Below are positions 1 through 64,000 of a DNA stretch of 64,000 bases, piece after piece. The position numbers and the translations under genes were made by a program. Source of the stretch: Thermoplasmatales archaeon SG8-52-3 (lineage in GTDB: Archaea; Thermoplasmatota; E2; DHVEG-1); the NCBI GenBank assembly GCA_001595915.1, contig LSSG01000053.1, positions 3,416 through 67,415 of the forward strand, written 5' to 3'. The notes under the pieces were generated by a model, which worked only from the letters and a program-made list of their open reading frames with translations, was not told where the DNA came from and made no database searches. Position 1 is the stretch's first letter, and each line of letters begins with the position of its first letter.

Positions 1-583
1 TATCATAAGTATTTTTGTTTAAGGCTGAAAATAACTTTTTTTTATCCTCTTTATAAATTTTGATAATATTTTCTTTAAATTTGGTATCGTTTCCATACAT
101 AGCCATTTGAAATTCGTATTTTCTTTTAGGATTATTTACGATTCTTCCATAACTTGGTATGCCATTTGTCCAAGGTTTTTGAAAAAATTGGAAAATATTT
201 GTTTCATTTCTATCTACTATATAATTAGCAGTTTTTACAAAAAGATCACCTCCGAACAAAGGTGCAAAAATATTATACCAAATCCATAAATCAAGAAACG
301 GAGGTAGTATATTACCTATTTTTGCCCACCATTTCTGTTTAGTGTTAATTCCTAAACCAGAAATTTGAGCTTGCTTAACCCACATTTCCATAATTTCATC
401 GTTAATTTTTCCAGTTAACATGCTTCCCCAAATTGGAGGAGTGACAATTACTTTATAATCAGATAAATCTAATTTAGAATGTTTTTTTTGCATTATATTT
501 TGGAGTTTCCATTTTTTAACTAAAGAAAATTCAAGGCCATCTATTCCAAATACAATTATTTTTGGATAATAAGATTTTTTCAT
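1..583 (-). CDS. Alkaline-phosphatase-superfamily (nucleotide pyrophosphatase/phosphodiesterase-like) protein, C-terminus cut by the window edge
   Basis: Reverse-strand ORF starting at ATG 583..581 (MKKSYYPKIIVFGIDGLEFSLV...). The IDGL motif is typical of the AlkP/NPP core. No sulfatase CxPxR motif. Runs off the window. Confidence 0.4.
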   Translation of the reverse strand, partial: MKKSYYPKIIVFGIDGLEFSLVKKWKLQNIMQKKHSKLDLSDYKVIVTPPIWGSMLTGKINDEIMEMWVKQAQISGLGINTKQKWWAKIGNILPPFLDLWIWYNIFAPLFGGDLFVKTANYIVDRNETNIFQFFQKPWTNGIPSYGRIVNNPKRKYEFQMAMYGNDTKFKENIIKIYKEDKKKLFSALNKNTYD

Positions 584-677
584 TTTTTTATTCCTTTTTT
601 AAAAAATAATCATTTAATTTTAACTTAAAAGTTTAATCATTAATTGAAAAAATTTGATTTCTTTTTTGATTAAAATG

Positions 678-1973
678 TTATTTTACAATTCTTTTAAAAT
701 TTATTTTAAACTTAAATTTAGGATATATATCAAATTTAATATCAATTTTTTTTCTAAAATAATGTGAATCAAAACTTGATAATAAACCCAATTTATTTTT
801 TGTTTTTTCAAAATTGATTTTTAAGGAATTATATCCAATAGGTTTTAACAATCTATGAGATTCAATTTTGGAAAATCCTTTAAGAATAATTTTCTTTTTA
901 CAATCATTATAATAACCAGATATTTTACAAGGTACTTCAGATATTAAAAAACCAAGTAGATTTTTTTCAATAGTTGCTTCAGTTATATCTTCAGAACTTT
1001 CAGAAAGATTTTTTATGTTCAAAAAAAGAGTTTCATTTTCTTTTTTTGCAATAATTTGAAGTTCAATTGGATAATAAAAATCATATTTCTTTAAATATTT
1101 CATTTTTTTGTATTTGAATTGTATATTACTAAATTCAGTATAATTTTTTCCATCCTTTGAAAAAATCAAAATTCCAGTCCCAATTCCATCCATAATCCAA
1201 AACATCATATTTCCAAAAAAAATGCTCCATTCATTATCTAAAACAGCCCAAATCCAATCATATCCTGGAGGTCTATTATTGGTGCTAAACGTTATTGAAT
1301 TAGGAATTTTTAAATCCTGATTACGTAACCAATTTAAAATTAGTTTAAGATAAGTAGAAATTGTTTTTTTTAAAGATACTTTAGAAGAAAAAATAGAAAT
1401 ATATGAAAAATTTCCCCAAATATGTTCAAAATATCCTTTCCCTTCTAAGGTAAACTTGTTATTATTTATTTTAATATATCCCAATATTTTATTTTTTGGA
1501 ATAAAACCATATTCAAAATATCCTAAATTCCATGGAAGTGATCCATTTGTTATTTTTTGAGCAACCCAGTAAGGTAATGAATTTGAATGGAATTTTAAAT
1601 TTAAGTTTATATTATTGTCTAAATCAAAAAAATACATTTTGTAATTAGGATAAGATCCAGTAATATACGATTTCTCATATTTAATATTAAAAAATTCTTT
1701 TTCTGTATCTAACTTATTTTTATCTTTCAATGAACTGTATTTATAAATTTTATTATTATCTAAATCAAAAATAGATATTGAATATGATGTCCATAATGTT
1801 TTATCCCTACCAATACCCTGAAAAATTGTTGATTTAAAACAAAAATTTTTATTGTTTTCAATTGTTTTAAAAAATCCTTCTGCACACCACCATTCTTTTG
1901 TACAAGGATAATATTCTTTTTCGAATTTTTTAGCCAAATTAAATTTCTTTTCTTTTAACATTGGCATAACCAC
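678..1973 (-). CDS. Hypothetical protein (431 aa), possibly CrtC/AttH-like lipocalin fold
   Basis: Long ORF with an N-terminal EWW(C) motif reminiscent of the EWWY motif of hydroxyneurosporene-synthase/AttH-like proteins. The assignment is weak. Confidence 0.3.
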   Translation of the reverse strand: MVMPMLKEKKFNLAKKFEKEYYPCTKEWWCAEGFFKTIENNKNFCFKSTIFQGIGRDKTLWTSYSISIFDLDNNKIYKYSSLKDKNKLDTEKEFFNIKYEKSYITGSYPNYKMYFFDLDNNINLNLKFHSNSLPYWVAQKITNGSLPWNLGYFEYGFIPKNKILGYIKINNNKFTLEGKGYFEHIWGNFSYISIFSSKVSLKKTISTYLKLILNWLRNQDLKIPNSITFSTNNRPPGYDWIWAVLDNEWSIFFGNMMFWIMDGIGTGILIFSKDGKNYTEFSNIQFKYKKMKYLKKYDFYYPIELQIIAKKENETLFLNIKNLSESSEDITEATIEKNLLGFLISEVPCKISGYYNDCKKKIILKGFSKIESHRLLKPIGYNSLKINFEKTKNKLGLLSSFDSHYFRKKIDIKFDIYPKFKFKINFKRIVK

Positions 1974-2042
1974 AGATTTTCAATTTGGACAGTTTTTCTA
2001 CTAATTTTAACTTTTAAATATTTTTTATAGATATGATAATCA

Positions 2043-3173
2043 CTAATATTCTGAAACATATTTTGCTATATTTACCCCATTAGTAATCCATGCTTTTTTC
2101 TCACAACAATATTTTAAGATTTTTTCATATAATTTAGTCCATTCTGAATCAAATAACCCTGCATAAGAAACTGGATAAGAAAAAGTCCAATTATGCCAAA
2201 GAATTGTTAAAACACCATTTAATTTTTCAATATTATCTATTAATTTTTTTAATAAAATCCAAGCTTCTTTTACACCAATTTTCATATATGAAAACATGGT
2301 AATATCTGCAACACAAACTGGAATTTCTAAAATATCAATTTTTTTATTTTGATTTAAATCATATGGAAAAAAAGGATGACACATTCCATTTCTGAAACCT
2401 ATCATGTCATAATATCCATAACTTGAATCATAAAAAAATCCTGCTTGATTTAATATTTCCCAAGTTCTTGGAATTTTAAATCTTAATATATGATTTCTAA
2501 CCCCAATAACTCTTTTTTTAGTAATTTTTTCTAACTTTTTTTTCTCTTTTTTTATTTTTTCTAAATCATCAAAACTATAAAATCCAGTATGGAGTCCAAT
2601 TTCACAATTATTGTCTATTATATCTAATATTTCATCCTGAATTTCATCTATGTGATATTTTTTACCAAAAATATCTTGCTGAGTTGCAAGAAAAAAGAAT
2701 GTTGAAATAGCATTGTATTTTTCTTCAAGATTGATAATTTTTTTAAAATTAATGTAAGGTTTTTCTTTTTTTAAATATGAAAAAATAAATTTTTTAGTAC
2801 CAAAATAATCCCTATGAAAGGGATAAGGAATAATTGAACGGAATAATTGTTTACCTGTAATATTTATGTCATCAACGTCATGGGATAAAAAAACTGCAAA
2901 TTTTTTTCCATCTTCATATTCAAAATTAAATCCTTTTTTAATTAAATATTCTGAAACAATTGGAATTAATACATTCTTTTGTTTTGTTAATTTATAAGAT
3001 AAAATATCATTTTTTATTGATTCACTTATCCTATATTCTTCTTTTTTTAAAAAAAGATTCCATATATCTTTGTCTTTTTTTAGTTCATTATGTATATAAT
3101 TCCAGTTTGGCTTTGAATTAGAATGTGAAGCCATCAAATTAGTAATATAACACATAATCAAATATTCTTTCAT
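2043..3173 (-). CDS. Polysaccharide deacetylase (CE4/NodB family)
   Basis: FLSHDVDD and LHTGFY motifs typical of the NodB homology domain. 376 aa. Confidence 0.6.
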   Translation of the reverse strand: MKEYLIMCYITNLMASHSNSKPNWNYIHNELKKDKDIWNLFLKKEEYRISESIKNDILSYKLTKQKNVLIPIVSEYLIKKGFNFEYEDGKKFAVFLSHDVDDINITGKQLFRSIIPYPFHRDYFGTKKFIFSYLKKEKPYINFKKIINLEEKYNAISTFFFLATQQDIFGKKYHIDEIQDEILDIIDNNCEIGLHTGFYSFDDLEKIKKEKKKLEKITKKRVIGVRNHILRFKIPRTWEILNQAGFFYDSSYGYYDMIGFRNGMCHPFFPYDLNQNKKIDILEIPVCVADITMFSYMKIGVKEAWILLKKLIDNIEKLNGVLTILWHNWTFSYPVSYAGLFDSEWTKLYEKILKYCCEKKAWITNGVNIAKYVSEY

Positions 3174-3259
3174 TTTTAATTTTTAAAAATCAAAAAATAT
3201 TGTTTCAATAAATCTTTAATAAAAGTATAAATAACATTATCTAATTTTAAAGACAAAAA

Positions 3260-4486
3260 ATGAAAAAGTATTCTATATTAATAAAAAGTGCTCACTGGAC
3301 ATGTTTACCAAATTTAATTTTTTGTTCAATGTTATATCAATATTTTTTAAAAAATGGTCATAGAATAACAAAAGAACCAACAAAAGCAGATTTTATTATA
3401 ATTAGTACCTGTGGAGTATTGACACAAATCGAAGATAAAACTATTGATCTATACAATAATTATAAAAATTTGAAACGAAAAGATGCTCAAATAATTATGT
3501 TTGGTTGCCTTTTAAAAACTAATAAAGAAAAAATAAAAAATTTAGATTTTTATCATATTGAATTCGAAGAGACTTATAAACTAGATTTATTGTTTTATTC
3601 AAAAATTAAGTTTGAAAAAATAAAACCAATTTGTGATGAAGAAACTAAGACTAAATTGCTTTATAATGAAAAAACCCATGGTTTTGTAAAAAGATATCCA
3701 TTTTTTTTAACTAAAATGTTTTTTCCATTTTCAAAAAAACTTAAGTTAAAATATAAAATAATAATTAAAGATCTTACTCATAAAGATAGAATTTTTGTTT
3801 TAATTAGTAGAGGTTGTATTAGTAATTGTAATTATTGTGTTATTAAAAAAGCCAAAGGACGATTAGTATCTAGAACTATTAAAGACATTTTAAATGACAT
3901 AGAATCAATATATGATCCAAAGAAAACACTTTTTTTAGTAGCCGATGACTGTGGTTGTTATGGATTTGATTTAAAAACAAATTTAATAGACTTAGTATAC
4001 AAAATAAATAAAAAATTTCCAAAAACAAAAATTGACTTAAATTATCTCAATCCAACAATTTTACAAAATGATGCTGATAAATATGTACAGTTATTCAAAG
4101 ATATTTCTTTTAGATATGTTATAGTACCTTTACAAAGTGGATCCAATAAAATAATTAAAAAAATGAATCGTAAATATGATGTTAAAAAAGTTTTAGCTTT
4201 TGCTGATAAAATTAAGAAAATATCTCCAGATACAATTCTATATGCACATTTTATTATAAACTATCCAGAAGAAAACATAATAGATTTTTTAAAAACTTTA
4301 ATTACATTATTTCATTTCGATGTTCCATTACCATTTATTTATACTCCAATGAAAGGAACAAATAGTTTTTCTACAATAAAAATAGTTTCAAAAATAAAAG
4401 GTAGATTAAAATGGTATGTTTTTATGAGCATTTCCAATATAGTTATTTTATTTAAAACAATTAAATATCAAAAATTAGTTGAATGA
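3260..4486 (+). CDS. Radical SAM enzyme with MiaB/MTTase-like N-terminal domain
   Basis: N-terminal TC...ADFIIISTCGV...GCL pattern (MTTase_N-like), then CxxxCxxC (GCISNCNYC). No obvious TRAM domain. Confidence 0.6.
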   Translation: MKKYSILIKSAHWTCLPNLIFCSMLYQYFLKNGHRITKEPTKADFIIISTCGVLTQIEDKTIDLYNNYKNLKRKDAQIIMFGCLLKTNKEKIKNLDFYHIEFEETYKLDLLFYSKIKFEKIKPICDEETKTKLLYNEKTHGFVKRYPFFLTKMFFPFSKKLKLKYKIIIKDLTHKDRIFVLISRGCISNCNYCVIKKAKGRLVSRTIKDILNDIESIYDPKKTLFLVADDCGCYGFDLKTNLIDLVYKINKKFPKTKIDLNYLNPTILQNDADKYVQLFKDISFRYVIVPLQSGSNKIIKKMNRKYDVKKVLAFADKIKKISPDTILYAHFIINYPEENIIDFLKTLITLFHFDVPLPFIYTPMKGTNSFSTIKIVSKIKGRLKWYVFMSISNIVILFKTIKYQKLVE

Positions 4487-4519
4487 CAATTAGTTAAAAA
4501 ATATAAAGTAGGTATTATC

Positions 4520-5110
4520 TTGCCGAATTTCCTAAATGATAGAGATTTAAAATTGAATATTTCAACATTAATAATATACAATAGTAAACCTTATTCTTTT
4601 TTTAAGAAAATTTCACCATGGTATTGGTTCATCCGCCCAATGACAAAATATTTACTAAATAATTATTCCAATAATAAACTAATTGGAGTTGAGATAGGAG
4701 TAGAATATGGTCTTAATGCAAAGACAATGCTAAAATTCCTTTCTATTGAGAAATTATTTTTGATTGATCCTTATAAAGATAAACTTGGAGATGAATGTTT
4801 TAAACAAACAAAAATTTTTTTAAGAAAATATAGTAATAAAATTATATTTATTAGAAAATCCTCTGAATCTGCAGTAAACGATATTCCAAATAATTTAGAT
4901 TTTGTTTATATTGATGGAAGCCATGAATATAAATTTGTAAAAAAGGATATTGAACTTTATTATGATAAAATAAAATCAGGTGGATTAATTGGAGGTCATG
5001 ATTTTTGGGCAGATCATATAGGAGTTTGTAAAGCAGTACTTGAATTTGCAAATGAAAATAAATTAAAAATTAATGGAAATTTAACAGATTGGTGGATTAT
5101 AAAAAAATAA
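4520..5110 (+). CDS. Class I SAM-dependent methyltransferase (TylF/CmcI, Methyltransf_24-like)
   Basis: GVEIGVEYG, DGSHEY and GGLIGGHD motifs as in macrocin-O-methyltransferase-like sugar O-methyltransferases. Confidence 0.55.
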   Translation: MPNFLNDRDLKLNISTLIIYNSKPYSFFKKISPWYWFIRPMTKYLLNNYSNNKLIGVEIGVEYGLNAKTMLKFLSIEKLFLIDPYKDKLGDECFKQTKIFLRKYSNKIIFIRKSSESAVNDIPNNLDFVYIDGSHEYKFVKKDIELYYDKIKSGGLIGGHDFWADHIGVCKAVLEFANENKLKINGNLTDWWIIKK

Positions 5111-5124
5111 TATAATGGCATATT

Positions 5125-6090
5125 ATGTTTGAACAAACATTTAGATTGTTAGATTTAGTAAAATTATATGGTTTTGCTACCATATATAAAAGACCATTAA
5201 GATATACTCATGAAATTACAAGAAGGTGTAATCTTTATTGTCCTAACTGTTATGTTTATAATTTTAACCCAGATTATAAAAATAAAACAAGATTAGAAAT
5301 ATTTGACGAAGTAAAAAAAAATGAGCTAACATTAGAAGACTATAAAAAAATTTTTCAAGAAGAAAAGAAAAAGGGTTGCAGATCAGTTTTTTTAATAGGT
5401 GGCGAACCGACTTTACGAATGGATATCATAAAAATTGCTTATGGATATTTTGGAAGAAATACATCTCTTATTACAAATGGTTTAATTAAAATTCCAACAA
5501 TTTTAAAGATTCCTTTTGCAGTTTCCATTGATGGTGGGAAAATAGTTCATGATGAAATTCGTGGAAATGGTACTTGGAATCGTATTTTTGAAAACTATTC
5601 AGATGATTATAGAGTGATGCTATCATGCTGTTTAAGAAAAAATACTGCAAATCAAATTCAAAAAGTAATTGATGAATGGATTGATACAGATGTTTTTGGA
5701 GTTTCATTTTTTTTCTTAACACCTTCAAAAAAAAATTCTTCTATTACAGTTATTGGAAACGAAAGAAATTATGCAAAAAAAGAATTACATAGGGTTGTTG
5801 ATGAATATCCGAATTTTGTTAGAATGACGCATCAACTAGTTGACCTTTTAGGTGAATTGAATAAAGGTCAATGTCCTGTTTTTAATTATTCATTATGGTA
5901 TGATTATAAAGGTGATTTAATTGATTATTGCCTACTTGGAAAAGATGCTGATTGTAATCTTTGTGGTTGTATTTCACCTCTTTATTTAAAAATGTTTTCA
6001 AGTTGGTGGAAATTATTAAATAAAAAATCCCTAGATATATTTACTCTACCTCGCGATATAAAACAATGTAGAAAGAGAGGACAAAAATAA
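5125..6090 (+). CDS. Radical SAM/SPASM-domain protein
   Basis: CNLYCPNC (CxxxCxxC) near the N-terminus. C-terminal Cys-rich auxiliary-cluster region (CPVFNYSLWYD...CNLCGC). Confidence 0.7.
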   Translation: MFEQTFRLLDLVKLYGFATIYKRPLRYTHEITRRCNLYCPNCYVYNFNPDYKNKTRLEIFDEVKKNELTLEDYKKIFQEEKKKGCRSVFLIGGEPTLRMDIIKIAYGYFGRNTSLITNGLIKIPTILKIPFAVSIDGGKIVHDEIRGNGTWNRIFENYSDDYRVMLSCCLRKNTANQIQKVIDEWIDTDVFGVSFFFLTPSKKNSSITVIGNERNYAKKELHRVVDEYPNFVRMTHQLVDLLGELNKGQCPVFNYSLWYDYKGDLIDYCLLGKDADCNLCGCISPLYLKMFSSWWKLLNKKSLDIFTLPRDIKQCRKRGQK

Positions 6091-6103
6091 TAGGAAATAG
6101 TTT

Positions 6104-7447
6104 ATGAAAATATTATTAATTTGGCCGAGAAAATCATCATTGCTTTTTGATAATTCAAATATGGTAAAAATTTTTTCTATGTTTCTTTCAAGAATGAGTT
6201 TCCGTCGAAAACCAATAGTTTATTCAATTTTATCTGCTCTTACTCCTAATCATCATACTATTGATATTGCTGAAGGAGAAATAAATGATATAAATTTTAA
6301 CAAGGTTTATGACTTAGTTGGAATAACAAGTGTTACATCAAATGCTATTTTGTCTTATGAGATTGCAGATAAATTTAGAAAGCATAAAATACCTGTAGTT
6401 ATTGGAGGCCTTCATCCTTCTGTTTATCCTGAGGAAGCAAAAAAACATGCAGATTCTGTTGTAATAGGCGATGCTGAAGAAATTTGGCCAAAATTATTAA
6501 AAGATTTAGAAAACAATAAATTAAAACCATTCTATTATCAAAATCGTGTTGTTAATCCTAAACTAATTCCTCCATCTAAAAATGTTTATAAAAAAGGAAC
6601 TGGAATAGGCATTCAAGCAACAAGAGGATGTCCACAGAAATGTGAATTTTGCTCTATTCCAAATACTAAATTTGGAAATATTTATACAAAAAGACCAATT
6701 GAAAATGTAATAGAAGATATCAATAAATGTGAAAGAAAAATCTTTATTTTTCAAGATAACTCTTTAACTGTTGATACAAATTATACAAAAAAACTTTTTA
6801 GCAAGCTTATTGGAATAAATAAGAAATTCCTAGCATATGGAAATATTGACATTTTAGGAAAAGATGAAGAACTTTTAAAATTAGCAAATGAAGCTGGTTG
6901 TGTAGGATGGTTGATTGGTTTTGAGTCTGTATCTCAAGCATCAATAGATAGTATTGGAAAAAAAACAAATATTGTTAAAAATTATTTATCTGCTGTAAAA
7001 AAAATACATGATTTTGGTATGATTATTGAGGCTTCATTTGTATTTGGATTTGATCATGATAAAAAAGATATTTTTAATAAAACAGATGAATTTATTAGAT
7101 TGAGTGAAATAGGAATTCCTTTTGGTTTAATACTTACACCATATCCTGGAACAATACTATATAATCGATTGGAAAGAGAAAAAAGGATATTAACAAAAGA
7201 TTGGGATAAATATGATGGACTAAATGCAGTATTTAAACCTAAACATATGAGTTCTGAAACGCTTTTAAATAATACTGAGGCTCTAAATTTAAAATGGCAT
7301 AAAGGTTTGAATAGTATTGAAAGAATTATAAAAAATATGAGTTTTGGGTTTTATCCATTTACTGAAACATTAGTTATAGAAATTTATTGGAAATTAATTT
7401 ATCAAAGAATTGGAAAATTAAGTAATTTATATAGTAAAATACTCTAA
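6104..7447 (+). CDS. B12-binding (class B) radical SAM enzyme
   Basis: N-terminal cobalamin-binding Rossmann-like region (VGITSVTS...VVIGGLHPS), followed by TRGCPQKCEFC. Confidence 0.75.
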   Translation: MKILLIWPRKSSLLFDNSNMVKIFSMFLSRMSFRRKPIVYSILSALTPNHHTIDIAEGEINDINFNKVYDLVGITSVTSNAILSYEIADKFRKHKIPVVIGGLHPSVYPEEAKKHADSVVIGDAEEIWPKLLKDLENNKLKPFYYQNRVVNPKLIPPSKNVYKKGTGIGIQATRGCPQKCEFCSIPNTKFGNIYTKRPIENVIEDINKCERKIFIFQDNSLTVDTNYTKKLFSKLIGINKKFLAYGNIDILGKDEELLKLANEAGCVGWLIGFESVSQASIDSIGKKTNIVKNYLSAVKKIHDFGMIIEASFVFGFDHDKKDIFNKTDEFIRLSEIGIPFGLILTPYPGTILYNRLEREKRILTKDWDKYDGLNAVFKPKHMSSETLLNNTEALNLKWHKGLNSIERIIKNMSFGFYPFTETLVIEIYWKLIYQRIGKLSNLYSKIL

Positions 7448-7449
7448 AG

Positions 7450-8454
7450 ATGTCAAATACTGATAAAAAATCTGAAATAATTCAAAGCTTTAATAATTAC
7501 ATTTTTTCAAAAAAAACATTTGATATTAAAGATACAGTTTTAGTTGCTGGTTCCCCAAGGTCAGGAACAACATGGATTACTGAATTATTAGCATATTTAC
7601 CAAAATATACCTATATTTTTGAACCTTTAAACCCGGTATGGAATCCTGAAATATTTAAAATTGGATTTTCTTCAAGAATGTATATTTCAAAAAATACTAA
7701 ATGGAATGAAGGAAAAAATTATCTTCTAGATGTTTTTACTGGAAAAACATCAAATTTACCAATAAAGGGAAGTATATCGAAAAGCATTATACCTGGTTTT
7801 TCATTAAATAAATTCTTTCATTTTTTATTAGGAAATAAGCTTATTATAAAATCTACAAATATGAATAGAATGCTTTCATGGATTAACAATAATTTTCAAT
7901 TACGCGATATCGTTTTAATTATTAGACATCCATGTGCATGTATTGCTTCTCAGATGAAGTCAGGTCTTTATGGATATCGAACTAATAAATCTCCTTATAT
8001 AGATATTATACCTACAAAAGAAATAATTTTAGATGAAATTCAAAAAATTTCTGAATTAAATGATTCGTTAATTAAAAAGATTAAAAATATCGATAAAAAA
8101 GAAGAGATATTTGCTACTGCATGGTGTCTTGATAATTATTTTTTAATTTCTCAAAAAAATTTTTACCCATGGAAATTAATTTTTTATGAAAAATTAATAA
8201 AAAATTCTGATGAAGAAATTATTAATCTTTTTAAAAAAATTGGGGAGAAAAAAGTACCTAAAAATGTGTTTAAAAATTTAAAAAAGCCAAGTTCAGTAAC
8301 AATGAAAGAAGATAAGAAATATATTAATCATCCAAATAAACAATTATCAAAATGGAAAGATTATCTTTCAGAGAAACAAATAAAGAGAATATTAAATGTA
8401 TTATCTATCTTTGAAATCGATTTATATAATGAAAATCTTGAACCTAATTATTAA
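7450..8454 (+). CDS. Sulfotransferase (PAPS-dependent, Sulfotransfer_3-like)
   Basis: 5'-PSB loop AGSPRSGTTW near the N-terminus. About 330 aa. Starts 3 nt after the upstream gene. Confidence 0.65.
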   Translation: MSNTDKKSEIIQSFNNYIFSKKTFDIKDTVLVAGSPRSGTTWITELLAYLPKYTYIFEPLNPVWNPEIFKIGFSSRMYISKNTKWNEGKNYLLDVFTGKTSNLPIKGSISKSIIPGFSLNKFFHFLLGNKLIIKSTNMNRMLSWINNNFQLRDIVLIIRHPCACIASQMKSGLYGYRTNKSPYIDIIPTKEIILDEIQKISELNDSLIKKIKNIDKKEEIFATAWCLDNYFLISQKNFYPWKLIFYEKLIKNSDEEIINLFKKIGEKKVPKNVFKNLKKPSSVTMKEDKKYINHPNKQLSKWKDYLSEKQIKRILNVLSIFEIDLYNENLEPNY

Positions 8455-8466
8455 ATAAAATATTAA

Positions 8467-9675
8467 CTATTTTTTTCTAATGTCCCCAACTTCAAAACCA
8501 CTATAAAATGTTGTTCTATCATTTTTTAATAGTTCAATTACCATATTCTTATCTTGATGAAATTCTAAAATATCTTTTGGTATGTATCTATCTTTTCTTG
8601 TTATTGAATAAAAAATTCTACTTTTATTTTTTCCGACTCTTATAATTTCTATTAAATTTTTTTTAAAATTTTTATCATCAATCCAATCAAAAATATTTGA
8701 AAGAAAAAATTTTGAAATTGAATTATCTTTAATTTCTTTTAAAGTATCAAATACTGATGCAGTTTTTATTTCTATTTTTTTAATTCTTTCTTTTAAAATC
8801 TTATAATTTTCTTGCTTTAAATAAGGGTAGTAATGGTTTTCATTTAATAAATATCCTAACAAAATTAATGATAAAAAAGAATTGTATTTTATTGGTATTT
8901 TTGTGTATATATCCTCAATTTTTTTTATATGATTTTTTGTAAAATTAACATTTTTAATATATCCTAAATAATCAGATTTTTTACGACCATGATAAAATTC
9001 AATTAAAAATCTAAAACATAATGATATCCTAATAAAATACTTATTATAGCCAAAAAAATGACCTAGTTGCCATGGCATACCATAGATATGTTTAAAAAAA
9101 TAGTCAGTTTGTTCCTTAATTGTTTCGCATAAAAAAAAATTTTTAATTAACTTTTCACCTTTTAAGAATCTTAAAAATAAACCAAAATTTTTAACATTTT
9201 GTTCTCCAACATTTAATAATCCTTTTTTAATTACAAAAGAATTTTTATCCCAAAAATTTCTAGCGTTTTTATTTAAATCTTTTTTTATAGAATTATAAAT
9301 TGATAAATTATTTTTTAAAGATTTTAAACCCATTAGTTTTAAAAAATCTAAATATTCAAGATTTTTTATTGCAGTTATTTTTAATTCTAATAAATAATTT
9401 TGAAAAGGATTAAAATCAACAGATATTATCTTTTTTGGATTATGTAAAAGTAAATTTAGAATGTTACAACCATTAGAAGTAATAGAAAATACTACATCAT
9501 TACTATTTATTTTGAGAGCTTTTTCAATTTGTAAAATATCTTCCCAACAATTGTAAAAATCTATCTTATTCATTATTTTTTGATCTGAAAAACTAAGTTT
9601 AGTGATATTTTTATCTTCCATTCCAATTTTAGAATCAATTTTTAATATAATATTTTTAAGCTTTGAAATATTCAA
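8467..9675 (-). CDS. DUF3419/BtaA-like SAM-dependent 3-amino-3-carboxypropyl-transferase-like protein
   Basis: FYNCWEDILQ...VFSITSNGCNILNLL...ISVDFNPFQ resembles the conserved N-terminal region of the DUF3419 (BtaA) family. About 400 aa. Confidence 0.45.
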   Translation of the reverse strand: MNISKLKNIILKIDSKIGMEDKNITKLSFSDQKIMNKIDFYNCWEDILQIEKALKINSNDVVFSITSNGCNILNLLLHNPKKIISVDFNPFQNYLLELKITAIKNLEYLDFLKLMGLKSLKNNLSIYNSIKKDLNKNARNFWDKNSFVIKKGLLNVGEQNVKNFGLFLRFLKGEKLIKNFFLCETIKEQTDYFFKHIYGMPWQLGHFFGYNKYFIRISLCFRFLIEFYHGRKKSDYLGYIKNVNFTKNHIKKIEDIYTKIPIKYNSFLSLILLGYLLNENHYYPYLKQENYKILKERIKKIEIKTASVFDTLKEIKDNSISKFFLSNIFDWIDDKNFKKNLIEIIRVGKNKSRIFYSITRKDRYIPKDILEFHQDKNMVIELLKNDRTTFYSGFEVGDIRKK

Positions 9676-9688
9676 AAATTGTAAAATA

Positions 9689-10840
9689 ATGAAAATTACC
9701 CTGATTGGTACGTTACCACCTATAAAAGCGCTAAGCCCCTATTGTTACCATTTAGCTGATGCATTATCAAAAAAAGTAGATTTAGATTTTTTTAATTTTA
9801 AAAATAGTCTACCAGAATCTTTATATCATGGAGGAATGACAGAGAAAAAAAATGAAAAAATTCAAACTCCTAACTTAAAAATTAAAACTATTATTAATTG
9901 GTGGAATCCATTTTCATGGATTAAAGTTGGAATTGTAGTAAAAGGGGATATTGTTCACGTACAACATTGGTCTTTGTATTCAGGATTAATTTATTGTTTT
10001 ATTTTACCAATTACTAAATTGCGTGGTAAAAAAAATGTATTAACAATTCATAATATTACTCCACATACAGATGATTTTTTAACAAAATTTTTTGATAAAA
10101 TGATTAATAAAATTATTCTCCCGTATACAAATCATATTATTGTTCATAACAAGAGAAATAGAAATAAATTTTTTGAACTTTATAGTATAGATAAAAAAAT
10201 TGTGACAATAATATCTCATGGCTCTATAATGCCTTATAATAAAATAAAAAATATTTCAAAAACTGATGCTAGAAAAAAATTAAATATATCACCTGAGAAA
10301 AAAGTGATATTATTTTTTGGTTATATATGGGACTATAAGGGTTTAGATATTTTACTTTCATCATCAAAAATCATTAAAGAAAAAATTAAGAATTATTTAC
10401 TCTTAATTGCTGGTCAACCCTTAAAAGACTGGAAAAAATATGATAAAATTATTTTGAAAGATAATTTAAATGAGATAATTCTGAAAAAATTAGAATATAT
10501 TTCTGATTCAGAAATTGAATATTATTTTTCAAGTAGTGATCTTGTTGTATTGCCATATAAGAAACATCCGTTTGATACTCATGGTGGAGTAGGAGCTTTA
10601 GCTTTATCATTTAACAAACCAATTTTAGTAACAGATGTTGGTGGATTACCTGAATATGTAAAAAACAATAAAGTTGTTGTTGAGCCTAATAATGAAAAAG
10701 AATTAGCTGAAAAAATAATATTTGTATTAGAAAATAAAGCTTTGTTAAAAAAACTTTCAAATGATTCAAAACTGTTATCAAAAGAATTGAGCTGGGATAA
10801 AATCGCTGATCAAACAATAGAAATTTACACTAAAACATAA
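9689..10840 (+). CDS. Glycosyltransferase family 4
   Basis: C-terminal GGVGALALSFNKPILVTDVGGLPEYV (GT4 E-x7-E region). Start set at ATG 9689 (MKITLIGTLPP), not the track's upstream start that overlaps the neighbour. Confidence 0.8.
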   Translation: MKITLIGTLPPIKALSPYCYHLADALSKKVDLDFFNFKNSLPESLYHGGMTEKKNEKIQTPNLKIKTIINWWNPFSWIKVGIVVKGDIVHVQHWSLYSGLIYCFILPITKLRGKKNVLTIHNITPHTDDFLTKFFDKMINKIILPYTNHIIVHNKRNRNKFFELYSIDKKIVTIISHGSIMPYNKIKNISKTDARKKLNISPEKKVILFFGYIWDYKGLDILLSSSKIIKEKIKNYLLLIAGQPLKDWKKYDKIILKDNLNEIILKKLEYISDSEIEYYFSSSDLVVLPYKKHPFDTHGGVGALALSFNKPILVTDVGGLPEYVKNNKVVVEPNNEKELAEKIIFVLENKALLKKLSNDSKLLSKELSWDKIADQTIEIYTKT

Positions 10841-10847
10841 CTAAGGA

Positions 10848-11822
10848 TTATTTTCGTCTTTTTGATTCAATTAAATTTTTTAAATAAGTTAAATTTTGTT
10901 TGAAAAAATAATTTGGTAGTCTATTAAAATATGACATTCCAAAATAGCAATCAATAGTGCAATGATTACAAAAATTATATTTTCCAGCCTTTTCAAAAAG
11001 TTGGTACCATTCTTTTGAATTATAGAGAGTATGTAATTTTCCATCGATTTTGATTTTTTTATTATAATTATGAGTACATGGAATAATTAAAGTATCATCT
11101 GGTCCAATATCTATTGTAGATAATCCTGCTTGACATTTAGATTTTGATGGATTATTTCCACCTCTTTTATGAAAATCAAGTTGAGGTAGACTCATTCTTA
11201 TGTATGGATTCCAAAAATTTTTCTTAATTTTTTTTATATTGTCTTTATTTAACGATTTATTGCCAAAATATGAAAAACAAGGGTGAATATAGGTTGTTAT
11301 TTTATTAGAATCAGCAAAATTTACAATTTCTTGTAAATTTTTTATGTTTTTATCTGTTACAGTATATAATAAACATATTTCTTGTTTATTATTTATTGCA
11401 ATATTAATGCCTTCTATAAGTTTATCATATCCATCGATACCTCTAATTTTTTTATATTCTTCTTTAGAGGTTGTATCAAATGAAAAATATGTTCTACTAG
11501 GAAGGTTTTTTATTTCTTTAAATCTATCCTTATAAAAATAACCATTTGTTGAAAGTTTTACAAAAAAGCCTAGTTGTTTTGCAGAGGCAAGAATTTGTGG
11601 TAAATCTTTGTTTAATAATGGTTCACCACCAGTAAAATCAATAAACTTTACTCCTATTTTTTTTAAATCAACTAAATTTTTTTTTACATCTGTAAATTTT
11701 GCATCAAAAATATTCTTGTATGAATTATTTCTCCAAAAATTACAAAATTCACATTTTGAATTACATCTATAAGTGACCCAATAATTGCAAAAAAAAGGTT
11801 TTTTATTTATTAAAAAGGTCAT
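10848..11822 (-). CDS. Radical SAM/SPASM(twitch)-domain protein
   Basis: YRCNSKCEFC motif and FTGGEPLL. C-terminal extra Cys cluster (CQAG...IPC...CNHCTIDC). Confidence 0.7.
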   Translation of the reverse strand: MTFLINKKPFFCNYWVTYRCNSKCEFCNFWRNNSYKNIFDAKFTDVKKNLVDLKKIGVKFIDFTGGEPLLNKDLPQILASAKQLGFFVKLSTNGYFYKDRFKEIKNLPSRTYFSFDTTSKEEYKKIRGIDGYDKLIEGINIAINNKQEICLLYTVTDKNIKNLQEIVNFADSNKITTYIHPCFSYFGNKSLNKDNIKKIKKNFWNPYIRMSLPQLDFHKRGGNNPSKSKCQAGLSTIDIGPDDTLIIPCTHNYNKKIKIDGKLHTLYNSKEWYQLFEKAGKYNFCNHCTIDCYFGMSYFNRLPNYFFKQNLTYLKNLIESKRRK

Positions 11823-11993
11823 TTTTTATCGTATTTTATAAGTTATAAATCTTTTTAAATTTGCTGTTTAAAAAATTGTTATATAACAAATTAGTATCAT
11901 TTCTTTTAAAAAACAACAAAAATCTTTATACATAATTAATTATCATAAATTTAAAAAAAATTCATAACAAAATAAAATTTTGGGAAAAATAAT

Positions 11994-13061
11994 ATGAAGA
12001 TTCCATGGTCAATTCCAAATATTCAAGATAAAGAAATAGAATCAATAAATAGAGTGCTAGATTCTGGATGGCTTTCAATGGGTAAAGAAGTAAAAAAATT
12101 TGAAGAAAAAGTTGCTTCTTATCTAAAAATAAAATATTCAATTTCAGTTAATAATGGTACATCTGCTTTAGATCTTGCTTTAAAGTGTTTAGATCTCAAT
12201 ACAAAAGATGAGATCATAATCCCTGCCTTAACCTATATTGCGACTGGAAATGTTGTTTTATATAACAATTGTATACCTGTATTTGTTGATATTGATAATA
12301 CTTTGAATATAGATACCACCCTAATTGAAGAAAAAATAACAAAAAAAACAAAGGCAATAATTAATATTGATCTAGGTGGAAATCCAACAAATTATAAAAA
12401 TTTATTAAAAATATCTGATGAAAATTCTTTACCTTTAATTGTTGATGGTGCACAATCTTTTGGTTCAGAATATCAAAATAAAAAATGTTGCACACATGGT
12501 CTAATAAATACAACCAGTTTTCATGCAGCAAAAATAATAACTACAGTTGAAGGAGGAATGATTTTTACTAACGATAAAAAAATAAATGATAAAGCAAATA
12601 TTTTAAGAAATCAAGGTGAAACATCAAAATATATACACAGCTATCTTGGTAACAATTATAGAATGACTGATTTAGCAGCTTCAATTGGGAATTCTCAGAT
12701 GGATAGGTTTGAAACTACTCTAGAAGAACGAATAAATAAAGCAAAATATTATAAACAAAATCTAAAAAATGTAGATTATCCTGAAGAATTACAAAACACT
12801 AAAAATTGTCATTTTTTCTTTTTAATTTTAGTTAAAAATAGAAATAAATTAAACAAATGCCTAAATAAAAATGGAATAGAAACACGAATAACTTATCCTT
12901 TACCGATAAATGAACAAACTATATTTAAAAAATATAGTAAACAAGATTATATTTCAGCAAAAAAATTTTCAAAAAAAGTAATATCATTACCTATTCATCA
13001 TAAACTAACAATAGACGAACAAGATTATATTATTAAGAAAATTAACAATTTTGATAGGTGA
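11994..13061 (+). CDS. DegT/DnrJ/EryC1/StrS-family PLP-dependent sugar aminotransferase
   Basis: NGTSALDLAL and SFHAAKIITTVEGG motifs. Confidence 0.85.
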   Translation: MKIPWSIPNIQDKEIESINRVLDSGWLSMGKEVKKFEEKVASYLKIKYSISVNNGTSALDLALKCLDLNTKDEIIIPALTYIATGNVVLYNNCIPVFVDIDNTLNIDTTLIEEKITKKTKAIINIDLGGNPTNYKNLLKISDENSLPLIVDGAQSFGSEYQNKKCCTHGLINTTSFHAAKIITTVEGGMIFTNDKKINDKANILRNQGETSKYIHSYLGNNYRMTDLAASIGNSQMDRFETTLEERINKAKYYKQNLKNVDYPEELQNTKNCHFFFLILVKNRNKLNKCLNKNGIETRITYPLPINEQTIFKKYSKQDYISAKKFSKKVISLPIHHKLTIDEQDYIIKKINNFDR

Positions 13062-13066
13062 TATAA

Positions 13067-13999
13067 ATTAATATATTAGTTACTGGAGGTGCTGGATATA
13101 TTGGTAATATATTAGTACCTGAATTATTAAAAAAGAAATATTATGTTAGAGTATTTGATAATTTAACGTATGGTATCGATGGTATTCTTCCTCATTTTAG
13201 TAATAATAATTTTGATTTTACCAAGGGAGATATAACAAACATTGTTGACATTAAAAAATCACTTGATGATATCGATTTTGTAATACATTTAGCAGCTATT
13301 GTTGGCTATCCAGCATGCAGAGCTAGACCCGATCTTGCACATAAGGTTAATTTTATTGGAACAAAAAATCTATTAAGTTATTGTAAAGTCCCATTTTTTT
13401 ATCCATCTACTGGCAGTAGTTATGGTAAAGTTGAAAAAATATGTACTGAAGAAACTCAATTAAAACCATTAACCGAATATGGTGAAACTAAAACTAATGG
13501 TGAAGAGATTGTAAAACAATATTCAGATTATGTTATATACCGTTTTTCAACAGGTTTTGGATTATCACCAAGACTTAGACTTGATCTTCTTGTTAATAAT
13601 TTCTTAATAAAAGCAATGCGCGAAAGGGAATTAATTGTGTATGAAAAAAATTATTGGAGATCTTTTATTCACGTCAAAGATATTTCTAGAAGTATTATTT
13701 TTGCTATTGAAAACTTTGAAAAAATGAATGGAGAAATATACAATGTAGGATCTGAAAAATTATGTCTAACAAAGGAAGATGTAGCCTTAAAAATTAAAAA
13801 TTATGTTGATTTTCATTTAAAATTTGCTGAATTTGGAAAAGACCCAGATAAAAGAAATTATAAGGTAAGTTTCAAAAAGATAAAATCATTGGGTTTTAAT
13901 ATAAAATTTGATTTAGATTATGGTATTAAAGAAATGATTAAGGCATTTCAATTTATTGAGTTAAAAGATGATTATTTTAATTATAAGGTTTTTAAATGA
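13067..13999 (+). CDS. NAD-dependent epimerase/dehydratase (extended SDR); apparent non-canonical AUU start
   Basis: The open frame encodes (I)NILVTGGAGYIGN...YGETK, with the Rossmann motif and YxxxK. There is no ATG/GTG/TTG until codon ~184. AGGTGA at 13056..13061 sits 5 nt upstream of ATT 13067. Confidence 0.7.
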   Translation: MNILVTGGAGYIGNILVPELLKKKYYVRVFDNLTYGIDGILPHFSNNNFDFTKGDITNIVDIKKSLDDIDFVIHLAAIVGYPACRARPDLAHKVNFIGTKNLLSYCKVPFFYPSTGSSYGKVEKICTEETQLKPLTEYGETKTNGEEIVKQYSDYVIYRFSTGFGLSPRLRLDLLVNNFLIKAMRERELIVYEKNYWRSFIHVKDISRSIIFAIENFEKMNGEIYNVGSEKLCLTKEDVALKIKNYVDFHLKFAEFGKDPDKRNYKVSFKKIKSLGFNIKFDLDYGIKEMIKAFQFIELKDDYFNYKVFK

Positions 14000-14448
14000 A
14001 TAATAATTTGTTAATTTTTAGACCTTTTAATAAGAAAGACATAAATGAAGTTCTTGATCTATTGATAAATCTCAGTATAACTAATAAAGAATTCTTTCAT
14101 CCCTATAAATTTGATAAAAAAACCCTTTTAAAAAATTATAATTCTGATGATTTTTATTTTGTTATGGTAATTAATAATGTTATTATTGGATACTCTTTTT
14201 TAAGATTCTTTGGATATAAAATTCCAAGTTTTGGTTGCTGTATTAAAAATGGATATGAGAATAAAGGTTATGGTGAAAAAATCACAAAGTTAACCATTAA
14301 AAAGGCAAAGGAACTTGGATATAAAAAAGTAATTTTAAAAACATATAAAAAAAATATATTTGCAAAAAAAATCTATGATAAAGTTGGTTTTAAAGTTATT
14401 GGAGAAACAGATGATAAAAGACAGTATAAAATGGAACTGATTTTGTAA
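13996..14448 (+). CDS. GNAT-family N-acetyltransferase
   Basis: GYENKGYGEKI...GFKVIG acetyl-CoA binding region. Its start overlaps the epimerase stop (ATGA). Confidence 0.7.
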   Translation: MNNNLLIFRPFNKKDINEVLDLLINLSITNKEFFHPYKFDKKTLLKNYNSDDFYFVMVINNVIIGYSFLRFFGYKIPSFGCCIKNGYENKGYGEKITKLTIKKAKELGYKKVILKTYKKNIFAKKIYDKVGFKVIGETDDKRQYKMELIL

Positions 14449-14650
14449 TTTAATTAATAAAATCTTAAAATATCTAAATGTGTAGATTTATTCTAAAAAA
14501 AATGTGTTCTCTTTTTAGCAATACCAACTTTATTTTTCAGTCTTATAATATGAATGATTGAACAAATTAAGTTACATGAGTTACTAATTTTTAATAAAAA
14601 AATCTATAAACAATTAAAATATTTTTTAATTAATTACAAGTGAGGATAAA

Positions 14651-14845
14651 ATGAAAATAGAAGTTTCGAATTTAACTTATAATAAATTAAAAACTATAAA
14701 AGAAAATGAGTTTGAAGGATATGATTTTGATATGATGATAAAATATCTATTAACATTTTATAACCAGAATAAAAAAAATCATCAATTATTTAAAAAGATG
14801 GAAAAAGAAGTAGAAAATCTTATGAAATTGGCAAAGGGAACTTAA
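14651..14845 (+). CDS. Hypothetical 64-aa protein
   Basis: ORF preceded by GAGGATAAA-ATG. No Cys. Function unknown. Confidence 0.3.
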   Translation: MKIEVSNLTYNKLKTIKENEFEGYDFDMMIKYLLTFYNQNKKNHQLFKKMEKEVENLMKLAKGT

Positions 14846-14960
14846 ATTTAGAAAAGATATCTTTAAACTTATTTTCAGATTATTTAGGATTTTTTATATA
14901 TCAGTTGCTATTGTAAGATTTAAATATCCTTTATATTATTTATTTTAGGGAGGCTTTCAT

Positions 14961-16763
14961 CTGAAAATAAACATTTATTCTAAAGGATTATCTGTTTTTT
15001 TCATTCTTACAATTATTTCCCCTATAACTGTTAGTTATATTGATAAGGATATGATGATCAATGTAAACTCCAATGATAAAACTGAGGTTAATAATATAAT
15101 AGCCAATGGTTTTTTGAATTATTCTAAAGGTGCAGCAGACTGGCTAATAAATGAATCTATTGAAATAGGAGACGGGTATAAATGGCCTGATTCAGTTGGT
15201 AGTTCTTATTACTATACTGATCTATATTATGGTTCACCAGGTATTGTTACATTATTTTCAGAACTATATAAAATAACAGGTAAGGATGAATATTTTCAAT
15301 ATACGGTTGGAGGGACAGAATGGTTGATTGAAAAAGCTATTTCTGAAGCAGGTGGTTATAAATGGCCTGAGAAGGAAGATTTACCTTTGTATTATACTGG
15401 ATTATATGTAGGAGCTGCTGGAACCGGTGAATCATTTCTCAATCTATATAAAACCCTATCAGACACATTTTATCTAGAATATGCTTCAGGAGCTGCTAAT
15501 TGGTTATTGAGTGTTGCAGTATTTGAAAATCAAAATGAATGTAAATGGCCAAGCTCTCAATATGCTACCGACTATTGTACTGATATTATATATGGAGCAG
15601 CTGGTATCGGCTTATTTTTATTGCAAATGTATGATTTGACAAATAACATAGAATATCTAAATTACTCACGATATGCAGGAAACTGGTTAATTAATCAAGC
15701 AAAACCTTCAGGTAGTGGTTATAAATGGGAGGTATCAAACAATTGTCCATATATTTATACAGGTTTTTCACATGGTGCTGCTGGAATTGGATATTTTCTT
15801 GCTAAATTATTTGAACATACAAATAACTCACAATTTCTCGAATATGCAAAAGGTGCTGCCCAGTGGCTAATTGATATTGCAGTTACCGAATCAGGTGGTT
15901 GTAAATGGTGGTCTAAAGAAGGTGATACTCCAAGTTATGCTACAGGATGGTGTCATGGTCCTGCTGGAACATGTTTGTTATTTATGAAACTCTATCAAAT
16001 TACCTCTGAAAATATTTATCTAACTTATGCAGAAATGGGTAGCACATGGCTTATTAGTCTTGCCATTCCAAGCGAAGGAGGATACAAATGGCCACATTAT
16101 CAAGGATCCCCAAATTATGATACAACCATTTGTCATGGAGCAGCTGGAATTGGTGATTTTTTTCTAAGGATGTCTGATCTTACAAATGAAGGTTTTTATT
16201 ATGACTATGCTAAAGGTGCAGCAGAATGGTTAAAGAGTGTTGCCGATACTTCTGCTGGAGATTATCGTTGGGCAACTTTTGGTTCATATTATACAGGTTT
16301 TTCTACAGGTACATCTGGGATAGGGCTCTTTTTCTTAAGAATCTATAATCCACCAGACAAACCTAATCTAGTTTGTTCTGGTAACCTAAATTGGGTAAAT
16401 GTGAAACCCAATTCAAAAATTATAGGTTATTTTCAAGTCGAAAATATTGGTGACCCTAATTCATTATTGTCTTGGGAGATAATTGAACGGCCAGAATGGG
16501 GTAATTGGTCATTTACTCCAGATAGTGGAATTGATTTAATGGCTAATGAAAAAATAAATATTACTGTAGAGTTAATTGCTCCAAACGAAAAAGAAAAGGC
16601 GTATACAGGTAAAGTAATCCTAGTTAATAGTGAAGATTTAAATGATACTTGCAGCATTGATGTGTCACTTAGTACACCAAAAAATAGAGGTGTATATCAA
16701 CTTTATTTCATACGATTGCTTGAACGTTTTATAATGCTTGAAAGACTGCTGAATCTTATATAA
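14961..16763 (+). CDS. LanC-like (lanthionine-synthetase-C-like) seven-repeat alpha-toroid protein with predicted N-terminal signal/anchor and C-terminal beta-sandwich module
   Basis: Seven ~58-aa repeats (YxxAxGAAxWL...GGYKWP...YTGxxHGAAGIG). The LanC Zn/catalytic motifs are in canonical order: GFSHGAAG, GWCHGPAG, TICHGAAG. A first ATG lies at 15051. An in-frame hydrophobic leader (KINIYSKGLSVFFILTIISPI) begins at CTG 14961, 7 nt after GGGAGG. Confidence 0.7.
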   Translation: MKINIYSKGLSVFFILTIISPITVSYIDKDMMINVNSNDKTEVNNIIANGFLNYSKGAADWLINESIEIGDGYKWPDSVGSSYYYTDLYYGSPGIVTLFSELYKITGKDEYFQYTVGGTEWLIEKAISEAGGYKWPEKEDLPLYYTGLYVGAAGTGESFLNLYKTLSDTFYLEYASGAANWLLSVAVFENQNECKWPSSQYATDYCTDIIYGAAGIGLFLLQMYDLTNNIEYLNYSRYAGNWLINQAKPSGSGYKWEVSNNCPYIYTGFSHGAAGIGYFLAKLFEHTNNSQFLEYAKGAAQWLIDIAVTESGGCKWWSKEGDTPSYATGWCHGPAGTCLLFMKLYQITSENIYLTYAEMGSTWLISLAIPSEGGYKWPHYQGSPNYDTTICHGAAGIGDFFLRMSDLTNEGFYYDYAKGAAEWLKSVADTSAGDYRWATFGSYYTGFSTGTSGIGLFFLRIYNPPDKPNLVCSGNLNWVNVKPNSKIIGYFQVENIGDPNSLLSWEIIERPEWGNWSFTPDSGIDLMANEKINITVELIAPNEKEKAYTGKVILVNSEDLNDTCSIDVSLSTPKNRGVYQLYFIRLLERFIMLERLLNLI

Positions 16764-16870
16764 TAAGAATTTTAAGTTAAAAAACCTGTCAAAAAATTCT
16801 ATAAAAATTAATGGTAAAAAGATGTTTGTAGTTTATAATTCTAGCAGTTTTTCTAAGATTTGAAAAAAAT

Positions 16871-17875
16871 TTATAAAAATATTTTTCTTGGTTTTACAAT
16901 AGTGCACTCAGCACATACTGGTATTTTATCAAACCTTTTAGAGTGAATTAATTTTCTTATATTTTGATATTTTTCACTTCTCCAGATTTCTTTTATTGAA
17001 GAATCTTTTACATTTCCAAGAATTATTCTTTTAGAATAATCATTACAGCATAATATTACATCACCATTTGCTAAAATATTAAAAATTGAGAAAAGATGAT
17101 GACATCTATGAACTAAATCTTTTCCAAAATTATATAATAGATTTTGGACAAAATTTGGATAATAATTATTCATTGCTAACTCATTAAAATTTGCTAAATC
17201 TCCACTTCTACTATTAATTCTTGTGAAATCAATTGGAATGCCTCTATTTTTCCAATAATTTTCAAAATCATAAATTTCTTTTAAATTTTTATTTTGAATT
17301 ACATAACCAACAGATATCCTTCCAGAATAATTAGAGTTTAATACACATTCAATATTTTCTAAAAGTTTCTTAAAATTTAGTTGTTTTCTAATTTCTTCAA
17401 AAGTTTCTCTTGTATATGCATCAATACTAAAATGAATCTCATCAACTTTTGAATTTTCAAGTTCTTTGATTTTGTTCTTGTTAAAAAGAGTTCCATTTGT
17501 GACAAGTGCTGTTGATAAATTATTATTTGTTAATTTTTTTGCAAGTTCTAATTTTTTAAAAATATCTTTATCAAGAAGAGGTTCATTTTGAAGATATAAC
17601 CATAACCAAATAAAATTACTATTTTCATCAGCAATTTCCTTTAAAATCTTGTTGTATAACTTATCAGACATTTTTTTTGTTTTTGAGTATTTCTGATAGC
17701 TCCTAGGACACATAATACATTTTCCATTACATGCATCAATTGTTTGAATTTGAAAAACTGATGGAAATTGATACACTTTCTTTGTAATATTATATTGAAA
17801 AATCCTACCTAATAATATAAAGAGATGCATATATTTTTTCAAGTATATATTAAATTTATAGTCTAATTGACTCAT
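16871..17875 (-). CDS. Radical SAM/SPASM-domain protein
   Basis: CNGKCIMC motif. C-terminal SPASM-like CCNDYS...GNVKDSSIKEIW...CAEC. Confidence 0.7.
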   Translation of the reverse strand: MSQLDYKFNIYLKKYMHLFILLGRIFQYNITKKVYQFPSVFQIQTIDACNGKCIMCPRSYQKYSKTKKMSDKLYNKILKEIADENSNFIWLWLYLQNEPLLDKDIFKKLELAKKLTNNNLSTALVTNGTLFNKNKIKELENSKVDEIHFSIDAYTRETFEEIRKQLNFKKLLENIECVLNSNYSGRISVGYVIQNKNLKEIYDFENYWKNRGIPIDFTRINSRSGDLANFNELAMNNYYPNFVQNLLYNFGKDLVHRCHHLFSIFNILANGDVILCCNDYSKRIILGNVKDSSIKEIWRSEKYQNIRKLIHSKRFDKIPVCAECTIVKPRKIFL

Positions 17876-17986
17876 AATTTCCGTAATAAAATAATTAGTT
17901 TGTTATAGACTCAATAAATTATTTATTTATTAATTAATTCATTTATTGAAGTAATATGCAATAGTTCTAAAGATAAAAGCAGATTA

Positions 17987-18059
17987 TGGGCCCGCCGAGA
18001 TTTGAACTCGGGTTACTACCACCCCAAGGTAGAAGGATGCCAAGCTACCCCACGGGCCC
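17987..18059 (-). tRNA. tRNA-Pro (anticodon GGG)
   Basis: Cloverleaf folded by hand: 7-bp acceptor GGGCCCG/CGGGCCC, T-loop TTCAAAT, anticodon loop TTGGGGT. GC-rich in an AT-rich background. No encoded CCA. Confidence 0.85.
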
Positions 18060-18187
18060 AGATTTTTATAAGCATAATTATCCTTCTAAAAAAACTTTCT
18101 TAAATTATAGTGTATTAATTGATTGCTAATTTATAATACTTTATTTGGAAAGACTTAATATTATACTCATAATAAAGATTATGCAAT

Positions 18188-18445
18188 ATGGATTTATCAT
18201 TAGAAATTTTAGGCTTAATTGCAGGAGCAATTACATCAATTGGTTATTTACCTCAGTTATATCGGGGATATAAAACAAAAAAACTTATGGATGTCTCATA
18301 TTATATGCCTGGTGTATTAGCTATTGGGATGTCATTATGGTTGATATATGGAATTTTTTTAAAAGCAGTTGCAGTAATAATTGCAAATGCGTTTGGAATA
18401 ACTTGTAGTATAATTTTAATTATTATGAAAAAAAATTATTCTTAA
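18188..18445 (+). CDS. PQ-loop/semiSWEET-like small membrane transporter
   Basis: 85 aa with three predicted TM helices and a PQ motif (GYLPQLYRGYKTK) in TM1. Confidence 0.45.
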   Translation: MDLSLEILGLIAGAITSIGYLPQLYRGYKTKKLMDVSYYMPGVLAIGMSLWLIYGIFLKAVAVIIANAFGITCSIILIIMKKNYS

Positions 18446-18449
18446 ATAT

Positions 18450-19013
18450 TTATTGTTCTAAAGTAGCATGTCTACTTCGCATTACTTCTTCAGTTTCTTT
18501 TTTACTATCCAGTAAATATGCAATAAGTCCATCAAGCAAGATCCAAACACTTGCTTCAAAAAGTGTTCCAAGTGGTGCATATCTTTTTCTTTCCTCTTCA
18601 TCACAACCCGAAGAAATATAAAAAGTGATATCTGCAAACTTTGCAATCTCTGAATTCTTTTTAGCAGTAATTGAAATAACATAAGCTTCTAAATTATGAG
18701 CTATTTCTGCAGTCATAACAGCCGGAATAGTTTCACCAGAACCTGAAATAATTACAGCAAGATCACCTTTTTGAACAGGTGCAGTAATAGTTTCTCCAAT
18801 GACAAAGGTTTGAAATCCAAGATGAACAAGTCTTATAGCAAAAGCTTTAGCAACAAGACCAGATCGTCCAGCTCCATAAACAAAAATACGTTTTGAATTA
18901 AAAAACAAGTCTTTTACCTTATCGATATTTTCTTGTGATACCTTATCTAAAATATCTTTTATCTTTCGCTGAATATATCTTATCGATTTAGTAAATATTT
19001 GATTTTCAATCAT
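18450..19013 (-). CDS. SIS-domain sugar-phosphate isomerase-like protein
   Basis: VYGAGRSGLVAKAF and VIISGSGET motifs of the SIS fold. About 187 aa, the size of PHI/GmhA-like enzymes. Confidence 0.7.
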   Translation of the reverse strand: MIENQIFTKSIRYIQRKIKDILDKVSQENIDKVKDLFFNSKRIFVYGAGRSGLVAKAFAIRLVHLGFQTFVIGETITAPVQKGDLAVIISGSGETIPAVMTAEIAHNLEAYVISITAKKNSEIAKFADITFYISSGCDEEERKRYAPLGTLFEASVWILLDGLIAYLLDSKKETEEVMRSRHATLEQ

Positions 19014-19882
19014 AAAATCTCCGAAAGATCTCTATAATCTGCCTCCTCTTTACCTGTTCTTTTCATAATTGCTTTCTCCACTTGAAGTCTTATATAAACT
19101 GCATCGTGCTCTAAAAGAGGAGATTCAGAAATAAAAGTGACATCATAGTTATTATCCAAAATTACATCAATAAGAGGCATTAATGGCATGTCTCCTTTCT
19201 TTATTGGAATATGATAATACTCATTTCCATCTTCATATAAAACGCCAGTAACATGCAAAAGATAATGTTTTAGTCTTAGATTTTTAACTAATTGAAAAAC
19301 CTCCTCAAAATTTTCTCTTTTTTTAAGACCGCCATTTGTTCTTGCATGAATGTGACCAAGACCAATAACAGGAATTACTCCTTTTACATTATTTGAAATT
19401 TCAATTATTTCTTCAAGACTCCCAAAAACTTTCTTCTTACCCATTGTTTCAATACCAAGTTTTACTTTGATTTTTTCTTTTTTGAATTGGTTTTGAATTT
19501 TCTTTAAATTTTTAATTATTTTTTTCATTGTTTTCTTTTCACTATCTTCACCATAATACCCAGGATGCGTAACAACAGTTTTTGCACCCATTTTTTGAGC
19601 AAGTCTAGCTGAAGAAAGAACCTTTTCAATACTTAGATTCAATTCTTCACCTGAGCCTCCCAAATTAATATAATAAGGTGCATGAACATGTAATTCTATG
19701 TCATTTTCTTTAGAATACTCTGCCATAAACTCAGCTTCTTCATCTTCCATTATATAGAGACCTCTAACAAATTGAACCTCCATTGCATTTAAGTCTAGAA
19801 TCTGTTTTGTATAAACCAATCCATCCTTATTTGTACGACCTTTACACGATAAAGGGATACCAGCTTGACCAATTCTAATCAT
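19010..19882 (-). CDS. Endonuclease IV (Nfo)/AP-endonuclease-2 family TIM-barrel protein
   Basis: MIRIGQAGIP start, HAPYYINLGG, THPGYY, GIETMG and ISESP parallel Nfo metal-binding segments. Some ligand positions are substituted. Confidence 0.55.
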   Translation of the reverse strand: MIRIGQAGIPLSCKGRTNKDGLVYTKQILDLNAMEVQFVRGLYIMEDEEAEFMAEYSKENDIELHVHAPYYINLGGSGEELNLSIEKVLSSARLAQKMGAKTVVTHPGYYGEDSEKKTMKKIIKNLKKIQNQFKKEKIKVKLGIETMGKKKVFGSLEEIIEISNNVKGVIPVIGLGHIHARTNGGLKKRENFEEVFQLVKNLRLKHYLLHVTGVLYEDGNEYYHIPIKKGDMPLMPLIDVILDNNYDVTFISESPLLEHDAVYIRLQVEKAIMKRTGKEEADYRDLSEIL

Positions 19883-19956
19883 AAATATTTAACCTCCTCC
19901 GACCTAACTAATGCATATATTTTATATATATCTATTTTTTATGAATGAATAAAATA

Positions 19957-20226
19957 CTAGATTATTTCTTCCAATCGACTCATAATATTCCAAATAAGAG
20001 TTCTTCCATGAAGTGGAATATTAGGATCATTTGCTAGTTCATCTAATCTAGATGTAGCAGAAGCGACTCTAACATCCAAAGGATCTGATTCATTTAATAA
20101 ATTATTTTTAATTTCTTCTGCTCCTCTCCTTATATTTCTTGGAATTGAATTATCTTCATGAAGCATATTTAATCCATCGCAAACCTGTGCAATTTTATCT
20201 GAGGACATAGTTATCACCATTTGCAA
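19957..20226 (-). CDS. UPF0147-family small archaeal protein
   Basis: 89 aa. The IPRNIRRGAEE...NDPNIPLHGRTLIWN pattern matches UPF0147. Confidence 0.55.
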   Translation of the reverse strand: MQMVITMSSDKIAQVCDGLNMLHEDNSIPRNIRRGAEEIKNNLLNESDPLDVRVASATSRLDELANDPNIPLHGRTLIWNIMSRLEEII

Positions 20227-20272
20227 TATCTAAACGTGTATACAGGATTAAAATAAAAATATTTGGTATGAA

Positions 20273-22546
20273 TTAATCTTTAAGATAATTTGAATTTAAA
20301 AGTTTTATTATATCTGAAGCAATATTATCTCCAACACCTTTTACTTCTTTCAACTCTTCCTTAGTGGCATTTGTGATATCCTTTATACTACCAAAATGGG
20401 TAAGCAATCTTTTAGCAATTATTGCCGAAACATTTGGTAGACCTTCAATTATAAATTGTTGTCTTTCTTTTAGGGACATTTGGGATTTTTCTCCTCTAAC
20501 AGCAACAACCTTTTTATCTTCTCTTTGTTCTCTTTTTGCTATAACATTTAATAAATCTGCTGTTTCAAGAGCATTTTTAGTAGAAAGTATAGATACTCCA
20601 TAATCAACAGAAATCGATGCTAAACTTCCAAATATTGCATTATGGTTTATATTTCGCTGTGTAAAAAGATTTTCACCTTCTAATATCATAATTGGTCTGG
20701 AATATGCATCTCTTAAATGAGCTATTTGTTTGAAAAGTTTTCCATCAATAAGAGACTCTAAAAAATCCTCTACTTTTTTACGCTCAACTCCAATTCTTGA
20801 GGATAAAATATAATCTCCAACATCTAGCTGTTGTGATTCTATAGATGTTCCCTTAATTGTAAGATTTCTAACAACATTTGATCGATATTCTCTATGGTCA
20901 ACAATGATCTTAACTTTATTTTCCATATTTTCATAATCTATTAAAGTTCTCTGATCATGTTGAGGTTCTGTATCTTTTTTAAAAAAAGTTTCAGGAGTTT
21001 CTAATTTTTTATGTAGTTTAGAGCGAATCAATTCTAGTTCAGAAACCATGCGTTTTTCTTTCCTTTTTGATGCCCAATAATAAGCTTCATCAGGAGTGCC
21101 TTTTGTAATTAAAATAATAACTTTACCTGCCATTTTTCTAGCAGTTCGTCCTCTTCTTTGAATTGCTCTAATTTCTGAAGGAATTGGTTCATAAAAAACA
21201 ACAAGGTCAGTAGATGGAATGTCAAGACCTTCTTCAGCAACAGATGTTGCAATTAAAACATTATATTCTTCTTCCTTAAATTTCTTGATAATTATAGCTT
21301 GTTCTTTTTGAGTTAGACCCTTATCTCCATCTTTTATAGTTTGACCAATAAATCTAGCAGGTTTTGCTACTTTTAACTCATTTAAGATACTACAAATATG
21401 TTTTGATGTGTCACGATAATGTGTAAAAACAATTATTTTAGATTCGGGTTTAATTTTTAGTTGATGTTGGATAATATCAGCGATTTTTTGTACTTTCGGA
21501 TGTTCAATTTTTAAGGATTTTACATAAGCAATGGCTTCCATTACATTATTATCTGACATAATAGCTCTCGAAGCCTTGCTACTTGTTTTTGATATAGCTT
21601 CTTTCCCCATTCTTTCAAAATAATTGCTAAAAGATTTAACTCCTTGAGTTTGTAACAATTCAAGACCATAATGAATTTTCATTGCTTCACTTTGAGTTGA
21701 AGCTGCTTTAAATAAAATTTTGGGGGGTTTTATTCTTGATTTAATCTCCATTTGTATTCTTTTCTGAGCATCTAAAAGTTTAGTTTTATTTACAAGAGAA
21801 ACTGAAGAGCTATCTATAAAATCTAAATTCTTAAGAAAATTTAATCTCTCAGATAATGCTTTTCTAAGAAGTTGTATTGTATGTGCAAACTCACCAGGTA
21901 AAGGTATTTCTTTCCAAATAATCTTTATATCATGGACGTATGGTTTAACATCAGAATCATATTTTGTTCTAATCTCAATGTTTGTGATATTTAAATTTTT
22001 AGTTACTTCAAATATTTTATTTATATCATTACCAGGAGACGCAGTCATTGCTAAAATTAAACCATTATCCCTTTGTTTTTTATACATTTCTGAAACAAAA
22101 ACATACGAATATTCACCAACAGCATGATGACATTCATCAAAAATTATAAATGAAACATTTTTTAGATCAATTCTTTTTGATAAAAGATCATTTTCAATTA
22201 CCTGTGGAGTAGATACAATAATCTTGCTATCATCCCACATTTTTTTACGTTTTTCTGGTTGTATCTCACCTGTAAAAATAATAATTGATTCCTCATTTAT
22301 ATCAAGATATTGTTTTAAAAATTGTGAATGCTGAATCACTAAAGGTTTTGTAGGAGCTAAAAAAAGAATCTTGTTATTTTCTTTTTTCAACTCTTTTGCA
22401 ATTATTATTAAAGCAACAATAGTTTTACCTAAACCAGTTGGTAAAACTACAAGAGTATTACTTTTTTCTGCGGATTTAGCAATATTAACCTGATATTCTC
22501 TACTTTCAATTGAATCAGGTTTAATATATTCATTTTGTATATACAC
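20273..22546 (-). CDS. hef: Hef helicase/nuclease (SF2 helicase + ERCC4/XPF nuclease + HhH2)
   Basis: Walker A LPTGLGKT, DECHHA box, ERCC4 nuclease motif GVERKK, C-terminal HhH. Confidence 0.85.
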   Translation of the reverse strand: MYIQNEYIKPDSIESREYQVNIAKSAEKSNTLVVLPTGLGKTIVALIIIAKELKKENNKILFLAPTKPLVIQHSQFLKQYLDINEESIIIFTGEIQPEKRKKMWDDSKIIVSTPQVIENDLLSKRIDLKNVSFIIFDECHHAVGEYSYVFVSEMYKKQRDNGLILAMTASPGNDINKIFEVTKNLNITNIEIRTKYDSDVKPYVHDIKIIWKEIPLPGEFAHTIQLLRKALSERLNFLKNLDFIDSSSVSLVNKTKLLDAQKRIQMEIKSRIKPPKILFKAASTQSEAMKIHYGLELLQTQGVKSFSNYFERMGKEAISKTSSKASRAIMSDNNVMEAIAYVKSLKIEHPKVQKIADIIQHQLKIKPESKIIVFTHYRDTSKHICSILNELKVAKPARFIGQTIKDGDKGLTQKEQAIIIKKFKEEEYNVLIATSVAEEGLDIPSTDLVVFYEPIPSEIRAIQRRGRTARKMAGKVIILITKGTPDEAYYWASKRKEKRMVSELELIRSKLHKKLETPETFFKKDTEPQHDQRTLIDYENMENKVKIIVDHREYRSNVVRNLTIKGTSIESQQLDVGDYILSSRIGVERKKVEDFLESLIDGKLFKQIAHLRDAYSRPIMILEGENLFTQRNINHNAIFGSLASISVDYGVSILSTKNALETADLLNVIAKREQREDKKVVAVRGEKSQMSLKERQQFIIEGLPNVSAIIAKRLLTHFGSIKDITNATKEELKEVKGVGDNIASDIIKLLNSNYLKD

Positions 22547-22651
22547 AAGATAGATATAATAAAAGGGGTTTTTTATTGTATTTAAAAGATAGTTGAAACT
22601 ATTTTTTTAAAAATTCAAAATAGTTATATTACTGAAAGTTAATTATGAATT

Positions 22652-22867
22652 GTGTTAACTGGACTTGAAATGTATGGGATTACATTACCATTATGGGTAT
22701 TTTTTTTAATTGGAATAATTGCATTAGTTATTGTTTGGAAACTTATAAAATTTGCAATAAAAATACTTTTAATAATAGTTGTTTTCTTTATTATACTGAT
22801 AGGAATAGACTATTTTGATATTATTGGTTTAATTCAAAATTTGTTTTCAGGGATAATATCATTCTAA
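22652..22867 (+). CDS. Small hydrophobic membrane protein (71 aa)
   Basis: Two predicted TM helices. No homology recognised. Confidence 0.3.
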   Translation: MLTGLEMYGITLPLWVFFLIGIIALVIVWKLIKFAIKILLIIVVFFIILIGIDYFDIIGLIQNLFSGIISF

Positions 22868-23100
22868 TAAAATTACCATATAAATTTTTTAAATATTTAA
22901 AATCTATTAAACTAAATAAAATTATTATAATCTAAGTATCTCTTGTATTAAATGAAATATAGAAGATTTCCTTATCCACTAACTCCAGCTTTCCAAAACG
23001 ATTTTTATTTGTATATTTCTCTTGCTGTTCAAGCATAATTAACCTCTCCCCGAAGCCAGAAATAAAAATCTATTATATAAAACCTTTCGTTTCTTTTATT

Positions 23101-23958
23101 TTAAAAAAAACTTCTGGTATAAACAACCTTGTCTGAAGGTATTGTAAAGTAAATGGTTGTACCAGTTCCTTTTCCATGACTATCTGCCCATATCTTTCCA
23201 CCATGTTTCTCTATAATTGTTTTACAAATTGTTAGACCAAGACCTGTAGAATCAAGTTTGTGTCTTGAATCATCTGTTTTATAAAACTCATTAAAAATAC
23301 GGTCTATTTGATCTCTAGTAAGACCTGTTCCTGTATCAGTAATTGAAACCTGAATAAATTGATCTCCATTTTTAATTACAGGTCTTGTTGCAAAGGTTAT
23401 TTTTCCACCATTTTCTAACATGCTATTTATTGCATTTGATGCAATATGATCAAATATTTGCATTAGCCTATTTTTCTCTGTTTTAACAAAAACTTCAGGA
23501 TTTATATTGTTTTCAATTTCAATATTACAGCTTTTAAAAATATCATTATATTTGGTATTCATCTCATTAACTATTTCAAGAAGATTTTCCTTTTTCAATA
23601 GCAAATCAATAGAGCCAATCTCTGCTAATTCTCTTGCATTATTTACGACTCTTTTAATATATTCTGCATTTCTAAGGCATGTATCTACCATTTCTTTTAT
23701 TGATGAATCATCAATTTCATTTTTTATAATTGGTAAAAGGGTTAAAATTGGTGTTAAAGGGGTTCCAAGATCATGACTGAGATTATCAATAAATCTTATC
23801 TTATCTTTTAATAATTTATTTACTTCAACTGTTCTTTCAATTACTTTTTTTTCGAATGTACCTTTCAACTCAATTAATTCTTGTTCAGTTTTTTTTAATT
23901 TTTCATTAACATTTTCTGTTATTTCGTTAAGGTTTTGATTACTATTCATTTTTCCCAC
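23101..23958 (-). CDS. Histidine kinase (HisKA + HATPase_c), no sensor or TM domain
   Basis: H-box LSHDLGTPLTPI. N, G1 and G2 boxes present (TDTGTGL, GLGLTICK). N-terminal coiled coil only. Confidence 0.8.
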   Translation of the reverse strand: MGKMNSNQNLNEITENVNEKLKKTEQELIELKGTFEKKVIERTVEVNKLLKDKIRFIDNLSHDLGTPLTPILTLLPIIKNEIDDSSIKEMVDTCLRNAEYIKRVVNNARELAEIGSIDLLLKKENLLEIVNEMNTKYNDIFKSCNIEIENNINPEVFVKTEKNRLMQIFDHIASNAINSMLENGGKITFATRPVIKNGDQFIQVSITDTGTGLTRDQIDRIFNEFYKTDDSRHKLDSTGLGLTICKTIIEKHGGKIWADSHGKGTGTTIYFTIPSDKVVYTRSFF

Positions 23959-24169
23959 CCCTCAACCTATTTTTCATGATTTAAATTAAATAACCATTAT
24001 TAATACTTTTTTTGTATTTTTAGGTTTATTAACATTAAAATGCTTTTATTTATCCAAAATTTAAATATAGGTAATATTCTATTTAGAATTAATAATGGTA
24101 CGCCGTTCGGTGCCTAATCATCAGAGTAATAGACTTATGATGAACAGACGGGGGAGGTGAAATATAAAA

Positions 24170-24454
24170 ATGAAAAAGAAAATCTTATTTGGTTGTATTA
24201 TAGTTGCATGTGTTCTTATGTTATTACCATCCACATCTGCTGCCGAATCAAACTCAATTAAAGATAGAATCTTATTAAAAGAAACCATCCAAAAACAAAT
24301 TGATCAAAATCCAATTTATAAGGTTAGCTCACATGAGCCAGCATGTATTCTTAGATTATTACTAATAATTCGTAATTTATTATTACTAGGAATAGTAGGT
24401 ATAATTGGAATAATATTTACTCTACTAAATCTTATAAACAATAGTTCTGCTTAA
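24170..24454 (+). CDS. Small secreted/membrane protein (94 aa)
   Basis: Signal peptide and C-terminal TM. Strong SD GGGGGAGGTG 8 nt upstream. Confidence 0.35.
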   Translation: MKKKILFGCIIVACVLMLLPSTSAAESNSIKDRILLKETIQKQIDQNPIYKVSSHEPACILRLLLIIRNLLLLGIVGIIGIIFTLLNLINNSSA

Positions 24455-24461
24455 ACATAGT

Positions 24462-24483
24462 ACTCAATTTTTAAAAATTGAGT
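24462..24483. repeat. Perfect 22-nt palindrome ACTCAATTTTT/AAAAATTGAGT
   Basis: Seen directly, immediately after the stop of the 24170..24454 ORF. Confidence 0.6.
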
Positions 24484-24586
24484 TAATTTTTCTTTAATTA
24501 GTATTAAATTTATAAATAATAATTATTTACAATTTTATTTTATTAGGAAATTTAATATAATAATGTAGTTTATATACTATTTGTAA

Positions 24587-26584
24587 ATGACTAATCGAGA
24601 GGATTTCAAATCTTTTATTCCATCTGAAAAAATTATTCCTGAGCTAACTTTTAAGGCTATAATTATTGGAATTTTTCTAGCAATAATACTCGGCGCTGCA
24701 AATGCATACCTTGGATTATATGCAGGAATGACGGTTTCAGCAATTATCCCCGGTGCAGTAATGGCCCTGGCACTTTTAAGACCTTTTAAAGGAACAATTC
24801 TTGAAGTAAATTTAGCTACAATGGGAGCCTCTGCTGGTGAATGTATTGCTGCAGGAATAATTTTTACAATACCAGCATTAATATTACTTGGTGTTTGGAC
24901 AGAAATCAACTATTTAGAAACCACCTTAATTGCTTTGTTAGGTGGTTTATTAGGCGTTTTATGGATGGTTCCTTTAAGAAGGGCTCTTGTTGTTAAAACA
25001 GATCTTCCATTTCCAGAGGGAGTGGCAGTAGCAGCTGTTTTGACAACTACAGTTGGTGGTGAAACAACTGATGAAAAAAAAGCAAGTGGTGTTACTGGAA
25101 TTTGGTTAGGTGTTGGTGCTTTAGTAGCTGGTCTTTTTAAATTTTGTGAATTATCATTAAATATTTTTAGGGGTACAATTGAACATATTTCAAGTATTGG
25201 GAAGTATAAAATTGGTGGAAATATAAATCAAGGTTGGTTATATGGTGGAGTTACTATATCCCCTGCTCTTCTTGGTGTTGGATGGATAATAGGAACAAGA
25301 ATTGCATCATACGTTCTTGTAGGAGGGCTATTAGGTTGGGTAATTATTGCACCAATTGTTGCCTTAGCAAATGGGCTTCCATTACCTGCTCCTGAGTTTG
25401 CAGAATTAGGTGTTGAACTAGGTGGATTTTATACAATATGGGCAAACCAAGTAAGATTCATTGGAGTCGGTACAATGCTAATAGGAGGTTTGTGGGCTAT
25501 TTGGGCAATAAGAATGAATTTAGCAGGTAGCATTAAAGAAGCAATTATTGGTATTAAAGGAGGACAAGTTAAAAGCAAAAAAAGAACAGATAAAGATGCA
25601 AGTTTCAAATTAATTTTTATTTTTATTGTTCTTATGACAATACCTGTTTTTCTATTATATCTATGGTTATCAGATATGTTTGGAATCTCCTTGATAATGG
25701 CAATAATAACAATATTTTTTGCATTTATTGCAAGTGCCCTTGCAGGTTATCTTACTGGACTGGTTGGTTCTTCAAACATGCCAATATCTGGAGTTACAGT
25801 TGCAGTTTTATTAATTGTTAGTTTAATTATGCTTGGTTTTGGTGTAACTGGGGCGGGAGGTATGGCAATTGTTATATTTATTTCAGCAGTTATTGCGGTT
25901 GGAGGATCTATTTCTGGAGACCTTCTACAATCTATGGCTTGTGGGCAAATGCTAGGTGCGACACCTAGAAATTTACAAATTTCAATGACATTTGGTGTAC
26001 TAGCAATTTCTGGAGTGGTTGGTATTGTTATCGGATTATTACATAAAGCATTCAGAATAGGTAGTACTAAACTAGTAGCACCTCAAGCAGGCTTAATGGC
26101 TGGAGTTGTTAAAGGTGTACTTGGTGGAGAGATGCTTTGGCCTTTTGTTTTAGCTGGAATGATACTTGCTTGTGTTTTGATTCTAATTGATCTTCCTGTT
26201 TTACCTGTTGCAATAGGAATTTATTTACCATTCACATTATCAATTCCAATATTTACTGGCGGAGTGATTAGATATTTAACCGACAGACAATTTAAAAAGA
26301 AATTTGGTACAGCACAGGAAGAAGAAGTAAGTGATTGGGAACTAGCTATTAAAAATACAGATATAAAACCAAAAGAAAAAGCAATTAGAACAGGTCTACT
26401 TTTTACAGCGGGTCTTGTTGCTGGAGAAGCTCTGACTGGTGTAATTATAGCAATACTTGTTGTAATGGGAATAAATCTTGCCTTTTATGAAAGTGCTCCT
26501 TGGTTACCAGGTTTAGTTGTTTGGATATATATAGCAATATTATTGGCTTATATACCTATTAGAGAAATTATTAATAAAAATTAA
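24587..26584 (+). CDS. OPT-family oligopeptide transporter
   Basis: GAANAYLGLYAGMTVSAIIPGAV N-terminal signature. About 16 TM segments, 665 aa. Confidence 0.7.
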   Translation: MTNREDFKSFIPSEKIIPELTFKAIIIGIFLAIILGAANAYLGLYAGMTVSAIIPGAVMALALLRPFKGTILEVNLATMGASAGECIAAGIIFTIPALILLGVWTEINYLETTLIALLGGLLGVLWMVPLRRALVVKTDLPFPEGVAVAAVLTTTVGGETTDEKKASGVTGIWLGVGALVAGLFKFCELSLNIFRGTIEHISSIGKYKIGGNINQGWLYGGVTISPALLGVGWIIGTRIASYVLVGGLLGWVIIAPIVALANGLPLPAPEFAELGVELGGFYTIWANQVRFIGVGTMLIGGLWAIWAIRMNLAGSIKEAIIGIKGGQVKSKKRTDKDASFKLIFIFIVLMTIPVFLLYLWLSDMFGISLIMAIITIFFAFIASALAGYLTGLVGSSNMPISGVTVAVLLIVSLIMLGFGVTGAGGMAIVIFISAVIAVGGSISGDLLQSMACGQMLGATPRNLQISMTFGVLAISGVVGIVIGLLHKAFRIGSTKLVAPQAGLMAGVVKGVLGGEMLWPFVLAGMILACVLILIDLPVLPVAIGIYLPFTLSIPIFTGGVIRYLTDRQFKKKFGTAQEEEVSDWELAIKNTDIKPKEKAIRTGLLFTAGLVAGEALTGVIIAILVVMGINLAFYESAPWLPGLVVWIYIAILLAYIPIREIINKN

Positions 26585-26602
26585 AAATAAAAAGAAATAA
26601 GA

Positions 26603-26935
26603 TTACTCTAGAACTTCCCAATCTGAAAAAAATCCAATAACTATTTTATTAAATAGAACTGCCACAATAGGAGTATGAAATCTAATAATTTCTTCATTAT
26701 TGAGTTTATAAATATTCTTTTCATCTTTTATAAAAACAAAATTTATAACCTGAAAATCACTGTATCCTCCACCAAAATATATTTGTTAAATTCCCCAAAA
26801 AACAAATAATCTATTTCCACTGCTTTCTTCAATACTTTTTTCGTCTTCAATTTGAAATGTATTCATTGCTGATGAAATTGTTGTTAAAAACAATATACAT
26901 ATCAAAAGTCCCATTATTTTTCTTTTCATTTTCAT
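26603..26935 (-). pseudogene. Small secreted protein ORF interrupted by an in-frame TAA (codon 50 of 110)
   Basis: MKMKRKIMGLLICILFLTTISSA... reads through in the same frame after TAA at 26788..26786, ending at 26605..26603. Confidence 0.3.
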
Positions 26936-27184
26936 CATAATGAAATCAATTGAAAAAATTATATAGCAAATTATGTTTCATAAGTTTGAACAATATTAAA
27001 ATTTTAGACTATTTTATATTTATTATGTACAAATCTGTATAATTAAATTTTCCATTAAAAGATAAAATGGAGAAACCATTATTTTAATATTCTAAAAATA
27101 AATTTAAATAAACATAATCTCTTTATATGTAATAAGTGATAAAACATTTTGTGAGGATAGGGATTTATCAAGAGTGATTAAAAA

Positions 27185-27742
27185 ATGGATGATGCTGATT
27201 TAAACAAAATTACTAATACTTCAATTACAAAAACCCATGAAGAAATACTCGAACTTCTAGATGAAATAAAAGAATTTGAAAAAAAATATGGAGAAATTGA
27301 AGAAACGACAATTGAATGTAATATTCCTGAAAATGAATATGTTTTATTTGAAGAAATTGAACCTGACTTAGTTATTTTTAAAGAAATAGAAGAAAAAAAA
27401 CCTGAAATTTCAAAACCAAGTAAAAAATTTAAATTTAATTTTATTAAAAAAAGAAAAAAATTTGTTACAAAAAAAATAGAAGAACCATTAAAACCAACAA
27501 CTTTCAGATTAAGAATAAATAAAGAAGGAGTTCTTGAAAACATTGATATTAAAAAACCCCAATCAAGGAAAAAATTAAAACTAAATTTTAGATTGAGAAA
27601 AAAAGAAGGAAAGGAATCTAAACCTTCAGATGGGGAATCAAAATTATCAAAAATAATAAATGTAATTAGTAAAATTAAAAGAATAATTCCTAAAAGAGAA
27701 AAAGAAGAATCTGAAGAACCTGAAACAAATAAAGAAACTTAG
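27185..27742 (+). CDS. Lys/Glu-rich low-complexity hypothetical protein
   Basis: 185 aa, highly charged, no recognisable domain. Confidence 0.4.
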   Translation: MDDADLNKITNTSITKTHEEILELLDEIKEFEKKYGEIEETTIECNIPENEYVLFEEIEPDLVIFKEIEEKKPEISKPSKKFKFNFIKKRKKFVTKKIEEPLKPTTFRLRINKEGVLENIDIKKPQSRKKLKLNFRLRKKEGKESKPSDGESKLSKIINVISKIKRIIPKREKEESEEPETNKET

Positions 27743-27818
27743 TTATGTTTTTTTTATTTTTATTTATAGTAGAAAACCATTAAATAAAGCATTCATAATT
27801 TCCCAAAGGAAAAATATC

Positions 27819-30641
27819 ATGCAATCTTACAACTATGATTATATAAAAATTGAACAAAAATGGCAGAAACAATGGTTCTCAGAAAAAATCTATGAATCAA
27901 AGAAAGAGAATAAAAAAAAGTTTTTCATACATTTTGCTTATCCTGGTGTTTCAGGATATCTTCATGTAGGTCATATGAGGGGATTTACTTATTGCGACAT
28001 TATTGCTAGATATAAACGTATGTCTGGTTTTGATGTATTATTTCCAGCAGGTTTTCACGCATCTGGAATTCCTTCAATTGGTTTTGCAAAAAAAGTAGAA
28101 AGAAAAGATCCAACTACATTAAAAGATCTTAAAAACTATGGAATATCTGATGAACTGATTAAGAAGCTTACTGATCCTTCTCAAGTTGTTAAATATTTTG
28201 GAAATGTTTATGTTGAGGATTATTGGAAAAAATTTGGTTTTTTTATTGATTACTCAAGAATTATGAGCACCATATCAGACGGTTATAAAAAATTTATACA
28301 ATGGCAGTTTTATCAACTTAAAGAAAAAAACCTACTTGTTCAAAAACCTCATTTTGCACCTTTTTGTCCAAATTGTGGACCTGTTGCAGTAGATAAATCA
28401 GAAACAGATATCCTAAAAGGCGGATCAGCTGAGATTTTAGAATTCACAACTATTAAGTTTAAAATGAATGATGGAACAATTCTTCCAGCTGCTACTCTAA
28501 GACCTGAAACTATTTTTGGTGTCACAAATATGTGGATAAATCCGAATGTAAATCATGTTAAAGCAGAAATTGATGGTGAAATATGGATTCTTTCAAAAGA
28601 AGCACTTGAAAAACTCTCTCATCAATTAAAGGATGTAAAACCGCTTAATGAAAAAGTATCTGGAAAGGAATTAATTGGAAAAACTTGTATCGTTCCAATA
28701 ACAGACCGAGAGATACCAATACTATCAGGACCATTTGCTGACCCAAATGTAGCAACAGGAATTGTTATGTCAGTTCCTGCTCATGCACCATATGATTGGA
28801 TTGCCCTTGTAGAATCAAAAGCAGATATCGAACCAATTACAATTATTGATGTTAAAGGATTTGGTACAAATCCAGCAAAAGAAGTTTGTGACAAATTTGA
28901 TATAAAAAGTCAAACTGAAACAGAGAAGCTAGACCTTGCAACAGAAGAAGTATACAAAAAAGAGTTTCATACAGGATATCTTAATGAGAAATGCGGAATT
29001 TACGCAGGAATTAAGATATCAGATATAAAAGATGCTGTAAAAAATGAACTAATTGATAACAATCAAGCAGTTGTAATGAGAGAATTTTCAGAAGAAGTTA
29101 TTTGTAGGTGTGGGGGAAAAGTTCTAATAAAACAAATTCCAGACCAATGGTTTATAAAATACAGTGATGAAAAGCTAACGAATGACTCAAAAATTCATGC
29201 TGATAATATGAATATTTTTCCACAAGAATATAAAGATGAAATTCCTGGAATTCTTGATTGGTTTGACGACAGAGCATGCATTAGAAAAGGATCATGGCTT
29301 GGAACAGATTTTCCATTTAAGAAGGGTTGGATAATTGAACCTATTTCAGATTCTACACTATATCCAGCATATTACATAATATCAAAATATGTAAATGAAA
29401 ATAAAATTAAAGCAGAGGATATGACAAATGAATTTTTTAATTATGTTTTCTTAAATAAAGGAAATAGTAAAAATCCTGTTTGGCAAGAAATTAAGGATGA
29501 TTTTGATTATTGGTATCCAGTAGATATAAATCTTGGAGGAAAAGAACACAAAACAGTTCATTTTCCAGTTTTTTTAATGAATCATGTAGCAATAATGCCT
29601 GAAGAAAAAAGACCTTGTGGTATTTTTGTGCATTGGTGGGTTACACAAAAAGGAAAGGAAAAAATCAGTAAATCAAAAGGAGGAGTTGAACATATAAATG
29701 AAGCTGCAACAACCTATGGTGTTGATGCTATGCGACTTTATTATGCTCATGTCGGTTCACCTTTTGTTGATATTGAATGGGACTCAGAGGCAGTTATTAA
29801 ATATAAAAATAGACTCGCAGGACTCTATAAGTTAATAGAACAAATAAATGAAATCAAAGAATGTAAAGATCAAAATTTAGACAATTGGTTAAAAAGTTCA
29901 CTTCAAAGAACCATAAAAAAGACAAAAGATGCATTTAAAAATTATGATTTAAGAGTTGCAACTAATGAAATCTTCTTTGAATGTCAAAAAAACATTCAAT
30001 GGTATATAAAAAGAGGTGGAGGAAATAAAAAACTTCTTGATAATTTTGTAGAAAATTGGATAACACTTATGACACCAATTACACCACATTTATCTGAAGA
30101 AATATGGCATAAAAAAAATAAAATTTTTATTTCAAATATTTCTTATCCAGAATATAACGATAAAGAAATTTTTGAAAAAGAAGAAGTTGGAGAATACCTT
30201 CTTTTAAAAGTAATAGAAGATATTTCAGAAATTCTAAAAGTTACAAAAATAACACCTAAAAAAATAATAATATACACTTCACCATCCTGGAAACAAAATA
30301 TTTTTAGAAAAGCAATTGAGCTATCTAGTAAAAACAAACTAAATGTTGGAATTATTATGAAACAAGTTATGAGTGATAAAAAAATGAAATTACTTGGTAA
30401 AGAAATTTCCCAATTTGTAAATAAACTTCCAGGAGAAATTATAAAGTTGAATGAAAATGATAAAAGAAGATATATAATAGATATTAGTGAATATGACTAT
30501 TTAAAAAATTCAAAGGATTATATTAAAAATATATTTAATTCGGATATAGAAATTATTAATAGCGATGACAAAGATGTGTATGATCCTGCTAATAAAATTC
30601 GGTTTGCAATTCCTCTAAGACCAGCAATATTTATTGAGTAA
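27819..30641 (+). CDS. leuS: Leucyl-tRNA synthetase (archaeal type)
   Basis: HVGHMRG (HIGH) and KISKSKG (KMSKS) motifs. 940 aa. Confidence 0.95.
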   Translation: MQSYNYDYIKIEQKWQKQWFSEKIYESKKENKKKFFIHFAYPGVSGYLHVGHMRGFTYCDIIARYKRMSGFDVLFPAGFHASGIPSIGFAKKVERKDPTTLKDLKNYGISDELIKKLTDPSQVVKYFGNVYVEDYWKKFGFFIDYSRIMSTISDGYKKFIQWQFYQLKEKNLLVQKPHFAPFCPNCGPVAVDKSETDILKGGSAEILEFTTIKFKMNDGTILPAATLRPETIFGVTNMWINPNVNHVKAEIDGEIWILSKEALEKLSHQLKDVKPLNEKVSGKELIGKTCIVPITDREIPILSGPFADPNVATGIVMSVPAHAPYDWIALVESKADIEPITIIDVKGFGTNPAKEVCDKFDIKSQTETEKLDLATEEVYKKEFHTGYLNEKCGIYAGIKISDIKDAVKNELIDNNQAVVMREFSEEVICRCGGKVLIKQIPDQWFIKYSDEKLTNDSKIHADNMNIFPQEYKDEIPGILDWFDDRACIRKGSWLGTDFPFKKGWIIEPISDSTLYPAYYIISKYVNENKIKAEDMTNEFFNYVFLNKGNSKNPVWQEIKDDFDYWYPVDINLGGKEHKTVHFPVFLMNHVAIMPEEKRPCGIFVHWWVTQKGKEKISKSKGGVEHINEAATTYGVDAMRLYYAHVGSPFVDIEWDSEAVIKYKNRLAGLYKLIEQINEIKECKDQNLDNWLKSSLQRTIKKTKDAFKNYDLRVATNEIFFECQKNIQWYIKRGGGNKKLLDNFVENWITLMTPITPHLSEEIWHKKNKIFISNISYPEYNDKEIFEKEEVGEYLLLKVIEDISEILKVTKITPKKIIIYTSPSWKQNIFRKAIELSSKNKLNVGIIMKQVMSDKKMKLLGKEISQFVNKLPGEIIKLNENDKRRYIIDISEYDYLKNSKDYIKNIFNSDIEIINSDDKDVYDPANKIRFAIPLRPAIFIE

Positions 30642-30653
30642 AAATTTTAAGAT

Positions 30654-30878
30654 TTATTTTGAAGATTTCTTTTTTAAATCCTTTTTTGAAAAACGTATCA
30701 TAAAGATACTACCGATTAAAATGAAAACAAATCCTGCTCCAATTACATAATAAAGTATGTTACTACTACTAATAGCCGGTCTTTGATTGACATATTCTAT
30801 ATAACTAAATGTAAGAAAACCAAGTATAATAAAAATAAGACCTAATATGTATGCTGATAATTCCTTTAATACTGACAT
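30654..30878 (-). CDS. Small membrane protein (74 aa)
   Basis: Two TM helices with a KKDLKKKSSK tail. Confidence 0.3.
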   Translation of the reverse strand: MSVLKELSAYILGLIFIILGFLTFSYIEYVNQRPAISSSNILYYVIGAGFVFILIGSIFMIRFSKKDLKKKSSK

Positions 30879-30978
30879 GTGAAAGCTATAATTAAAGAAT
30901 ATATATTAAAGGTTATTGGAAATAAATTATTGATTTTGACTTTCTAAATAAAAATTTAAATAATTATTATTATGTTAC

Positions 30979-31710
30979 TTATAATATTGGATAATTCTGA
31001 ACGTTTTCAGCTCCAACAAATGCAGCTAGTGCATAACCCCCAAAACCAAATGATGCAGGTTCACCAGGTATTGCAAATGAGATACCAATCCCTATAAAAC
31101 CTAGTGCAATTCCATTTTGTTGACCAGAAGCAATAAAACCCCATCCTGTTAATAAATTTGCAGCCATAGATTGAGCATTAATAAGTGAAGTCCATATTGT
31201 AACAAAACGAGGTCTAGGTGCCATTATTGGCATAAATAAAAGCCCTCTACCACCACCAGCTATACTACATATAAAGACAGAGCCAGTATCGGAAAATGGT
31301 CCTGGAATTATATTATTTTTAATACTTGTCCCAGGTATATTAACATAAGAAAGCCATTTTGGATTCAAAAGTAAATATACATATTCTTTTGAAATTACTT
31401 TAGGTATTAAACCATTAACATCTAAAATTTCAATGAAATTTTTTTTCAGTAATTGAGTCTCATCACTTTTGAAATCATTTACAATTTTGCTTTTTAATTC
31501 CTCAAATAAATTATAAATATTTTTAGCTGTATCAGTCGGTAAAATAACTTCACATTTGTTTGTTTTCGTTTTATTAAAAGTGTAAAAAGTTAGATTGGCA
31601 TTGGCTATATCTTTGTTATAATCCCCAAGAATAATAGGGGTAAAAGCAACTCCAACAAATAAAACCAACAATACAATTATAAAAGTTTTTAATAATATCT
31701 TGTTTTTCAT
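30979..31710 (-). CDS. Hypothetical exported/membrane protein with Gly-rich C-terminal hydrophobic region
   Basis: N-terminal signal anchor. C-terminal GxxxG-rich hydrophobic segment. Confidence 0.4.
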   Translation of the reverse strand: MKNKILLKTFIIVLLVLFVGVAFTPIILGDYNKDIANANLTFYTFNKTKTNKCEVILPTDTAKNIYNLFEELKSKIVNDFKSDETQLLKKNFIEILDVNGLIPKVISKEYVYLLLNPKWLSYVNIPGTSIKNNIIPGPFSDTGSVFICSIAGGGRGLLFMPIMAPRPRFVTIWTSLINAQSMAANLLTGWGFIASGQQNGIALGFIGIGISFAIPGEPASFGFGGYALAAFVGAENVQNYPIL

Positions 31711-31812
31711 GATATTTTCCTCCCTCTAAACATTATTTGTCAAAATTTATATCAATTAACTAGATTAATAATTTTTGCTTTAAAATAATTCAAAAAACAT
31801 CTAAATAAAAAT

Positions 31813-33267
31813 CTAAATATGAATAATTCTTTTCGGTTTACCCTTTATTTCAGGAGGTAATTGACCAATATTGAATTGTGAAGTTGTGGTTTCGCAATAG
31901 AAATATTTTATACCATCATCTTCAACATACACTCCATGTTCACCCTCTAAATGAATTCCAACAGCAAGATGTCCAGAATTTTTATCTTCAAGTTTATAAA
32001 ACAATAATACTACGTCATAGCCTAATGCATCCATAATTGATGCATATAAAATTGCGGAATCTTCACAATCTCCATTTTTGTCAACCAAGGTCTCTACTGG
32101 AAACTTCCAATATTCAATACAACCCTGACTTTCATTATCAAGAGTATATTGAACATTTACTTGAACAAATCTTAGAATAAAATTTGCTGTTGTAATAATA
32201 TTGAATTTCTTATTATCTGCAAGATTCTTTAATTCAGTTGCAAAATCGATAATTACCTTTTCATTCGAAGTAACATATGCAGCCATTGCTTCATTTGGAA
32301 ATGGTTGATCTTGAGGAGATCTATCAATGTTTGCATTTGCATAGTTTTCATAAGTATCAGATGGAATACTCATTGAAAGTTTCCAATGGTTATTGCTAAA
32401 AAACCATTTATATATTCGATTTATGTTTTCATCACTTGATTTTGTTTCTTCTGATAAAATTATATCATACCATAATTTTCCTTTTGAACCTTCAATAAAT
32501 CCAGTTCCATCCATTATATTTTCTTTGTTATCAATTTGAATAATAAGAGTTGTCTTACTGTTTTCTTTGTTTATATCAATTATATCGTTACTTCCAAAAA
32601 TATCATAATCATACATTACAATTTCAATAATCGTATATGGTTTTTTTGTATCATCAGGAATATCATAGAAAATAGTTTCATGTTGTATTTCCTTTACTTT
32701 TTTGAGCATTACATTCCAACGTTTTCCATTATTATCAATTTTTTTAAAGCTCTCTCCATCAATAATAATATCAAAGTATACTTGAGCCCATTTTAAGATA
32801 TCAACTCTTGATGTTACCATGAATTTTTCTAAAATTATTTCAAAGGATAAATCTACATATGGGTTTATATCTGAATTATCTCCATAACCATCTTCATCTG
32901 TATCACTCCACTCATATGGGTTTTCTGGAAAAGTATCGCTATTATCCCCAACTCTATCTCCATCTGAATCCTTCCACTCATCCGGATCATTTGGAAAATC
33001 ATCTAACTCCAGAGGCGGAGAAGATGTACTATCTTTTTTGGTTTTTTCAGGATTCCATCGATCAGGATATCCATCATCATCTGAATCAACACTAGCAGCA
33101 GGATCATTTGGAAAATCATCTATTTCATCATGTACTCCGTCCTTATCTGAATCTGGTTTATTAGATATATCAGAACTAACAGAATTATTATCAAGAAAAG
33201 TACATCCAGTAAGTGTTGTGAGAATAATTATTGAAATAAATATTAAAGAAATTATTTTTGCTTTCAT
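31813..33267 (-). CDS. Lipoprotein with thrombospondin-type-3-like Ca-binding Asp repeats and C-terminal transglutaminase-like Cys-protease-like core
   Basis: Lipobox LTGC. Repeated DxDxDGxxDxxD (DSDKDGVHDEIDD, DSDDDGYPD, DSDGDRVGDNSD, DTDEDGYGDNSD). NGDCEDSAILYASIMDALGYD...H...D. Confidence 0.55.
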   Translation of the reverse strand: MKAKIISLIFISIIILTTLTGCTFLDNNSVSSDISNKPDSDKDGVHDEIDDFPNDPAASVDSDDDGYPDRWNPEKTKKDSTSSPPLELDDFPNDPDEWKDSDGDRVGDNSDTFPENPYEWSDTDEDGYGDNSDINPYVDLSFEIILEKFMVTSRVDILKWAQVYFDIIIDGESFKKIDNNGKRWNVMLKKVKEIQHETIFYDIPDDTKKPYTIIEIVMYDYDIFGSNDIIDINKENSKTTLIIQIDNKENIMDGTGFIEGSKGKLWYDIILSEETKSSDENINRIYKWFFSNNHWKLSMSIPSDTYENYANANIDRSPQDQPFPNEAMAAYVTSNEKVIIDFATELKNLADNKKFNIITTANFILRFVQVNVQYTLDNESQGCIEYWKFPVETLVDKNGDCEDSAILYASIMDALGYDVVLLFYKLEDKNSGHLAVGIHLEGEHGVYVEDDGIKYFYCETTTSQFNIGQLPPEIKGKPKRIIHI

Positions 33268-33436
33268 TTTTAATTATAATAGTAGTATATTTTTACATAT
33301 AAAAAGATTCTGATACAAACCACAAATTTCTATTTTTTATAACTCTTAAGAGAAATAAACTTTTTTATTTTTAATAATACAAATATTCTTGAAAACTGAT
33401 AAACATAAAAACTAATTAATTATGTATAAAATTTAG

Positions 33437-34132
33437 ATGACAAACTTATATTCTAAAATATCAGAAGATACATGGGATGCTATAGCAAAGAGTTTTGATT
33501 CAACAAGACGAAAAACTTGGAATGAATGTATTGAATTCATTACTTCATTACCAAAAAAAAGTTTAGTTTTAGATGTGGGTAGTGGTAATGGAAGACATCT
33601 GTTACCATGTGCAAAACATTGTAAGAAAGTAATAGGATTGGATATTTCAATTGAACTTTTAGAAATTGTGAAGAAAAAGGTTTTTGATAATAAATTAAAA
33701 AATGTAGAACTTGTTCATTCAGATGCTGTAAATATACCTCTTAAAGCAAATTGTATTAATGCAATACTATATATTGCGACATTACATAATATTTCAGTAA
33801 GATATCGTCGTATCAATTCTCTTAAAGAAATATATAGAATTTTAAAACCTGGTGGAAAGGCAATTGTAAGTGTTTGGTCAAGATGGCAGGATAAATACCG
33901 TCAACATTTTTTAATAAGAATGATTGCTCAATTTGGTCGTAATGAATTTGGAGATATTGATATTTGTTGGAGACAACATGGATTGAATATATCCAGGTTT
34001 TATCATCTTTATAGTAAAATAGAATTTGAAAAGGATATTAAAAAAGCAGGTTTTAAAATAATTAGTATTAAGGGTAAAAAAATTCATTCAAGAAAATATC
34101 CCGATAATTATTTTGCAATCATACAAAAATAA
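33437..34132 (+). CDS. Class I SAM-dependent methyltransferase (Methyltransf_11/Trm9-like)
   Basis: Motif I VLDVGSGNGRH. Post-I acidic residue (GLDIS). LKPGGKAIV. Confidence 0.7.
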   Translation: MTNLYSKISEDTWDAIAKSFDSTRRKTWNECIEFITSLPKKSLVLDVGSGNGRHLLPCAKHCKKVIGLDISIELLEIVKKKVFDNKLKNVELVHSDAVNIPLKANCINAILYIATLHNISVRYRRINSLKEIYRILKPGGKAIVSVWSRWQDKYRQHFLIRMIAQFGRNEFGDIDICWRQHGLNISRFYHLYSKIEFEKDIKKAGFKIISIKGKKIHSRKYPDNYFAIIQK

Positions 34133-34150
34133 AAAAGAAGATATGGTTAT

Positions 34151-35287
34151 TCATTTGCCAATAAAATAACCAATAATATGATTTAGTTTTGGAAATTTCT
34201 CTATAAGTCTTTGAATCAATGAATTGTATGTTATTTTTGATCTTGGTGTTTTAAGATAAACATCAATTTCACAGAAGTTTGATGTATCATCTGAATTAAT
34301 GATTTTTATTTTTCCAATAAATTCCTCAGTTTTATTTGTAGGTGCCGTAACATTTACAGTAATCGTTACACATTCTCCTTCTTGTAAACCTTGACCGCTA
34401 TCTGGTTCAATTTCAAAAACTGCTCCTGGCCAATTTGGAGCTGATTCAAACTGCCAATTTAATATTGTGCCATTGTCTCCACAGTTACATATTTCAAATG
34501 TATCTGAAACTGTAGTTCCAGGTGGTACATCTTCCCAAGAAAGACTACCATCGCAACAGATAGCTGAATCACCTTCAGAAACCATAAAATCATCTACCAT
34601 TAAAAACCAAGAGTCATATGACACACAGTGAATTCCAATATATATGCTCTGGTCATCATAGGAGTCTAGATTATATGAATATTTTGTCCATTCTGTTGGT
34701 GGTTCAATATATGGTGCAGATGATATTATTGTAAAGCTTGTAGGATCTGTATCTGTTGTAGATACTCCAACTTCAATTCTTTCAATGTTATATTGATCTG
34801 AATAAGATTTCGCCCAAAAAGAAACAGTACCAAAATTATTTGGTTCTAATTGAGGAGTAATCAACCAATCATCATTTTGTAACGTATTTTGAACAGCCCA
34901 ACAAACTGTATATTTATCACCTGTATGAGCTAATAATTCAGGATCTTCTTGTGGTGGATCACATGCCAACGGATTGAAAATTAGAAATGCATATGCTTCA
35001 TTTTCATGTGTAAAATTAAATGCTGAATGACCCCATGTAAGTTCTCCATCTACATCAATATTAGTCCATGGTTGAAAATCTATTGAAAAATCTTCATATG
35101 CTTCGAAGCTATCCTCAAATAAAGCATTAGTTTGCAATATTTTTGGTTTATTAATGTTTGAGATAATATTTTTTGTTATTGATGAAATTTCAATTGCTTC
35201 TTTATTATCAGCAATAACAGCAGATGTTGAAAAAACCAATATAAAAGATATCAACAATACTGTATTTGCTTTTATAAAATTTTTCAT
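34151..35287 (-). CDS. Secreted protein: choice-of-anchor-J-like domain + C-terminal module shared with the LanC-like protein
   Basis: Signal peptide. WTNIDVDGE...DDWLITPQLEP...VSFWAK...ERIEVGVST resembles choice-of-anchor J. The last ~120 aa align with the tail of 14961..16763. Confidence 0.45.
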   Translation of the reverse strand: MKNFIKANTVLLISFILVFSTSAVIADNKEAIEISSITKNIISNINKPKILQTNALFEDSFEAYEDFSIDFQPWTNIDVDGELTWGHSAFNFTHENEAYAFLIFNPLACDPPQEDPELLAHTGDKYTVCWAVQNTLQNDDWLITPQLEPNNFGTVSFWAKSYSDQYNIERIEVGVSTTDTDPTSFTIISSAPYIEPPTEWTKYSYNLDSYDDQSIYIGIHCVSYDSWFLMVDDFMVSEGDSAICCDGSLSWEDVPPGTTVSDTFEICNCGDNGTILNWQFESAPNWPGAVFEIEPDSGQGLQEGECVTITVNVTAPTNKTEEFIGKIKIINSDDTSNFCEIDVYLKTPRSKITYNSLIQRLIEKFPKLNHIIGYFIGK

Positions 35288-35413
35288 TTTTATCTTATAC
35301 CTCCATAAAACTATAATTTTTTAAAAATTATAATAAAATAATTTAATTTAAATATTTCCTTAACAATAGTTAATGATAATAGAAGTAAACTATTTGTTAT
35401 TAGATCTATTTTA

Positions 35414-36832
35414 TTAAATAATTTTTTCTTTTCTATGAGTTATATAACTAATAATAATAAGAACAATTATTGATATCAATATCCCCCAAATGGCTGACAA
35501 GAATCCAAATGTTGGAAATATTTTAAATTGAAATAAGAATATCGAGATTTCACCACAAATAATACTTGCAATACATCCATATTTTGTTGCCTTTTTCCAA
35601 TACAGAGCAGCAATTGTTGTAGGACATAAAACTGCAAGACCTGAAAACGTTGTGGAAACAAGTGTTCCCATTATCCCTACCTTTGTATCATATCCACCAA
35701 TTACAAAAAATATTGCAAAAAGGGAAAGAATTATTATAATTGCCTTTCCAAATAATATTTCAGAAATACGTCTTTTTTTTATTGGTAAATCCCTTGATAT
35801 CATTGTGGAAAGTGAGAGCAGTTGAGAATCAGCTGTGCTCATTAAAGCTGCAAGTGCACCTACCATTACAAATGCAAAAATAAAAGAAGGAGCATATGTT
35901 GCAACCATTATAGGAAGAACCATATCTTCAGAACCAATTGCAATTTCAACACTTGTTCCATGAGCCCATATACCAATTAGAACAGGAAACAAGAATAAAA
36001 ATGATACAACAATTGGATAAAAAATCATAGATATCTTTAAAGATTTTTCATTTTTTGCTGTATAAAATCTTGAAAATATCTGAGGAAACATTGGATCTGC
36101 AAAAAGCCATAGAAGCATAAATGAAAACCAAATCTGAGGGAGAAAATAATCACCTCCTCCAGGTCTTGCGAATAATTCTGGTTTTGCTTCAAATGCTGCA
36201 ATATTTGCAGCTTCAAATCCACCAAGAGATATTGCAACAAAAACAACAGCCAAAGTCATTGCAATAATCATTATAAAACCTTGTAAGACATCGGTCCAAC
36301 CTGAACCTCTCATCCCACCAAACAAAACATATAACATTATTATAATCATTGTAATTATTGCACCAACTTGCCAACTAATTTCTGTCATATATTCTATGAG
36401 CATTCCAGCACCAATTGCTTGAGTTGCCAGATATGGAATCGTAAATATCACCATGATAAACATAAAAAGTAATCTCAGACTGGTGCTTTTGAATCTATCA
36501 CCAATAAGTTCAGGAGGAGTAATAAAACCTTTTTCTTTTCCAAGTTTCCAAACCTTTCTTCCAATTATATAAAACATAATTGCCATAAACGCTGTTCCAA
36601 AACCCATTATCCCATATTGGCCAAATCCACTAGTATATGCCTTTCCTGCAAAACCTAAAAAAGTAAATGCAGAAAAATTGGTTGCTGCTAGAGTAAAAAA
36701 TAAAACTATTGGACCAAATGTTCTATTCCCAAGAAAATAGTCTTCTGGAGTTTTTTTTGTTCTTTTTTGTGCATAGAAACCAAGTATTATGAGAATTATA
36801 AAATAGATAGTTACTAAGAATATGAATATCAT
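35414..36832 (-). CDS. Sodium:solute symporter family (SSF) transporter
   Basis: About 13 TM segments, 472 aa, typical SSS topology. Start overlaps the upstream small gene (ATGA). Confidence 0.7.
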   Translation of the reverse strand: MIFIFLVTIYFIILIILGFYAQKRTKKTPEDYFLGNRTFGPIVLFFTLAATNFSAFTFLGFAGKAYTSGFGQYGIMGFGTAFMAIMFYIIGRKVWKLGKEKGFITPPELIGDRFKSTSLRLLFMFIMVIFTIPYLATQAIGAGMLIEYMTEISWQVGAIITMIIIMLYVLFGGMRGSGWTDVLQGFIMIIAMTLAVVFVAISLGGFEAANIAAFEAKPELFARPGGGDYFLPQIWFSFMLLWLFADPMFPQIFSRFYTAKNEKSLKISMIFYPIVVSFLFLFPVLIGIWAHGTSVEIAIGSEDMVLPIMVATYAPSFIFAFVMVGALAALMSTADSQLLSLSTMISRDLPIKKRRISEILFGKAIIIILSLFAIFFVIGGYDTKVGIMGTLVSTTFSGLAVLCPTTIAALYWKKATKYGCIASIICGEISIFLFQFKIFPTFGFLSAIWGILISIIVLIIISYITHRKEKII

Positions 36833-37074
36833 TTTTCAATCCTCCAAAAGAACTTTGAAAATATATAAAAAGATGCAGATGTAAGGAGTGTAAGAAATAA
36901 TAGATAATAAATCCATAAAGGAAGACCGATAATCATTGGTTTTGATGTATTCCAGCCCCAAAAATCAATTGAAAATATAAAAAGTAAAACAAACAATAAA
37001 TACCAAAAAGCATTTTTCTTTTTTGGAAACCAGAACGGTAGATTTTTCAATTTTTTTCCTCCCAGATTATCCAC
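36829..37074 (-). CDS. DUF4212-like small membrane subunit associated with sodium:solute symporter
   Basis: 81 aa, 2 TM, immediately upstream of and overlapping the SSS gene. Apparent GTG start (or TTG 30 nt downstream with GGGAGG). Confidence 0.4.
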   Translation of the reverse strand: MDNLGGKKLKNLPFWFPKKKNAFWYLLFVLLFIFSIDFWGWNTSKPMIIGLPLWIYYLLFLTLLTSASFYIFSKFFWRIEK

Positions 37075-37101
37075 CTTTTCCTGGTTTTAAGGGCTGGAAT
37101 A

Positions 37102-37131
37102 GGTTAAACAATGCCCTTTTTTCGTTTAACC
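37102..37131. repeat. Inverted repeat GGTTAAAC-N14-GTTTAACC
   Basis: Seen directly between the ABC operon end and the symporter operon start. Confidence 0.5.
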
Positions 37132-37173
37132 AGCATAATGGGATAAATAAGAAATAATTAAGTTTTACTAATT

Positions 37174-37992
37174 TTAGACAGTTATATCTTTATGTTCAAA
37201 ATATATCAATGAGATAACCATGCAAACAGTTGTAACACATATTAAAATAAGAGCTGAGCCTATATTGAAATCACCAAATTTTAAAGTGTCATAGGGAACG
37301 AAGTAATGTGTGATAGAAACAACTCCAATTGATTCATAATCGGGAACTGTTTTTGACATTGTTTCAATAACATACATACCCATAAGTAGAGCAATAAAAG
37401 TTATACTTGCCTTCATTTTCTCATTTATAATAACAGATATCAATATTGCTATTCCAAGAATTGCAAGAAAGTATGGAACTGAAGCAACATGAGTTAAAAA
37501 CAAATTACCAAAATCTAATTCTTCACCAATTACAATAGTAATACCAATTACAGCAAGCATAGTTCCAAAGTTTATTATCAAAGTCATTGGAATTAAACCT
37601 ATAAACTTTTCAAAAACTATCTGTTTTCGCGATACGGGATTAGACATCAAAAGATCTATTGTTTTTCCTTCAATTTCTTTAGAAACAATTGATGCTGCAA
37701 TAAAACCGATTACTATCCCAAGTATAATCATCCAAAAGATCTGATAAAGTTCTAAATTCAAAAATCCAACATATGTTGCCATATCAAAAGTTGCTGGTCC
37801 AAAGAAATTTGAAAATGAATCAAAAAGACCTGTTTCTCCCATTTCCTCCAAGGGTTCTTTAAATGCTGGAAACATTCCAGCGTACATAACTGAAATAAGC
37901 ATGAATAAAAGAGTGAGAGTGATTGTTGTTTTTTTGTAGTCAAGTATAGTTTGAATTGCTATTCTAAATCGAAATATATCTTGCATTTTCAA
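37174..37992 (-). CDS. ABC-2-type transporter permease
   Basis: 6 TM. Overlaps and is co-oriented with the ATPase gene. Confidence 0.6.
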   Translation of the reverse strand: MKMQDIFRFRIAIQTILDYKKTTITLTLLFMLISVMYAGMFPAFKEPLEEMGETGLFDSFSNFFGPATFDMATYVGFLNLELYQIFWMIILGIVIGFIAASIVSKEIEGKTIDLLMSNPVSRKQIVFEKFIGLIPMTLIINFGTMLAVIGITIVIGEELDFGNLFLTHVASVPYFLAILGIAILISVIINEKMKASITFIALLMGMYVIETMSKTVPDYESIGVVSITHYFVPYDTLKFGDFNIGSALILICVTTVCMVISLIYFEHKDITV

Positions 37993-38852
37993 TCCTCATA
38001 GTAATGTATAAAGATATCTTCTAAACTGAAATCACTGATTACTAAATCTTGAATTGTATATTTCGAAAATTTCTTTATCCAAGAATCAATATCATTTATT
38101 GCAATAAATTCTATCCAACCATCCTTTACTTTCATATCTTTAGGTCCTGCAAATGTTTCTGGTTTTTCCTTTATTTTTAATCTGATTTTCTTTCCTCTTT
38201 TGCTTTTTAGTGTCTCAACATCTTCAAGAGCAATTAAATTACCATCTCTTATTATTCCAACTCTATCACATACTCTATCAACTTCACCTAATATATGAGA
38301 TGATAGAAACATTGTTTTACCACGTTTTTTTTGTTTTATTAAAAAGTCATAAAATTTTTGTTGTAAAAGAGGATCTAAACCAGAAGTCGGTTCATCCATT
38401 ATCACCATTTCTGGATCATCCATAAATGCCTGAATAATTCCTATTTTTTGTTTCATCCCTTTTGAGTAACCCTTTAATTTTCTATCTAAAGGTACATCAA
38501 ATATTACCAATAATTCATTAAGTAATGTCATTTCTCTATTTCTTAAAGCAGCAAAATAATTCAAAAACTCTTTTCCAGTCATATGGCTATAAATATTCAA
38601 ATCTCCTGGAATATAAGCAACCTCTCTTTTAATTTCAACAATGTCATCTTCAATATTTCTACCAAAAATTGTTGCTGATCCTCTAGTAGGGGTTAAATAA
38701 CCTAAAAGTGTTCGAATCGTTGTTGTTTTACCAGCACCATTAGGACCTAAAAATCCAAATATTTCACCTTTTTTAACAGATAAAGTGAGGTCTTCAACAC
38801 CCTTAATTTTACCATAGTATTTTGTTAAGTTATTTGTTTCAATAACATTCAA
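37989..38852 (-). CDS. ABC transporter ATP-binding protein
   Basis: Walker A GPNGAGKTT, signature YSKGMKQK, Walker B MDEP. Confidence 0.85.
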   Translation of the reverse strand: MNVIETNNLTKYYGKIKGVEDLTLSVKKGEIFGFLGPNGAGKTTTIRTLLGYLTPTRGSATIFGRNIEDDIVEIKREVAYIPGDLNIYSHMTGKEFLNYFAALRNREMTLLNELLVIFDVPLDRKLKGYSKGMKQKIGIIQAFMDDPEMVIMDEPTSGLDPLLQQKFYDFLIKQKKRGKTMFLSSHILGEVDRVCDRVGIIRDGNLIALEDVETLKSKRGKKIRLKIKEKPETFAGPKDMKVKDGWIEFIAINDIDSWIKKFSKYTIQDLVISDFSLEDIFIHYYED

Positions 38853-38905
38853 AGTGCATCCACAAAATTTACAATATAATAACTATATATAAATATATTT
38901 AAAAA

Positions 38906-39277
38906 TCACATTGCAATCATATCTTTTACATTAGATATAAGTTGATCAATGTCAAAGGGTTTTATTATATAATCAAATATTAATGATTGAAGTCCCTTCA
39001 TTTTTTCATTATCTGGTGAACCATTTGCTGTTATTATAGATATAACTACATTCTTGTTTAAACCTCTTTTTAATATCTCTTCAATTGTATCCCAACCGTC
39101 CATAAATGGCATCATTATATCCATTAGAATAATTCCTTTAAAACCTCTTTCGAGTTCCTTAATACAGTCCATTCCACTATCAACAGTAAAAACCTCAAAA
39201 CCCTCTATTTCAAATATTTTTCTAATAGCAATTAGTATATCTGGGTCATCGTCTACTACCATTATCCTTTTATCCAT
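38906..39277 (-). CDS. Stand-alone response-regulator receiver (CheY-like)
   Basis: MVVDDDPD...ILMDIMMP with conserved Asp and Lys positions. 123 aa. Confidence 0.75.
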   Translation of the reverse strand: MDKRIMVVDDDPDILIAIRKIFEIEGFEVFTVDSGMDCIKELERGFKGIILMDIMMPFMDGWDTIEEILKRGLNKNVVISIITANGSPDNEKMKGLQSLIFDYIIKPFDIDQLISNVKDMIAM

Positions 39278-39381
39278 CTATTTATCACCCTATTAATTTT
39301 TTATTACTATCATGTTATACTTTTTTTAATCTATTATAAGAACTTATCGTGTTAAAATGTCAAAATGAAAATTGTTTGTAT

Positions 39382-40131
39382 CTAGAATAATATTTTATAA
39401 AGAATATTACAAAGATTACCTATTTGTTCTGGTGTTAAATCTTCAACTCTTTTATCCAAATAAGGTATATTATTTCTATTTAATTTATAAAGCTCTTTTA
39501 AAATATTTTTTATCTTTTTTCGTCTATGATTAAAAAGATTTTTTGTAATATGAAAAAAGAAATCTTCATTATACTGAATAAAAGGTGGAACTTTTCTTCT
39601 AATCATTTTTACAGTACATGAATCGACCTTTGGCTGTGGTTTAAAACAGGTTTTAGGAATTATTTCAAGAATCTCACATTTTGCTTTATAATATACATTT
39701 ACAGATAAACGAGAATATTCTTTTGTTCCATAATTTGCTACCATTCTATATGCAAATTCCTTTTGATAAATTAGAATTGCCAGATCAAAGTTATATTCAA
39801 GGAATTTAAAAGTAATAGGAGAAGATATTTGAAAAGGAAGGTTTGAAACAATTTTATTGAATTTAGGTAAAGTTTCAAAATCTAATTTTAAAACATCATT
39901 ATGAATTAATTTTACATTATCTGATAATTTACCAGTTAGGTTTCTTACAATTTTTTCATCAATTTCAATTGTAATTACTTCTTTTGCTTTATCAGCAAGA
40001 AGTTTTGTTAAAATACCTTTTCCAGGCCCAACTTCTAAAACGACATCATCTTTAGTAATATTTGCATAACCTACTTCTCTTTCCGCAACATTTCTATCAA
40101 TTAAAAAATTCTGACCTAGACTTTTTTTCAT
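39382..40131 (-). CDS. rsmA: 16S rRNA (adenine1518/1519-N6)-dimethyltransferase KsgA/Dim1
   Basis: GQNFLID and VLEVGPGKGILT motifs. Confidence 0.9.
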   Translation of the reverse strand: MKKSLGQNFLIDRNVAEREVGYANITKDDVVLEVGPGKGILTKLLADKAKEVITIEIDEKIVRNLTGKLSDNVKLIHNDVLKLDFETLPKFNKIVSNLPFQISSPITFKFLEYNFDLAILIYQKEFAYRMVANYGTKEYSRLSVNVYYKAKCEILEIIPKTCFKPQPKVDSCTVKMIRRKVPPFIQYNEDFFFHITKNLFNHRRKKIKNILKELYKLNRNNIPYLDKRVEDLTPEQIGNLCNILYKILF

Positions 40132-40138
40132 ATTTTAA

Positions 40139-40708
40139 TCAATGAAAACCATGAGTAATTGGCGGACGTGTAAATAATCTGTATTTTTGATTTGGGTCAG
40201 TTAATTCAAGTTCAATTCTTTTTGCTATAAGCTTATCAGGTGCTCTTAAAAAATCAATTCGCTCACACATTTCTTCAAAGCTTGTAAAAGGTTTTTTCTT
40301 TCTTTCATCAAGAATATCATGCATCATTTTTTTACCAAGACCCGGTAAAAGCTCAAGGACATGAAATCTTGTTGATATTGCTGGGGATTCATTAAAAAAC
40401 TTAAGGAAACGCTCTTTTTGATTATGGACTATGTCAATAATAATGTAAGGCATTTCTCCATGAGCCGTAGATGTCATATCCTCATAATTTACTCTACCTT
40501 TAATCTTAGTAATCTTTTTTCTACTTTCAGGATTTTTACCAACATATATTCTTTCACCAATAGTAAATGATGCATCTTTCTTTGGGACTAACTCAAGTAA
40601 TGTAAACTGATTTTCACCAATACCATAAACCAGAGGTTGTCTTTTATGTGGGGGTAAGTCACCTCTACCTTTTGGCAGGTAATCAAGTATATATACATAA
40701 TCTTCCAA
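40139..40708 (-). CDS. DUF655 archaeal conserved protein
   Basis: YVYILDYLPKGR start and HhH-like C-terminus. In the canonical position between rpoF and ksgA. Confidence 0.7.
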   Translation of the reverse strand: MEDYVYILDYLPKGRGDLPPHKRQPLVYGIGENQFTLLELVPKKDASFTIGERIYVGKNPESRKKITKIKGRVNYEDMTSTAHGEMPYIIIDIVHNQKERFLKFFNESPAISTRFHVLELLPGLGKKMMHDILDERKKKPFTSFEEMCERIDFLRAPDKLIAKRIELELTDPNQKYRLFTRPPITHGFH

Positions 40709-40725
40709 GAATCCTACCCCCTATA

Positions 40726-41067
40726 TCACTCGGTATAATATTTTTTAACAAGTTCAAGTATCTTTTTAATCTCACCCTCACCGAATGTGATTCTCTCTTT
40801 TGCAAAAATCGTTTTTAAATCTTCTTCAGTTTGTGGAAGCAAATCAGCTAATTTATAAACATGTATTTCTTCTAAAAATTCAAATTTTGATAATTCTTTT
40901 ATTAAATCCTCAATTTTTTTTATAGGCAATTTGGCAAATTTTTGAGCATGTTCGAGTGCTATTTTTTGTTCATATAACAATTCATCTCTTTCTTTCTCAA
41001 TCTTCTTTAAAATACTTTTAACCTCAGAAATTGATACGGGCTTAACTACACTATCATCAGGTGTCAT
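40726..41067 (-). CDS. rpoF: DNA-directed RNA polymerase subunit F (Rpo4)
   Basis: 113-aa acidic/helical protein in the conserved L21e-RpoF-DUF655-KsgA synteny. Confidence 0.5.
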   Translation of the reverse strand: MTPDDSVVKPVSISEVKSILKKIEKERDELLYEQKIALEHAQKFAKLPIKKIEDLIKELSKFEFLEEIHVYKLADLLPQTEEDLKTIFAKERITFGEGEIKKILELVKKYYTE

Positions 41068-41360
41068 TATTGCACTCTCCTAAGATGTTCCGATCTAATT
41101 ATTAACACCTTATGTTTTTTACCATCATTAATTCCAACCAAATATGAATCTCCTTGCTTACCCTCTATTTTTCCTGTATACCCCTGAAAACGAATATGAG
41201 GCATTCCTTTATGAATGGATGAATCAATTACTATGTTTACTGCTTCTCCTTCTTCAAAGTGTTGTAAAGCTCTTGTAATAGAGTGTATTCCTCTTTCTCT
41301 TGGTTTTTTTCTTAGTATTTTTCTACTTTTACTTCTTATTCCCTTTGAACGTTTTACCAA
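41067..41360 (-). CDS. rpl21e: 50S ribosomal protein L21e
   Basis: 97 aa with MVKRSKGIRSKSRKILRKK start typical of L21e. Confidence 0.85.
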   Translation of the reverse strand: MVKRSKGIRSKSRKILRKKPRERGIHSITRALQHFEEGEAVNIVIDSSIHKGMPHIRFQGYTGKIEGKQGDSYLVGINDGKKHKVLIIRSEHLRRVQ

Positions 41361-41363
41361 TTC

Positions 41364-42593
41364 TTATTCCCCCTTAATACTAATTACGTCGAGCTCAATT
41401 ACTTGACAGGGAATGCCAATTATATCACTGAGATTAGGCTGAGTTTTACCTTCATCACCTGATATAAGCTCCTTTATATAGGTTCCTGATTCTGCTTCTA
41501 TTATTAATGTTGCTATATCACCATCTATCGATTCAATTTTACAATCATATATATGCTTCTCTCTAACCATTTTAGCTCGTCTGTGAGCAACTCTAGATGG
41601 CGTAAATTGGCCTATCTTTTTACCACATAATGATAAAGCTGCCTTTTTAAGTTTTTCGTTATTTAAAATTTTTGAACTTTTTAAGACAACACGATAGATT
41701 TTTCTAAAATTAGACTGTTTTAATCTATTTATCTCATCCTTATTTGAGTATCGAAGATTACTGATTTCAACAATATCTTTATTTTTTTTATTGATTTCTT
41801 TTTCTAGTTGTTTTAAATCAAAAGTTCTTTTTTTCGGATTTTTAATTTCCAAGACAAAGGGTCGACCTGTTCCAAGCATCCTAGCGTCAACATCTTCTCT
41901 TCCACATCCATGTAGAGCTTCATCTTCACCATCTGTAACATCTAATAATTTCTTAGCAATTAATTCCTCAACACTTGTTTTGTACAATTTTCCAGAGTAA
42001 TTACATTTTTTACAACCCTTTCCTAAGCATATTTTACAGAACCATCTTGTTTGAGGGATATTACGTCTAAATTTTTTATATTTACCATAAAGATATAAAG
42101 AACTAATCTGTAAATAGATTATATCAAAGGAAGTATCTAAAATTATCATCAAATTGGGTTTTTCAAAATTTACCTCTTTATTTAATTTTATTTCTAAAAT
42201 TTTTCCAATTTCTCTATTTAATTCATTCTTAATAGATTCTGAAAATTCTGAACCTGAATAATCAATTATTTCCTGTTCTTTATCTAATATCTCTTCATCA
42301 ACTTTTGATCCTACTAAAAAAGTTTCAAATTCAAAAATTATTAACGAGTCATAAATTAATTTTGAAAAATGATTTACTTCATCTATTAAACCATCACATA
42401 ACCAACAATTTTTAGATTTAATTTTTGTTTTAATTTTCAGATTTTCCCTTAATATTTTTCCTCTTTTATTATTGGTTAAACCATGATTAATTTTAGCAAA
42501 AAATCTACCAAAACAATTATCACATAAACAATAATTTGAAACAATTTTATCAGCAATTTTAAGGATTTCTTTATCTTTTAAATTATAATTCAT
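41364..42593 (-). CDS. pus10: tRNA pseudouridine synthase Pus10
   Basis: N-terminal Zn-ribbon/THUMP-like region (CDNCFGR, CKICLGKGCKKC). Catalytic GREDVDARMLGTGRPF. Confidence 0.8.
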   Translation of the reverse strand: MNYNLKDKEILKIADKIVSNYCLCDNCFGRFFAKINHGLTNNKRGKILRENLKIKTKIKSKNCWLCDGLIDEVNHFSKLIYDSLIIFEFETFLVGSKVDEEILDKEQEIIDYSGSEFSESIKNELNREIGKILEIKLNKEVNFEKPNLMIILDTSFDIIYLQISSLYLYGKYKKFRRNIPQTRWFCKICLGKGCKKCNYSGKLYKTSVEELIAKKLLDVTDGEDEALHGCGREDVDARMLGTGRPFVLEIKNPKKRTFDLKQLEKEINKKNKDIVEISNLRYSNKDEINRLKQSNFRKIYRVVLKSSKILNNEKLKKAALSLCGKKIGQFTPSRVAHRRAKMVREKHIYDCKIESIDGDIATLIIEAESGTYIKELISGDEGKTQPNLSDIIGIPCQVIELDVISIKGE

Positions 42594-42906
42594 TCTCTAT
42601 CTTATAAAAAATGGTATTTTAAATATTTTTATCTAAAAAAATACTTATTTTTCTATCCATAGTTTGTAAGTAAAATAAATCATTACTATAAAAATAATTA
42701 AAGAAACATACCAAATTGATCGATCAACAGCAGTAACGTAAGCTAAAGATAAAATAAATATCACTACTAAAAAAATTGTTATAAGATCTCTATATTTCAT
42801 TTTTAAACCTACATATTGTATTTTGCTCGGAAATATAAAATATTTGATTTTGATAATGTTTTTAATAAACTATTATATTCAGTTTAAAACTTAAGGAGGC
42901 AAAAAG

Positions 42907-44202
42907 ATGGTGAAAGTAATTCCATTTAAAGGTGTAACATACAATTATGAAACAATAAAGAATCTAGATAATTTAATGTCTCCACCTTATGACATTATAT
43001 CAGAAAAAATGCAAACAGAATTATACAATAAACATCCCAAAAATTTTGTAAGACTTATTCTAGGAAAGCAAAATTCTGATGACAACGAAGAAAATAATAG
43101 ATATACAAGAGCAAAAGAATTACTGAATCAATGGTTTAAAGAATCAATATTAATTGAATCAAATAAACCATCAATATTCCCTTATAAAATTGAATATAAT
43201 ATTGATTCTAAGAAAAAAATAATGAATGGTTTTTTCATTCTTTTGAAACTAGACCCTGAATATAAAGAAGTAAGAGCGCATGAAAAAACTTTATCAAAAC
43301 CAAAAGAAGATAGACTGAATCTTATGAGGGCCTGTCATTCTAATCTAGAACCTATTCAATTATTATACATAGATGATGAAGATAAAATTAGAAAGTTAAT
43401 TGATGAATCATTATATGAACCTTTTATTAATGTTAAAGGTTATGATAATTTTAATCACAAACTCTGGAAGATAGATAATATTGAATTAATATCAAAAATT
43501 CAAAATGAACTAAAAGACAAAATATTGTTTATTGCTGATGGTCATCACAGATATCAAACAGCTATTAATTATTCAAATGAATTAAAGGATAAAAATAATG
43601 AAAATGCACCTTATAATTATCGCATGGTAATACTAGCAAATATGTTTGATTATGGTTTATCAATTCTTCCAACACATAGACTGATTAAAAAATCTGACAT
43701 TGATATTAAACTATTTTTAAATAATATAAAAGAATATTTTATCATAGAAGAAAAAAAAGTAAAAATTTTTGGTAATAATTTTAAAAAGATTAGTGAAAAA
43801 ATTATAAAAGATTTACAAACAAAAAAAGATCACAAATTTGCATTATACATAAAAGGCAGTTATTATATTTTAACATTAAAAGATGAAAGCTTTATGGATG
43901 ATTTTGCAAAAGATAAATCTAAAGTCTGGAGAACTCTTGATGTTTCAATATTACATAAAATAATTCTTGAACACTTTATGAATATAAATCAAAATAATAT
44001 TGAGGATTATATAAAATATACACGAATAGATGAAGAAGCGGTCAGATTTGTTGAGGAAGGATTATATGATTTTTCATTTTTAATGAACGCAACAAAAATT
44101 AATGAATTAAAAGCTGTTGCTGAAGCAGGTGAGCATATGCCTCAGAAGTCTACTTATTTTTTACCAAAGATGCTTTCAGGTCTGGTTTTTTACAAAATGT
44201 AA
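42907..44202 (+). CDS. DUF1015-family protein
   Basis: N-terminal SPPYDII and IADGHHRYQTA motifs. Confidence 0.7.
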   Translation: MVKVIPFKGVTYNYETIKNLDNLMSPPYDIISEKMQTELYNKHPKNFVRLILGKQNSDDNEENNRYTRAKELLNQWFKESILIESNKPSIFPYKIEYNIDSKKKIMNGFFILLKLDPEYKEVRAHEKTLSKPKEDRLNLMRACHSNLEPIQLLYIDDEDKIRKLIDESLYEPFINVKGYDNFNHKLWKIDNIELISKIQNELKDKILFIADGHHRYQTAINYSNELKDKNNENAPYNYRMVILANMFDYGLSILPTHRLIKKSDIDIKLFLNNIKEYFIIEEKKVKIFGNNFKKISEKIIKDLQTKKDHKFALYIKGSYYILTLKDESFMDDFAKDKSKVWRTLDVSILHKIILEHFMNINQNNIEDYIKYTRIDEEAVRFVEEGLYDFSFLMNATKINELKAVAEAGEHMPQKSTYFLPKMLSGLVFYKM

Positions 44203-44565
44203 TTTTTCATTTTGACATTATTATTCGAAAGTTATATAAACTATAAAATACAAATATTATCATGATGTAGTTTATCTATATCTTGTTATGATTTATTATT
44301 ATAGAAAAGGGGAGATATAATGTCAAAATATAAAAAATCAGAATTAATTTTTAAAAATAATAAGGTGGTGAATAAGTAAATGTCTTCATTAGTCGTGGTA
44401 TTAATTGGCTTTGTAGCTGGATTATTAACCATGACTGTTGTAAGCTTATATAAATGGGTTTTAAATATTTGGAATAATGGTTTATAAAAGGTAAATTTAA
44501 TTTTTCATTAAAATAAAAAAATTAAAAAAAATAAAAGAGAGAAGAGAGATTTTTATCTCATTTAT

Positions 44566-44991
44566 TTATTTTGGCATTTTTGGGACATATTTTTCAATTT
44601 CTTCAGTTTTTCCTGCGTCCCAAATTGCTCTAATTGCTAATAGGGCTGCTGCTGGTGCTGCAAAGATTGCTATATAGCCTGTTAGGCTCTGGAAGAAATA
44701 AGCAAAATCTTGGTTTTGCACAAATCCCCAGGTTTCCCAATAGTTAGATGTTGCACCAATAACAACTAGTATCAATGCTCCTATCAAGAAAGTCGGTATT
44801 CTTTCATGGGTGATCTGTCCAACTGCAAAGAATGATAATACACCGACAATAAATCCAAGTACTCCTAGTATCATTGCAATATAGGCTTCAGTATCAGTAT
44901 ACCATCTTGCTCCAACGATAATTCCGGCTATTAAAGCGATAAGAACACCAAATAGAAACAACCAGCTACCTATTTTTCTGAATATTTCCAT
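44566..44991 (-). CDS. 141-aa integral membrane protein (paralog of 58393..58818)
   Basis: Start set at MEIFRKIGSW. Four TM helices. Shares KIGSW-FL-GVLIA, PTFL and AIW with the second copy. Confidence 0.5.
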   Translation of the reverse strand: MEIFRKIGSWLFLFGVLIALIAGIIVGARWYTDTEAYIAMILGVLGFIVGVLSFFAVGQITHERIPTFLIGALILVVIGATSNYWETWGFVQNQDFAYFFQSLTGYIAIFAAPAAALLAIRAIWDAGKTEEIEKYVPKMPK

Positions 44992-45304
44992 TTTTCCATC
45001 CCTTCTCCTATATTTTGTAATACTGCTAAGATATTGATTCATATATAAGATTTTAGTGTAAATGAATATGTACATAGATATGCAAGTGTATAGTGGAACT
45101 ATATATAGTCTGATATATCTAAAAAATGCTATTTTATCAAAATGGATTCTTTACATATTGATAAAATTATATGATATTTTTAAATAGTACTATTGACAAA
45201 TATTAACACGATTAAATGCTACGCAAAGATGAGGAAATGTAGATGGATATGATAAAAAATTTTAATCATAAAATTCTCATAAATTAGATTGAAGTAACTA
45301 CCTT

Positions 45305-45359
45305 AGAGGGGGCTATGATTACTTTTTGATTCACCTCTTCTTGTATATCAGCCCCCTCT
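45305..45359. repeat. GC-rich perfect inverted repeat AGAGGGGGCT-N35-AGCCCCCTCT followed by TTTT
   Basis: Seen directly, in the 5' region of the receiver gene and the divergent intergenic space. Confidence 0.6.
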
Positions 45360-45424
45360 TTTACCCCCTTAAAACTTTTAGGAAAGATTTAAGTCTAAAT
45401 CATCTATATAATCTGGGGTGTAAT

Positions 45425-45739
45425 ATGAAAACTATTATGGTTGTTGATGATGAAACAAGTGTTCTTGATGAAGTAAAATCTTGTTTAGAAAAGGAAGATT
45501 ATAAAGTTGTTGCTGTAGACAACAACCGAAAAGCATTTGAACTAATTGAGAAAGACAATGAAGATTATTATAGTCTAATATTAATTGATACCTCCCTTCC
45601 AGAAAGTAAGGTCCCTGCTTTTTTCTCAATGAAACCAAGTATTAAAAAAAATATTGATACTAGTAATCAAGAAAACTTTTTACAAAAACCTTTTACAAAA
45701 CAACAACTTATTGATTTTATCAAAAAAAAGATTGAATAA
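45425..45739 (+). CDS. Stand-alone response-regulator receiver domain
   Basis: MKTIMVVDDETS...LILID...QKPF. Start at ATG 45425, not the upstream extension in the track. Confidence 0.65.
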   Translation: MKTIMVVDDETSVLDEVKSCLEKEDYKVVAVDNNRKAFELIEKDNEDYYSLILIDTSLPESKVPAFFSMKPSIKKNIDTSNQENFLQKPFTKQQLIDFIKKKIE

Positions 45740-45743
45740 TAAC

Positions 45744-46307
45744 TCAAATAAATTTTTCAATAATTTTAAAATCTTCAAATAAAATTTCTTTTAATTTATT
45801 ATTATAAATTACTGCTGCAGGATGATAAATTGGAATAATTTTTAAATTGTTTTTTGAATAAATCTTCCCATGAATTCTATTGATTTTTTGAAATGGAAAT
45901 TTGAATTTATTAAAAATATATGAAATTGAAATTCTACCTAAGGGAATTATAAGATTTGGTTTGATTATATCTATTTGTTTATCTATATATTCACTACAGC
46001 TTTTAATCTCCTTTTTTAAAGGATTTCTATTTTTTGGAGGTCTACATTTTAGAATATTAGAAATGTAAATATCATTTCTATCTAGACCAATAGATACTAA
46101 ACAGTCATCAAATATTTTACCAGCTCTACCAACGAAAGGTTTGCCATAGATATCTTCATTTTTTCCTGGTGCTTCACCAATAAACATAATTTTTGAATTT
46201 AAGGATCCTTCTCCAAAAACATAATTATTTTTTGTTTTATGTAAACTACATCTATCACATTTTAAAACAAAATATTTTAAATTATCCAAGTATTCAATTT
46301 TTGACAT
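45744..46307 (-). CDS. udg: Uracil-DNA glycosylase, family 4
   Basis: Cys-rich N-terminus (CDRCSLH) and GEAPGKNEDIYGKPFVGRAGK motif. Confidence 0.8.
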   Translation of the reverse strand: MSKIEYLDNLKYFVLKCDRCSLHKTKNNYVFGEGSLNSKIMFIGEAPGKNEDIYGKPFVGRAGKIFDDCLVSIGLDRNDIYISNILKCRPPKNRNPLKKEIKSCSEYIDKQIDIIKPNLIIPLGRISISYIFNKFKFPFQKINRIHGKIYSKNNLKIIPIYHPAAVIYNNKLKEILFEDFKIIEKFI

Positions 46308-46351
46308 TTAACTTTTGAAATTATGTTCATGTTTATATGGATTAAGATTAT

Positions 46352-46804
46352 TTGCAAATAAAAATTAAAGAGAAGAGTAATATGCAAAGTAAAGAGGAAA
46401 ATGATTTTATTTTTATTAGACTTTTTGAAGATGAAGAAATTTTAGAAAAGATAAAAAGTGCATGCAAAAATCATAATGTAAGAACAGCTATTGTACTATC
46501 TGGAATAGGACAACTAAAACAAACTAAACTTGGTTATTTTATAAAAAAGGAAAATTATAGTCCAGAATCTTTTGATAAACCACTTGAACTATTATCATTA
46601 TCAGGAAATATTAGCAAACAAAAAAATGATTATTTTTTACATATCCATACAGTTTTAGGTGATGAAAAAAAGAAAGCATTTGGAGGTCATTTAATAGAAG
46701 GGAAAATCAGTATAACTGCTGAAATTGTTTTATTGAAAATACCGATAAATTTAAAAAGAAGGCTTGATGAAAAAACAGGTTTAAGAGCGTTATATTTAGA
46801 GTAA
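46352..46804 (+). CDS. PPC/DUF296-domain protein
   Basis: LSGIGQL...HIHTVLGD...FGGHLIEGKISITAEIVL pattern of the PCC domain. Confidence 0.5.
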   Translation: MQIKIKEKSNMQSKEENDFIFIRLFEDEEILEKIKSACKNHNVRTAIVLSGIGQLKQTKLGYFIKKENYSPESFDKPLELLSLSGNISKQKNDYFLHIHTVLGDEKKKAFGGHLIEGKISITAEIVLLKIPINLKRRLDEKTGLRALYLE

Positions 46805-46844
46805 AACTATTTTAAGAAATAATTTATTACCAAGTTTAGAACAG

Positions 46845-47105
46845 GTGGGAATGGATATGGAAAAATTAACAAAAATCAGTGAGAAAATTAAAATCCTAAA
46901 AGATGCACGAAACATATTACATGAAGAATATTCTAAAACTGAATTTCATAAAAAAAAGGAAGCACATCCGCATGAAACAATACCACCAGCTCCAGAAGAT
47001 GAAGGAATCTACAAACTATTGACAGCAATTCAACAACTTGATGTTCATATAAAAAAACTCCAGGATATTCAATTTAAAATATTAAAAGAAAAAGAAAACG
47101 AATAA
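46845..47105 (+). CDS. Hypothetical 86-aa protein
   Basis: ORF only. Confidence 0.3.
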   Translation: MGMDMEKLTKISEKIKILKDARNILHEEYSKTEFHKKKEAHPHETIPPAPEDEGIYKLLTAIQQLDVHIKKLQDIQFKILKEKENE

Positions 47106-47110
47106 CCATT

Positions 47111-48622
47111 CTATAAAATATTTCTTCTTATTCCAAATAATGATTTTATAAGAACAATTATCGGTATTATCTCAAGCCTTCCTATCCACATATTAAAAAT
47201 AAGCATTGTTTTTCCAATAGGTGACATATTGATATCAGTAATTCCTGCTGTTAAACCAACGTTACCTTGAGCTGAACATACTTCAAAAATTGAATTACTC
47301 AGAGAAATATTTTCTCCGGTTTGAATTATAACGATTACACCAGCAAAAAGTAATATAACCCACATAAATGAAATGATTGCTGCTTCATTTATCAAATCCA
47401 TTGCATCATCCTTTGATAAAGATTTTTGACCAAATTTATGAACAAAAACTCTTCTTGGAGTTGATATTGCTCTTTTAATTCTCCAACCAACTCCATTATA
47501 AAGTAAAATTGCTCGGAAAAGTTTAATTCCACCAGCAGTTGATCCAGCAGCTCCTCCAATAATCATTGCAACCGCAAGAATTAGTTTTCCTGATTCACTC
47601 CAATTTGTAAGGCTTTCAACTGAAGCAAAGCCTGTACAGGTTATTGCTGAAGTAAATTGAAATCCAGAATATTTCAAAGATAGTAAAATATCATCTCCAT
47701 AAAGATGTAAATTTACAAATGTTAAACCTATCACACCTAAAATTATTAATATAAATAGTGCTCTAAATTGAATATCTGAAAAAAACTTTTTTATTCTACC
47801 CTTTAATAAATCATAATGAGCAGCAAATGCAATTGCACCAAATATCATAAGAACTACTATGGCAATTTGACTTATTGTTCCAAAACTTGAGATACTATCA
47901 TCAGTTACTGAAAATCCACCAGTTGCAATCGCTGTCATTGCATGGTTTAGAGATTGCCAGGGATCCATTCCATCAGATAGAATAAAACCAATAACAGTCA
48001 ATACAATTATACCAATTATTGTAAAAAGCAGAAATATCCACCATATTGTTCTAACTGTAGAAATAATTGAAGGATGCATTTTTTGGTCGCGAGCTTCCCC
48101 TCTATATAAAACAAATGAACCAGTCCCAGGCCTAGCAAGAATCGATAAAGTAAGTACTATTACTCCAACGCCACCAACCCATTGAATCAGAGAACGCCAA
48201 AATTGTAGTGTAGCAGGAAGAAGATTTTCTTGAGCAACCATTGTAAGACCCGTTCCAGTCCAACCAGACATTGACTCAAAAAATGCTGATAAAGGTGCCA
48301 TAGTTGCTAGTGTAGCTTTATTATATGGTATTAACCAAAAGGGAATACTTCCAACAGCGGAAATAAAAATCCATCCTAGAGCAGCAGTGACCATTGCACT
48401 TTTAAAATTTGGAGGATCAGCATTTCTAAATATGTAAAACAGAGGTAATCCGATTCCAAAATATATTCCGCATGTAAGAAGAATAGGTCCTATTGCATCA
48501 AATGAACTATTAGAACCAAATTCACCAAAATAAATTGGAACAATCAAACAAAAGAGAGAAACAAATCCTACTATTATGAATATGCCTCCAAGTGATCTCA
48601 GGATACTTTTAATATCACTCAT
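47111..48622 (-). CDS. trkH: TrkH/KtrB-family K+ transporter
   Basis: Four M1-P-M2 repeats with Gly filter motifs (SGWTGTGLT, TGGFSVTD, CTGFASVE, GNVGLTAG). Confidence 0.65.
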   Translation of the reverse strand: MSDIKSILRSLGGIFIIVGFVSLFCLIVPIYFGEFGSNSSFDAIGPILLTCGIYFGIGLPLFYIFRNADPPNFKSAMVTAALGWIFISAVGSIPFWLIPYNKATLATMAPLSAFFESMSGWTGTGLTMVAQENLLPATLQFWRSLIQWVGGVGVIVLTLSILARPGTGSFVLYRGEARDQKMHPSIISTVRTIWWIFLLFTIIGIIVLTVIGFILSDGMDPWQSLNHAMTAIATGGFSVTDDSISSFGTISQIAIVVLMIFGAIAFAAHYDLLKGRIKKFFSDIQFRALFILIILGVIGLTFVNLHLYGDDILLSLKYSGFQFTSAITCTGFASVESLTNWSESGKLILAVAMIIGGAAGSTAGGIKLFRAILLYNGVGWRIKRAISTPRRVFVHKFGQKSLSKDDAMDLINEAAIISFMWVILLFAGVIVIIQTGENISLSNSIFEVCSAQGNVGLTAGITDINMSPIGKTMLIFNMWIGRLEIIPIIVLIKSLFGIRRNIL

Positions 48623-48690
48623 TCTAAATGTCTCTCCTTACCATAATCTTTTGAATTTTTACAAACATTAAATATCAACTACTTATATTT

Positions 48691-49578
48691 TTATTGATTC
48701 TTAATTTCATTTATACGCTTATTAAGATCCTTTTTTAGCTCTATTGAAATATCTCGTTTTGTAAATGCATCAGCTTTTGCAGCTATTGCGATTTTTGATG
48801 CTAAAATTCTAGCAATTTTGCCTCTTTTTTCTCTAAATGCTTTATTAATTAAGGAATGCTGGAATATAACACCATGTTTTGGTGGTTTTCCACCCTCTTT
48901 TTTATATCTAAAAAGAGCTTTTTCAGCACCTAAAATCTGAATTGTAGAACCAGGTAATGTTGCTAATTTTATTAATCCTGATGAATGTGAAATCAAACGT
49001 GCTCCAATAAGAGGACCAATTATACTAGTAATATTTGGAGAAATTCTTAACATGTCCTTTTCAATTTGTTTTTCCAATGATTTTATTTCATTATTAATTG
49101 TCGTATAAGCGTTAATTAAAGGTTGTATTTTTTCTTTTGGAGTTGGAATCATAGACCAACTTTCTATACGTTCATATAATAGATTTGATGTTTGAATAAA
49201 ATCATCTAATGTATTTACCATTTGAATTATTTGAAGATCTTTGGATTCTAATTTTTTATCAACATTTTTTTTAGTTGCTAGATTTGTTGCTCTATAAAGA
49301 AGTTCTTTTGAAAAACCATAATCTTCATGTGAAATACTAATTTTTTTAAAAATAGTATCAAATGGTTTATATTCTCCAATTTTTTTTAATCTTTTTTCAT
49401 TTACAATAATTTCTTTCTTATTTTTTACTATATCTTTTTCTTCTTTAAGTATCTCATTTTGTTTGATTTTAATTATTTTGTTTGAAATTGTTTTTGTATC
49501 TTTTGAAAACAAAATTTTATCAATTATTTTTTCTCCATCGTATAAAAACACGCCAAACCATTTGGTAAATAGATACAT
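48691..49578 (-). CDS. nop5: C/D-box snoRNP protein Nop5 (Nop56/58) homolog, short form
   Basis: NOP5 N-terminal segment (MYLFTKWFGVFLYDGEK), coiled coil, Nop domain (GGKPPKHGVIFQHSLINKAFREKRGKIAR). Confidence 0.6.
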   Translation of the reverse strand: MYLFTKWFGVFLYDGEKIIDKILFSKDTKTISNKIIKIKQNEILKEEKDIVKNKKEIIVNEKRLKKIGEYKPFDTIFKKISISHEDYGFSKELLYRATNLATKKNVDKKLESKDLQIIQMVNTLDDFIQTSNLLYERIESWSMIPTPKEKIQPLINAYTTINNEIKSLEKQIEKDMLRISPNITSIIGPLIGARLISHSSGLIKLATLPGSTIQILGAEKALFRYKKEGGKPPKHGVIFQHSLINKAFREKRGKIARILASKIAIAAKADAFTKRDISIELKKDLNKRINEIKNQ

Positions 49579-49667
49579 TTAAAAATACAGTATTAAGTAA
49601 TTTTTAATGTAGTTTGCGTAAAAATAATTTAAAATATTAGTTTATACTTTAAGGGTGAGGTGTTAAT

Positions 49668-50576
49668 CTGGAAAAACTGGAAGTTAATATAGCATCTCTT
49701 AAATTAGATAACCCATTGATTCTTGCTTCAGGTTTAATGGATGAAGATGCAGGAAGCATGGAACGTATTTTTAATAATGGTGCTGGCGCAATTGTAACAA
49801 AATCTATTGGATTAAAACCGCGTGATGGTTATCCAAATCCAACCATAATTGAATTAGAACATGGAATTTTAAATGCTGTTGGTTTACCAAATCCAGGAAT
49901 AGAAAATTTTAAGGATGAAATTCTTACCCTTAAAAAATCAAATATACCTATTATTGGTAGCATCTTTGGTTCAGATTCTAAAGAATTTGTAACACTTGCT
50001 AAAAAAATGCAAAATTATGGTGTTAACGCATTAGAACTAAACATGAGTTGCCCTCATGCAAAAGGATATGGATTAGAAATTGGTTGTGACCCTGATCTAG
50101 TAAAAGAAATTACTTCGCAAGTAAAAAAATCAACAAAAATACCTATTTTTGTTAAGATTTCACCAAACTTATCAAACATTATTGATATTGCTAAATCAGC
50201 AAAAGAGGGAAATGCAGATGGAATAGTAGCAATTAATACCGTAAAAGCAATGAAGATAAATCTTGAATTAAAAATACCAGTTCTTTCAAATAAAATTGGT
50301 GGATATTCTGGAAATGCTATAAAACCGATTGGTATTCGTTGTGTTTATGAAATAAAAGAAAACATTGATATTCAAATAATCGGGGTTGGTGGGATAACAA
50401 CAGGTAATGATGTAATAGAGTATTTTATGGCAGGTGCATCTGCTGTTCAAATAGGTTCAGGAATATACTATAGAGGAGTTGATGTTTTCAAAAAAATTAA
50501 AAATGAAATTATTTCCTGGATGAAATCCCATAATATAGATAATATTTCAGAGTTAATTGGAGTTGCACATAAATGA
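49668..50576 (+). CDS. pyrD: Dihydroorotate dehydrogenase catalytic subunit (class 1B); apparent CUG start
   Basis: The conserved N-terminus (EKLEVNIASLKLDNPLILASG) lies upstream of the first TTG/ATG. GGTGAGGTG sits 5 nt before CTG 49668. Also SCPH and GGI motifs. Confidence 0.8.
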   Translation: MEKLEVNIASLKLDNPLILASGLMDEDAGSMERIFNNGAGAIVTKSIGLKPRDGYPNPTIIELEHGILNAVGLPNPGIENFKDEILTLKKSNIPIIGSIFGSDSKEFVTLAKKMQNYGVNALELNMSCPHAKGYGLEIGCDPDLVKEITSQVKKSTKIPIFVKISPNLSNIIDIAKSAKEGNADGIVAINTVKAMKINLELKIPVLSNKIGGYSGNAIKPIGIRCVYEIKENIDIQIIGVGGITTGNDVIEYFMAGASAVQIGSGIYYRGVDVFKKIKNEIISWMKSHNIDNISELIGVAHK

Positions 50577-51352
50577 ACAATCCAAAAGTTATCGAAATTC
50601 TTGAAACAATAACAGAAACAACTGATGTAAAAACAATTAAATTTGATTTTGAAGGAGACATCATTCCTGGCCAATTTTTTATGATTTGGATTCCAAATAT
50701 TGATGAAATTCCTATGAGTGTGTCTTATATTGATAAAAAAGTAAAAGGAATAACTTTCAAGATAGTTGGAAATGCAACTAAAGAATTATTTAATCTGAAA
50801 GTCGGTGATAAGATAGGAATTAGAGGCCCTTATGGAAATGGTTTTAGTATTATTGGAAATAATATTTTATGTGTAGCTGGAGGAACTGGGATTGCAATGA
50901 TTGCTCCTTCAGTTGAATCAGCAAAAAAAAGAAATATTAATACTACTGTTCTACTTGGAGTAAAAAATAAAAACGAATTATTTTTTGAAAATAGAATTAA
51001 GAAAACTGGTGCAAATCTATTTGTAAGTACAGATGATGGCTCTTATGGATATAAGGGTTTTGTAACTAGTTTAGCAAAAGATATAATTTTAAATAATAAA
51101 TTTGATCAAATTTTAACTTGTGGTCCTGAGTTGATGATGAAAAAGTTATTAGAGATATCTAATAACATTTCCTTTCAAGCATCTCTTGAAAGATACATGA
51201 AGTGTGGATTTGGATTATGTGGACAATGCTGTATTGGTAAAGGACTTCGAGTCTGTAAAGAAGGTCCTGTTTTTGATGAAACAACTTTGAAGAAAACTGA
51301 AGATTTTGGTGTCTATAAAAGAGATGCTTCAGGAACAAAAATTAAATTTTAA
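50573..51352 (+). CDS. pyrK: Dihydroorotate dehydrogenase electron-transfer subunit (FAD/2Fe-2S)
   Basis: C-terminal CGFGLCGQCC cluster. Overlaps the pyrD stop. Confidence 0.85.
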   Translation: MNNPKVIEILETITETTDVKTIKFDFEGDIIPGQFFMIWIPNIDEIPMSVSYIDKKVKGITFKIVGNATKELFNLKVGDKIGIRGPYGNGFSIIGNNILCVAGGTGIAMIAPSVESAKKRNINTTVLLGVKNKNELFFENRIKKTGANLFVSTDDGSYGYKGFVTSLAKDIILNNKFDQILTCGPELMMKKLLEISNNISFQASLERYMKCGFGLCGQCCIGKGLRVCKEGPVFDETTLKKTEDFGVYKRDASGTKIKF

Positions 51353-51369
51353 TAATGGGGGGATTAAAT

Positions 51370-51789
51370 ATGAGCTCTTATAATGAGGAAATAAATATTA
51401 AGACAAAAGGAGAAGTTGACATTATAGATATTACAAACCAAGTTCAATCTATTGTTAATAAATCTAAGATTAATACTGGGATTGCTTGCATATTTGTACC
51501 TGGATCAACTGGTGCAATTACAACCATTGAATATGAACCTGGTCTTAAGAAGGATTTACCAAGAGCTCTCCAAAAAATTGCACCAAAGGGAGAACATTAC
51601 AATCATCATGAAACATGGCATGATGACAATGGTCATTCTCACGTAAGAGCTAGTTTGATGGGACCTAGTTTAACAATTCCTCTAATTAATGGAAGAGTAA
51701 TTCATGGAACCTGGCAACAGATAGTTTTTATTGAACTGGATACAAGTCCTAGAAATAGAAATTTAATAGTTCAGATTGTAGGAGAATAA
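51370..51789 (+). CDS. YjbQ/UPF0047-family protein
   Basis: HSHVRASLMGPSLTIPLINGRVIHGTWQQI matches the YjbQ core. GGGGGG SD before ATG 51370. Confidence 0.65.
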   Translation: MSSYNEEINIKTKGEVDIIDITNQVQSIVNKSKINTGIACIFVPGSTGAITTIEYEPGLKKDLPRALQKIAPKGEHYNHHETWHDDNGHSHVRASLMGPSLTIPLINGRVIHGTWQQIVFIELDTSPRNRNLIVQIVGE

Positions 51790-51792
51790 TTT

Positions 51793-52302
51793 TTACCATT
51801 TATTTTTGTGAATTCTTGCACTATTGTATCTATTTACCTTATCTTGTTTAACTGCAGGATATCCTAATGAAATTAGTGAAAGAGGGATTACATTTTCTGG
51901 AATTTTCAATAATTTTCTTATTCCTAATACTCTATCTTCTCTAGGAAATAAACCTAACCAGCAACTTCCAAGTCCTTTTGCTCTTGCTGCAATAAGAATA
52001 TTTTCAGTAGCTGCAGAGCAATCTTGAACCCAAAAACCTTTATTTGTTTCTATTTCTAAATCTCCACAAACTATAATTGCTATTTGAGCACCAGGTAGCA
52101 TTTTTGAATAAGGGTGAAAATCTGTAATTTTATTTATTATTTTACTATCATCTAAAATTATAAAATGCCATGGTTGTTGATTACCTGCAGATGGAGCACT
52201 AAATCCTACGTTTATTAAATCATTTATAATTTCATCTGAAATTTTTTTATTTTTATAAGTTCTTACACTTCTTCTTGTTAATATTGCTTCTATTGCATCC
52301 AT
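51793..52302 (-). CDS. Nitroreductase-family protein
   Basis: SAGNQQPWHFII and LGSCWLG motifs. Confidence 0.75.
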   Translation of the reverse strand: MDAIEAILTRRSVRTYKNKKISDEIINDLINVGFSAPSAGNQQPWHFIILDDSKIINKITDFHPYSKMLPGAQIAIIVCGDLEIETNKGFWVQDCSAATENILIAARAKGLGSCWLGLFPREDRVLGIRKLLKIPENVIPLSLISLGYPAVKQDKVNRYNSARIHKNKW

Positions 52303-52457
52303 AGATACACCTTATAAATTTATGTATTAAAAATAGTTTTAATATAATTAATTTTCGAATTTGAAATAAATAGTTATTGTTATAAAAAAATTTTTTACAA
52401 AATATTAATATATTATTAAAATAACTTCTATATATACCTTTGATTAAAAGGTGTACT

Positions 52458-55400
52458 ATGCGAAAAAATAAGATATGGTTAGTTTATATTTCATTAATAC
52501 TGTTAATATTACCAGTGTTAACCATATCTTCATTATCTCAAGACGTTACTATACCAGAATGGAATAAGGCATGGTCATTTAAAGAAGAGATTATTCTACC
52601 AATATCAACATTCAGATCTCAAGCTATTTATCAACCAATAGATATGCGTATAGATTTTGTCAATCCATGCTGGGGAAAAAATGAAGATGAACACTCTATA
52701 AGAGTGTGCTCATGGGATGGAAGTACATGGCATGAATTAGAATCACAAATTTATGACATTGAATTCAAAGATCAAAATTATATATCTAATTGTAGAATCG
52801 TTTTTCTTGTTCCAAGTTTTGCAAATGGAAAAGAACTATATTTTGTATTCTATGATGATAGTGAAAAAGCATCAACAAAGTATGTAGATCATGTAAGTAT
52901 TGAAGACTCATATTATTTCTATGCTCCTATCTCAGGTGTTTCTATTGAAAGTGAATTCTACAAAATTTCTGAAGACGGATTTTGCATCTATGGAATTGGA
53001 CAAAAAGGAAAAATTATTTATCGTGGATTATCCCAAGGAATAATAAAAATGAAGCCAAATTCTATAGATTTTGATACAGCAAATTTTGACAATTTGGCTT
53101 CTTTCATTTTATCATATCAACATGGAAAGGATGATGAAGATGAGGTCTCATCTGACCAAGTTCTAGTATCAAAAGAAATCACTGTTGATGGAAATTTAAT
53201 GGTTGAGTTTAGAATTGTCAGTGAATCTAATAGTCAACATCTAAGAACAAATAATTTATACAAATATTATTACTGTCCTACAGATGAAAAAAGAATTTCT
53301 GTTCATGTTAGACATCAGGTTCTTAAAGAATCAGAAGTAACAGGAATTGAAAATGTTGATGGAAGATATGGAGTATTAGCTTCTGTTCAATCAAAAAGTG
53401 GAAGAATAAAAAGAATGCGTTTTGGAGAAATTTTACCATATATACATCTCTTTAGCGAAAATAACATTGTAAAAGAATACAGATTAAATATTGATCCAGA
53501 AAATTTGGAAAGAGAATGGGTAATTCCTTATACTGATGATTGCGACCTGGGAGAAGATGCTTGGATTTCTTATGATGAAGGTGAAACAGGAAAAGCTTTT
53601 GGAATAATATTTTCGTCAAATAAGAATATTGTTAAATCAGGTACTAATGAAAGAGATGGAATTCAAGTTACCTCTGCTGAAAGAGAATATTTAAAAATTC
53701 TTGGAACAGAAATTGATTATACTTCAATAAGTTTCGGAAGAAATTCATATGAAAAAGGTAGTAAACATGATTTAACAATTGCAGGAGATTTAGTAGTTGA
53801 ATATGATGCAGAATTTTATACATCAGAAACAGGTGGATTTAAAGAAGTAATTTCAGAATCAGAATATTTTCCAGATCTAATAAAATATCGTCATGAAGGT
53901 GAGGATGATTTTGAGAACGGTGAAAAAGATATACACACTTTAACAGTTTATCCACATTTATTAGGTAGAATAATAAACATTCCCTTTTTAAGAAGTATAT
54001 TTGATAGATTTACCTTATCAGCAGAATTATATCAAAAAGATCAATTATATTCAAAAGGCGAATATTTTAAACCAATTATTGGAAAACCATTATTCAAATT
54101 TATTAAAATTGCACCTGGAGATTATATTATAAAAATATTCAGAAGGATTGGCAATTATGAGAGAATTATTGGATTAAAACCTATAACTATTAATCATGAT
54201 GAATTTACTCGTATTTTTTGTACATGGCAAAATAAAATTAAAATCACTACAAGAAACCAAGAAAAAGCAAGAGTTGAAAATATTGAATTAACTTTATTAC
54301 AAAATAATTCAATTGTATTTGTTAATAAAACAAATCAAAATGAAGATATTTTTCTAAAAATACCATATAATCTCTTTGAAATGTATGTTTTAAAAGCATA
54401 TTATAAAGGTTTTAAGATATTTGATAAGGAAATTTCGAATAGAGAAAAAAATATTGATATAATCTTAGATTTATATGATTTAAAAATAGAAGTCAAAGAT
54501 AAGTTAGGATTTTCACCAGGAGTTAATCTAAGACCAATATTAACTAGTTCTGAAATGGAAATTCTAAATGAAATAACTCCAAAAGAAGCTAGTAATGGCA
54601 TATTTATATTCAATAATCTACCTTCTGCAAAATATAAATTTCAAATAACTTACGGGCGATTTACTGACGAATTATTTATTGACGTTCCAGAGGACGGAGA
54701 CATAAATAATTTAAAATTTTCAGCTTTATTTGAGCTTAAAACTAAATTGTTAAATTCTAGAGGAAATATAATCAAAGATGAGAATTACAAAATAAATATT
54801 TTAAGAGATGGAGAAACTATATATGATAATATCTCCCCAGATAATCCATTGATAATGCCGCCTGGAAAATATACAATTCAAGCACATAATGATGATGAGT
54901 TAGTCGGAATAAAAGTAGTTGAATTAAGTAGTGATAAAGATATTAACATTGTTACAAAAATTAAACCCTTTCTTCCAATTTTGGTTACTGGTATTGTTTT
55001 ACTATTTATTTGTGAGATAGTTGTTTTACTTTTATTTAAAAAATTTTCGTTAAATACATTTTTAAAATTATTAGCTCTCGCACTGGTATTTCTTTCAATA
55101 TTTCAACCTTGGTGGACTTTGAATGGATATAATGATTCTACTTTTGCAGAGAAAAATACTGAAATGTTTATTGTTTCTGGAACAATGATAGAAAAAATCA
55201 AATATCAAGATGAAACATATCTTGAACTTGCAACCTTACCAGAAATGTTTACAGATTTTCTTGGTATTCTTCTAATAATAATATATTCAGGAATAATCTT
55301 ACTTAGCTTAAGTTTTATTCCAAATATTCTATTAAGAAGAAGATATTTTTTAGTATTAATATCAGCAAGTATTTTATTTTTACTTTTAGTTTCAATTGCA

Positions 55401-55631
55401 TTTTCTTATGGAATGTCTAAAATTACAGAGCTTACTTTGGGAAGTTTAAATGGTGAAGCTCCTCTTGATGTAATACTTCCAAATGGCGAAACAACATGTA
55501 TGCTTTCTAATTGGGGATTAGGGACAGGGTTTTATCTTTGTGTTCTTTCCTCAATTATTCTTCTAATTGCAGGAGTAATTGATTATATGAGAAGAAAAAA
55601 GTGGCCAAAGAAAATTTTGAGGATAATATAA
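52458..55631 (+). CDS. Large (about 1058 aa) exported protein with C-terminal polytopic membrane region
   Basis: Signal/anchor at the N-terminus, a long beta-rich ectodomain, and about 6 TM helices in the last 250 aa. No family recognised. Confidence 0.5.
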   Translation: MRKNKIWLVYISLILLILPVLTISSLSQDVTIPEWNKAWSFKEEIILPISTFRSQAIYQPIDMRIDFVNPCWGKNEDEHSIRVCSWDGSTWHELESQIYDIEFKDQNYISNCRIVFLVPSFANGKELYFVFYDDSEKASTKYVDHVSIEDSYYFYAPISGVSIESEFYKISEDGFCIYGIGQKGKIIYRGLSQGIIKMKPNSIDFDTANFDNLASFILSYQHGKDDEDEVSSDQVLVSKEITVDGNLMVEFRIVSESNSQHLRTNNLYKYYYCPTDEKRISVHVRHQVLKESEVTGIENVDGRYGVLASVQSKSGRIKRMRFGEILPYIHLFSENNIVKEYRLNIDPENLEREWVIPYTDDCDLGEDAWISYDEGETGKAFGIIFSSNKNIVKSGTNERDGIQVTSAEREYLKILGTEIDYTSISFGRNSYEKGSKHDLTIAGDLVVEYDAEFYTSETGGFKEVISESEYFPDLIKYRHEGEDDFENGEKDIHTLTVYPHLLGRIINIPFLRSIFDRFTLSAELYQKDQLYSKGEYFKPIIGKPLFKFIKIAPGDYIIKIFRRIGNYERIIGLKPITINHDEFTRIFCTWQNKIKITTRNQEKARVENIELTLLQNNSIVFVNKTNQNEDIFLKIPYNLFEMYVLKAYYKGFKIFDKEISNREKNIDIILDLYDLKIEVKDKLGFSPGVNLRPILTSSEMEILNEITPKEASNGIFIFNNLPSAKYKFQITYGRFTDELFIDVPEDGDINNLKFSALFELKTKLLNSRGNIIKDENYKINILRDGETIYDNISPDNPLIMPPGKYTIQAHNDDELVGIKVVELSSDKDINIVTKIKPFLPILVTGIVLLFICEIVVLLLFKKFSLNTFLKLLALALVFLSIFQPWWTLNGYNDSTFAEKNTEMFIVSGTMIEKIKYQDETYLELATLPEMFTDFLGILLIIIYSGIILLSLSFIPNILLRRRYFLVLISASILFLLLVSIAFSYGMSKITELTLGSLNGEAPLDVILPNGETTCMLSNWGLGTGFYLCVLSSIILLIAGVIDYMRRKKWPKKILRII

Positions 55632-55642
55632 ATTTAAAAAAG

Positions 55643-56143
55643 TTATCTTGATAAAGACCTTATTCTTTCTTCGCCATTTTTACTTTTAATAAAGTTAAAA
55701 ACTTCTTTTGGAACTAGTTCTTCCCACATTTCGTTTTTCATTATTTTATTTCTGATAATCTTTCCTGAATATCTTTCTTTATTATACAACAGTGTCTTTT
55801 TTACAATAAATCCTTTTTCTGAGAATAATTTTCCTGTAAAATCATTATTTGATAAAACAATATCAAAATCAGAAAAAATTGTAAGAACATGATCAACCCA
55901 TTTAGGTGGATTATGGATATCTGGAATAAATATAATTTTGTAATTTTTTATTTTTCTTTCTTTTAAGGTTTTATCAATCATAAATTTTCTTTCAATGTCA
56001 GAGAATGGATTTTCAATTGTATTGCTATATTGTGATGATCCAATTCCAATTATGATTATTTTATAATGTTTGGATGCTTCCTCTATAACTTTTAAATGTC
56101 CATTATGAAAAGGTTGGAAACGCCCAATAAATAAAGCATTCAT
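55643..56143 (-). CDS. nadM: Nicotinamide-nucleotide adenylyltransferase (archaeal NadM type)
   Basis: FIGRFQPFHNGH nucleotidyltransferase motif. 166 aa. Confidence 0.85.
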   Translation of the reverse strand: MNALFIGRFQPFHNGHLKVIEEASKHYKIIIIGIGSSQYSNTIENPFSDIERKFMIDKTLKERKIKNYKIIFIPDIHNPPKWVDHVLTIFSDFDIVLSNNDFTGKLFSEKGFIVKKTLLYNKERYSGKIIRNKIMKNEMWEELVPKEVFNFIKSKNGEERIRSLSR

Positions 56144-56213
56144 AATAATTCATAAAAAGAATACAAAGAATCATATAAAATGTTAATTAAATTCATGGTT
56201 TTAATTATAAAAA

Positions 56214-58262
56214 TTAATTTTGTTCTTTTTTTGTTTCAGTAGGGTAAGCTGATATCTTTTTTTCTGATTCAAGTTCTACTTTACCTGTTATATTCAAAGG
56301 TTTCATATCCCTTAGTTTACCAAGTAATTGCTCTTTTCCTGGACCAACAAGAGTATTTTCAATAACTTCAGTCAAAGTTTCAACAGGTATCACTTTTATT
56401 TTGTCTTTTAAGTTATCCTCTATTAAAACATCATTTAAATTTGCTTTTGGAACAAGCACCCGCTTAATCCCAGCTTTTGCTGCAGCTTCTACTTTTGCAG
56501 TTGCACCACCAATTGGAAGAACAGTTCCCCTTATACTTAGTGAACCTGTCATAGCAGTATCCTGTCTTACAGGTACATTTTCCATTGCAGAAATAACTGC
56601 AGTAATTACCGATATACTTGCTGAGTCACCTTCAAGACCTTCGTAAGTACCAATAAACTGAATATGAATATCTACTTCAGTAATATCCCTACCCATATAT
56701 TTCTTAATTATAGCAGAAATGTTTAATACAGATTCCTTTGCAATTTCACCAAGTTTACCTGTTGCAATAACCTTACCTTCAGATTGAGATCCAGCTGGTG
56801 TGACCTCAGCAACAATAGGTAAAACCAGACCAGAAAATTCACTCATAGAAGGATCTGCCGAATGAACTGCAAGTCCATTTACAACTCCGACCTCTTCTCC
56901 AGTTATTTTAAAGGATCTGTAATCCTTTCTCTGCTCTATTGCTCTATCCACAACCTGTTGTTCAAGTGACTTTGAAATTATTTTTGCTTTCATTACATGA
57001 TCGGTTGTAACAATCTTATCTCCTGCTTCATATGCAACATCACCAGCAGCACGAATAAGTCCACCAAGCTCTCTTAATCTGAGTGAAAGTTTACCTTTTC
57101 TTCCTGCACGTCTTTGAGCTTCATGAATTATTTCAGCAACAGCTTCACGATTAAAATGAGGTATTTTTTCATCTTTTTTAATTTCTTGAGCAACAAAACG
57201 GATAAGCTTAGTTCTATTTTCATCATTGTCATCCATGTTGCTATTTAGATAGACCTCATATCCATACCCTCTTATTCTAGAACGTAAAGCGGGATGCATA
57301 CCTTTTAATGCATCAAGATTTCCTGCCGAAACTAAAATAAAATCACATGGAACTGGTTCTGTTTTAACCATTGCTCCAAAGCTTCTTTCAGATTGCCCTG
57401 TTACTTGGAATTTTTTTTCTTGTATAGCTGTAAGTAAATGTTGTTGAGAAGGAAGATTTAATGTATTTATCTCATCAATATACAAAACACCCTTATGAGC
57501 TCTGTGTATTGCTCCTGCCTCAACCAACTGATGAGGCGGAGTTTCTAAACCTGCAGATTGGAAAGGATCATGTCTAACATCCCCTAATAAAGCTCCAGAA
57601 TGAGCAGCTGTTGCATCAACAAATGGTGGTAAATCATTTTTCTCATGAGCTACCAATATTTTAGGAACTTGCTGTAATTCTCTTCGTTGGAGTAGTGCAC
57701 CTCTTGAAAAAATTAAAAATATCATAAAAGCGACAATAATACCTATAAGAGCCCATTGAATCTGAACTTGATTAGGATCAAAACCATCTGCTGTCATAGC
57801 TGGAGCAATTGCTGCAAAAATCGAGAGAGCAATAATCATAAAAACAATAGTAATAATCATACTACTTTGTTGTTCCTTTTTTTTCTTAGCCTCCTCTCGT
57901 TGTGCTTTTACAATCTCATTTGCCTTACCACCAGGAACTACTCTAATGTGAGGAGTGTTTGAATCATCAGCATTTGGATATGCAATAATATCTTCAAGTT
58001 CTCCCTTAGGTAGAAAGGCTGTCATTGCTCTAGCAACCATAGACTTTCCAGTACCAGGATCTCCGATTAACATTACATGTCGTTTTTGTTCTGCAGCTTT
58101 TCTAACAATTTCAACAGATTTATCCTGTCCAATAACTTGATCTAATAAAAGATCAGGAACCTCAATATCTTTTGTTGTTTCAAAGTTTTGATTTTTAAAC
58201 CATTCTTCAATCGAGGGCATTTCTTTCCGTTTTTTATTATCTAATTCATCCACGTTGAACAC
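56214..58262 (-). CDS. lonB: Archaeal membrane-bound Lon protease LonB
   Basis: AAA+ Walker A GDPGTGKS. Two TM helices inserted in the AAA module. S16 protease Ser-Lys region (GDSASIS). Confidence 0.9.
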
Positions 58263-58392
58263 TATCTTAATTTTTTTACTGTTATATAATAAAACAATAT
58301 TTCAATGTTTCTTTAAATAAAAAAACTAGAAAATTTTATAAATATTTATTTAATTCAAAAAGACAAAATAAATTTTGGTGGAGGAGAAGGAT

Positions 58393-58818
58393 ATGGCAAA
58401 AGATATTTATACCAAAATTGGAAGCTGGGCATTCCTGATTGGCGTTCTTATTGCAATATTGGTTGGTCTTTATACTGCATTTACAATAGAATCTGAAGGT
58501 TCAGTAATAAACTCATTTATTTTTACTGAAACAGGTGGTTGGGTAATATGGGTTCTTGTAATAATTGGTGCAATTGTTGGAATTTTATCTTTTATTGGAA
58601 AAGGTACTATTACATCAAAAGAAGGTCCTACTTTTTTAATGGCTGGAATTGCTCTACTTGTCATGGCCGGTACATTCTGGGGCTGGACTGATGCTATAAC
58701 AGGACCCTGGATAGGAGCTTTATTTGCAGGTATTTCAATATGCTTAGCAATATTTGTTGCTCCAATTATTGGACTATTATCAATAAAAGCTATTTGGGAG
58801 ATGGGAAGAGAAGTTTAA
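58393..58818 (+). CDS. 141-aa integral membrane protein (paralog of 44566..44991)
   Basis: Start at ATG 58393 after GGAGGAGAAGG. Same length and conserved blocks as the other copy. Confidence 0.5.
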   Translation: MAKDIYTKIGSWAFLIGVLIAILVGLYTAFTIESEGSVINSFIFTETGGWVIWVLVIIGAIVGILSFIGKGTITSKEGPTFLMAGIALLVMAGTFWGWTDAITGPWIGALFAGISICLAIFVAPIIGLLSIKAIWEMGREV

Positions 58819-58837
58819 AAATTCCTTTTTTCCTTTT

Positions 58838-58996
58838 TTAATAAATAAGATAATATAGCAAAATTGAAAAAATTCCAATTATTAAAAAAACAATCCAGAG
58901 TATATAAGCAAATTTGATTCTAACCAACCATTTAGCCTTTTTATCTGGCGTATCAAAAAATCTTCCAATTATTGGATCTTCTTCAATTCTAGTCAT
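58838..58996 (-). CDS. 52-aa small membrane protein directly downstream of atpD
   Basis: MTRIEEDPIIGRFFDTPDKKAKW + one TM. Its start is 2 nt after the atpD stop. Below the size cutoff of the ORF track. Confidence 0.25.
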   Translation of the reverse strand: MTRIEEDPIIGRFFDTPDKKAKWLVRIKFAYILWIVFLIIGIFSILLYYLIY

Positions 58997-58997
58997 T

Positions 58998-59639
58998 TTA
59001 TTTTTTTGATTCAAGTATAGCTTTGATTCTTTTTCTTCTTAAAAAATCCTCACGTTCTCGTTCCTCAAGCTGCATTTCTATATACTTACGTGTAGCAATA
59101 AGTTTTGGTATCAAATTGTTCTCAAGAACATTTACTCTTCTTTTTGTTTTCTCTATTTCCACAGCAAGAGATTTTACTCCAGCTTCAAGATCTGCTAATT
59201 CAATTAATTTCTTAAGAATATGAGAGAAATTTACTTGAGCATCATCAAGTTTTGAACATGTTTCAAAAAATCCATAGGATGGTTTTATTTCATTTTTTAA
59301 ATTTTCTGCATTAATATTTGGAATTTTTACACCCATGATATTATCTGTTTCAAATAGAATATCGCCAATATTTTCAGTTAAATAAGATGACTCTTCAACC
59401 TTTCTTTCACCTAAAATCATCTGAGCTTGAATTAATGATAGATATGCATCTTTGAATTGCCCATCTATATCTTTTGATAATTGATTTTTTTTATCGATTA
59501 TATCAAAGAATCTTTCTACAAGAGCATCTCTTTTTTCTTCCAATAGTTTATGGCCTTTTTTTGCAAGTATCAATTTCTTGCGAATATCAAGTAAATCCAT
59601 TCTTGTTGGGCTTACACCCTCAAGTATTTGTTCTGCCAT
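58998..59639 (-). CDS. atpD: A1A0/V-type ATP synthase subunit D
   Basis: 213 aa coiled-coil protein. Operon position after atpB. Confidence 0.85.
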   Translation of the reverse strand: MAEQILEGVSPTRMDLLDIRKKLILAKKGHKLLEEKRDALVERFFDIIDKKNQLSKDIDGQFKDAYLSLIQAQMILGERKVEESSYLTENIGDILFETDNIMGVKIPNINAENLKNEIKPSYGFFETCSKLDDAQVNFSHILKKLIELADLEAGVKSLAVEIEKTKRRVNVLENNLIPKLIATRKYIEMQLEEREREDFLRRKRIKAILESKK

Positions 59640-59641
59640 AA

Positions 59642-61045
59642 TTATTCTTTTTTATCTTTCTTTGGAAAATATTTCTCAATATATTTTTCATCGATTTTCT
59701 TAAGTTCAGATTTTGGAAGTTCTGAAAGAAGTTTCCAACCAATTGTCAGAGTATCAATAATACTTCTATTTTCATGAGTATCCTGAGTAACAAATTTTTT
59801 TTCAAATTCATCTGCAAATTTTAAGAATTTTCTATCTCTATCAGATAATGCATCTTCACCAACAATTGCTACAAGATCTCTTAAGTCACAACCTTCAGCA
59901 TAAGCTGCATAAAGTTGGTTTGATACCCCTGCATGATCCTCCCTAGTCCTATCTTTTCCAATTCCTCTATCCATAAGTCTAGATAAGCATGGAAGAACCG
60001 CAACAGGAGGATAAATATCCTTTTTATGAAGTCCTCTATTAAGAACAATTTGACCTTCAGTAATATAACCAGTTAAATCTGGGATTGGATGAGTGATATC
60101 ATCATCTGGCATAGTAAGCATTGGGATTTGTGTAATTGAACCTTTTTTTCCTTTAATTCTACCTGCTCGTTCATAAATTGTTGCAAGATCTGTATACATA
60201 TATCCAGGGTAACCTCTACGACCAGGAACTTCTTCTCTAGCTGCTGCAATTTCTCTTAGAGCTTCAGCATAATTCGTAAGATCTGTAAGAATAATTAAAA
60301 CCTGCATATTAAGATCAAATGCAAGATATTCAGCACAAGTAAGAGCCATTCTAGGAAGAATTATTCTTTCAATAGTTGGATCATCAGCAAGATTCAAAAA
60401 CATAACAGTTCTTTCAAGAGCACCTGTATTTTCAAAATCTTTTATGAATAAATTAGCTTCTTCAGCAGTAATACCCATTGCACAAAAAACAACAGCAAAG
60501 GTTTCTTCCCTTCCAAGAACCCTTGCTTGTCTAGCAATTTGAGCAGCCATTTCATTATGAGGAAGACCAGCTCCTGAAAAAATTGGTAATTTTTGACCAC
60601 GAACTAGTGTATTTAGTCCATCTATAGTTGAAATTCCTGTCTGAATAAACTCTCTTGGATACTCTCTAGCATAAGGATTAATTGGATTTCCATTGATATC
60701 TCTTCTATCATCAGGAATTATTGGTGGTGCATCATCAATAGGATTACCTGTTCCATCAAAAACACGACCTAAAATGTCTTTTGCAACACCAAGTTTCATA
60801 GTCTCTCCAATAAAACGAGCAGATGTGTTTTTAGTGTCAAGACCTTTAGTTCCTTCAAAAACTTGAACTATTGCTTTATCCATAAATGCTTCAAGTACTT
60901 GACCGGTTCGTTCTTCACCTGATGCTGTCCTAATCTTTACAACCTCATTATATGCAACATCTTTGATTCCTTCAACAACCATAAGAGGACCAGCAACTTC
61001 TGATACTGATGAATATTCGATATCCTTATTGCTCATTTTAGTCAC
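59642..61045 (-). CDS. atpB: A1A0/V-type ATP synthase subunit B
   Basis: 467 aa, non-catalytic nucleotide-binding subunit. Overlaps atpA by 8 nt. Confidence 0.9.
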
Positions 61046-62831
61046 CCCGCTTAATAAGAGCTTCTAACTCTTTATCCATTTCTTTTTCAATTTCCACAAA
61101 TCTCTTTCCAAATTCCCTATTTGGAACAGTTTTCATTCTAGCAAGATTTTCACAGGATTTCATAGCTAATATATCATCCATATGAACGTTTTTTTCAACT
61201 GCATGTTGTATCTTATCAGAAAAATCAAGAGCGAGTCTTAACATCTCATATTGTTTTTTACCAGGACAATAAGTATCAATTTCATGAAATGCACTCTGCT
61301 GAAGGAAGTCTTCTCTAATCATCCTAGCACTTTCAAGTAAAGCTCTTTCTCTTGGAGGTAGAGCATCAGGACCAACTAGTTTTACAATTTCTTCAAGTTC
61401 TGATTCTTTTTGAAGTAAAGCCATTGCTTTATTTCTAAGTTTAAGCCAATCTTTTCCTATCTCCTTACCCCACCAGTCCTTTATTTCATCAAGATATAAT
61501 GAATAAGATTTTAACCAATTTATAGATGGAAAATGTCTTCTATCAGCAAGATCAGCATCAAGAGCCCAAAAAACCTTAACAATGCGAAGTGTATTTTGGG
61601 CAACAGGTTCTGAAAAATCTCCACCAGGAGGAGACACCGCACCCATTACAGAAACAGATCCTTCCCTATCTTTAGAGCCTAGAAGTCTAACTCTACCTGC
61701 TCTTTCATAAAATTCCGCAAGTCTAGATGCAAGATAAGCAGGATACCCTTCCTCACCAGGCATCTCTTCAAGACGACCAGAAATTTCTCTCATCGCTTCA
61801 GCTAGTCTAGATGTACTGTCAGCCATTAATGCAACATCATAACCCATATCTCTATAATATTCTGCAATAGTAATTCCAGTATATACACTAGCATCTCTTG
61901 CAGCAACTGGCATATTTGAAGTATTTGCAATCAGAACAGTACGATTCATTAAAGGTTCACCAGATTTGGGGTCTTCAAGTTCTGGAAACTCCCTAAGTAC
62001 ATCAGTCATTTCATTTCCACGTTCACCACATCCAACATAAATAACAACTTGGGCATCACTCCATTTTGCCAATTGATGGAGCATTACTGTTTTTCCAGTT
62101 CCAAATCCACCAGGAATTGCAGCAGTACCTCCTTTTGCTACAGGAAAAAATGTATCAATAATTCGTTGACCAGTAATTAAAGGAAGAGTTGGGTCAAATT
62201 TTTTTGCAATTGGTCTTGGTTTTCTGACAGGCCATTTTTGCATCATTTGTAATTTTATATCACCCTTATCAGTTGAAACAAGAGCAATATCATCCTCAAC
62301 TGTGTAGTCACCTTCTTTATAAATTTTTAAAATCTTTCCACTAACATCAGGTGGTACTATTATTTTATGTAAAATAATTGAAGTTTCCTGGACTTCCCCA
62401 ATAACATCACAACCATTTACCATATCTCCTGCTTTTAAAAGAGGTTTGAAATGCCATTTCTTATTTCTATCAAGAGCAGGTACTTCAACACCACGCTCAA
62501 TGAAATCACCAGTTTTTTCATAAATACCAGGAAGTGGTCTTTGAATTCCATCATAAATGTTAGTAAGAAGTCCTGGACCTAATTCCACAGATAGAGGCAT
62601 ACCTGTAGAAATTACCTTTTCACCAGGTTTTAAACCAACAGTGTCTTCATAAACCTGAATAATAGCATTATCCTTATCTAGACGAATAATTTCACCAATC
62701 AAATTTGCCTCTCCAACCCTAACAACATCATACATCTTTGCCCCACGCATACCATCTGCTTCAATAACAGGTCCAGAGATTCTGACTATTTTCCCTTTTT
62801 GTAACTCTTTTGTCATGTATTTTGCCTCCAA
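61038..62831 (-). CDS. atpA: A1A0/V-type ATP synthase catalytic subunit A
   Basis: P-loop GGFGTGKTV. 597 aa. Confidence 0.9.
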
Positions 62832-62837
62832 ATATAT

Positions 62838-63152
62838 CTATCCTTTTTCTACCTCAACTCCAACTGCTTTTTTAATTAAATGTGAAATATAATCCACATG
62901 ATCCTTTATTCTTCCTTTTTTATCAGGAATTTCAACAATTATTGGTGTATCATGACTTAATCTGTAATCCTTAAGATATTTCCCAAGAGATTCGACAATT
63001 TTCTCTGTTATAAATAATATTCCAATATCGTCTCTTTCACAGATTTTATTCCATATCTCTTTATCATTTCCATCTGGAACAAAAACGTCGTGAACACCAG
63101 TAAGTCTAAAACCAACTGCAGTATCTTTGTCACCTAAAACTGCTATTTTCAA
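62838..63152 (-). CDS. atpF: A1A0/V-type ATP synthase subunit F
   Basis: MKIAVLGDKDTAVGFRLTGV start typical of subunit F. Confidence 0.8.
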   Translation of the reverse strand: MKIAVLGDKDTAVGFRLTGVHDVFVPDGNDKEIWNKICERDDIGILFITEKIVESLGKYLKDYRLSHDTPIIVEIPDKKGRIKDHVDYISHLIKKAVGVEVEKG

Positions 63153-64000
63153 GAGCCTACCTCCATTACTAAATAGCTTTTATATGTTTCAGATGAAAGA
63201 CCTTCAGATATTGCCTTTGAAACAATCTTTAAATTCTCAATTTCAAATTCCTTTGAAACAATATATCTTATTGTTGGACCTATTGTTACATAATTTTTTG
63301 TTGATATATTTTCAACAAGTTTTAAAAGATTAGAATCAAGAGCATTTTCAAGAATCTGGACTGATTTTGAAGTATTATATTCTTCAATTACATTTTTTAA
63401 GGAATCAAAATAAGAAGTACCTTCAAGACTCGAAATTACATGAGGAACAGAATCTTGTTCTGCAATTACCGAAAATTTCCATGAAGCAATTTCTTGTCCT
63501 TCACCAATAAATAATTTTTTACATGCGTCCAAATCATATCCAAGTTGCTTTGCTCTTAGAATATTCTTAATCGTAATTGTGTCAATTAATGTTCCAACAA
63601 ACTTTTGTTTAGCATTTTCACATTTGTATGGTACTTTTGTATTTTTGAATTTTTTGATTATATATTTTTCAATCTCTGTATCAATTTTTAAAAATTCATA
63701 ATTTTCTTCAATTATAGTATCTATTAAATCTTTTTCAAAACCATAATCTTTCAAAGTTTCAGGTAAATTTTGCTTTTCTGATTCGATAATTTTTTGTAAA
63801 AGATTCTTTGATTTCGGTAGAATAACAGAATCAATTGTTCTATCATCTATTTTTTTTTCTTCAAGCTTAGTTTTTATTGTATTTTTTATGAGATAGATAT
63901 CATACTTCTCAAGGAAATTATTGAAAAAATCTTTCATCTTTTTTGAACTTTCTTTTTGCATCATCTTAATTGTTTGAATTAAATTATCATCTAATGACTG
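63149..64000 (-). CDS. atpC: A1A0/V-type ATP synthase subunit C, N-terminus beyond the window
   Basis: The frame stays open upstream of Met 63964 to the window edge. Position upstream of atpF matches archaeal operon order. Confidence 0.65.
   Translation of the reverse strand, partial: QSLDDNLIQTIKMMQKESSKKMKDFFNNFLEKYDIYLIKNTIKTKLEEKKIDDRTIDSVILPKSKNLLQKIIESEKQNLPETLKDYGFEKDLIDTIIEENYEFLKIDTEIEKYIIKKFKNTKVPYKCENAKQKFVGTLIDTITIKNILRAKQLGYDLDACKKLFIGEGQEIASWKFSVIAEQDSVPHVISSLEGTSYFDSLKNVIEEYNTSKSVQILENALDSNLLKLVENISTKNYVTIGPTIRYIVSKEFEIENLKIVSKAISEGLSSETYKSYLVMEVGS

Follow-up and report, generated by a model that had tools for sequence, protein, structure and literature searches.

A conserved archaeal gene cluster rich in radical SAM enzymes that may tailor an isoprenoid lipid and the amino sugar of its head group

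Gene content and limits of the locus

The window analyzed here is a 64,000-nt stretch of DNA from an MBG-D archaeon, Thermoplasmatales SG8-52-3, and Pfam and NCBIfam profile searches recovered in it the families listed in the original prediction. The conserved block comprises window positions 1-14448 together with DNA beyond the left window edge, with the GNAT gene as its right end; the part inside the window is the right half of an operon set of about 27 kb and about 25 genes, ten of them encoding radical SAM proteins. The genes of the block inside the window are:

1..583, minus: phosphodiesterase of the alkaline-phosphatase superfamily (PF01663), N-terminal 194 codons of 288 aa, running off the left window end
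678..1973, minus: AttH/CrtC/kievitone-hydratase-fold protein (double lipocalin), about 427-431 aa, assigned by AF2 and Foldseek
2043..3173, minus: CE4-type/VimE-like sugar N-deacetylase homologue (VimE NF053580, E 3.5e-28; Polysacc_deac_1, weak, E 1.3e-3)
3260..4486, plus: MiaB/RimO-like two-cluster radical SAM protein, TRAM-less (UPF0004 and Radical_SAM)
4520..5110, plus: class I SAM methyltransferase (Methyltransf_24, PF13578, E 6.8e-14)
5125..6090, plus: 321-aa radical SAM protein with a C-terminal Cys-rich (SPASM/twitch-like) region (Radical_SAM, E 9e-12)
6104..7447, plus: B12-binding radical SAM protein g06, 447 aa (PF02310 and PF04055)
7450..8454, plus: PAPS-type sulfotransferase (Sulfotransfer_1/3, weak, E 3e-5; PRSGTT loop at residue 36)
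8467..9621, minus: DUF3419 (BtaA-family, SAM-dependent) protein (PF11899, E 2.9e-59, full length)
9689..10840, plus: GT4 retaining glycosyltransferase (Glycos_transf_1, E 7.6e-25; ORF 9602-10840)
10848..11822, minus: 324-aa radical SAM protein (PTO1314-like) with a C-terminal Cys cluster (Radical_SAM, E 4e-23)
11994..13061, plus: DegT/PseC/LegC-type sugar aminotransferase (PF01041, E 1e-106; PseC/LegC-like, 260 bits)
13067..13999, plus: extended SDR of the NDP-sugar 4,6-dehydratase/epimerase class, an intact 310-aa ORF with a non-canonical start
13996..14448, plus: GNAT N-acetyltransferase (PF00583, E 1e-9), the last gene of the block

Two further genes lie to the right of it:

15051-16763: LanC-like protein (LANC_like, E 3.7e-41; SHGAAG, WCHGPAG and ICHGAAG motifs intact)
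16871-17875, minus: radical SAM protein with SPASM domain (Pfam)

The full phosphodiesterase gene is found at 1612-2478 (minus) of locus L008, which is the window shifted by +1895 nt, and matches Phosphodiest. The DUF3419 gene call (384 aa) was also taken from L008, the window ORF spanning 8467-9675 (minus). The SDR frame, whose translation is INILVTGGAGYIG, has no ATG, GTG or TTG start; its ATT at 13067 is preceded by GGTGAT at 13057-13062, and the protein scores about 95 bits against the NCBIfam dTDP-glucose dehydratase and GalE families. The families closest to the GT4 enzyme in NCBIfam include MshA, BshA, and lipid glycosyltransferases, with every score below cutoff. No transmembrane segment was predicted in any cluster protein.

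The locus had been described as a tRNA-bounded island at 2043-17875. The sole tRNA gene is a tRNA-Pro at 17986-18060, and a scan of positions 1-3400 and of the contig to the left of the window found none, so the region is not tRNA-bounded; nor do those limits hold, since the unit conserved elsewhere is 1-14448 plus the leftward DNA, which excludes the LanC-like and 16871 genes. The genes located 3' of the GNAT gene vary among loci L087, L100, and L102. The suggested check for horizontal origin showed the block to be compositionally atypical, with a GC content of 23.2% vs. 28.9% and a tetranucleotide L1 distance of 0.22-0.29 vs. 0.10-0.18. Intergenic gaps within 678-14448 do not exceed 172 nt, and the only small ORF (14651-14845) is Cys-free and lies beyond the conserved block.

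Radical SAM enzymes and the AttH-fold protein

Pfam recovered the domains of the B12 radical SAM protein (6104) and of the MiaB-N-domain radical SAM protein (3260) as originally proposed. For the three proteins described as radical SAM/SPASM(twitch) enzymes (5125, 10848, 16871), the radical SAM domain was found in each, and Pfam placed a SPASM domain in 16871-17875 (minus) alone, with no match in the 5125 and 10848 genes despite their conserved C-terminal Cys clusters. The MiaB-like enzyme resembles MiaB, RimO, and MtaB in its UPF0004 domain with three auxiliary-cluster Cys, its CxxxCxxC core, and its fold (AF2 pLDDT 92.8; top folds MtaB, MiaB, and RimO, TM 0.72-0.74), and Cys15/51/83 and C186/190/193 are conserved in 92-100% of 117 homologues. 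It differs from them in its score against TIGR00089 (185 bits, cutoff 251), in the further conserved Cys125 and Cys231, in the absence of the TRAM RNA-binding domain, replaced in the AF2 model by a single C-terminal helix, and in its occurrence as 1-4 tandem paralogues in a biosynthetic cluster. Its substrate is presumably neither RNA nor ribosomal protein S12.

The 321-aa radical SAM protein is the gene product most specific to the cluster: a single orthologous 50% cluster was found among 1.84 billion representatives, the next match scoring 132 bits, and orthologues share 66-77% identity between phyla, with C250, C269, C277, C280, C282, and C315 invariant in four aligned orthologues. The 324-aa enzyme scores 122 bits against TIGR03961 (cutoff 306), and its top PDB sequence match is tetraether synthase (7tol, E 1e-13), over the N-terminal core only. 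The top NCBIfam matches of g06 were BchE, HpnJ, and HpnR, each below cutoff; its closest solved relative is the aminoglycoside enzyme AprD4, and it shares 40-50% identity with B12 radical SAM proteins adjoining AttH-like genes in Thermoplasmatota.

The AF2 model of the AttH-like protein (pLDDT 89.9) matched in Foldseek AttH (2ich, E 9e-15), kievitone hydratase (7a0q, E 4e-13), and 25-phosphosteroid lyase, and about 14 members of its family carry a precomputed PF07143 annotation. The fold makes it a candidate isoprenoid C=C hydratase, although AttH folds also serve non-lipid natural products, e.g., kievitone, and Diels-Alderases. Among 75 Thermoplasmatota loci of this family, a g06-type B12 radical SAM gene lies within 8 kb in 41 and directly upstream on the same strand in 13 (gaps of 26-137 nt), and a DGGGPS-like UbiA prenyltransferase is nearby in 42; 12 of the loci have a DedA-like membrane protein, and 11 have a GT4 plus a sulfotransferase. 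In locus L105, the MiaB-like/B12 radical SAM set is close to UbiA and to a GGR-like match, and L106 has such a match too, both GGR_cat matches being weak; the UbiA and GGR-like linkage concerns paralogous families (29-50% identity) and not the present cluster.

Conservation and leftward extension

The same gene set was found at 50-85% identity in about 16 metagenome contigs and in two MAGs, one from Promethearchaeota and one further euryarchaeal, its hosts being archaea of anoxic sediments (MBG-D/Thermoprofundales, Promethearchaeota, and other Euryarchaeota). The SG8-52-2-like loci L006/L087 are collinear with window 678-14448 (59-84% identity), and the set is rearranged in L007 (Promethearchaeota, GCA_054382875.1) and L009 (GCA_026394455.1), at 46-72% identity and with four MiaB-like and four to five B12 radical SAM genes. 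With the 321-aa radical SAM protein as anchor, a scan of metagenomes returned 18 loci, with the same families wherever the flanking DNA suffices. Orthologue identities were 69% for the phosphodiesterase (within the cluster on L100), 54-59% for the AttH-like protein, 54-71% for the deacetylase, 59-76% for the methyltransferase, 48-61% for the sulfotransferase, 49-63% for the DUF3419 protein, 63-71% for the GT4, 65-74% for the 324-aa radical SAM, 70-79% for the DegT, and 84% for the SDR. The mix of radical SAM enzymes, sulfotransferase, BtaA-family protein, GT4, deacetylase, and amino-sugar trio pointed out originally recurs as one set elsewhere, as a real cluster co-inherited in different archaeal phyla. 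In line with its designation as a candidate undescribed system, we found no published description of such a multi-radical-SAM cluster.

To the left of the window, the end of L008 overlaps L085 with 97% amino-acid identity, and the two supply a GT1/28-like glycosyltransferase (TIGR01426, the macrolide-glycosyltransferase family, 54 bits), a 471-aa B12 radical SAM protein whose closest solved relatives are OxsB and TokK, three MiaB-like proteins, a methyltransferase, two more B12 radical SAM proteins, and an HTH regulator at the cluster edge. The cluster thereby holds two glycosyltransferases only. In the loci examined, neither the block nor the DNA within 10 kb of it contained a flippase, polymerase, AglB/oligosaccharyltransferase, priming glycosyltransferase, or membrane protein, and all cluster copies lack an exporter as well as a scaffold synthase (PKS, NRPS, terpene cyclase, inositol-phosphate synthase).

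Comparison with known systems

The B12 radical SAM tetraether desaturase Ted and the AttH-like Hgs lead to hydroxy-GDGT (Garcia et al. 2025, bioRxiv 10.1101/2025.10.20.683597); the same study set a minimum length of 500 aa for Ted homologues and reported close Hgs homologues to be absent from Thermoplasmatota and Asgard archaea. The present cluster likewise unites an AttH fold with B12 radical SAM enzymes, a likeness at the family level that rests on the 13 neighbouring pairs and the 41/75 loci within 8 kb. In contrast, its AttH-like gene does not adjoin a B12 radical SAM gene and has a deacetylase, a phosphodiesterase, and a glycosyltransferase as operon partners, g06 has 447 aa, and about 20 additional genes have no counterpart. 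With HpnH/I/J/K and the calditol synthase Cds, the cluster shares the succession of glycosyltransferase, N-deacetylase, and B12/radical SAM in one operon. The 471-aa enzyme aligns to HpnJ over its full length at 153 bits and the small radical SAM proteins match HpnH weakly, but these scores are far under the equivalog cutoffs (HpnJ 577.6, HpnH 225). HpnK is presumably a deacetylase of another type than the CE4/VimE-like one, and to our knowledge archaea have no hopanoids. Enzymes of the BtaA family transfer aminocarboxypropyl from SAM to a lipid hydroxyl, in betaine-lipid (DGTS) synthesis. The cluster protein is a full-length member with methyltransferases nearby; unlike in that pathway, no BtaB orthologue was identified in the cluster, and we know of no archaeal betaine lipid.

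Archaeal agl loci and the bacterial Wbp/Vim pathway share the DegT/SDR/GNAT trio, the GT4, and the VimE-like deacetylase (98 bits vs. a cutoff of 440). The present cluster lacks AglB, a flippase, and a Dol-P glycosyltransferase, and neither its ten radical SAM genes nor its AttH-fold protein are features of such loci. With AglB and flippase absent here and LanB, LanM, and LanKC absent too, the original view that the locus is neither an agl locus nor a lanthipeptide cluster was sustained.

Possible product of the cluster

We lean towards an isoprenoid lipid or a small-molecule glycoside because of the AttH/CrtC-fold hydratase, the UbiA, GGR-like, and DedA-like links of its protein families elsewhere, and the lack of any priming glycosyltransferase, oligosaccharyltransferase, or flippase. 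This same lack, the presence of only two glycosyltransferases, the absence of transmembrane segments, and the missing room for a precursor speak against a polysaccharide or a peptide as the product. Tentatively, and with somewhat less than even confidence, we propose by analogy with Ted/Hgs, HpnIJK, or calditol chemistry that the cluster enzymes modify an isoprenoid lipid together with the amino sugar of its head group. Against this reading, no cluster enzyme reaches the curated NCBIfam cutoff for a characterized lipid enzyme, the scores being far below. A soluble glycoside or glycan is quite possible, since the solved relatives AprD4 and OxsB act on sugars or nucleosides and DegT/SDR/GNAT, GT4, and VimE-like proteins are classic nucleotide-sugar enzymes.

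The original suggestion was that surface glycans or glycoproteins are decorated; our results lean instead towards a lipid or small-molecule glycoside as the target. It is rather unlikely that the product is an extensively modified nucleotide sugar destined for a glycan of the cell surface (an S-layer N-/O-glycan or capsule-like polymer), with radical SAM enzymes that C-methylate, epimerize, dehydrate, or thiolate the sugar and the sulfotransferase, BtaA-like protein, and methyltransferases decorating it. Such a product would account for the sugar-nucleotide enzymes, for the relatives AprD4 (g06), OxsB, and TokK (471-aa enzyme), and for the low GC and variable gene order typical of such loci, but not for the missing flippase, polymerase, AglB, priming phosphoglycosyltransferase, and membrane proteins, the two glycosyltransferases only, or a hydratase fold with no known role in sugar pathways, and 55-85% identity between phyla is unusually high for such loci. 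Less probable still is a diffusible small molecule, aminoglycoside/aminocyclitol-like or a glycosylated, sulfated terpenoid: the GT1 and MshA/BshA-type GT4 with a deacetylase, the AprD4/OxsB-like enzymes, the use of AttH folds in natural-product pathways, and the HTH regulator would fit it, whereas no copy has a scaffold synthase or exporter and the set is conserved across several archaeal phyla.

The LanC-like gene, first counted as part of the cluster, is an unrelated secreted neighbour. Its product shares the LanC-like toroid and the Cys/His Zn-ligand motifs with the class I-IV lanthipeptide clusters (LanC/LanM/LanKC/LanL); its signal peptide and surface-protein C-terminal module mark it as extracellular. 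Its homologues (72-81% identity) occur singly, amid unrelated genes, in three distinct settings of secreted-protein type, an outcome that the original prediction had itself named as counting against it, and a LanC-like gene is missing from all of the roughly 20 loci with the cluster. The system is therefore not lantibiotic-type. Maturation of a peptide or protein by radical SAM/SPASM enzymes and this cyclase is largely refuted and very improbable: the Cys-rich C-termini of two small radical SAM proteins, the true SPASM domain of 16871, the intact Zn ligands, and the action of the MiaB relative RimO on a protein are outweighed by the unlinked LanC-like gene, the absence of that SPASM gene from all other copies, the lack of LanB, LanM, LanKC, and LanL in the Pfam/NCBIfam annotation of the region, and gaps in which no precursor can fit, the Cys-free ORF lying outside the block.

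For the lipid reading, a substrate, an order of steps, and individual reactions can be put forward from the genes present, their synteny and conservation, the protein folds, and the Cys motifs. The g06-type B12 radical SAM enzymes would desaturate or methylate inert isoprenoid carbons, and the AttH-fold protein would hydrate the resulting C=C to a tertiary alcohol, after the Ted/Hgs precedent. DegT, SDR, and GNAT would provide an N-acetylated amino-deoxy sugar nucleotide, the phosphodiesterase would release an acceptor hydroxyl, and the GT4 and GT1/28-like enzymes would add sugars, from which the CE4/VimE-like enzyme could take off the N-acetyl group. The HpnJ/BchE-like 471-aa enzyme and the two small radical SAM proteins may then rearrange the sugar or introduce cross-links into it. 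Sulfate, aminocarboxypropyl, and methyl groups would come from sulfotransferases, the BtaA-family enzyme, and methyltransferases, respectively, and the four TRAM-less MiaB-like paralogues may put sulfur or methylthio on unactivated carbons of a non-RNA substrate. In these sediment archaea, the lipid target would probably be an ether-lipid core, and the head group probably a modified amino sugar or of the cyclitol type.

Gene content of the cluster

The window is archaeal and strongly AT-rich (27.6% GC), and its LanC-like ORF and the 431-aa ORF of an AttH-like protein (g01, 678-1973, minus strand) have identical counterparts among the proteins of 'Thermoplasmatales archaeon SG8-52-3'; the SG8-52 genomes have been placed in MBG-D (Marine Benthic Group D)/Thermoprofundales (PMC6461988). 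Pfam and NCBIfam scans bore out nearly all domain calls of the original prediction, which had described an island at 2043-17875. The SPASM domain, expected in three small radical SAM proteins, was detected by Pfam in the one encoded at 16871 and not in those at 5125 and 10848.

Genes of the original island and their domain assignments (strand given where minus)
2043-3173, minus strand, deacetylase (CE4 match weak, VimE-like match clear)
3260-4486, UPF0004 and radical SAM protein without TRAM (g03)
4520-5110, Methyltransf_24 methyltransferase
5125-6090, small radical SAM protein of 321 aa (rSAM321)
6104-7447, B12-binding radical SAM protein (B12-rSAM; g06)
7450-8454, sulfotransferase with intact PRSGTT PAPS loop
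8467-9621, minus strand, full-length DUF3419 protein
9689-10840, GT4 glycosyltransferase
10848-11822, minus strand, second small radical SAM protein
11994-13061, DegT protein
From ATT 13067, SDR protein of 310 codons
13996-14448, GNAT protein
15051-16763, LanC-like protein
16871-17875, minus strand, radical SAM/SPASM protein

The DUF3419 gene call corresponds to 384 aa, and no exact-sequence match was found for the ORF read from its long TTG start. The SDR ORF has no ATG, GTG or TTG start; GGTGAT lies 4 nt ahead of ATT 13067, and the start candidates following it (window 13057-13075) are this codon or ATA 13073. Its orthologues at the SG8-52-2-like loci L006 and L087 and at another cluster locus, L100, have ordinary starts, and a pseudogene was rejected because the ORF is intact and the orthologues are 84% identical. 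Similarly, in-frame codons upstream of ATG 15051 of the LanC-like gene specify a signal peptide to which the N-termini of relatives are homologous, and GGGAGG is located 7 nt before CTG 14961. The protein is extracellular, and its gene appears to need a non-canonical start because the conserved signal peptide would otherwise be lost, the candidates being CTG 14961 or ATA 14967 after GGGAGG (window 14946-15053). In this genome, which is very AT-rich, both cases could represent rare start-codon use; point errors or mutations are the alternative. Elsewhere in the window, a 1063-aa ORF (52440-55631, plus strand) situated amid housekeeping genes (LeuRS, Pus10, TrkH, LonB, A-type ATPase) had no Pfam match at E <= 1e-5.

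Extent and borders

The conserved unit differs from the island of 2043-17875. Its right border was set at 14448, because the genes downstream of the GNAT gene vary between loci, and its left end lies beyond the window. The contig (L008) starts 1895 nt upstream of the window, and its left part carries a phosphodiesterase gene (partly at window 1-583), a GT1/28-like glycosyltransferase gene and the start of a gene for a 471-aa B12-rSAM. A second contig, L085, shares this end with 97% amino-acid identity in the overlap and extends the gene set by the 471-aa B12-rSAM, three MiaB-like genes, a methyltransferase, two further B12-rSAMs and an HTH regulator. From the contents of the two contigs, the full system therefore comprises ten radical SAM genes over about 27 kb, and the window holds its right half.

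The island had also been described as tRNA-bounded. A single tRNA-Pro was identified at 17986-18060, 3.5 kb past the conserved block, and no left-side tRNA was found in window 1-3400, L008 or L085. The tRNA-Pro scored 51 bits against a cutoff of 29 in a short-range Rfam scan in E-value mode and was missed by the whole-window scan at the gathering threshold, which returned no match; fast filters can miss tRNAs in AT-rich sequence such as the window's. At L087, tRNA-Ser(CGA) and tRNA-Glu(CTC) genes are situated just beyond the left end of the cluster (2222-2662). The positions of the cluster in the window and in the SG8-52-2-like copy are tRNA-adjacent, not tRNA-bounded.

Copies of the cluster in other archaea

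Searches with the MiaB-like protein g03 returned over 500 homologues, each about 405-425 aa long and without TRAM, mostly from archaeal MAGs. The L006/L087 copies are collinear with window 678-14448 at 59-84% identity, while a Promethearchaeota genome (L007, GCA_054382875.1) and a euryarchaeal MAG (L009, GCA_026394455.1) bear the same families in rearranged order at 46-72% identity, including four tandem MiaB-like genes and four to five B12-rSAMs, together with a class I methyltransferase and a second sulfotransferase. When rSAM321 served as the anchor, a metagenome scan added 18 further loci, with the same gene set at every one that had sufficient flanking DNA; this protein forms an isolated family, with one orthologous cluster in 1.84 billion representatives and the next match at 132 bits. 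Among the loci examined, the MiaB-like members of full clusters were all at least 41% identical to g03, and a homologue at L086 (37% identity) was rejected as a cluster relative, being in an unrelated context. The AttH-like matches in the genome-collection scan included no full cluster, only paralogous loci at 29-48% identity.

When the composition was compared, as had been proposed for 2-18 kb, the conserved block proved distinct, with 23.2% GC versus 28.9% and a larger tetranucleotide distance. The contigs bearing cluster copies range from 26 to 43.5% GC, and this spread, the distinct composition and the high cross-phylum identity suggest that the cluster spread horizontally.

At locus L105 (4267-15888), two MiaB-like genes, three B12-rSAMs, two ATP-grasp genes and a CapK-like ligase occur together, with UbiA and a weak GGR-like gene near the MiaB-like/B12-rSAM group; GT4, DUF3419, sulfotransferase and amino-sugar genes are absent from this region. 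From this arrangement, the radical SAM 'core' may be modular, combining with different accessory sets.

In agreement with the original view of an undescribed hybrid system, full-text literature searches yielded no account of the cluster, whether in work on DUF3419 with archaea and radical SAM, on VimE or on TRAM-less methylthiotransferases, and no description of arrays of TRAM-less MiaB paralogues. We would group the cluster with radical-SAM-rich tailoring clusters for lipids or glycosides, and there is an appreciable chance of new chemistry.

Families and folds of the encoded proteins

The MiaB-like protein g03 matched PF00919 (E 3.4e-13) and scored 185 bits against TIGR00089, below the cutoff of 251. 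Across 117 homologues, the auxiliary-cluster cysteines are conserved at 92% (Cys15), 100% (Cys51) and 100% (Cys83), and the radical SAM triad C186, C190, C193 at 100%; the top Foldseek matches were MtaB, MiaB and RimO (TM 0.72-0.74). Whereas MiaB and RimO carry an RNA-binding TRAM barrel, g03 has no TRAM match in Pfam, and its AF2 model ends in a single helix (residues 378-401) in its place. The auxiliary cysteines, the methylthiotransferase (MTTase) fold and the lack of TRAM therefore identify it as an MTTase-type two-cluster enzyme, with a non-RNA substrate predicted in part from the model. Among the lipid-modifying radical SAM enzymes listed in a 2026 review, none is of the MiaB type.

Regarding the other radical SAM proteins, both small ones have conserved Cys-rich C-termini, and the best solved relative of the second is tetraether synthase, over the N-terminal core only. 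The g06-type B12-rSAMs are nearest BchE, HpnJ and HpnR by profile, and the 471-aa B12-rSAM aligns full length with HpnJ. All scores are far below curated cutoffs: the 471-aa protein reaches 152.7 bits for HpnJ against a cutoff of 577.6, and g06 reaches 83 bits. The solved proteins closest to these enzymes are AprD4, OxsB and TokK.

The model of the 431-aa protein (pLDDT 89.9) adopts the AttH/kievitone-hydratase/CrtC double-lipocalin fold, with Foldseek matches to 2ich (E 9e-15) and 7a0q (E 4e-13), and several members of its family have a precomputed CrtC_N match; PDB sequence searches with this protein and the DUF3419 protein gave nothing useful. PF11899 matched the DUF3419 protein at 201.6 bits (cutoff 28.2) over profile positions 12-380 of 385, and when BtaB was sought as its partner, only generic methyltransferases were present (Methyltransf_24, and a class I enzyme in L085). 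The deacetylase scored 98.3 bits against VimE NF053580 (cutoff 440), with the C-terminal 280 residues alone aligning. No transmembrane segment was found in any block protein.

Proposed lipid or isoprenoid tailoring and alternative products

We tentatively favor lipid or isoprenoid tailoring as the role of the cluster, at a probability somewhat short of even; no enzyme reached an equivalog cutoff, and beyond family and fold we infer the functions. A species-representative genome scan identified 75 loci with AttH-like paralogues, nearly all in Thermoplasmatota MAGs. A g06-type B12-rSAM was present within 8 kb at 41 of these loci, and at 13 it was the adjacent upstream gene, sharing the strand and separated by a gap of 26-137 nt; in the window, the two genes share the cluster, 4 kb apart on opposite strands. 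Also near the paralogues were a small class I methyltransferase (44/75), a PaaK/CapK-like ligase (25/75), an SDR (22/75) and GT4 with a sulfotransferase (11/75). UbiA prenyltransferases closest to archaeal DGGGP synthases (42/75) and DedA-like membrane proteins (12/75) were likewise nearby, links which, together with that to GGR, belong to the paralogues and not to the window cluster.

Three gene modules recur around the paralogues (L010-L084). The first consists of B12-rSAM, AttH, PaaK/CapK-like, methyltransferase, SDR and UbiA genes; the second of UbiA, AttH, OTCase, UbiA, methyltransferase and SemiSWEET genes; and the third of a gene for a 544-aa radical SAM protein with an HHH domain followed by AttH, DedA-like, GT4 and sulfotransferase genes. 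They look like further isoprenoid-lipid modification loci. In the window, too, a SemiSWEET/PQ-loop gene (18188-18445, plus strand) is found at a distance of 3.7 kb from the cluster, and SemiSWEET genes occur within 8 kb of AttH-like paralogues at 19-20 of the 75 Thermoplasmatota loci (L012-L071), usually in the order of the second module, an association that could reflect conserved synteny or a functional link.

The leftward operon order (deacetylase, AttH-like, phosphodiesterase, GT1/28-like glycosyltransferase and HpnJ-like B12-rSAM) recalls, by analogy, the logic of hopanoid HpnI/K/J and of calditol, where deacetylation of a lipid-bound sugar is combined with its rearrangement by a radical SAM enzyme. 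A further parallel is offered by the B12-rSAM tetraether desaturase Ted and the overlapping AttH-like hydratase Hgs, which were shown experimentally to make hydroxy-GDGTs, while B12-rSAMs related to Ted methylate GDGTs (bioRxiv 10.1101/2025.10.20.683597). Compared at the level of family and fold, g01 and Hgs have the AttH-like fold in common. Ted homologues were reported in Thermoplasmatota and Asgard archaea, but no close Hgs homologues (bioRxiv 10.1101/2025.10.20.683597), and by this analogy the AttH-like family is a candidate for the missing Hgs function in these lineages.

A surface-glycan sugar pathway, which the original prediction had entertained, is an unlikely though serious alternative. 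The genes of the window block, L006, L007, L009, L085, L087 and L100 include no oligosaccharyltransferase, flippase, priming glycosyltransferase or polymerase, which argues against a polysaccharide or N-glycan product and upholds the earlier remark that the locus does not match an archaeal agl locus. A diffusible natural product appears more doubtful, at a low probability; a soluble sugar or glycoside pathway would fully fit the amino-sugar genes and the AprD4/OxsB-like relatives, and non-lipid natural products, too, are substrates of AttH-fold enzymes, which speaks against lipid tailoring.

Within lipid tailoring, a more specific proposal, to which we give a small chance, is a pathway of an undescribed kind toward an ether lipid of MBG-D and Asgard archaea that bears sulfur and sulfate and has an amino-sugar or cyclitol head group, made by an enzyme set that includes TRAM-less MiaB-type proteins. 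With the four TRAM-less MiaB-type enzymes, methylthiotransferases or sulfur-inserting radical SAM enzymes would for the first time be seen to act on isoprenoid chains or on a sugar bound to a lipid, and the partners of these four enzymes would comprise Ted-like B12-rSAMs, an Hgs-like hydratase, an HpnJ-like ring-remodelling enzyme, a BtaA-type transferase and sulfotransferases.

The LanC-like gene

A RiPP-like or LanC-related system is very improbable, since no dehydratase and no precursor were found and the LanC-like gene is not co-inherited with the cluster. The LanC-like family is large, and homologues with 72-81% identity on long contigs occurred in three distinct contexts: among housekeeping genes, beside an MFS transporter and OTCase, or with secreted peptidases, NosD/beta-helix and PKD proteins. 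None of these contexts contained radical SAM, GT4, DUF3419 or sulfotransferase genes, and no locus bearing the rest of the cluster had a LanC-like gene. With homologues alone elsewhere and cluster copies lacking it, the LanC-like gene is therefore an unrelated neighbour; as far as the LanC link goes, this is what the original prediction had named as refuting it. The SPASM radical SAM gene at 16871-17875, also counted in the original island, is absent from all other copies; it sits between the LanC-like gene and tRNA-Pro, is missing at the LanC homologue loci too, and best matches a tungsten-cofactor oxidoreductase maturase-like family (93 bits) and spiro-SPASM.

The LanC-like protein matches the NCBIfam LanM/LanL/LanKC models over the cyclase part only, and Pfam and NCBIfam detected no dehydratase or kinase domain (LanB, LanM, LanKC, LanL) in the ORFs of 1-22546, so the mismatch with a canonical lanthipeptide cluster noted earlier stands. 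Nor was a precursor peptide gene found in the block, because the intergenic gaps in 678-14448 (at most 172 nt) are too small to house one; this statement draws on gap sizes, as alternative-frame matches within conserved genes dominated when small ORFs were compared between loci. The 600-nt gap between the GNAT and LanC-like genes holds a sole small ORF (14651-14845, plus strand), encoding 64 Lys/Glu-rich residues without Cys, with no Pfam match and no tBLASTN match in any fetched locus.

The LanC-like protein and other secreted proteins of the lineage share, at 34-40% identity, a beta-sandwich of about 130 aa with a conserved hydrophobic tail (..RLLERFxxLERLLxL); this has the look of a lineage-specific module for anchoring or sorting at the C-terminus.

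Occurrences of the beta-sandwich/tail module
Window 16368-16763, LanC-like protein residues 440-570
Window 34172-34561, C-terminus of ORF 34151-35287
Locus L001, 7123-7524 and 14537-15025

The secreted LanC-like family (15051-16763, P0002-P0120) retains the Cys/His Zn-ligand motifs, its members have precomputed matches to the GH127, GH88 and GH76 toroid families, and some are named 'rhamnogalacturonyl hydrolase YesR' by JGI. It may represent an extracellular glycoside hydrolase/lyase-like enzyme rather than a lanthionine cyclase.

Biological significance

The LanC-like gene provides no evidence of archaeal lanthipeptide-like chemistry here. MBG-D/Thermoprofundales and Promethearchaeota belong to the uncultured archaea that are most abundant in marine sediments. 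A cross-phylum cluster with ten radical SAM genes is a clonable candidate for orphan sedimentary lipid modifications, such as hydroxylated, methylated, unsaturated or unusually headed tetraethers, and a candidate for a new MiaB-type substrate class. Lipid tailoring would also extend Ted/Hgs chemistry to lineages reported to lack Hgs. If the proposed ether-lipid pathway is true, the lipids of the cluster could be diagnostic biomarkers of uncultured MBG-D and Asgard sediment lineages.

Follow-up and report, generated by a model that had tools for sequence, protein, structure and literature searches.

A conserved archaeal gene block combining radical SAM enzymes with a PAPS-type sulfotransferase, a candidate locus for ether lipid and glycolipid tailoring

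The DNA analyzed here is a 64,000-nucleotide stretch (the window) of the Thermoprofundales (MBG-D) MAG SG8-52-3. Positions 3260–8454 carry five open reading frames on the + strand, which encode a MiaB-like radical SAM (rSAM) protein without a TRAM domain (408 aa; 3260–4486), a class I SAM methyltransferase of the Methyltransf_24 type with a TTG start (196 aa; 4520–5110), a radical SAM protein with a SPASM/twitch-like C-terminal Cys array (rSAM-321, 321 aa; 5125–6090), a cobalamin-binding (class B) radical SAM protein (B12-rSAM, 447 aa; 6104–7447) and a PAPS-type sulfotransferase (334 aa; 7450–8454). The intergenic gaps reported in the original prediction (33, 14, 13 and 2 nt) match the ORF listing exactly. 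Close packing by itself is unremarkable in this genome: 15 of the 32 same-strand neighboring pairs in the window lie no more than 35 nt apart, and four such consecutive gaps have a chance of approximately 5% (0.47 to the fourth power, assuming independence). The run exceeds chance because its gene order is conserved across other contigs, with the identical five-gene order in loci L092 and L093 and on the P0002 contig. Co-directional tight packing and an order kept elsewhere are compatible with the proposed co-transcription.

Judging from conserved gene order, the five-gene run forms one arm, on the + strand, of a 14-gene block of approximately 14.4 kb (window 1–14448). The run is real, but the functional unit comprises some 14 genes on both strands. 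Ahead of the run, on the − strand, lie the N-terminal 194 codons of a Phosphodiest-family protein (alkaline phosphatase superfamily; 1–583, seen in six-frame translation of a gene that crosses the window edge), an AttH/CrtC-fold hydratase-like protein (431 aa; 678–1973) and a polysaccharide deacetylase-like protein (376 aa; 2043–3173). The run is followed by a DUF3419/BtaA-like protein, a probable SAM 3-amino-3-carboxypropyl transferase (8467–9675, − strand), a GT4 glycosyltransferase (9686–10840, + strand), a PTO1314-like radical SAM protein with an invariant C-terminal Cys array (rSAM-324; 10848–11822, − strand) and, all on the + strand, a DegT/PseC/LegC-like nucleotide-sugar aminotransferase (11994–13061), an SDR epimerase/4,6-dehydratase-like gene recognized by ortholog identity (13066–13999) and a GNAT N-acetyltransferase (13996–14448). 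Transmembrane segments are absent from all block products.

The block was found in approximately 25 contigs of uncultured sediment archaea belonging to Thermoplasmatota, UBA33 and Promethearchaeota, and we found no published description of it in the literature. Of 21 informative loci, 17 have the sulfotransferase downstream of an rSAM-321 ortholog, either as the next gene or with a single B12-rSAM in between, and in all 15 loci that extend far enough the gene immediately after the sulfotransferase is a convergent DUF3419 gene; the sulfotransferase and DUF3419 genes are jointly missing in L101, L104, L106 and L108. The arrangement of the window is repeated in L092 and L093. The methyltransferase and the B12-rSAM are variable members, the B12-rSAM differing among loci in position and copy number, and by its sequence and distribution rSAM-321 is the anchor of the block: its orthologs are 57–77% identical and form a single cluster among 1.84e9 representatives, the next relative having 38% identity (E=2e-33). 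Among the approximately 25 loci, the conserved block holds no flippase, oligosaccharyltransferase (AglB), polymerase or dolichol-phosphate GT2, and none of its conserved companions is a transporter, regulator or resistance gene. The original prediction named no substrate; the genomic context points to a lipid or a glycoconjugate.

The MiaB-like protein matches Pfam UPF0004 (49.9 bits) and Radical_SAM (59.6 bits), scores 185 bits against TIGR00089, under the cut-off of 251, and aligns to RimO (4JC0), its C-terminus lying approximately 35 aa past the rSAM core. All 120 homologs among the matches listed carry only the UPF0004 and rSAM domains. Every one of 14 orthologs and paralogs retains Cys15/51/83 and Cys186/190/193, and the enzyme is predicted to carry two Fe-S cluster sites, both Cys triads being invariant. 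Block loci carry 1–5 tandem paralogs of this gene, and in some loci the batteries reach 4–5 MiaB-like and 3 B12-rSAM paralogs. The methyltransferase matches PF13578 (53.1 bits) and has no match in NCBIfam or PDB; its earlier label 'TylF-like' is not borne out, Methyltransf_24 being the sole match at E ≤ 0.01. Its orthologs occur only in a subset of loci (L006, L088, L092, L093, L094, L098, L100, L104, L107 and the P0002 contig), and the long TTG-start form is supported by L006 and L088, whose orthologous stop-to-stop ORFs match it across residues 1–196 at 63% identity. rSAM-321 (Radical_SAM, 45.9 bits) carries CX3CX2C and nine more invariant Cys; the earlier 'SPASM' label has no Pfam match, but the invariant C-terminal Cys array is present.

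The B12-rSAM scores 36.4 bits against B12-binding (cut-off 32.1) and 47.4 bits against Radical_SAM, and its best matches, all weak, are BchE, HpnJ, HpnR and AprD4. Pfam and NCBIfam uphold the MiaB-N, B12-rSAM and sulfotransferase calls, whereas C-methylation is just one possibility among others for the B12-rSAM, as the related class B enzyme Ted is a lipid desaturase (10.1101/2025.10.20.683597). rSAM-324, whose orthologs are 66–75% identical, matches Radical_SAM (82.7 bits) and TIGR03961 (121.8 bits, under the cut-off of 306). Its best PDB match is a lipid enzyme, GDGT-MAS (7TOL, E=1e-13), which speaks for a lipid substrate.

The sulfotransferase belongs to the Sulfotransfer_1/3 families (Sulfotransfer_1, 24.0 bits; cut-off 22), with an invariant PSB loop, GSPRSGTTW, and PB motif, RHPCxxxxS. 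Degenerate PAPS-binding residues were looked for, and R37, G39, R159 and S167 proved invariant in 85 of 85 relatives. For its model (pLDDT 84.6), the best 50 Foldseek matches in the PDB are all PAPS sulfotransferases (10–16% identity, TM 0.35–0.48), as are 36 of 36 matches in a profile search of the PDB. The protein falls in an archaeal clade and is not a recent bacterial import. The remark that such enzymes are rarely seen among archaea is reasonable: in the literature we found experimental evidence only for the archaeal glycan sulfotransferases Agl30/Agl31, which have a sulfatase fold and are not of the PAPS P-loop type (PMC11980604). Zhou et al. 2019 (PMC6461988) report that most Thermoprofundales MAGs have genes leading from sulfate through APS to PAPS and lack CysH/CysJI. 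PAPS-type sulfation is plausible, since the PAPS motifs and fold are intact and PAPS-forming genes without CysH are reported for most of these MAGs.

The AlphaFold model of the 431-aa protein (pLDDT 89) retrieves AttH (2ICH, E=2e-15, TM 0.72) and kievitone hydratase (7A0Q, E=4e-13) in Foldseek, and as modeled the protein has the fold of these two enzymes. Orthologs within the block are 55–61% identical, three of them with sub-threshold Pfam matches to the CrtC/Svf1 lipocalin families. The characterized members of this fold named in the Ted-Hgs study (10.1101/2025.10.20.683597) hydrate prenyl/isoprenoid double bonds, and Hgs acts on GDGTs. In L089, a B12-rSAM of the window's type (41% identical; 40–44% for this type) overlaps an AttH-like gene (46% identical) by 4 nt, and the pair adjoins two UbiA genes and AcnX/UbiD/GHMP mevalonate genes; by analogy, this overlap mirrors the published ted-hgs overlap. 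In L004, a 45% identical sulfotransferase lies between two GT1 genes, beside two B12-rSAMs, UbiA and NAS-like genes. Against a lipid substrate, the UbiA/mevalonate association holds only for these 40–46% identical relatives and not for the block itself, and in the window some 4 kb separates the AttH-like gene from the B12-rSAM, which lies on the opposite strand.

The same two proteins raise the idea that sulfate is a leaving group, eliminated perhaps by the AttH-fold protein acting as a lyase or displaced by an aminocarboxypropyl group or a thiol, so that the end product, whatever its class, would be sulfate-free. Close matches of the sulfotransferase include CurM-ST and an olefin-synthase ST, in which sulfation triggers elimination, and retinol dehydratase. 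The AttH-fold matches include 25-phosphosteroid lyase, whose entry title names phosphate and a desmost-1,4-diene-3-one product; we take this enzyme to eliminate phosphate from a tertiary isoprenoid-type alcohol. The constant pairing of sulfotransferase and DUF3419, down to their joint absence in the four loci, would also fit. The fold matches are, however, distant (TM 0.35–0.48) and equally include ordinary decorating sulfotransferases, the sulfotransferase and AttH-like genes are not adjacent, and the thioesterase/decarboxylase context of CurM is absent, so we regard such activation as quite improbable.

The DUF3419 protein matches PF11899 over 369 of 385 profile positions (201.6 bits). Its true start is probably ATG 9621; homology with orthologs begins at residues 12–35. 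To our knowledge, the only characterized DUF3419 proteins are BtaA enzymes, whose substrate is diacylglycerol. The Phosphodiest fragment is 70% identical over 193 aa to a protein of L086 that matches PF01663 (43.4 bits), and the gene holds the same position in L086, L087 and the P0002 contig. In bacteria, btaA or the glycosyltransferase gene agt adjoins the phospholipase gene plcP in phosphorus-sparing lipid remodeling (PMC4796936), and the co-occurrence of a phosphodiesterase-family gene, GT4 and a BtaA-like gene in the block argues for a lipid.

The remaining genes concern sugars. The deacetylase-like protein, present in all full-length block copies (55–71% identity), matches the NCBIfam VimE deacetylase (98 bits, far under the 440-bit cut-off) and Pfam Polysacc_deac_1 (19 bits, under 23.1). 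GT4 (Glycos_transf_1, 87.9 bits; orthologs 63–71% identical) starts at ATG 9686 rather than GTG 9602, because ortholog homology begins at residues 28–30. Relatives of the block carry an accessory glycosyltransferase of the macrolide/GT1-like class, which is associated with lipophilic acceptors. The DegT protein scores 357.5 bits against PF01041 and, under both cut-offs, 262.8 bits against PseC and 259.5 against the LegC family. The SDR gene has an intact body and no canonical start (TAA at codon 3); its orthologs are 75–89% identical, and that of L001 matches GalE and dTDP-glucose dehydratase models. GNAT (Acetyltransf_1, 39 bits) has orthologs at the same position, 50–69% identical.

These DegT (PseC/LegC-like), SDR, GNAT, GT4 and deacetylase-like genes are classic for nucleotide sugars and glycans, and sets of this kind are just as characteristic of pathways for protein or cell-surface glycans, which counts against a lipid. 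The block could make and decorate the sugar of a protein-linked glycan (N-/O-glycan, S-layer) or of a cell-surface polysaccharide: the rSAM and B12-rSAM enzymes would C-methylate, deoxygenate or epimerize sugars, with no lipid tail chemistry, and the sulfotransferase and methyltransferase would cap sugar hydroxyls. The best solved relative of the B12-rSAM, AprD4, acts on an aminoglycoside sugar, which likewise counts against a lipid; rSAM-324 is also similar to the nucleotide-acting viperin, BlsE and MoaA; a Wzx-type flippase and GT2 lie near a distant sulfotransferase relative in L004; and sulfated archaeal N-glycans are known in Halobacterium and Thermoplasma (PMC11980604; PMC11625862). We nevertheless find a glycan product possible but doubtful, given that AglB, flippase, polymerase and dolichol-phosphate GT2 are absent from the conserved block and that the batteries of MiaB-like and B12-rSAM paralogs, as well as the AttH-fold and BtaA-like proteins, whose known characterized relatives use isoprenoid or lipid substrates, would be left unexplained.

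A soluble product, either aminoglycoside-like or nucleoside-like, or a low-molecular-weight thiol of the bacillithiol/mycothiol kind, appears improbable. GT4, deacetylase and GNAT would build such a thiol, in a manner resembling the MshA/MshB/MshD logic, and the MiaB-like enzymes would insert sulfur. Indeed, GT4 weakly matches MshA and BshA, natural-product clusters are typically rSAM-dense, and the AprD4-like match and the lack of transmembrane segments agree with this idea; but the MshA/BshA scores are all far under their cut-offs, conserved transporter, regulator and resistance genes are lacking, and 50–77% identity across Thermoplasmatota, UBA33 and Promethearchaeota better fits a structural cell component.

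We favor a lipid. In its support, the conserved block also lacks flippase, oligosaccharyltransferase and polymerase, and rSAM and B12-rSAM enzymes dominate known archaeal lipid tailoring. Specifically, we propose, with confidence and doubt in equal measure, that the block products act together to modify an isoprenoid ether lipid, either archaeol or GDGT, along with its sugar head group. What was computed directly is the order of the genes and how far it is conserved, the domain assignments, the intactness of the cofactor-binding sites, the AttH fold and the archaeal sulfotransferase clade; the steps that follow are our reading of these. The SDR, aminotransferase and GNAT would yield an N-acetylated amino-deoxy-hexose nucleotide, GT4 (with the GT1/macrolide-type enzyme in relatives) would link the sugar to the lipid at a hydroxyl, and an amine would then be exposed by the deacetylase-like enzyme. 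The sulfotransferase could O-sulfate a sugar or lipid hydroxyl with PAPS, its convergent partner DUF3419 could move SAM's aminocarboxypropyl group onto a hydroxyl, and the Methyltransf_24 enzyme could provide a methylation step, the three together giving phosphorus-free charged head groups. On the chains, the B12-rSAM may methylate or desaturate unactivated carbons, by analogy with Gmm and Ted, and the AttH-like protein, by analogy with Hgs, may add water across the double bond so formed, giving a tertiary alcohol; the TRAM-less MiaB-like enzymes, with two clusters, may insert methylthio groups or sulfur at unactivated carbons, and the two SPASM-like rSAMs may add further radical C-H chemistry. 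Against this proposal, the window's block contains none of the core lipid synthesis enzymes DGGGP synthase, Tes and Grs, and we know of no sulfate-ester, homoserine-ether or methylthio lipid from this uncultured lineage. On this most likely reading, the block offers candidates for the genes behind the unknown lipids of an uncultured archaeal group that is very abundant.

The closest parallel is Ted-Hgs, a B12-rSAM tetraether desaturase with an AttH-like hydroxy-GDGT synthase (Garcia et al., bioRxiv 10.1101/2025.10.20.683597), in which, as here, archaeal genes for a class B rSAM and an AttH-fold protein are linked in the genome, overlapping in L089 as ted and hgs do. However, the window's AttH-like family is not a close ortholog of Hgs and is set apart by the published description: Hgs homologs are almost confined to Methanobacteriota and Bathyarchaeota, nearly all outside Thermoplasmatota and Asgard archaea, and Ted homologs were filtered at ≥500 aa, versus 447 aa for the window B12-rSAM (10.1101/2025.10.20.683597). 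Unlike the Ted-Hgs locus as described, the block adds sulfotransferase, BtaA-like, glycosyltransferase, MiaB-like and aminosugar genes. It resembles the bacterial modules of plcP with btaA/btaB or agt (PMC4796936) in co-localizing phosphoesterase-type, glycolipid-type glycosyltransferase and BtaA-family genes, and the outcome would again be phosphorus-free polar lipids; unlike these modules, its phosphoesterase is of the PF01663 family rather than PlcP, no BtaB was identified in the window, a sulfotransferase and at least four rSAM enzymes are added, and the lipid would be an ether isoprenoid and not diacylglycerol.

With the methylthiotransferases MiaB, RimO and MtaB, the MiaB-like enzyme shares UPF0004 with three conserved Cys and the rSAM CX3CX2C, and it aligns to RimO and MiaB structures. 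Unlike these single housekeeping genes, the block copies are tandem paralogs in a biosynthetic setting, and they lack TRAM, an RNA/protein substrate-binding module. The sulfotransferase resembles NodH and Stf0 (Sulfotransfer_3, with Arg in the PSB loop; PMC11625862) in its RxG-type loop (R37-S-G), PB Arg/Ser and fold, but belongs to a distinct archaeal and bacterial family with an invariant RHPC motif and Glu58. It is of the P-loop PAPS type and non-homologous to Halobacterium salinarum Agl30/Agl31 (PMC11980604), which have an alkaline phosphatase/sulfatase fold and are encoded in a glycosylation cluster, but would share with them the addition of sulfate to an archaeal glycoconjugate.

The original prediction had described five tightly packed co-directional genes with gaps of 33, 14, 13 and 2 nt; they lie, with exactly these gaps, on the plus strand at 3260-4486, 4520-5110, 5125-6090, 6104-7447 and 7450-8454. 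They encode a MiaB-like protein (408 aa), a class I methyltransferase (196 aa), a radical SAM protein of 321 aa (rSAM-321), a B12-binding radical SAM protein (B12rSAM-447) and a sulfotransferase (334 aa). Close spacing is nothing special in this window, where 15 of 32 same-strand neighbour pairs are separated by no more than 35 nt; the run is meaningful because it is conserved in other loci, and not because it is tightly spaced. No clear Shine-Dalgarno motifs were found at its internal junctions, and a sigma-70 promoter and terminator scan, with a model that is not applicable to archaea, returned 95 sites versus 88.6 ± 6.5 in shuffled sequences. We give no weight to a TATA-like A/T-rich string 5' of 3260, since such strings occur everywhere at 22–26% GC. 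A Rfam scan of the whole window gave no match. The sulfotransferase has a perfect match (100% identity) in AYK22_00055, a protein from 'Thermoplasmatales archaeon SG8-52-3'; this Thermoprofundales (MBG-D) MAG comes from the sulfate zone of an estuarine sediment (PMC6461988). The remainder of the window (GC ~20–36%) is archaeal, with genes for Hef, archaeal Pus10, LonB and A-type ATPase subunits.

Other loci were gathered from contigs with close sulfotransferase orthologs, a species-level genome scan and a scan of metagenomes with rSAM-321 as the anchor, and were compared against the window proteins by blastp. Judged by this conservation, the five genes are part of a larger unit, a block of 14 genes that occupies 1-14448 in the window and recurs in ~25 loci of Thermoplasmatota, 'Euryarchaeota' UBA33 and Promethearchaeota. 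In gene order, it comprises a Phosphodiest-family protein (N-terminus encoded by nt 1-583), a 431-aa protein, a deacetylase-like protein, the MiaB-like protein (1-5 copies), the methyltransferase (optional), rSAM-321, the B12-rSAM (two types, in variable positions), the sulfotransferase, a DUF3419 protein encoded convergently with it, a GT4 protein, a radical SAM protein of 324 aa (rSAM-324), and DegT, SDR and GNAT proteins. L092, L093 and the P0002 contig repeat the exact window arrangement. Of 21 informative loci, 17 have the sulfotransferase gene next after rSAM-321 or set off from it by a single B12-rSAM, and convergent DUF3419 follows the sulfotransferase in all 15 loci that are long enough. 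Both are missing from four loci (L101, L104, L106 and L108); in these, rSAM-321 can be followed by GT4 (L104, L106) or by the deacetylase-like gene and rSAM-324 (L108). Since the two genes are missing together, the pair behaves, in terms of gene content, as a module.

None of the block proteins has a transmembrane segment, and flippase, AglB and polymerase genes are absent from the conserved block over the ~25 loci. A soluble metabolite or thiol cofactor is an improbable product: transporter and regulator genes are not among its conserved companions, and the distribution of the block better suits a structural component. A literature search found no description of the block, and we rate it as an uncharacterised archaeal tailoring gene cluster drawn from known enzyme superfamilies.

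L091, which includes the SG8-52-3 protein AYK22_03870, encodes a 471-aa B12-rSAM, three tandem TRAM-less MiaB-like proteins, a UbiE-type methyltransferase and two further B12-rSAMs; this is a further battery, from the genome of the window or one almost identical to it, and the system appears to be split over two loci. In L088, an IS240-family transposase gene (2376-3008) sits inside an array of MiaB-like paralogues, and this copy of the block lacks GT4 through GNAT, with a DNA primase gene after DUF3419.

The MiaB-like protein carries UPF0004 (49.9 bits) and Radical_SAM Pfam domains and can be aligned to RimO and MiaB structures. C15, C51 and C83, which match the auxiliary 4Fe-4S cluster ligands of the RimO N-terminal domain, and C186, C190 and C193 of the radical SAM CX3CX2C motif are 100% conserved over 14 orthologs and paralogues, and the protein probably resembles MiaB/RimO methylthiotransferases in its chemistry. 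Pfam finds no TRAM domain in it, because the sequence ends ~35 residues past the radical SAM core. The protein scores 185 bits with TIGR00089, under the curated cut-off of 251 bits, and falls far under every cut-off of the equivalog models for RimO, MtaB and MiaB. Thus, it should not be classed as a tRNA or ribosomal methylthiotransferase, because TRAM and the curated cut-off, two defining features, both fail. Among its 607 homologs, all 120 among the matches listed carry UPF0004 and Radical_SAM only, none with TRAM; this TRAM-less family is expanded, and many members carry automatic tRNA MiaB or RimO names in public databases, which are mis-annotations.

The methyltransferase had been called TylF-like, an assignment that found no support: Methyltransf_24 (PF13578, 53.1 bits) is the sole Pfam match at E ≤ 0.01, the TylF/MycF family is not detected at this threshold, and there is no NCBIfam match and no PDB sequence match. 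Residues 1-196, read from a TTG start, align with stop-to-stop ORFs of two other loci (L006 and L088) at 63% identity, and on this alignment the 196-aa form is correct. A shorter protein of ~150 aa, and hence a 153-nt gap, was rejected, as the orthologous ORFs show conservation of the first 40 residues too.

No other protein of the region is as well conserved as rSAM-321 (57–77% identity to orthologs). Pfam detects no SPASM model in it, and weak NCBIfam matches point to SPASM maturases; it has nine additional invariant cysteines, and its C-terminal pattern C250-x13-G-x5-C269...C277-x2-C280-x-C282...C315 is invariant throughout. A search against 1.84 billion representatives returned one orthologous cluster (E=6e-143), the next relative being 38% identical (E=2e-33), so that the family is, by sequence comparison, very narrow. 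The predicted class-B nature of B12rSAM-447 was borne out by an N-terminal B12-binding domain (PF02310, 36.4 bits, cut-off 32.1) and a Radical_SAM domain (47.4 bits), with an invariant CX3CX2C motif at C176, C180 and C183. Its best family matches, BchE, HpnJ, HpnR and AprD4, are weak, mixed and all under cut-off; BchE is a cyclase, HpnR a methylase and AprD4 a dehydratase. Lipid desaturation is also within the reach of class-B enzymes, an example being the tetraether desaturase Ted (10.1101/2025.10.20.683597). We considered tailoring of a quinone (methionaquinone or thermoplasmaquinone) by the MiaB-like and B12-rSAM enzymes, and set it aside as no menaquinone genes were noticed in the loci; a literature search linked methionaquinone to no methylthiotransferase.

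For the sulfotransferase, the Sulfotransfer_1 score (24.0 bits, cut-off 22), the PAPS motifs and the fold all fit the earlier call. Its 5'-phosphosulfate-binding (PSB) loop, GSPRSGTTW (G34-S-P-R37-S-G39-T-T-W42), is of the kind, with a conserved Lys/Arg, by which PAPS sulfotransferases are recognised (PMC11625862), and its 3'-phosphate-binding (PB) motif, the strand-turn-helix with conserved Arg and Ser, is RHPCxxxxS (R159-H-P-C-x4-S167). The original prediction had named degenerate PAPS-binding residues as part of what would speak against the call; they are not degenerate, since all 85 relatives, archaeal and bacterial, share R37, G39, R159 and S167 without exception. The same holds for P161 and C162, and for E58 and H160, both of them candidates for the catalytic base (His or Glu) at the acceptor site. 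The best 50 Foldseek PDB matches of the AlphaFold model (pLDDT 84.6) are all PAPS sulfotransferases with a probability of 1.00, at TM scores of only 0.35-0.48 and 10–16% identity to the top structural matches. When the family profile was run against the PDB, all 36 matches were sulfotransferases, the CurM-ST alignment spanning PSB loop to PB motif. A rough neighbour-joining tree puts the window enzyme in a clade of 12 members, all of them archaeal, and gathers 14 of the 15 archaeal sequences into one group. The only 'bacterial' sequence within the archaeal clade is that of L011, a 1.5-kb contig binned as Desulfobacteraceae, for which mis-binning is likely rather than transfer.

A supply of PAPS would call for sat and cysC. 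Most of 8 Thermoprofundales MAGs, a set including SG8-52-3, are reported to encode the steps that lead from sulfate through APS to PAPS, but not CysH/CysJI (Zhou et al. 2019, PMC6461988). A PAPS supply would fit with this, and sulfation would be a plausible PAPS sink in these archaea. No APS-kinase P-loop motif was found in the window or in the fetched loci.

One neighbour that bears on the substrate is the 431-aa protein (678..1973, minus strand). Its model (pLDDT 89) has an AttH/kievitone-hydratase fold (2ICH, E=2e-15, TM 0.72; 7A0Q, E=4e-13), a PDB sequence search giving no match. Diels-Alderases and a 25-phosphosteroid lyase are among the more distant fold matches. Enzymes of the AttH family add water to double bonds of prenyl or isoprenoid groups (10.1101/2025.10.20.683597), and formation of hydroxy-GDGT was demonstrated in 2025 for the AttH-like synthase Hgs; the genes for Hgs and for the B12-rSAM desaturase Ted overlap (10.1101/2025.10.20.683597). 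AttH-like and B12-rSAM families are likewise both present within the block. The lyase match, together with those of the sulfotransferase to CurM-ST, an olefin-synthase ST and retinol dehydratase, would suit sulfation that serves to activate a leaving group; we hold this to be very improbable, and it could be combined with each of the alternatives.

Tailoring of an isoprenoid ether lipid or glycolipid, the reading that we favour with moderate confidence, draws on related loci as well. In L089, genes for relatives of the AttH-like protein (46% identity) and of the B12-rSAM type (41%) overlap by 4 nt. Next to them lie a pair of genes for UbiA prenyltransferases and, from the archaeal mevalonate route, those for AcnX, UbiD and a GHMP kinase; the layout of L090 is similar. 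In L004, a 45% identical sulfotransferase gene lies between two GT1 genes and adjoins two B12-rSAMs, UbiA and NAS-like genes. These three Thermoplasmatota-like contigs carry a different recurrent cluster, of UbiA (two copies in L089, two in L090, one in L004), NAS-like (aminocarboxypropyl-transferase-type), CapK/AMP-binding and B12-rSAM genes, with SDR and AttH-like genes also in L089 and L090, and it abuts the mevalonate genes in L089; it is probably another uncharacterised isoprenoid-lipid pathway.

The DUF3419 protein matches PF11899 over the full-length domain (profile positions 12-380 of 385; 201.6 bits, cut-off 28.2), and a PDB sequence search gave one insignificant match only (E=0.044). 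DUF3419 is the BtaA family. In the BtaA reaction, diacylglycerol receives the aminocarboxypropyl group of SAM, and the N-methylase partner of BtaA is BtaB; no BtaB was identified in the window, and UbiE-type methyltransferases are present in related loci. In bacteria, the phospholipase gene plcP is neighboured by btaA or by the glycosyltransferase gene agt in phosphorus-sparing lipid remodelling (PMC4796936). The literature found on DUF3419 concerns eukaryotes or cyanobacteria throughout, that on GDGT modification mentions neither MiaB-like enzymes nor sulfotransferases, and a search for 'VimE' gave no usable result. The best solved relative of rSAM-324 is a lipid enzyme, GDGT-MAS, and the accessory glycosyltransferase of related loci is macrolide/GT1-like.

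Downstream, ORF-caller starts at GTG 9602 (GT4) and TTG 9675 (DUF3419) would create a 74-nt head-to-head overlap; sequence comparison indicates ATG 9686 as the GT4 start and probably ATG 9621 for DUF3419, which would leave a divergent spacer of ~64 nt. The SDR/4,6-dehydratase-like gene (13057-13999, plus strand) has an intact body of 311 codons with 75–89% identity to orthologs. Codon 3 reads TAA (13063-13065), against AAA in the L086 ortholog, and no ATG, GTG or TTG start remains ahead of the GGAGYIG motif; the defect reflects either a nonsense mutation with an ATT/ATA restart, a very recent inactivation or a consensus error in the MAG. A truncated fragment, as a 127-aa ORF had implied, was rejected because the frame is unbroken from 13066, with damage at the start only.

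The aminosugar, glycosyltransferase and deacetylase genes are equally typical of glycan pathways, and the best solved relative of the B12-rSAM, AprD4, acts on sugars. Tailoring of a glycan is nevertheless unlikely, if tenable, as it would leave the AttH-like and BtaA-like proteins unexplained and would not account for the absence of export and transfer genes from the block. If that reading is correct, the block would still define a PAPS-type pathway for the sulfation of glycans, the first in archaea.

Just downstream of the block, a stand-alone LanC-like protein (15051-16763, 570 aa, PF05147, 141 bits) and a radical SAM/SPASM protein (16871-17875, 334 aa), encoded on opposite strands next to each other, had suggested a RiPP system; they were excluded from the unit because none of the other loci has either of them together with the block. 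ARAGORN places a tRNA-Pro (GGG) at 17986-18060 (minus strand), where the Rfam gathering-threshold scan of the window has no tRNA match, and a 1063-aa ORF at 52440-55631 (plus strand) has no Pfam match at E ≤ 0.001.

What the analysis shows is gene content, conservation, folds and cofactor sites; from these we infer both the substrate, a lipid or glycolipid, and each of the following reactions. SDR, DegT and GNAT would synthesise an aminosugar, GT4 (GT1 in relatives) would transfer it as a glycosyl group, and the deacetylase-like enzyme would perform N-deacetylation. The sulfotransferase–DUF3419 module may carry out PAPS-dependent O-sulfation and aminocarboxypropyl transfer, and the Methyltransf_24 enzyme O-methylation. 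On the chain, the B12-rSAM could methylate or desaturate, the AttH-like protein could hydrate, the MiaB-like protein could methylthiolate or insert sulfur, and the two SPASM-like radical SAM proteins may contribute further C-H chemistry. More specifically, and rather doubtfully, the product could be an archaeal membrane lipid of a new class: an ether lipid or glycolipid free of phosphorus and bearing a sulfate ester and/or an ether-linked homoserine of betaine-lipid type, with hydroxylated, methylated and methylthiolated isoprenoid chains. Were this so, the TRAM-less MiaB-like proteins would be the first methylthiotransferases or sulfur-inserting radical SAM enzymes to act on lipids rather than on tRNA or ribosomal proteins, and the sulfotransferase would be the first archaeal PAPS-type enzyme with a defined role. 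The broader lipid reading, if right, predicts that sediments hold archaeal lipid biomarkers of a new kind, sulfated, aminated or thiolated, and would account for PAPS synthesis being kept without sulfite reduction in these archaea.

Archaeal lipid tailoring enzymes have been found singly, and most are radical SAM proteins (Tes, Grs, Gms, Gmm and Ted, with the AttH-like Hgs in addition). The block offers a conserved candidate set, comprising an AttH-like protein, two B12-rSAM types, a narrow signature radical SAM protein, a MiaB-like family, a BtaA-like protein and a PAPS sulfotransferase, whose genes can be tested by heterologous expression as already used for Ted and Hgs. With Ted and Hgs, the L089 relatives share the coupling of AttH-fold and B12-rSAM genes, and the likeness of the block is architectural. 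The published survey found very few Hgs homologs within Thermoplasmatota and Asgard archaea, nearly all of them being from other lineages, and filtered Ted homologs at a length of at least 500 aa (10.1101/2025.10.20.683597); for these reasons, close orthology of the window proteins to Ted and Hgs is unlikely. The MiaB-like protein shares the UPF0004 cysteine triad and the CX3CX2C motif with the MiaB/RimO family, which differs in having TRAM. Finally, Agl30 and Agl31, the experimentally supported archaeal glycan sulfotransferases, have a sulfatase-like fold and are unrelated to the window enzyme (PMC11980604).

Follow-up and report, generated by a model that had tools for sequence, protein, structure and literature searches.

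How is a conserved, full-size gene translated when none of the usual start codons precedes its first domain? Archaea are generally held to initiate at AUG, GUG or UUG, and the sugar epimerase gene considered here has none of these codons at its beginning. It lies in a stretch of 64,000 nt (hereafter the window) from Thermoplasmatales archaeon SG8-52-3, an uncultured sediment archaeon whose clade we refer to as Thermoprofundales-type Thermoplasmatota. Judged from sequence comparisons, the gene is probably intact, expressed and translated from AUU 13067 behind a strong Shine-Dalgarno sequence (SD).

The epimerase gene and its junction

The genes and signals around the junction are the following.

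11994..13061, forward strand: DegT/DnrJ/EryC1-type aminotransferase gene, upstream in the same operon (Pfam PF01041, E=1e-106, residues 9-350)
13056..13062, forward strand: Shine-Dalgarno sequence AGGTGAT, holding the DegT stop codon (7-nt match to GGAGGTGATC; the 3' end of the host 16S rRNA lies outside the window)
13058..13066, forward strand: GTG ATA TAA, an in-frame GTG within the SD that is stopped after two codons and probably acts as spacer here (read from the sequence)
13067..13069, forward strand: ATT, proposed start codon, AUU presumably being read as Met via the initiator tRNA (first codon past the in-frame stop; alignment)
13067..13999, forward strand: coding sequence of an extended-SDR NAD-dependent sugar epimerase/dehydratase (310 codons plus TGA; full PF01370 profile)
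13996..14448, forward strand: GNAT acetyltransferase gene, same operon (ATG overlaps the epimerase stop as ATGA)

An earlier note on this DNA had described 13067..13999 as a complete extended-SDR enzyme, and the domain analysis bears this out. The product matches the Pfam Epimerase profile PF01370 with residues 3-228 over positions 1-240 of 240 (E=3e-39). It contains the Rossmann glycine motif TGxxGxxG as TGGAGYIG (residues 6-13 of the ATT-initiated product) and the catalytic YxxxK motif as YGETK. Homologues reach up to 85% identity, and a search of NCBIfam gave no equivalog at or above the cut-off. The earliest in-frame ATG, GTG or TTG is ATG 13616, at codon 184, just where the note had put it, and there are zero canonical starts between the upstream in-frame stop and the conserved N-terminal domain. 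The PF01370 match begins at residue 3, and only a start at 13067-13073 leaves the domain whole. By our own calculation (about 8.6% of random codons are stops at about 26% GC) the chance of 183 open codons is p ~1e-7, so the open frame is not random.

The DegT stop TGA occupies 13059-13061. It is followed by the spacer TATAA (13062-13066; its first letter is also the last of AGGTGAT) and then by ATT. The position claimed earlier for AGGTGA (13056..13061, overlapping the DegT TGA, 5 nt upstream of ATT 13067) is thus confirmed by the sequence. The full AGGTGAT ends 4 nt and GGTGA 5 nt upstream of ATT, spacings that also fall among those of canonical starts within the window. What the note had missed is GTG 13058, which overlaps the DegT stop as GTGA and lies in the epimerase frame, where it is cut off by TAA 13064. 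Downstream, the overlap of the GNAT ATG with the epimerase stop places that gene in the same operon.

An exact 5-mer of GGAGGTGATC is found 3-11 nt upstream of the canonical start in 14 of the 54 window genes, against 2.6% of internal NTG codons. This excess shows that the host makes use of SDs; GGGGTGA CTAAA ATG at 61036 is an example with a canonical start. The window as a whole holds 11 copies of AGGTGAT against 7.3 expected, which is no enrichment, so the weight of the argument lies with its conserved position and not with the mere presence of the motif. No RNA family was found within the window with Rfam, and no riboswitch or leader therefore accounts for the DegT-epimerase junction. The only tRNA within the window is one for Pro, and the window holds no 16S rRNA, initiator tRNA or aIF1. 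A scan of genome contigs with the epimerase query returned two distant bacterial loci only.

Conservation of the proposed start in relatives

We read 11 related epimerase loci at the DNA level (12 including the window) and compared the top 92 database matches, plus more distant ones. In five other lineages, at 65-80% amino acid identity, the gene again has an in-frame stop, no canonical start and a conserved ATT or ATA 4-6 nt past GGTGA, and the reading frame is intact at 309-310 codons. Their junctions, all of the stop type, read:

L004: GAGTGA TTTGA ATT
L020/L021: GGGTGA TTTAA ATA
L022: GTGTGA CCTAA ATT
L023: GGGTGA TCTAA ATA
L018: GGGGTGA TGTAAA ATT (no in-frame GTG)

In L018 the upstream in-frame sequence is that of DegT itself only. 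Two further loci, L031 and L032, retain the SD with ATT or ATC; L032 has an SD-like GGAGATGATC and ATC with no DegT gene upstream. The gene order DegT-epimerase-GNAT is kept in L018, L020, L023 and L031. Taken over all loci read, ATT, ATA or ATC occupies the start position in 11 of 12, the twelfth (L006) having ATG, and a GGTGA-type motif stands at the equivalent place in all 11 related loci except, again, L006. ATT 13067 aligns with Met1 of the ATG-type orthologues, namely L006 and 15 database orthologues that carry ATG exactly there.

The database calls fit this pattern. The epimerase is called in truncated form in 36 of the 92 top matches, and all four truncated calls sampled proved to be of the stop type. 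Among the extended calls in the same set the start position is Ile in 37 of 41, and more distant homologues vary there (K, L, V, N, M, T, G). Where the GTG stretch is open, as in L003 (GTG ATA AAA ATA AAA ATA TTA) and L005 (GTG AGA GAT ATT), gene callers take the GTG as start. In these relatives translation could indeed begin at that GTG; the conserved Ile would then need another explanation. In a neighbor-joining tree truncated calls are mixed among Ile-extended ones, and ATG occurs in a few derived clades. It is therefore quite probable, as part of the same joint explanation, that an SD with AUU or AUA (occasionally AUC) represents the ancestral and commonest state of this gene across a large Thermoplasmatota clade, from which a few sub-clades moved to AUG.

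Codons 1-183, the part upstream of the first canonical codon, are under purifying selection: dN/dS against eight relatives is 0.09-0.27, with dS >1. Together with further assemblies of the same organism (see below) and the five other lineages, this supports the original proposal that an SD overlapping the stop of the preceding gene sets an AUU start.

Proposed CTG starts in pyrD and a LanC-like gene

Two other genes in the window had been named as having the same architecture.

49653..49662, forward strand: putative SD of pyrD, GGGTGAGGTG, holding the in-frame TGA 49656-58 (identical in L024 and L025; one change in L026)
49668..50576, forward strand: coding sequence of pyrD (dihydroorotate dehydrogenase 1B), proposed CTG start (Pfam/NCBIfam profiles; relatives)
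14948..14953, forward strand: putative SD of the LanC-like gene, GGGAGG (relatives encode 'EGG', GAGGGAGG, in frame there)
14961..16763, forward strand: coding sequence of a LanC-like exported protein, proposed CTG start (7 nt past GGGAGG)

In pyrD, GGTGAGGTG at 49654-49662 is followed by TTAAT and then by CTG 49668, in a frame that opens at 49659, right after the TGA. The first canonical codon is TTG 49716, by which point the Pfam and NCBIfam profiles have reached position 14-16. The CTG is kept in L024-L026 and aligns with Met1 or Leu1 of 302-aa homologues. The NCBI annotation of pyrD in the SG8-52-3 genome itself uses a CTG, giving the 299-aa P0121, which begins MEVNIASL. About 40% of the database pyrD orthologues are without the N-terminal domain or strand. 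The idea of a start at the out-of-frame GTG 49660 together with an A5/A6 homopolymer error was rejected, as three relatives share the frame and the CTG.

In the LanC-like gene a signal-anchor-like stretch comes before the first ATG, which is at 15051. The related locus L027 reads GAGTGA GGT TTA CAT CTG AAA; its TGA is in frame and the CTG is conserved. Both parallels thus hold in their coordinates (SD-5nt-CTG 49668 for pyrD, GGGAGG-7nt-CTG 14961 for the LanC-like gene), and in both the CTG and the SD are conserved in relatives that have no canonical start. This conservation supports the wider claim, also made before, of SD-driven near-cognate initiation in this organism. Neither gene has a co-directional gene upstream, which suggests that this organism can initiate de novo at near-cognate codons when led by an SD.

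Alternative explanations

The junction lies in an AT-rich, low-complexity context within a metagenome-assembled genome, so a sequencing or assembly error, the alternative named in the earlier note, deserves consideration. Its probability is negligible: three more assemblies of this organism (L028, L029 and L030, from JGI, ENA and Logan data), which elsewhere show 0-4 differences from the window over 3-9 kb, repeat the 80-nt junction letter for letter, and an equivalent architecture recurs in the five other lineages. These observations exclude it. A genuine mutation might still have disabled the gene, the ancestral start GTG 13058 being lost by a change of AAA to TAA at 13064 and the Rossmann half no longer made. 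One database protein (P0003) begins MIKINILVTGG, which is what the window would encode if the stop were a Lys codon, and L003 reads GTG ATA AAA at the equivalent place. Such a pseudogene is nevertheless very improbable given that five diverged lineages share the stop type with intact frames, that the 310-codon frame of the window is intact with the low dN/dS of codons 1-183 at saturated dS, that stop and extended states are interleaved in the tree, and that L018 is without any in-frame GTG. We give equally little credence to recoding, either by read-through of the TAA from GTG 13058 or through a mini-ORF GTG ATA TAA that feeds re-initiation at the adjacent ATT. The pattern GTG-Ann-TRA-ATH does occur in five loci (the window, L004, L020, L022 and L023), yet geometry suffices to produce it: the GTG is part of GGTGA, comes in frame only at a 5-nt spacing, and the sole codon able to be a stop is the one directly before ATH. 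The spacing differs in L018 and L031, and neither contains an in-frame GTG mini-ORF. The GTG, lying within the SD, is not itself preceded by one, and TAA and TGA are the ordinary stops of 47 of the 54 window genes. A fusion of DegT and epimerase by frameshift was likewise rejected: several stops in the epimerase frame precede 13067, and that of DegT closes at 13061.

The remaining alternatives accept a near-cognate start. It could be ATA 13073, two codons past ATT, or another codon slightly downstream of 13067; ATA is near-cognate too, and most orthologues have Ile or Val at codon three. This seems unlikely, since ATA 13073 lies 11 nt past GGTGA, beyond the 3-9 nt range of canonical starts in the window, and since the ATG-type orthologues have their Met1 opposite ATT 13067 instead. 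A more serious contender, though still one we consider improbable, is that AUU initiation is mainly termination-reinitiation, in which ribosomes leaving DegT restart 5 nt further on with relaxed stringency and GGUGA mainly serves to hold the ribosome. The two genes form a co-directional pair with a 5-nt gap from TGA 13059-61 to ATT 13067, the DegT stop lies within the SD, and both the pairing and the stop-in-SD arrangement are kept in most relatives. Archaeal coupling, moreover, acts at overlaps or very short distances (PMC10666635). Against it stand pyrD and the LanC-like gene, where the design of SD and CUG occurs without a co-directional upstream gene, and L032, which retains its SD-like sequence and ATC though no DegT gene precedes it. 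Re-initiation and SD-led initiation at AUU 13067 differ only in which route dominates.

Proposed mechanism

According to the SD-led explanation that we prefer, AGGUGAU on the DegT-epimerase-GNAT mRNA would pair with the 3' end of the 16S rRNA and thereby set the P site 5 nt downstream of the SD. The initiator Met-tRNA would read AUU through two of its three bases, and the epimerase would begin MNILVTGGAGYIGN, with Met as the presumed first amino acid; the predicted N-terminal peptide from AUU 13067 is (M)NILVTGGAGYIGNILVPELLK. The GUG, closed by UAA, would function as SD and spacer only and not as a start. The same mode of initiation, at CUG, is predicted for pyrD and the LanC-like exported protein. 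Ribosomes that end at the DegT UGA, 5 nt upstream, may add to epimerase initiation by re-initiating, and coupling to the DegT stop possibly helps initiation at the AUU. The efficiency of initiation at this codon, and the share of it owed to coupling, are quantities that we infer.

Comparison with known systems

In Escherichia coli, infC and pcnB start at AUU. Like these genes and the rare starts of translation table 11 (ATT, ATA, ATC and CTG), the epimerase has a near-cognate codon that is conserved among orthologues and normally spaced from its SD, and this codon is presumably decoded as Met by the initiator tRNA. Unlike infC and pcnB, the gene belongs to an archaeal host, where the start codon is policed by aIF1 and aIF2 and not by IF3. 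The state is moreover held clade-wide and, within 64 kb, extends to at least three unrelated genes. The epimerase, a sugar-modifying enzyme, also differs from infC in giving no sign of autoregulation.

The nearest archaeal parallel is aEF1A of Pyrococcus abyssi, with start region GGAGGUGAUUUAAAUG, for which a model was proposed in which the SD pre-positions the initiation complex and local scanning follows (PMC6237735). The SD core and the arrangement of GGUGA plus 5 nt are equal in both genes (PMC6237735). aEF1A, however, starts at AUG, whereas AUU or CUG is used here, codons that aIF1 reportedly discriminates against (PMC4705826). In vitro, aIF1 is known to act against AUU: in Sulfolobus solfataricus it makes initiation complexes on this codon less stable (PMC4705826). 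For E. coli the activity of ATT is quoted as about 0.3% of that of ATG (cited in PMC10666635). For AUU to be used efficiently, the SD would thus have to be strong, the genes coupled or stringency relaxed.

With termination-reinitiation as described for Haloferax volcanii and E. coli the junction shares a co-directional pair, a stop within 5 nt and an SD in the end of the upstream gene (PMC10666635). Classical coupling involves ATGA or GTGA overlaps with canonical starts, whereas here the GTGA is closed by a stop and the ATT start follows 5 nt further on. Near-cognate initiation sites were also seen in ribosome profiling of H. volcanii, where they were set aside as possible false positives (PMC7261190), and small ORFs initiated at CTG are known from Methanosarcina mazei (PMC11456600). 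Both likewise hint at a capacity of archaeal ribosomes for near-cognate initiation (PMC7261190, PMC11456600). Those sites are mostly alternative or belong to small ORFs; the codons described here are the sole possible starts of conserved full-size enzymes. A literature search found no start-codon reports for Thermoprofundales.

Significance

The accepted picture of archaeal initiation is challenged by conserved full-size enzymes, from an abundant uncultured sediment lineage, that can start only at AUU/AUA or CUG. As far as the compared sequences tell, SD-led near-cognate initiation appears to be a conserved trait of the Thermoprofundales-type lineage. Starts kept through such extensive divergence offer a natural setting in which to test how faithfully start codons are chosen in SD-led archaeal initiation, and a weak start beside a strong SD could tune the stoichiometry of the operon. 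There is a practical side as well: gene callers limited to ATG, GTG and TTG truncate near-cognate genes in this lineage, as in the 36 of 92 epimerase matches and about 40% of the pyrD orthologues, and truncated calls distort how functions are annotated and metabolism is reconstructed for these metagenome-assembled genomes.

More tentatively, and with the balance of our judgement somewhat against it, start-codon stringency might be relaxed genome-wide in Thermoprofundales-type Thermoplasmatota, with several percent of the genes (3 of about 57 here) starting at an SD-positioned CUG, AUU or AUA. If so, about 40% of the database orthologues of affected genes would be misannotated as N-terminally truncated, and near-cognate starts would have been kept over long evolutionary times (dS being saturated). 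This would point to a lineage-specific change in aIF1, the initiator tRNA or the 30S P site, or to weak starts with a regulatory role.

Start region of the epimerase gene

The genes that bear on this analysis are the following (window positions):

11994..13061, DegT aminotransferase gene
13067..13999, + strand, extended-SDR epimerase gene, proposed start ATT 13067
14961..16763, + strand, LanC-like gene, proposed start CTG 14961
49668..50576, + strand, pyrD, proposed start CTG 49668

The DegT gene ends in ...AAT TTT GAT AGG TGA, and the epimerase frame across the junction reads GTG(13058) ATA TAA(13064) ATT(13067) AAT ATA TTA GTT ACT GGA GGT... The 310 open codons from 13067 carry the motifs TGGAGYIG and YGETK and match the Pfam Epimerase profile over its full length, beginning at residue 3; the earliest canonical start (ATG, GTG or TTG) in this frame is ATG 13616, at codon 184. 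AGGTGAT (13056-13062) is a 7-nt match to the Shine-Dalgarno (SD) consensus GGAGGTGATC, and the GGTGA inside it ends 5 nt ahead of ATT 13067. An earlier note had proposed an AUU start behind an SD overlapping the DegT stop; on re-reading of the sequence, its coordinates for the epimerase, pyrD and LanC-like genes all proved correct. It had overlooked GTG 13058 within the SD, which is in frame with the epimerase and closed by TAA.

Sequencing error, offered in that note as the alternative, is ruled out: the junction is identical in three further assemblies of the organism (JGI 3300027917, ENA ERZ27279932 and Logan SRR6207735), which elsewhere show 0-4 differences to the window over 3-9 kb. For the epimerase, gene callers yield only a 120- or 127-aa stub in these assemblies. 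A dead gene was likewise rejected, as the ORF is intact (309-310 codons) in all relatives' loci read and dN/dS of codons 1-183, relatives against the window, is low (0.09-0.27, with synonymous sites saturated). These values indicate that the Rossmann half is translated, lineages lacking a canonical start included. TAA, TGA and TAG are all ordinary stops in the window genes (37, 10 and 7 cases), which argues against recoding.

Relatives and family pattern

Among relatives with 65-85% protein identity, five other lineages have an in-frame stop and no canonical start ahead of the conserved Ile codon. In two further loci (L003 and L005) the stretch from the SD GTG to the ATT, ATA or ATC codon (ATH) is open, and callers therefore start at that GTG.

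Table. Epimerase start regions in DNA loci of relatives
L004: GAGTGA-TTTGA-ATT; stop before Ile
L020/L021: GGGTGA-TTTAA-ATA; stop before Ile
L022: GTGTGA-CCTAA-ATT; stop before Ile
L023: GGGTGA-TCTAA-ATA; stop before Ile
L018/L019: GGGGTGA-TGTAAA-ATT; DegT TGA serves as the in-frame stop, no in-frame GTG
L031: GGGGTGA-GAAT-ATT
L032: GGAGATGATC-AT-ATC; motif kept although no DegT lies upstream
L006: ATG exactly at the Ile position

In L018/L019 (2980-2991) DegT and epimerase share a frame, with only TGA TGT AAA between them before ATT. A hypothetical read-through of this TGA would fuse the two enzymes.

We surveyed the 92 closest database proteins. In 15 of them the first residue is a Met that aligns with ATT 13067 (MR/K-I/V-L-x-TGG). 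Another 41 are extended upstream, mostly by exactly 3 residues from a GTG, ATG or TTG overlapping the DegT TGA, and 37 of these have Ile at the aligned position. Several extensions are simply the SD read in frame (G-D for GGTGAT, W-G-E for GGGGTGA). The remaining 36 are truncated: the calls begin at the V or L of LVTGG or beyond it, and the first residue is in every case M, V or L. The four sampled (P0006, P0007, P0010, P0042) all belong to the stop-before-ATH type. In distant homologues (P0093-P0120) the position, when not the first residue, holds K, L, V, N, M, T or G, so Ile is no structural requirement. Ile-extended and truncated sequences are intermingled over the whole of a neighbour-joining tree, in which ATG is confined to a few derived clades. 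This is as expected if ATH is the real, old start and the upstream bases are unconstrained spacer. Such a spacer would by chance sometimes be free of stops and keep the GTG within GGTGA in frame.

pyrD and LanC-like genes

The pyrD frame opens past TGA 49656-58, a stop inside the SD GGGTGAGGTG. In three relatives (L024, L025, L026) callers cut pyrD to 279 aa, a length found in ~40% of the listed homologues; all three read (T)AAGGGTGA GGT GTT AAx CTG, followed by variable codons. The NCBI protein of the SG8-52-3 genome (P0121, MEVNIASL..., 299 aa) implies a start at the second CTG, 49677, further from the SD. CTG 49668 appears the better candidate, because it lies 5 nt past the SD, is conserved in the three relatives and aligns to Met1 or Leu1 (TTG) of 302-aa homologues. 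The upstream neighbour of pyrD is divergent, which precludes coupling.

In the LanC-like gene GGGAGG is followed after 7 nt by CTG 14961 and then by MKINIYSKGLSVFFILTIISPITV, a signal-anchor-like segment upstream of the first ATG. One relative (L027) reads GAGTGA GGT TTA CAT CTG AAA AGA with TGA in frame; in other relatives the SD reads as 'EGG' and a conserved L-K-R-N-I follows. The shared architecture that the earlier note saw in these two genes thus extends to relatives.

SD usage

An exact 5-mer of the consensus lies 3-11 nt ahead of the canonical start in 14 of 54 other window genes (background: 2.6% of internal in-frame NTG codons), for example GGGGTGA-CTAAA-ATG (61036), AGGGTGAT-AAATAG-ATG (39277) and GGAGGTGA-AATATAAAA-ATG (24170). 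The organism uses SDs, and the epimerase spacing is right; it equals that of the well-studied Pyrococcus abyssi aEF1A start region (GGUGA and 5 nt; PMC6237735).

At 52440, 58375, 59642-61045, 61038-62831, 23101-23958 and 37174-37992 the longest ORF has its TTG or GTG start a few codons ahead of an SD-backed ATG, of which the ATG at 61036 is an example. Mechanical longest-ORF starts are probably wrong for such genes. Gene 34151..35287 (- strand) reads GGAGGT-ATAAG-ATA AAA ATG at 35287-35310, with 11 nt from SD to ATG and 5 nt to the in-frame ATA (35293). This ATA is a possible fourth near-cognate start, ambiguous given the canonical ATG two codons on.

Genomic setting

The window is AT-rich (GC 21-33%) and archaeal in character: it encodes LeuRS and LonB of archaeal type, and in addition Hef, Pus10 and the A and B subunits of an A-type ATPase. 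'Thermoplasmatales archaeon SG8-52-3', a genome covered in the Thermoprofundales/MBG-D paper (PMC6461988), has pyrD and LanC-like proteins that match those of the window at 100% identity. GC is 21-25% in positions 1-12000, a glycan-biosynthesis region, against 27-33% elsewhere. The region comprises glycosyltransferases, radical SAM enzymes, a sulfotransferase-like gene, DUF3419, DegT, epimerase and GNAT acetyltransferase, and is possibly a variable surface-glycan island. A 1057-aa ORF (52440-55631; likely start ATG 52458 behind AAAGGTG) had zero matches in Pfam and NCBIfam. A 64-aa ORF between the GNAT and LanC-like genes (14651-14845) has a good SD (AGTGAGGATAAA-ATG); it is called in other assemblies, with no Pfam hit on record there.

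Discussion

SD-led initiation at near-cognate codons is the best-supported reading. A long SD duplex would fix the P site, and initiator Met-tRNA would accept a two-base match. For the epimerase, re-initiation by ribosomes that have finished DegT at its UGA, within the SD, may add to this. Archaeal termination-reinitiation requires overlaps or very short gaps (PMC10666635), and the 5-nt gap from DegT to ATT qualifies. AUU is reported to be rejected by aIF1 in Sulfolobus solfataricus (PMC4705826) and ATT is a very weak start in Escherichia coli (PMC10666635); expression would therefore be deliberately low or the lineage more permissive.

If it is permissive, the ORF at 39382-40131 (- strand) is a candidate worth a look, as its N-terminus (MKKSLGQNFLIDRNV) presumably resembles a KsgA/Dim1-type 16S rRNA dimethyladenosine transferase. 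KsgA-type modification of 16S rRNA affects initiation fidelity at non-AUG codons in bacteria. Near-cognate starts as such are known: they are listed in table 11, and bacterial infC and pcnB start at AUU. Archaeal Ribo-seq data contain hints of them (PMC11456600, PMC7261190). Our literature search returned no report of evolutionarily conserved AUU, AUA or CUG starts of full-size archaeal enzymes, and none for Thermoprofundales. PMC5622118 puts the rate of start-codon switches to CUG or AUU at ~1e-5 to 1e-4 per gene. The window holds 3 genes with proposed near-cognate starts among ~57, a share that far exceeds what standard annotations show.

N-terminally truncated calls amount to ~39% of epimerase orthologues (P0001-P0092) and ~40% of pyrD orthologues (P0121-P0240), with beginnings such as MTGGAG..., VTGGAG..., MIPELL... 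and MDEDAGSM... They are likely caused by callers that accept ATG, GTG and TTG only, a clear consequence of near-cognate starts for annotation.
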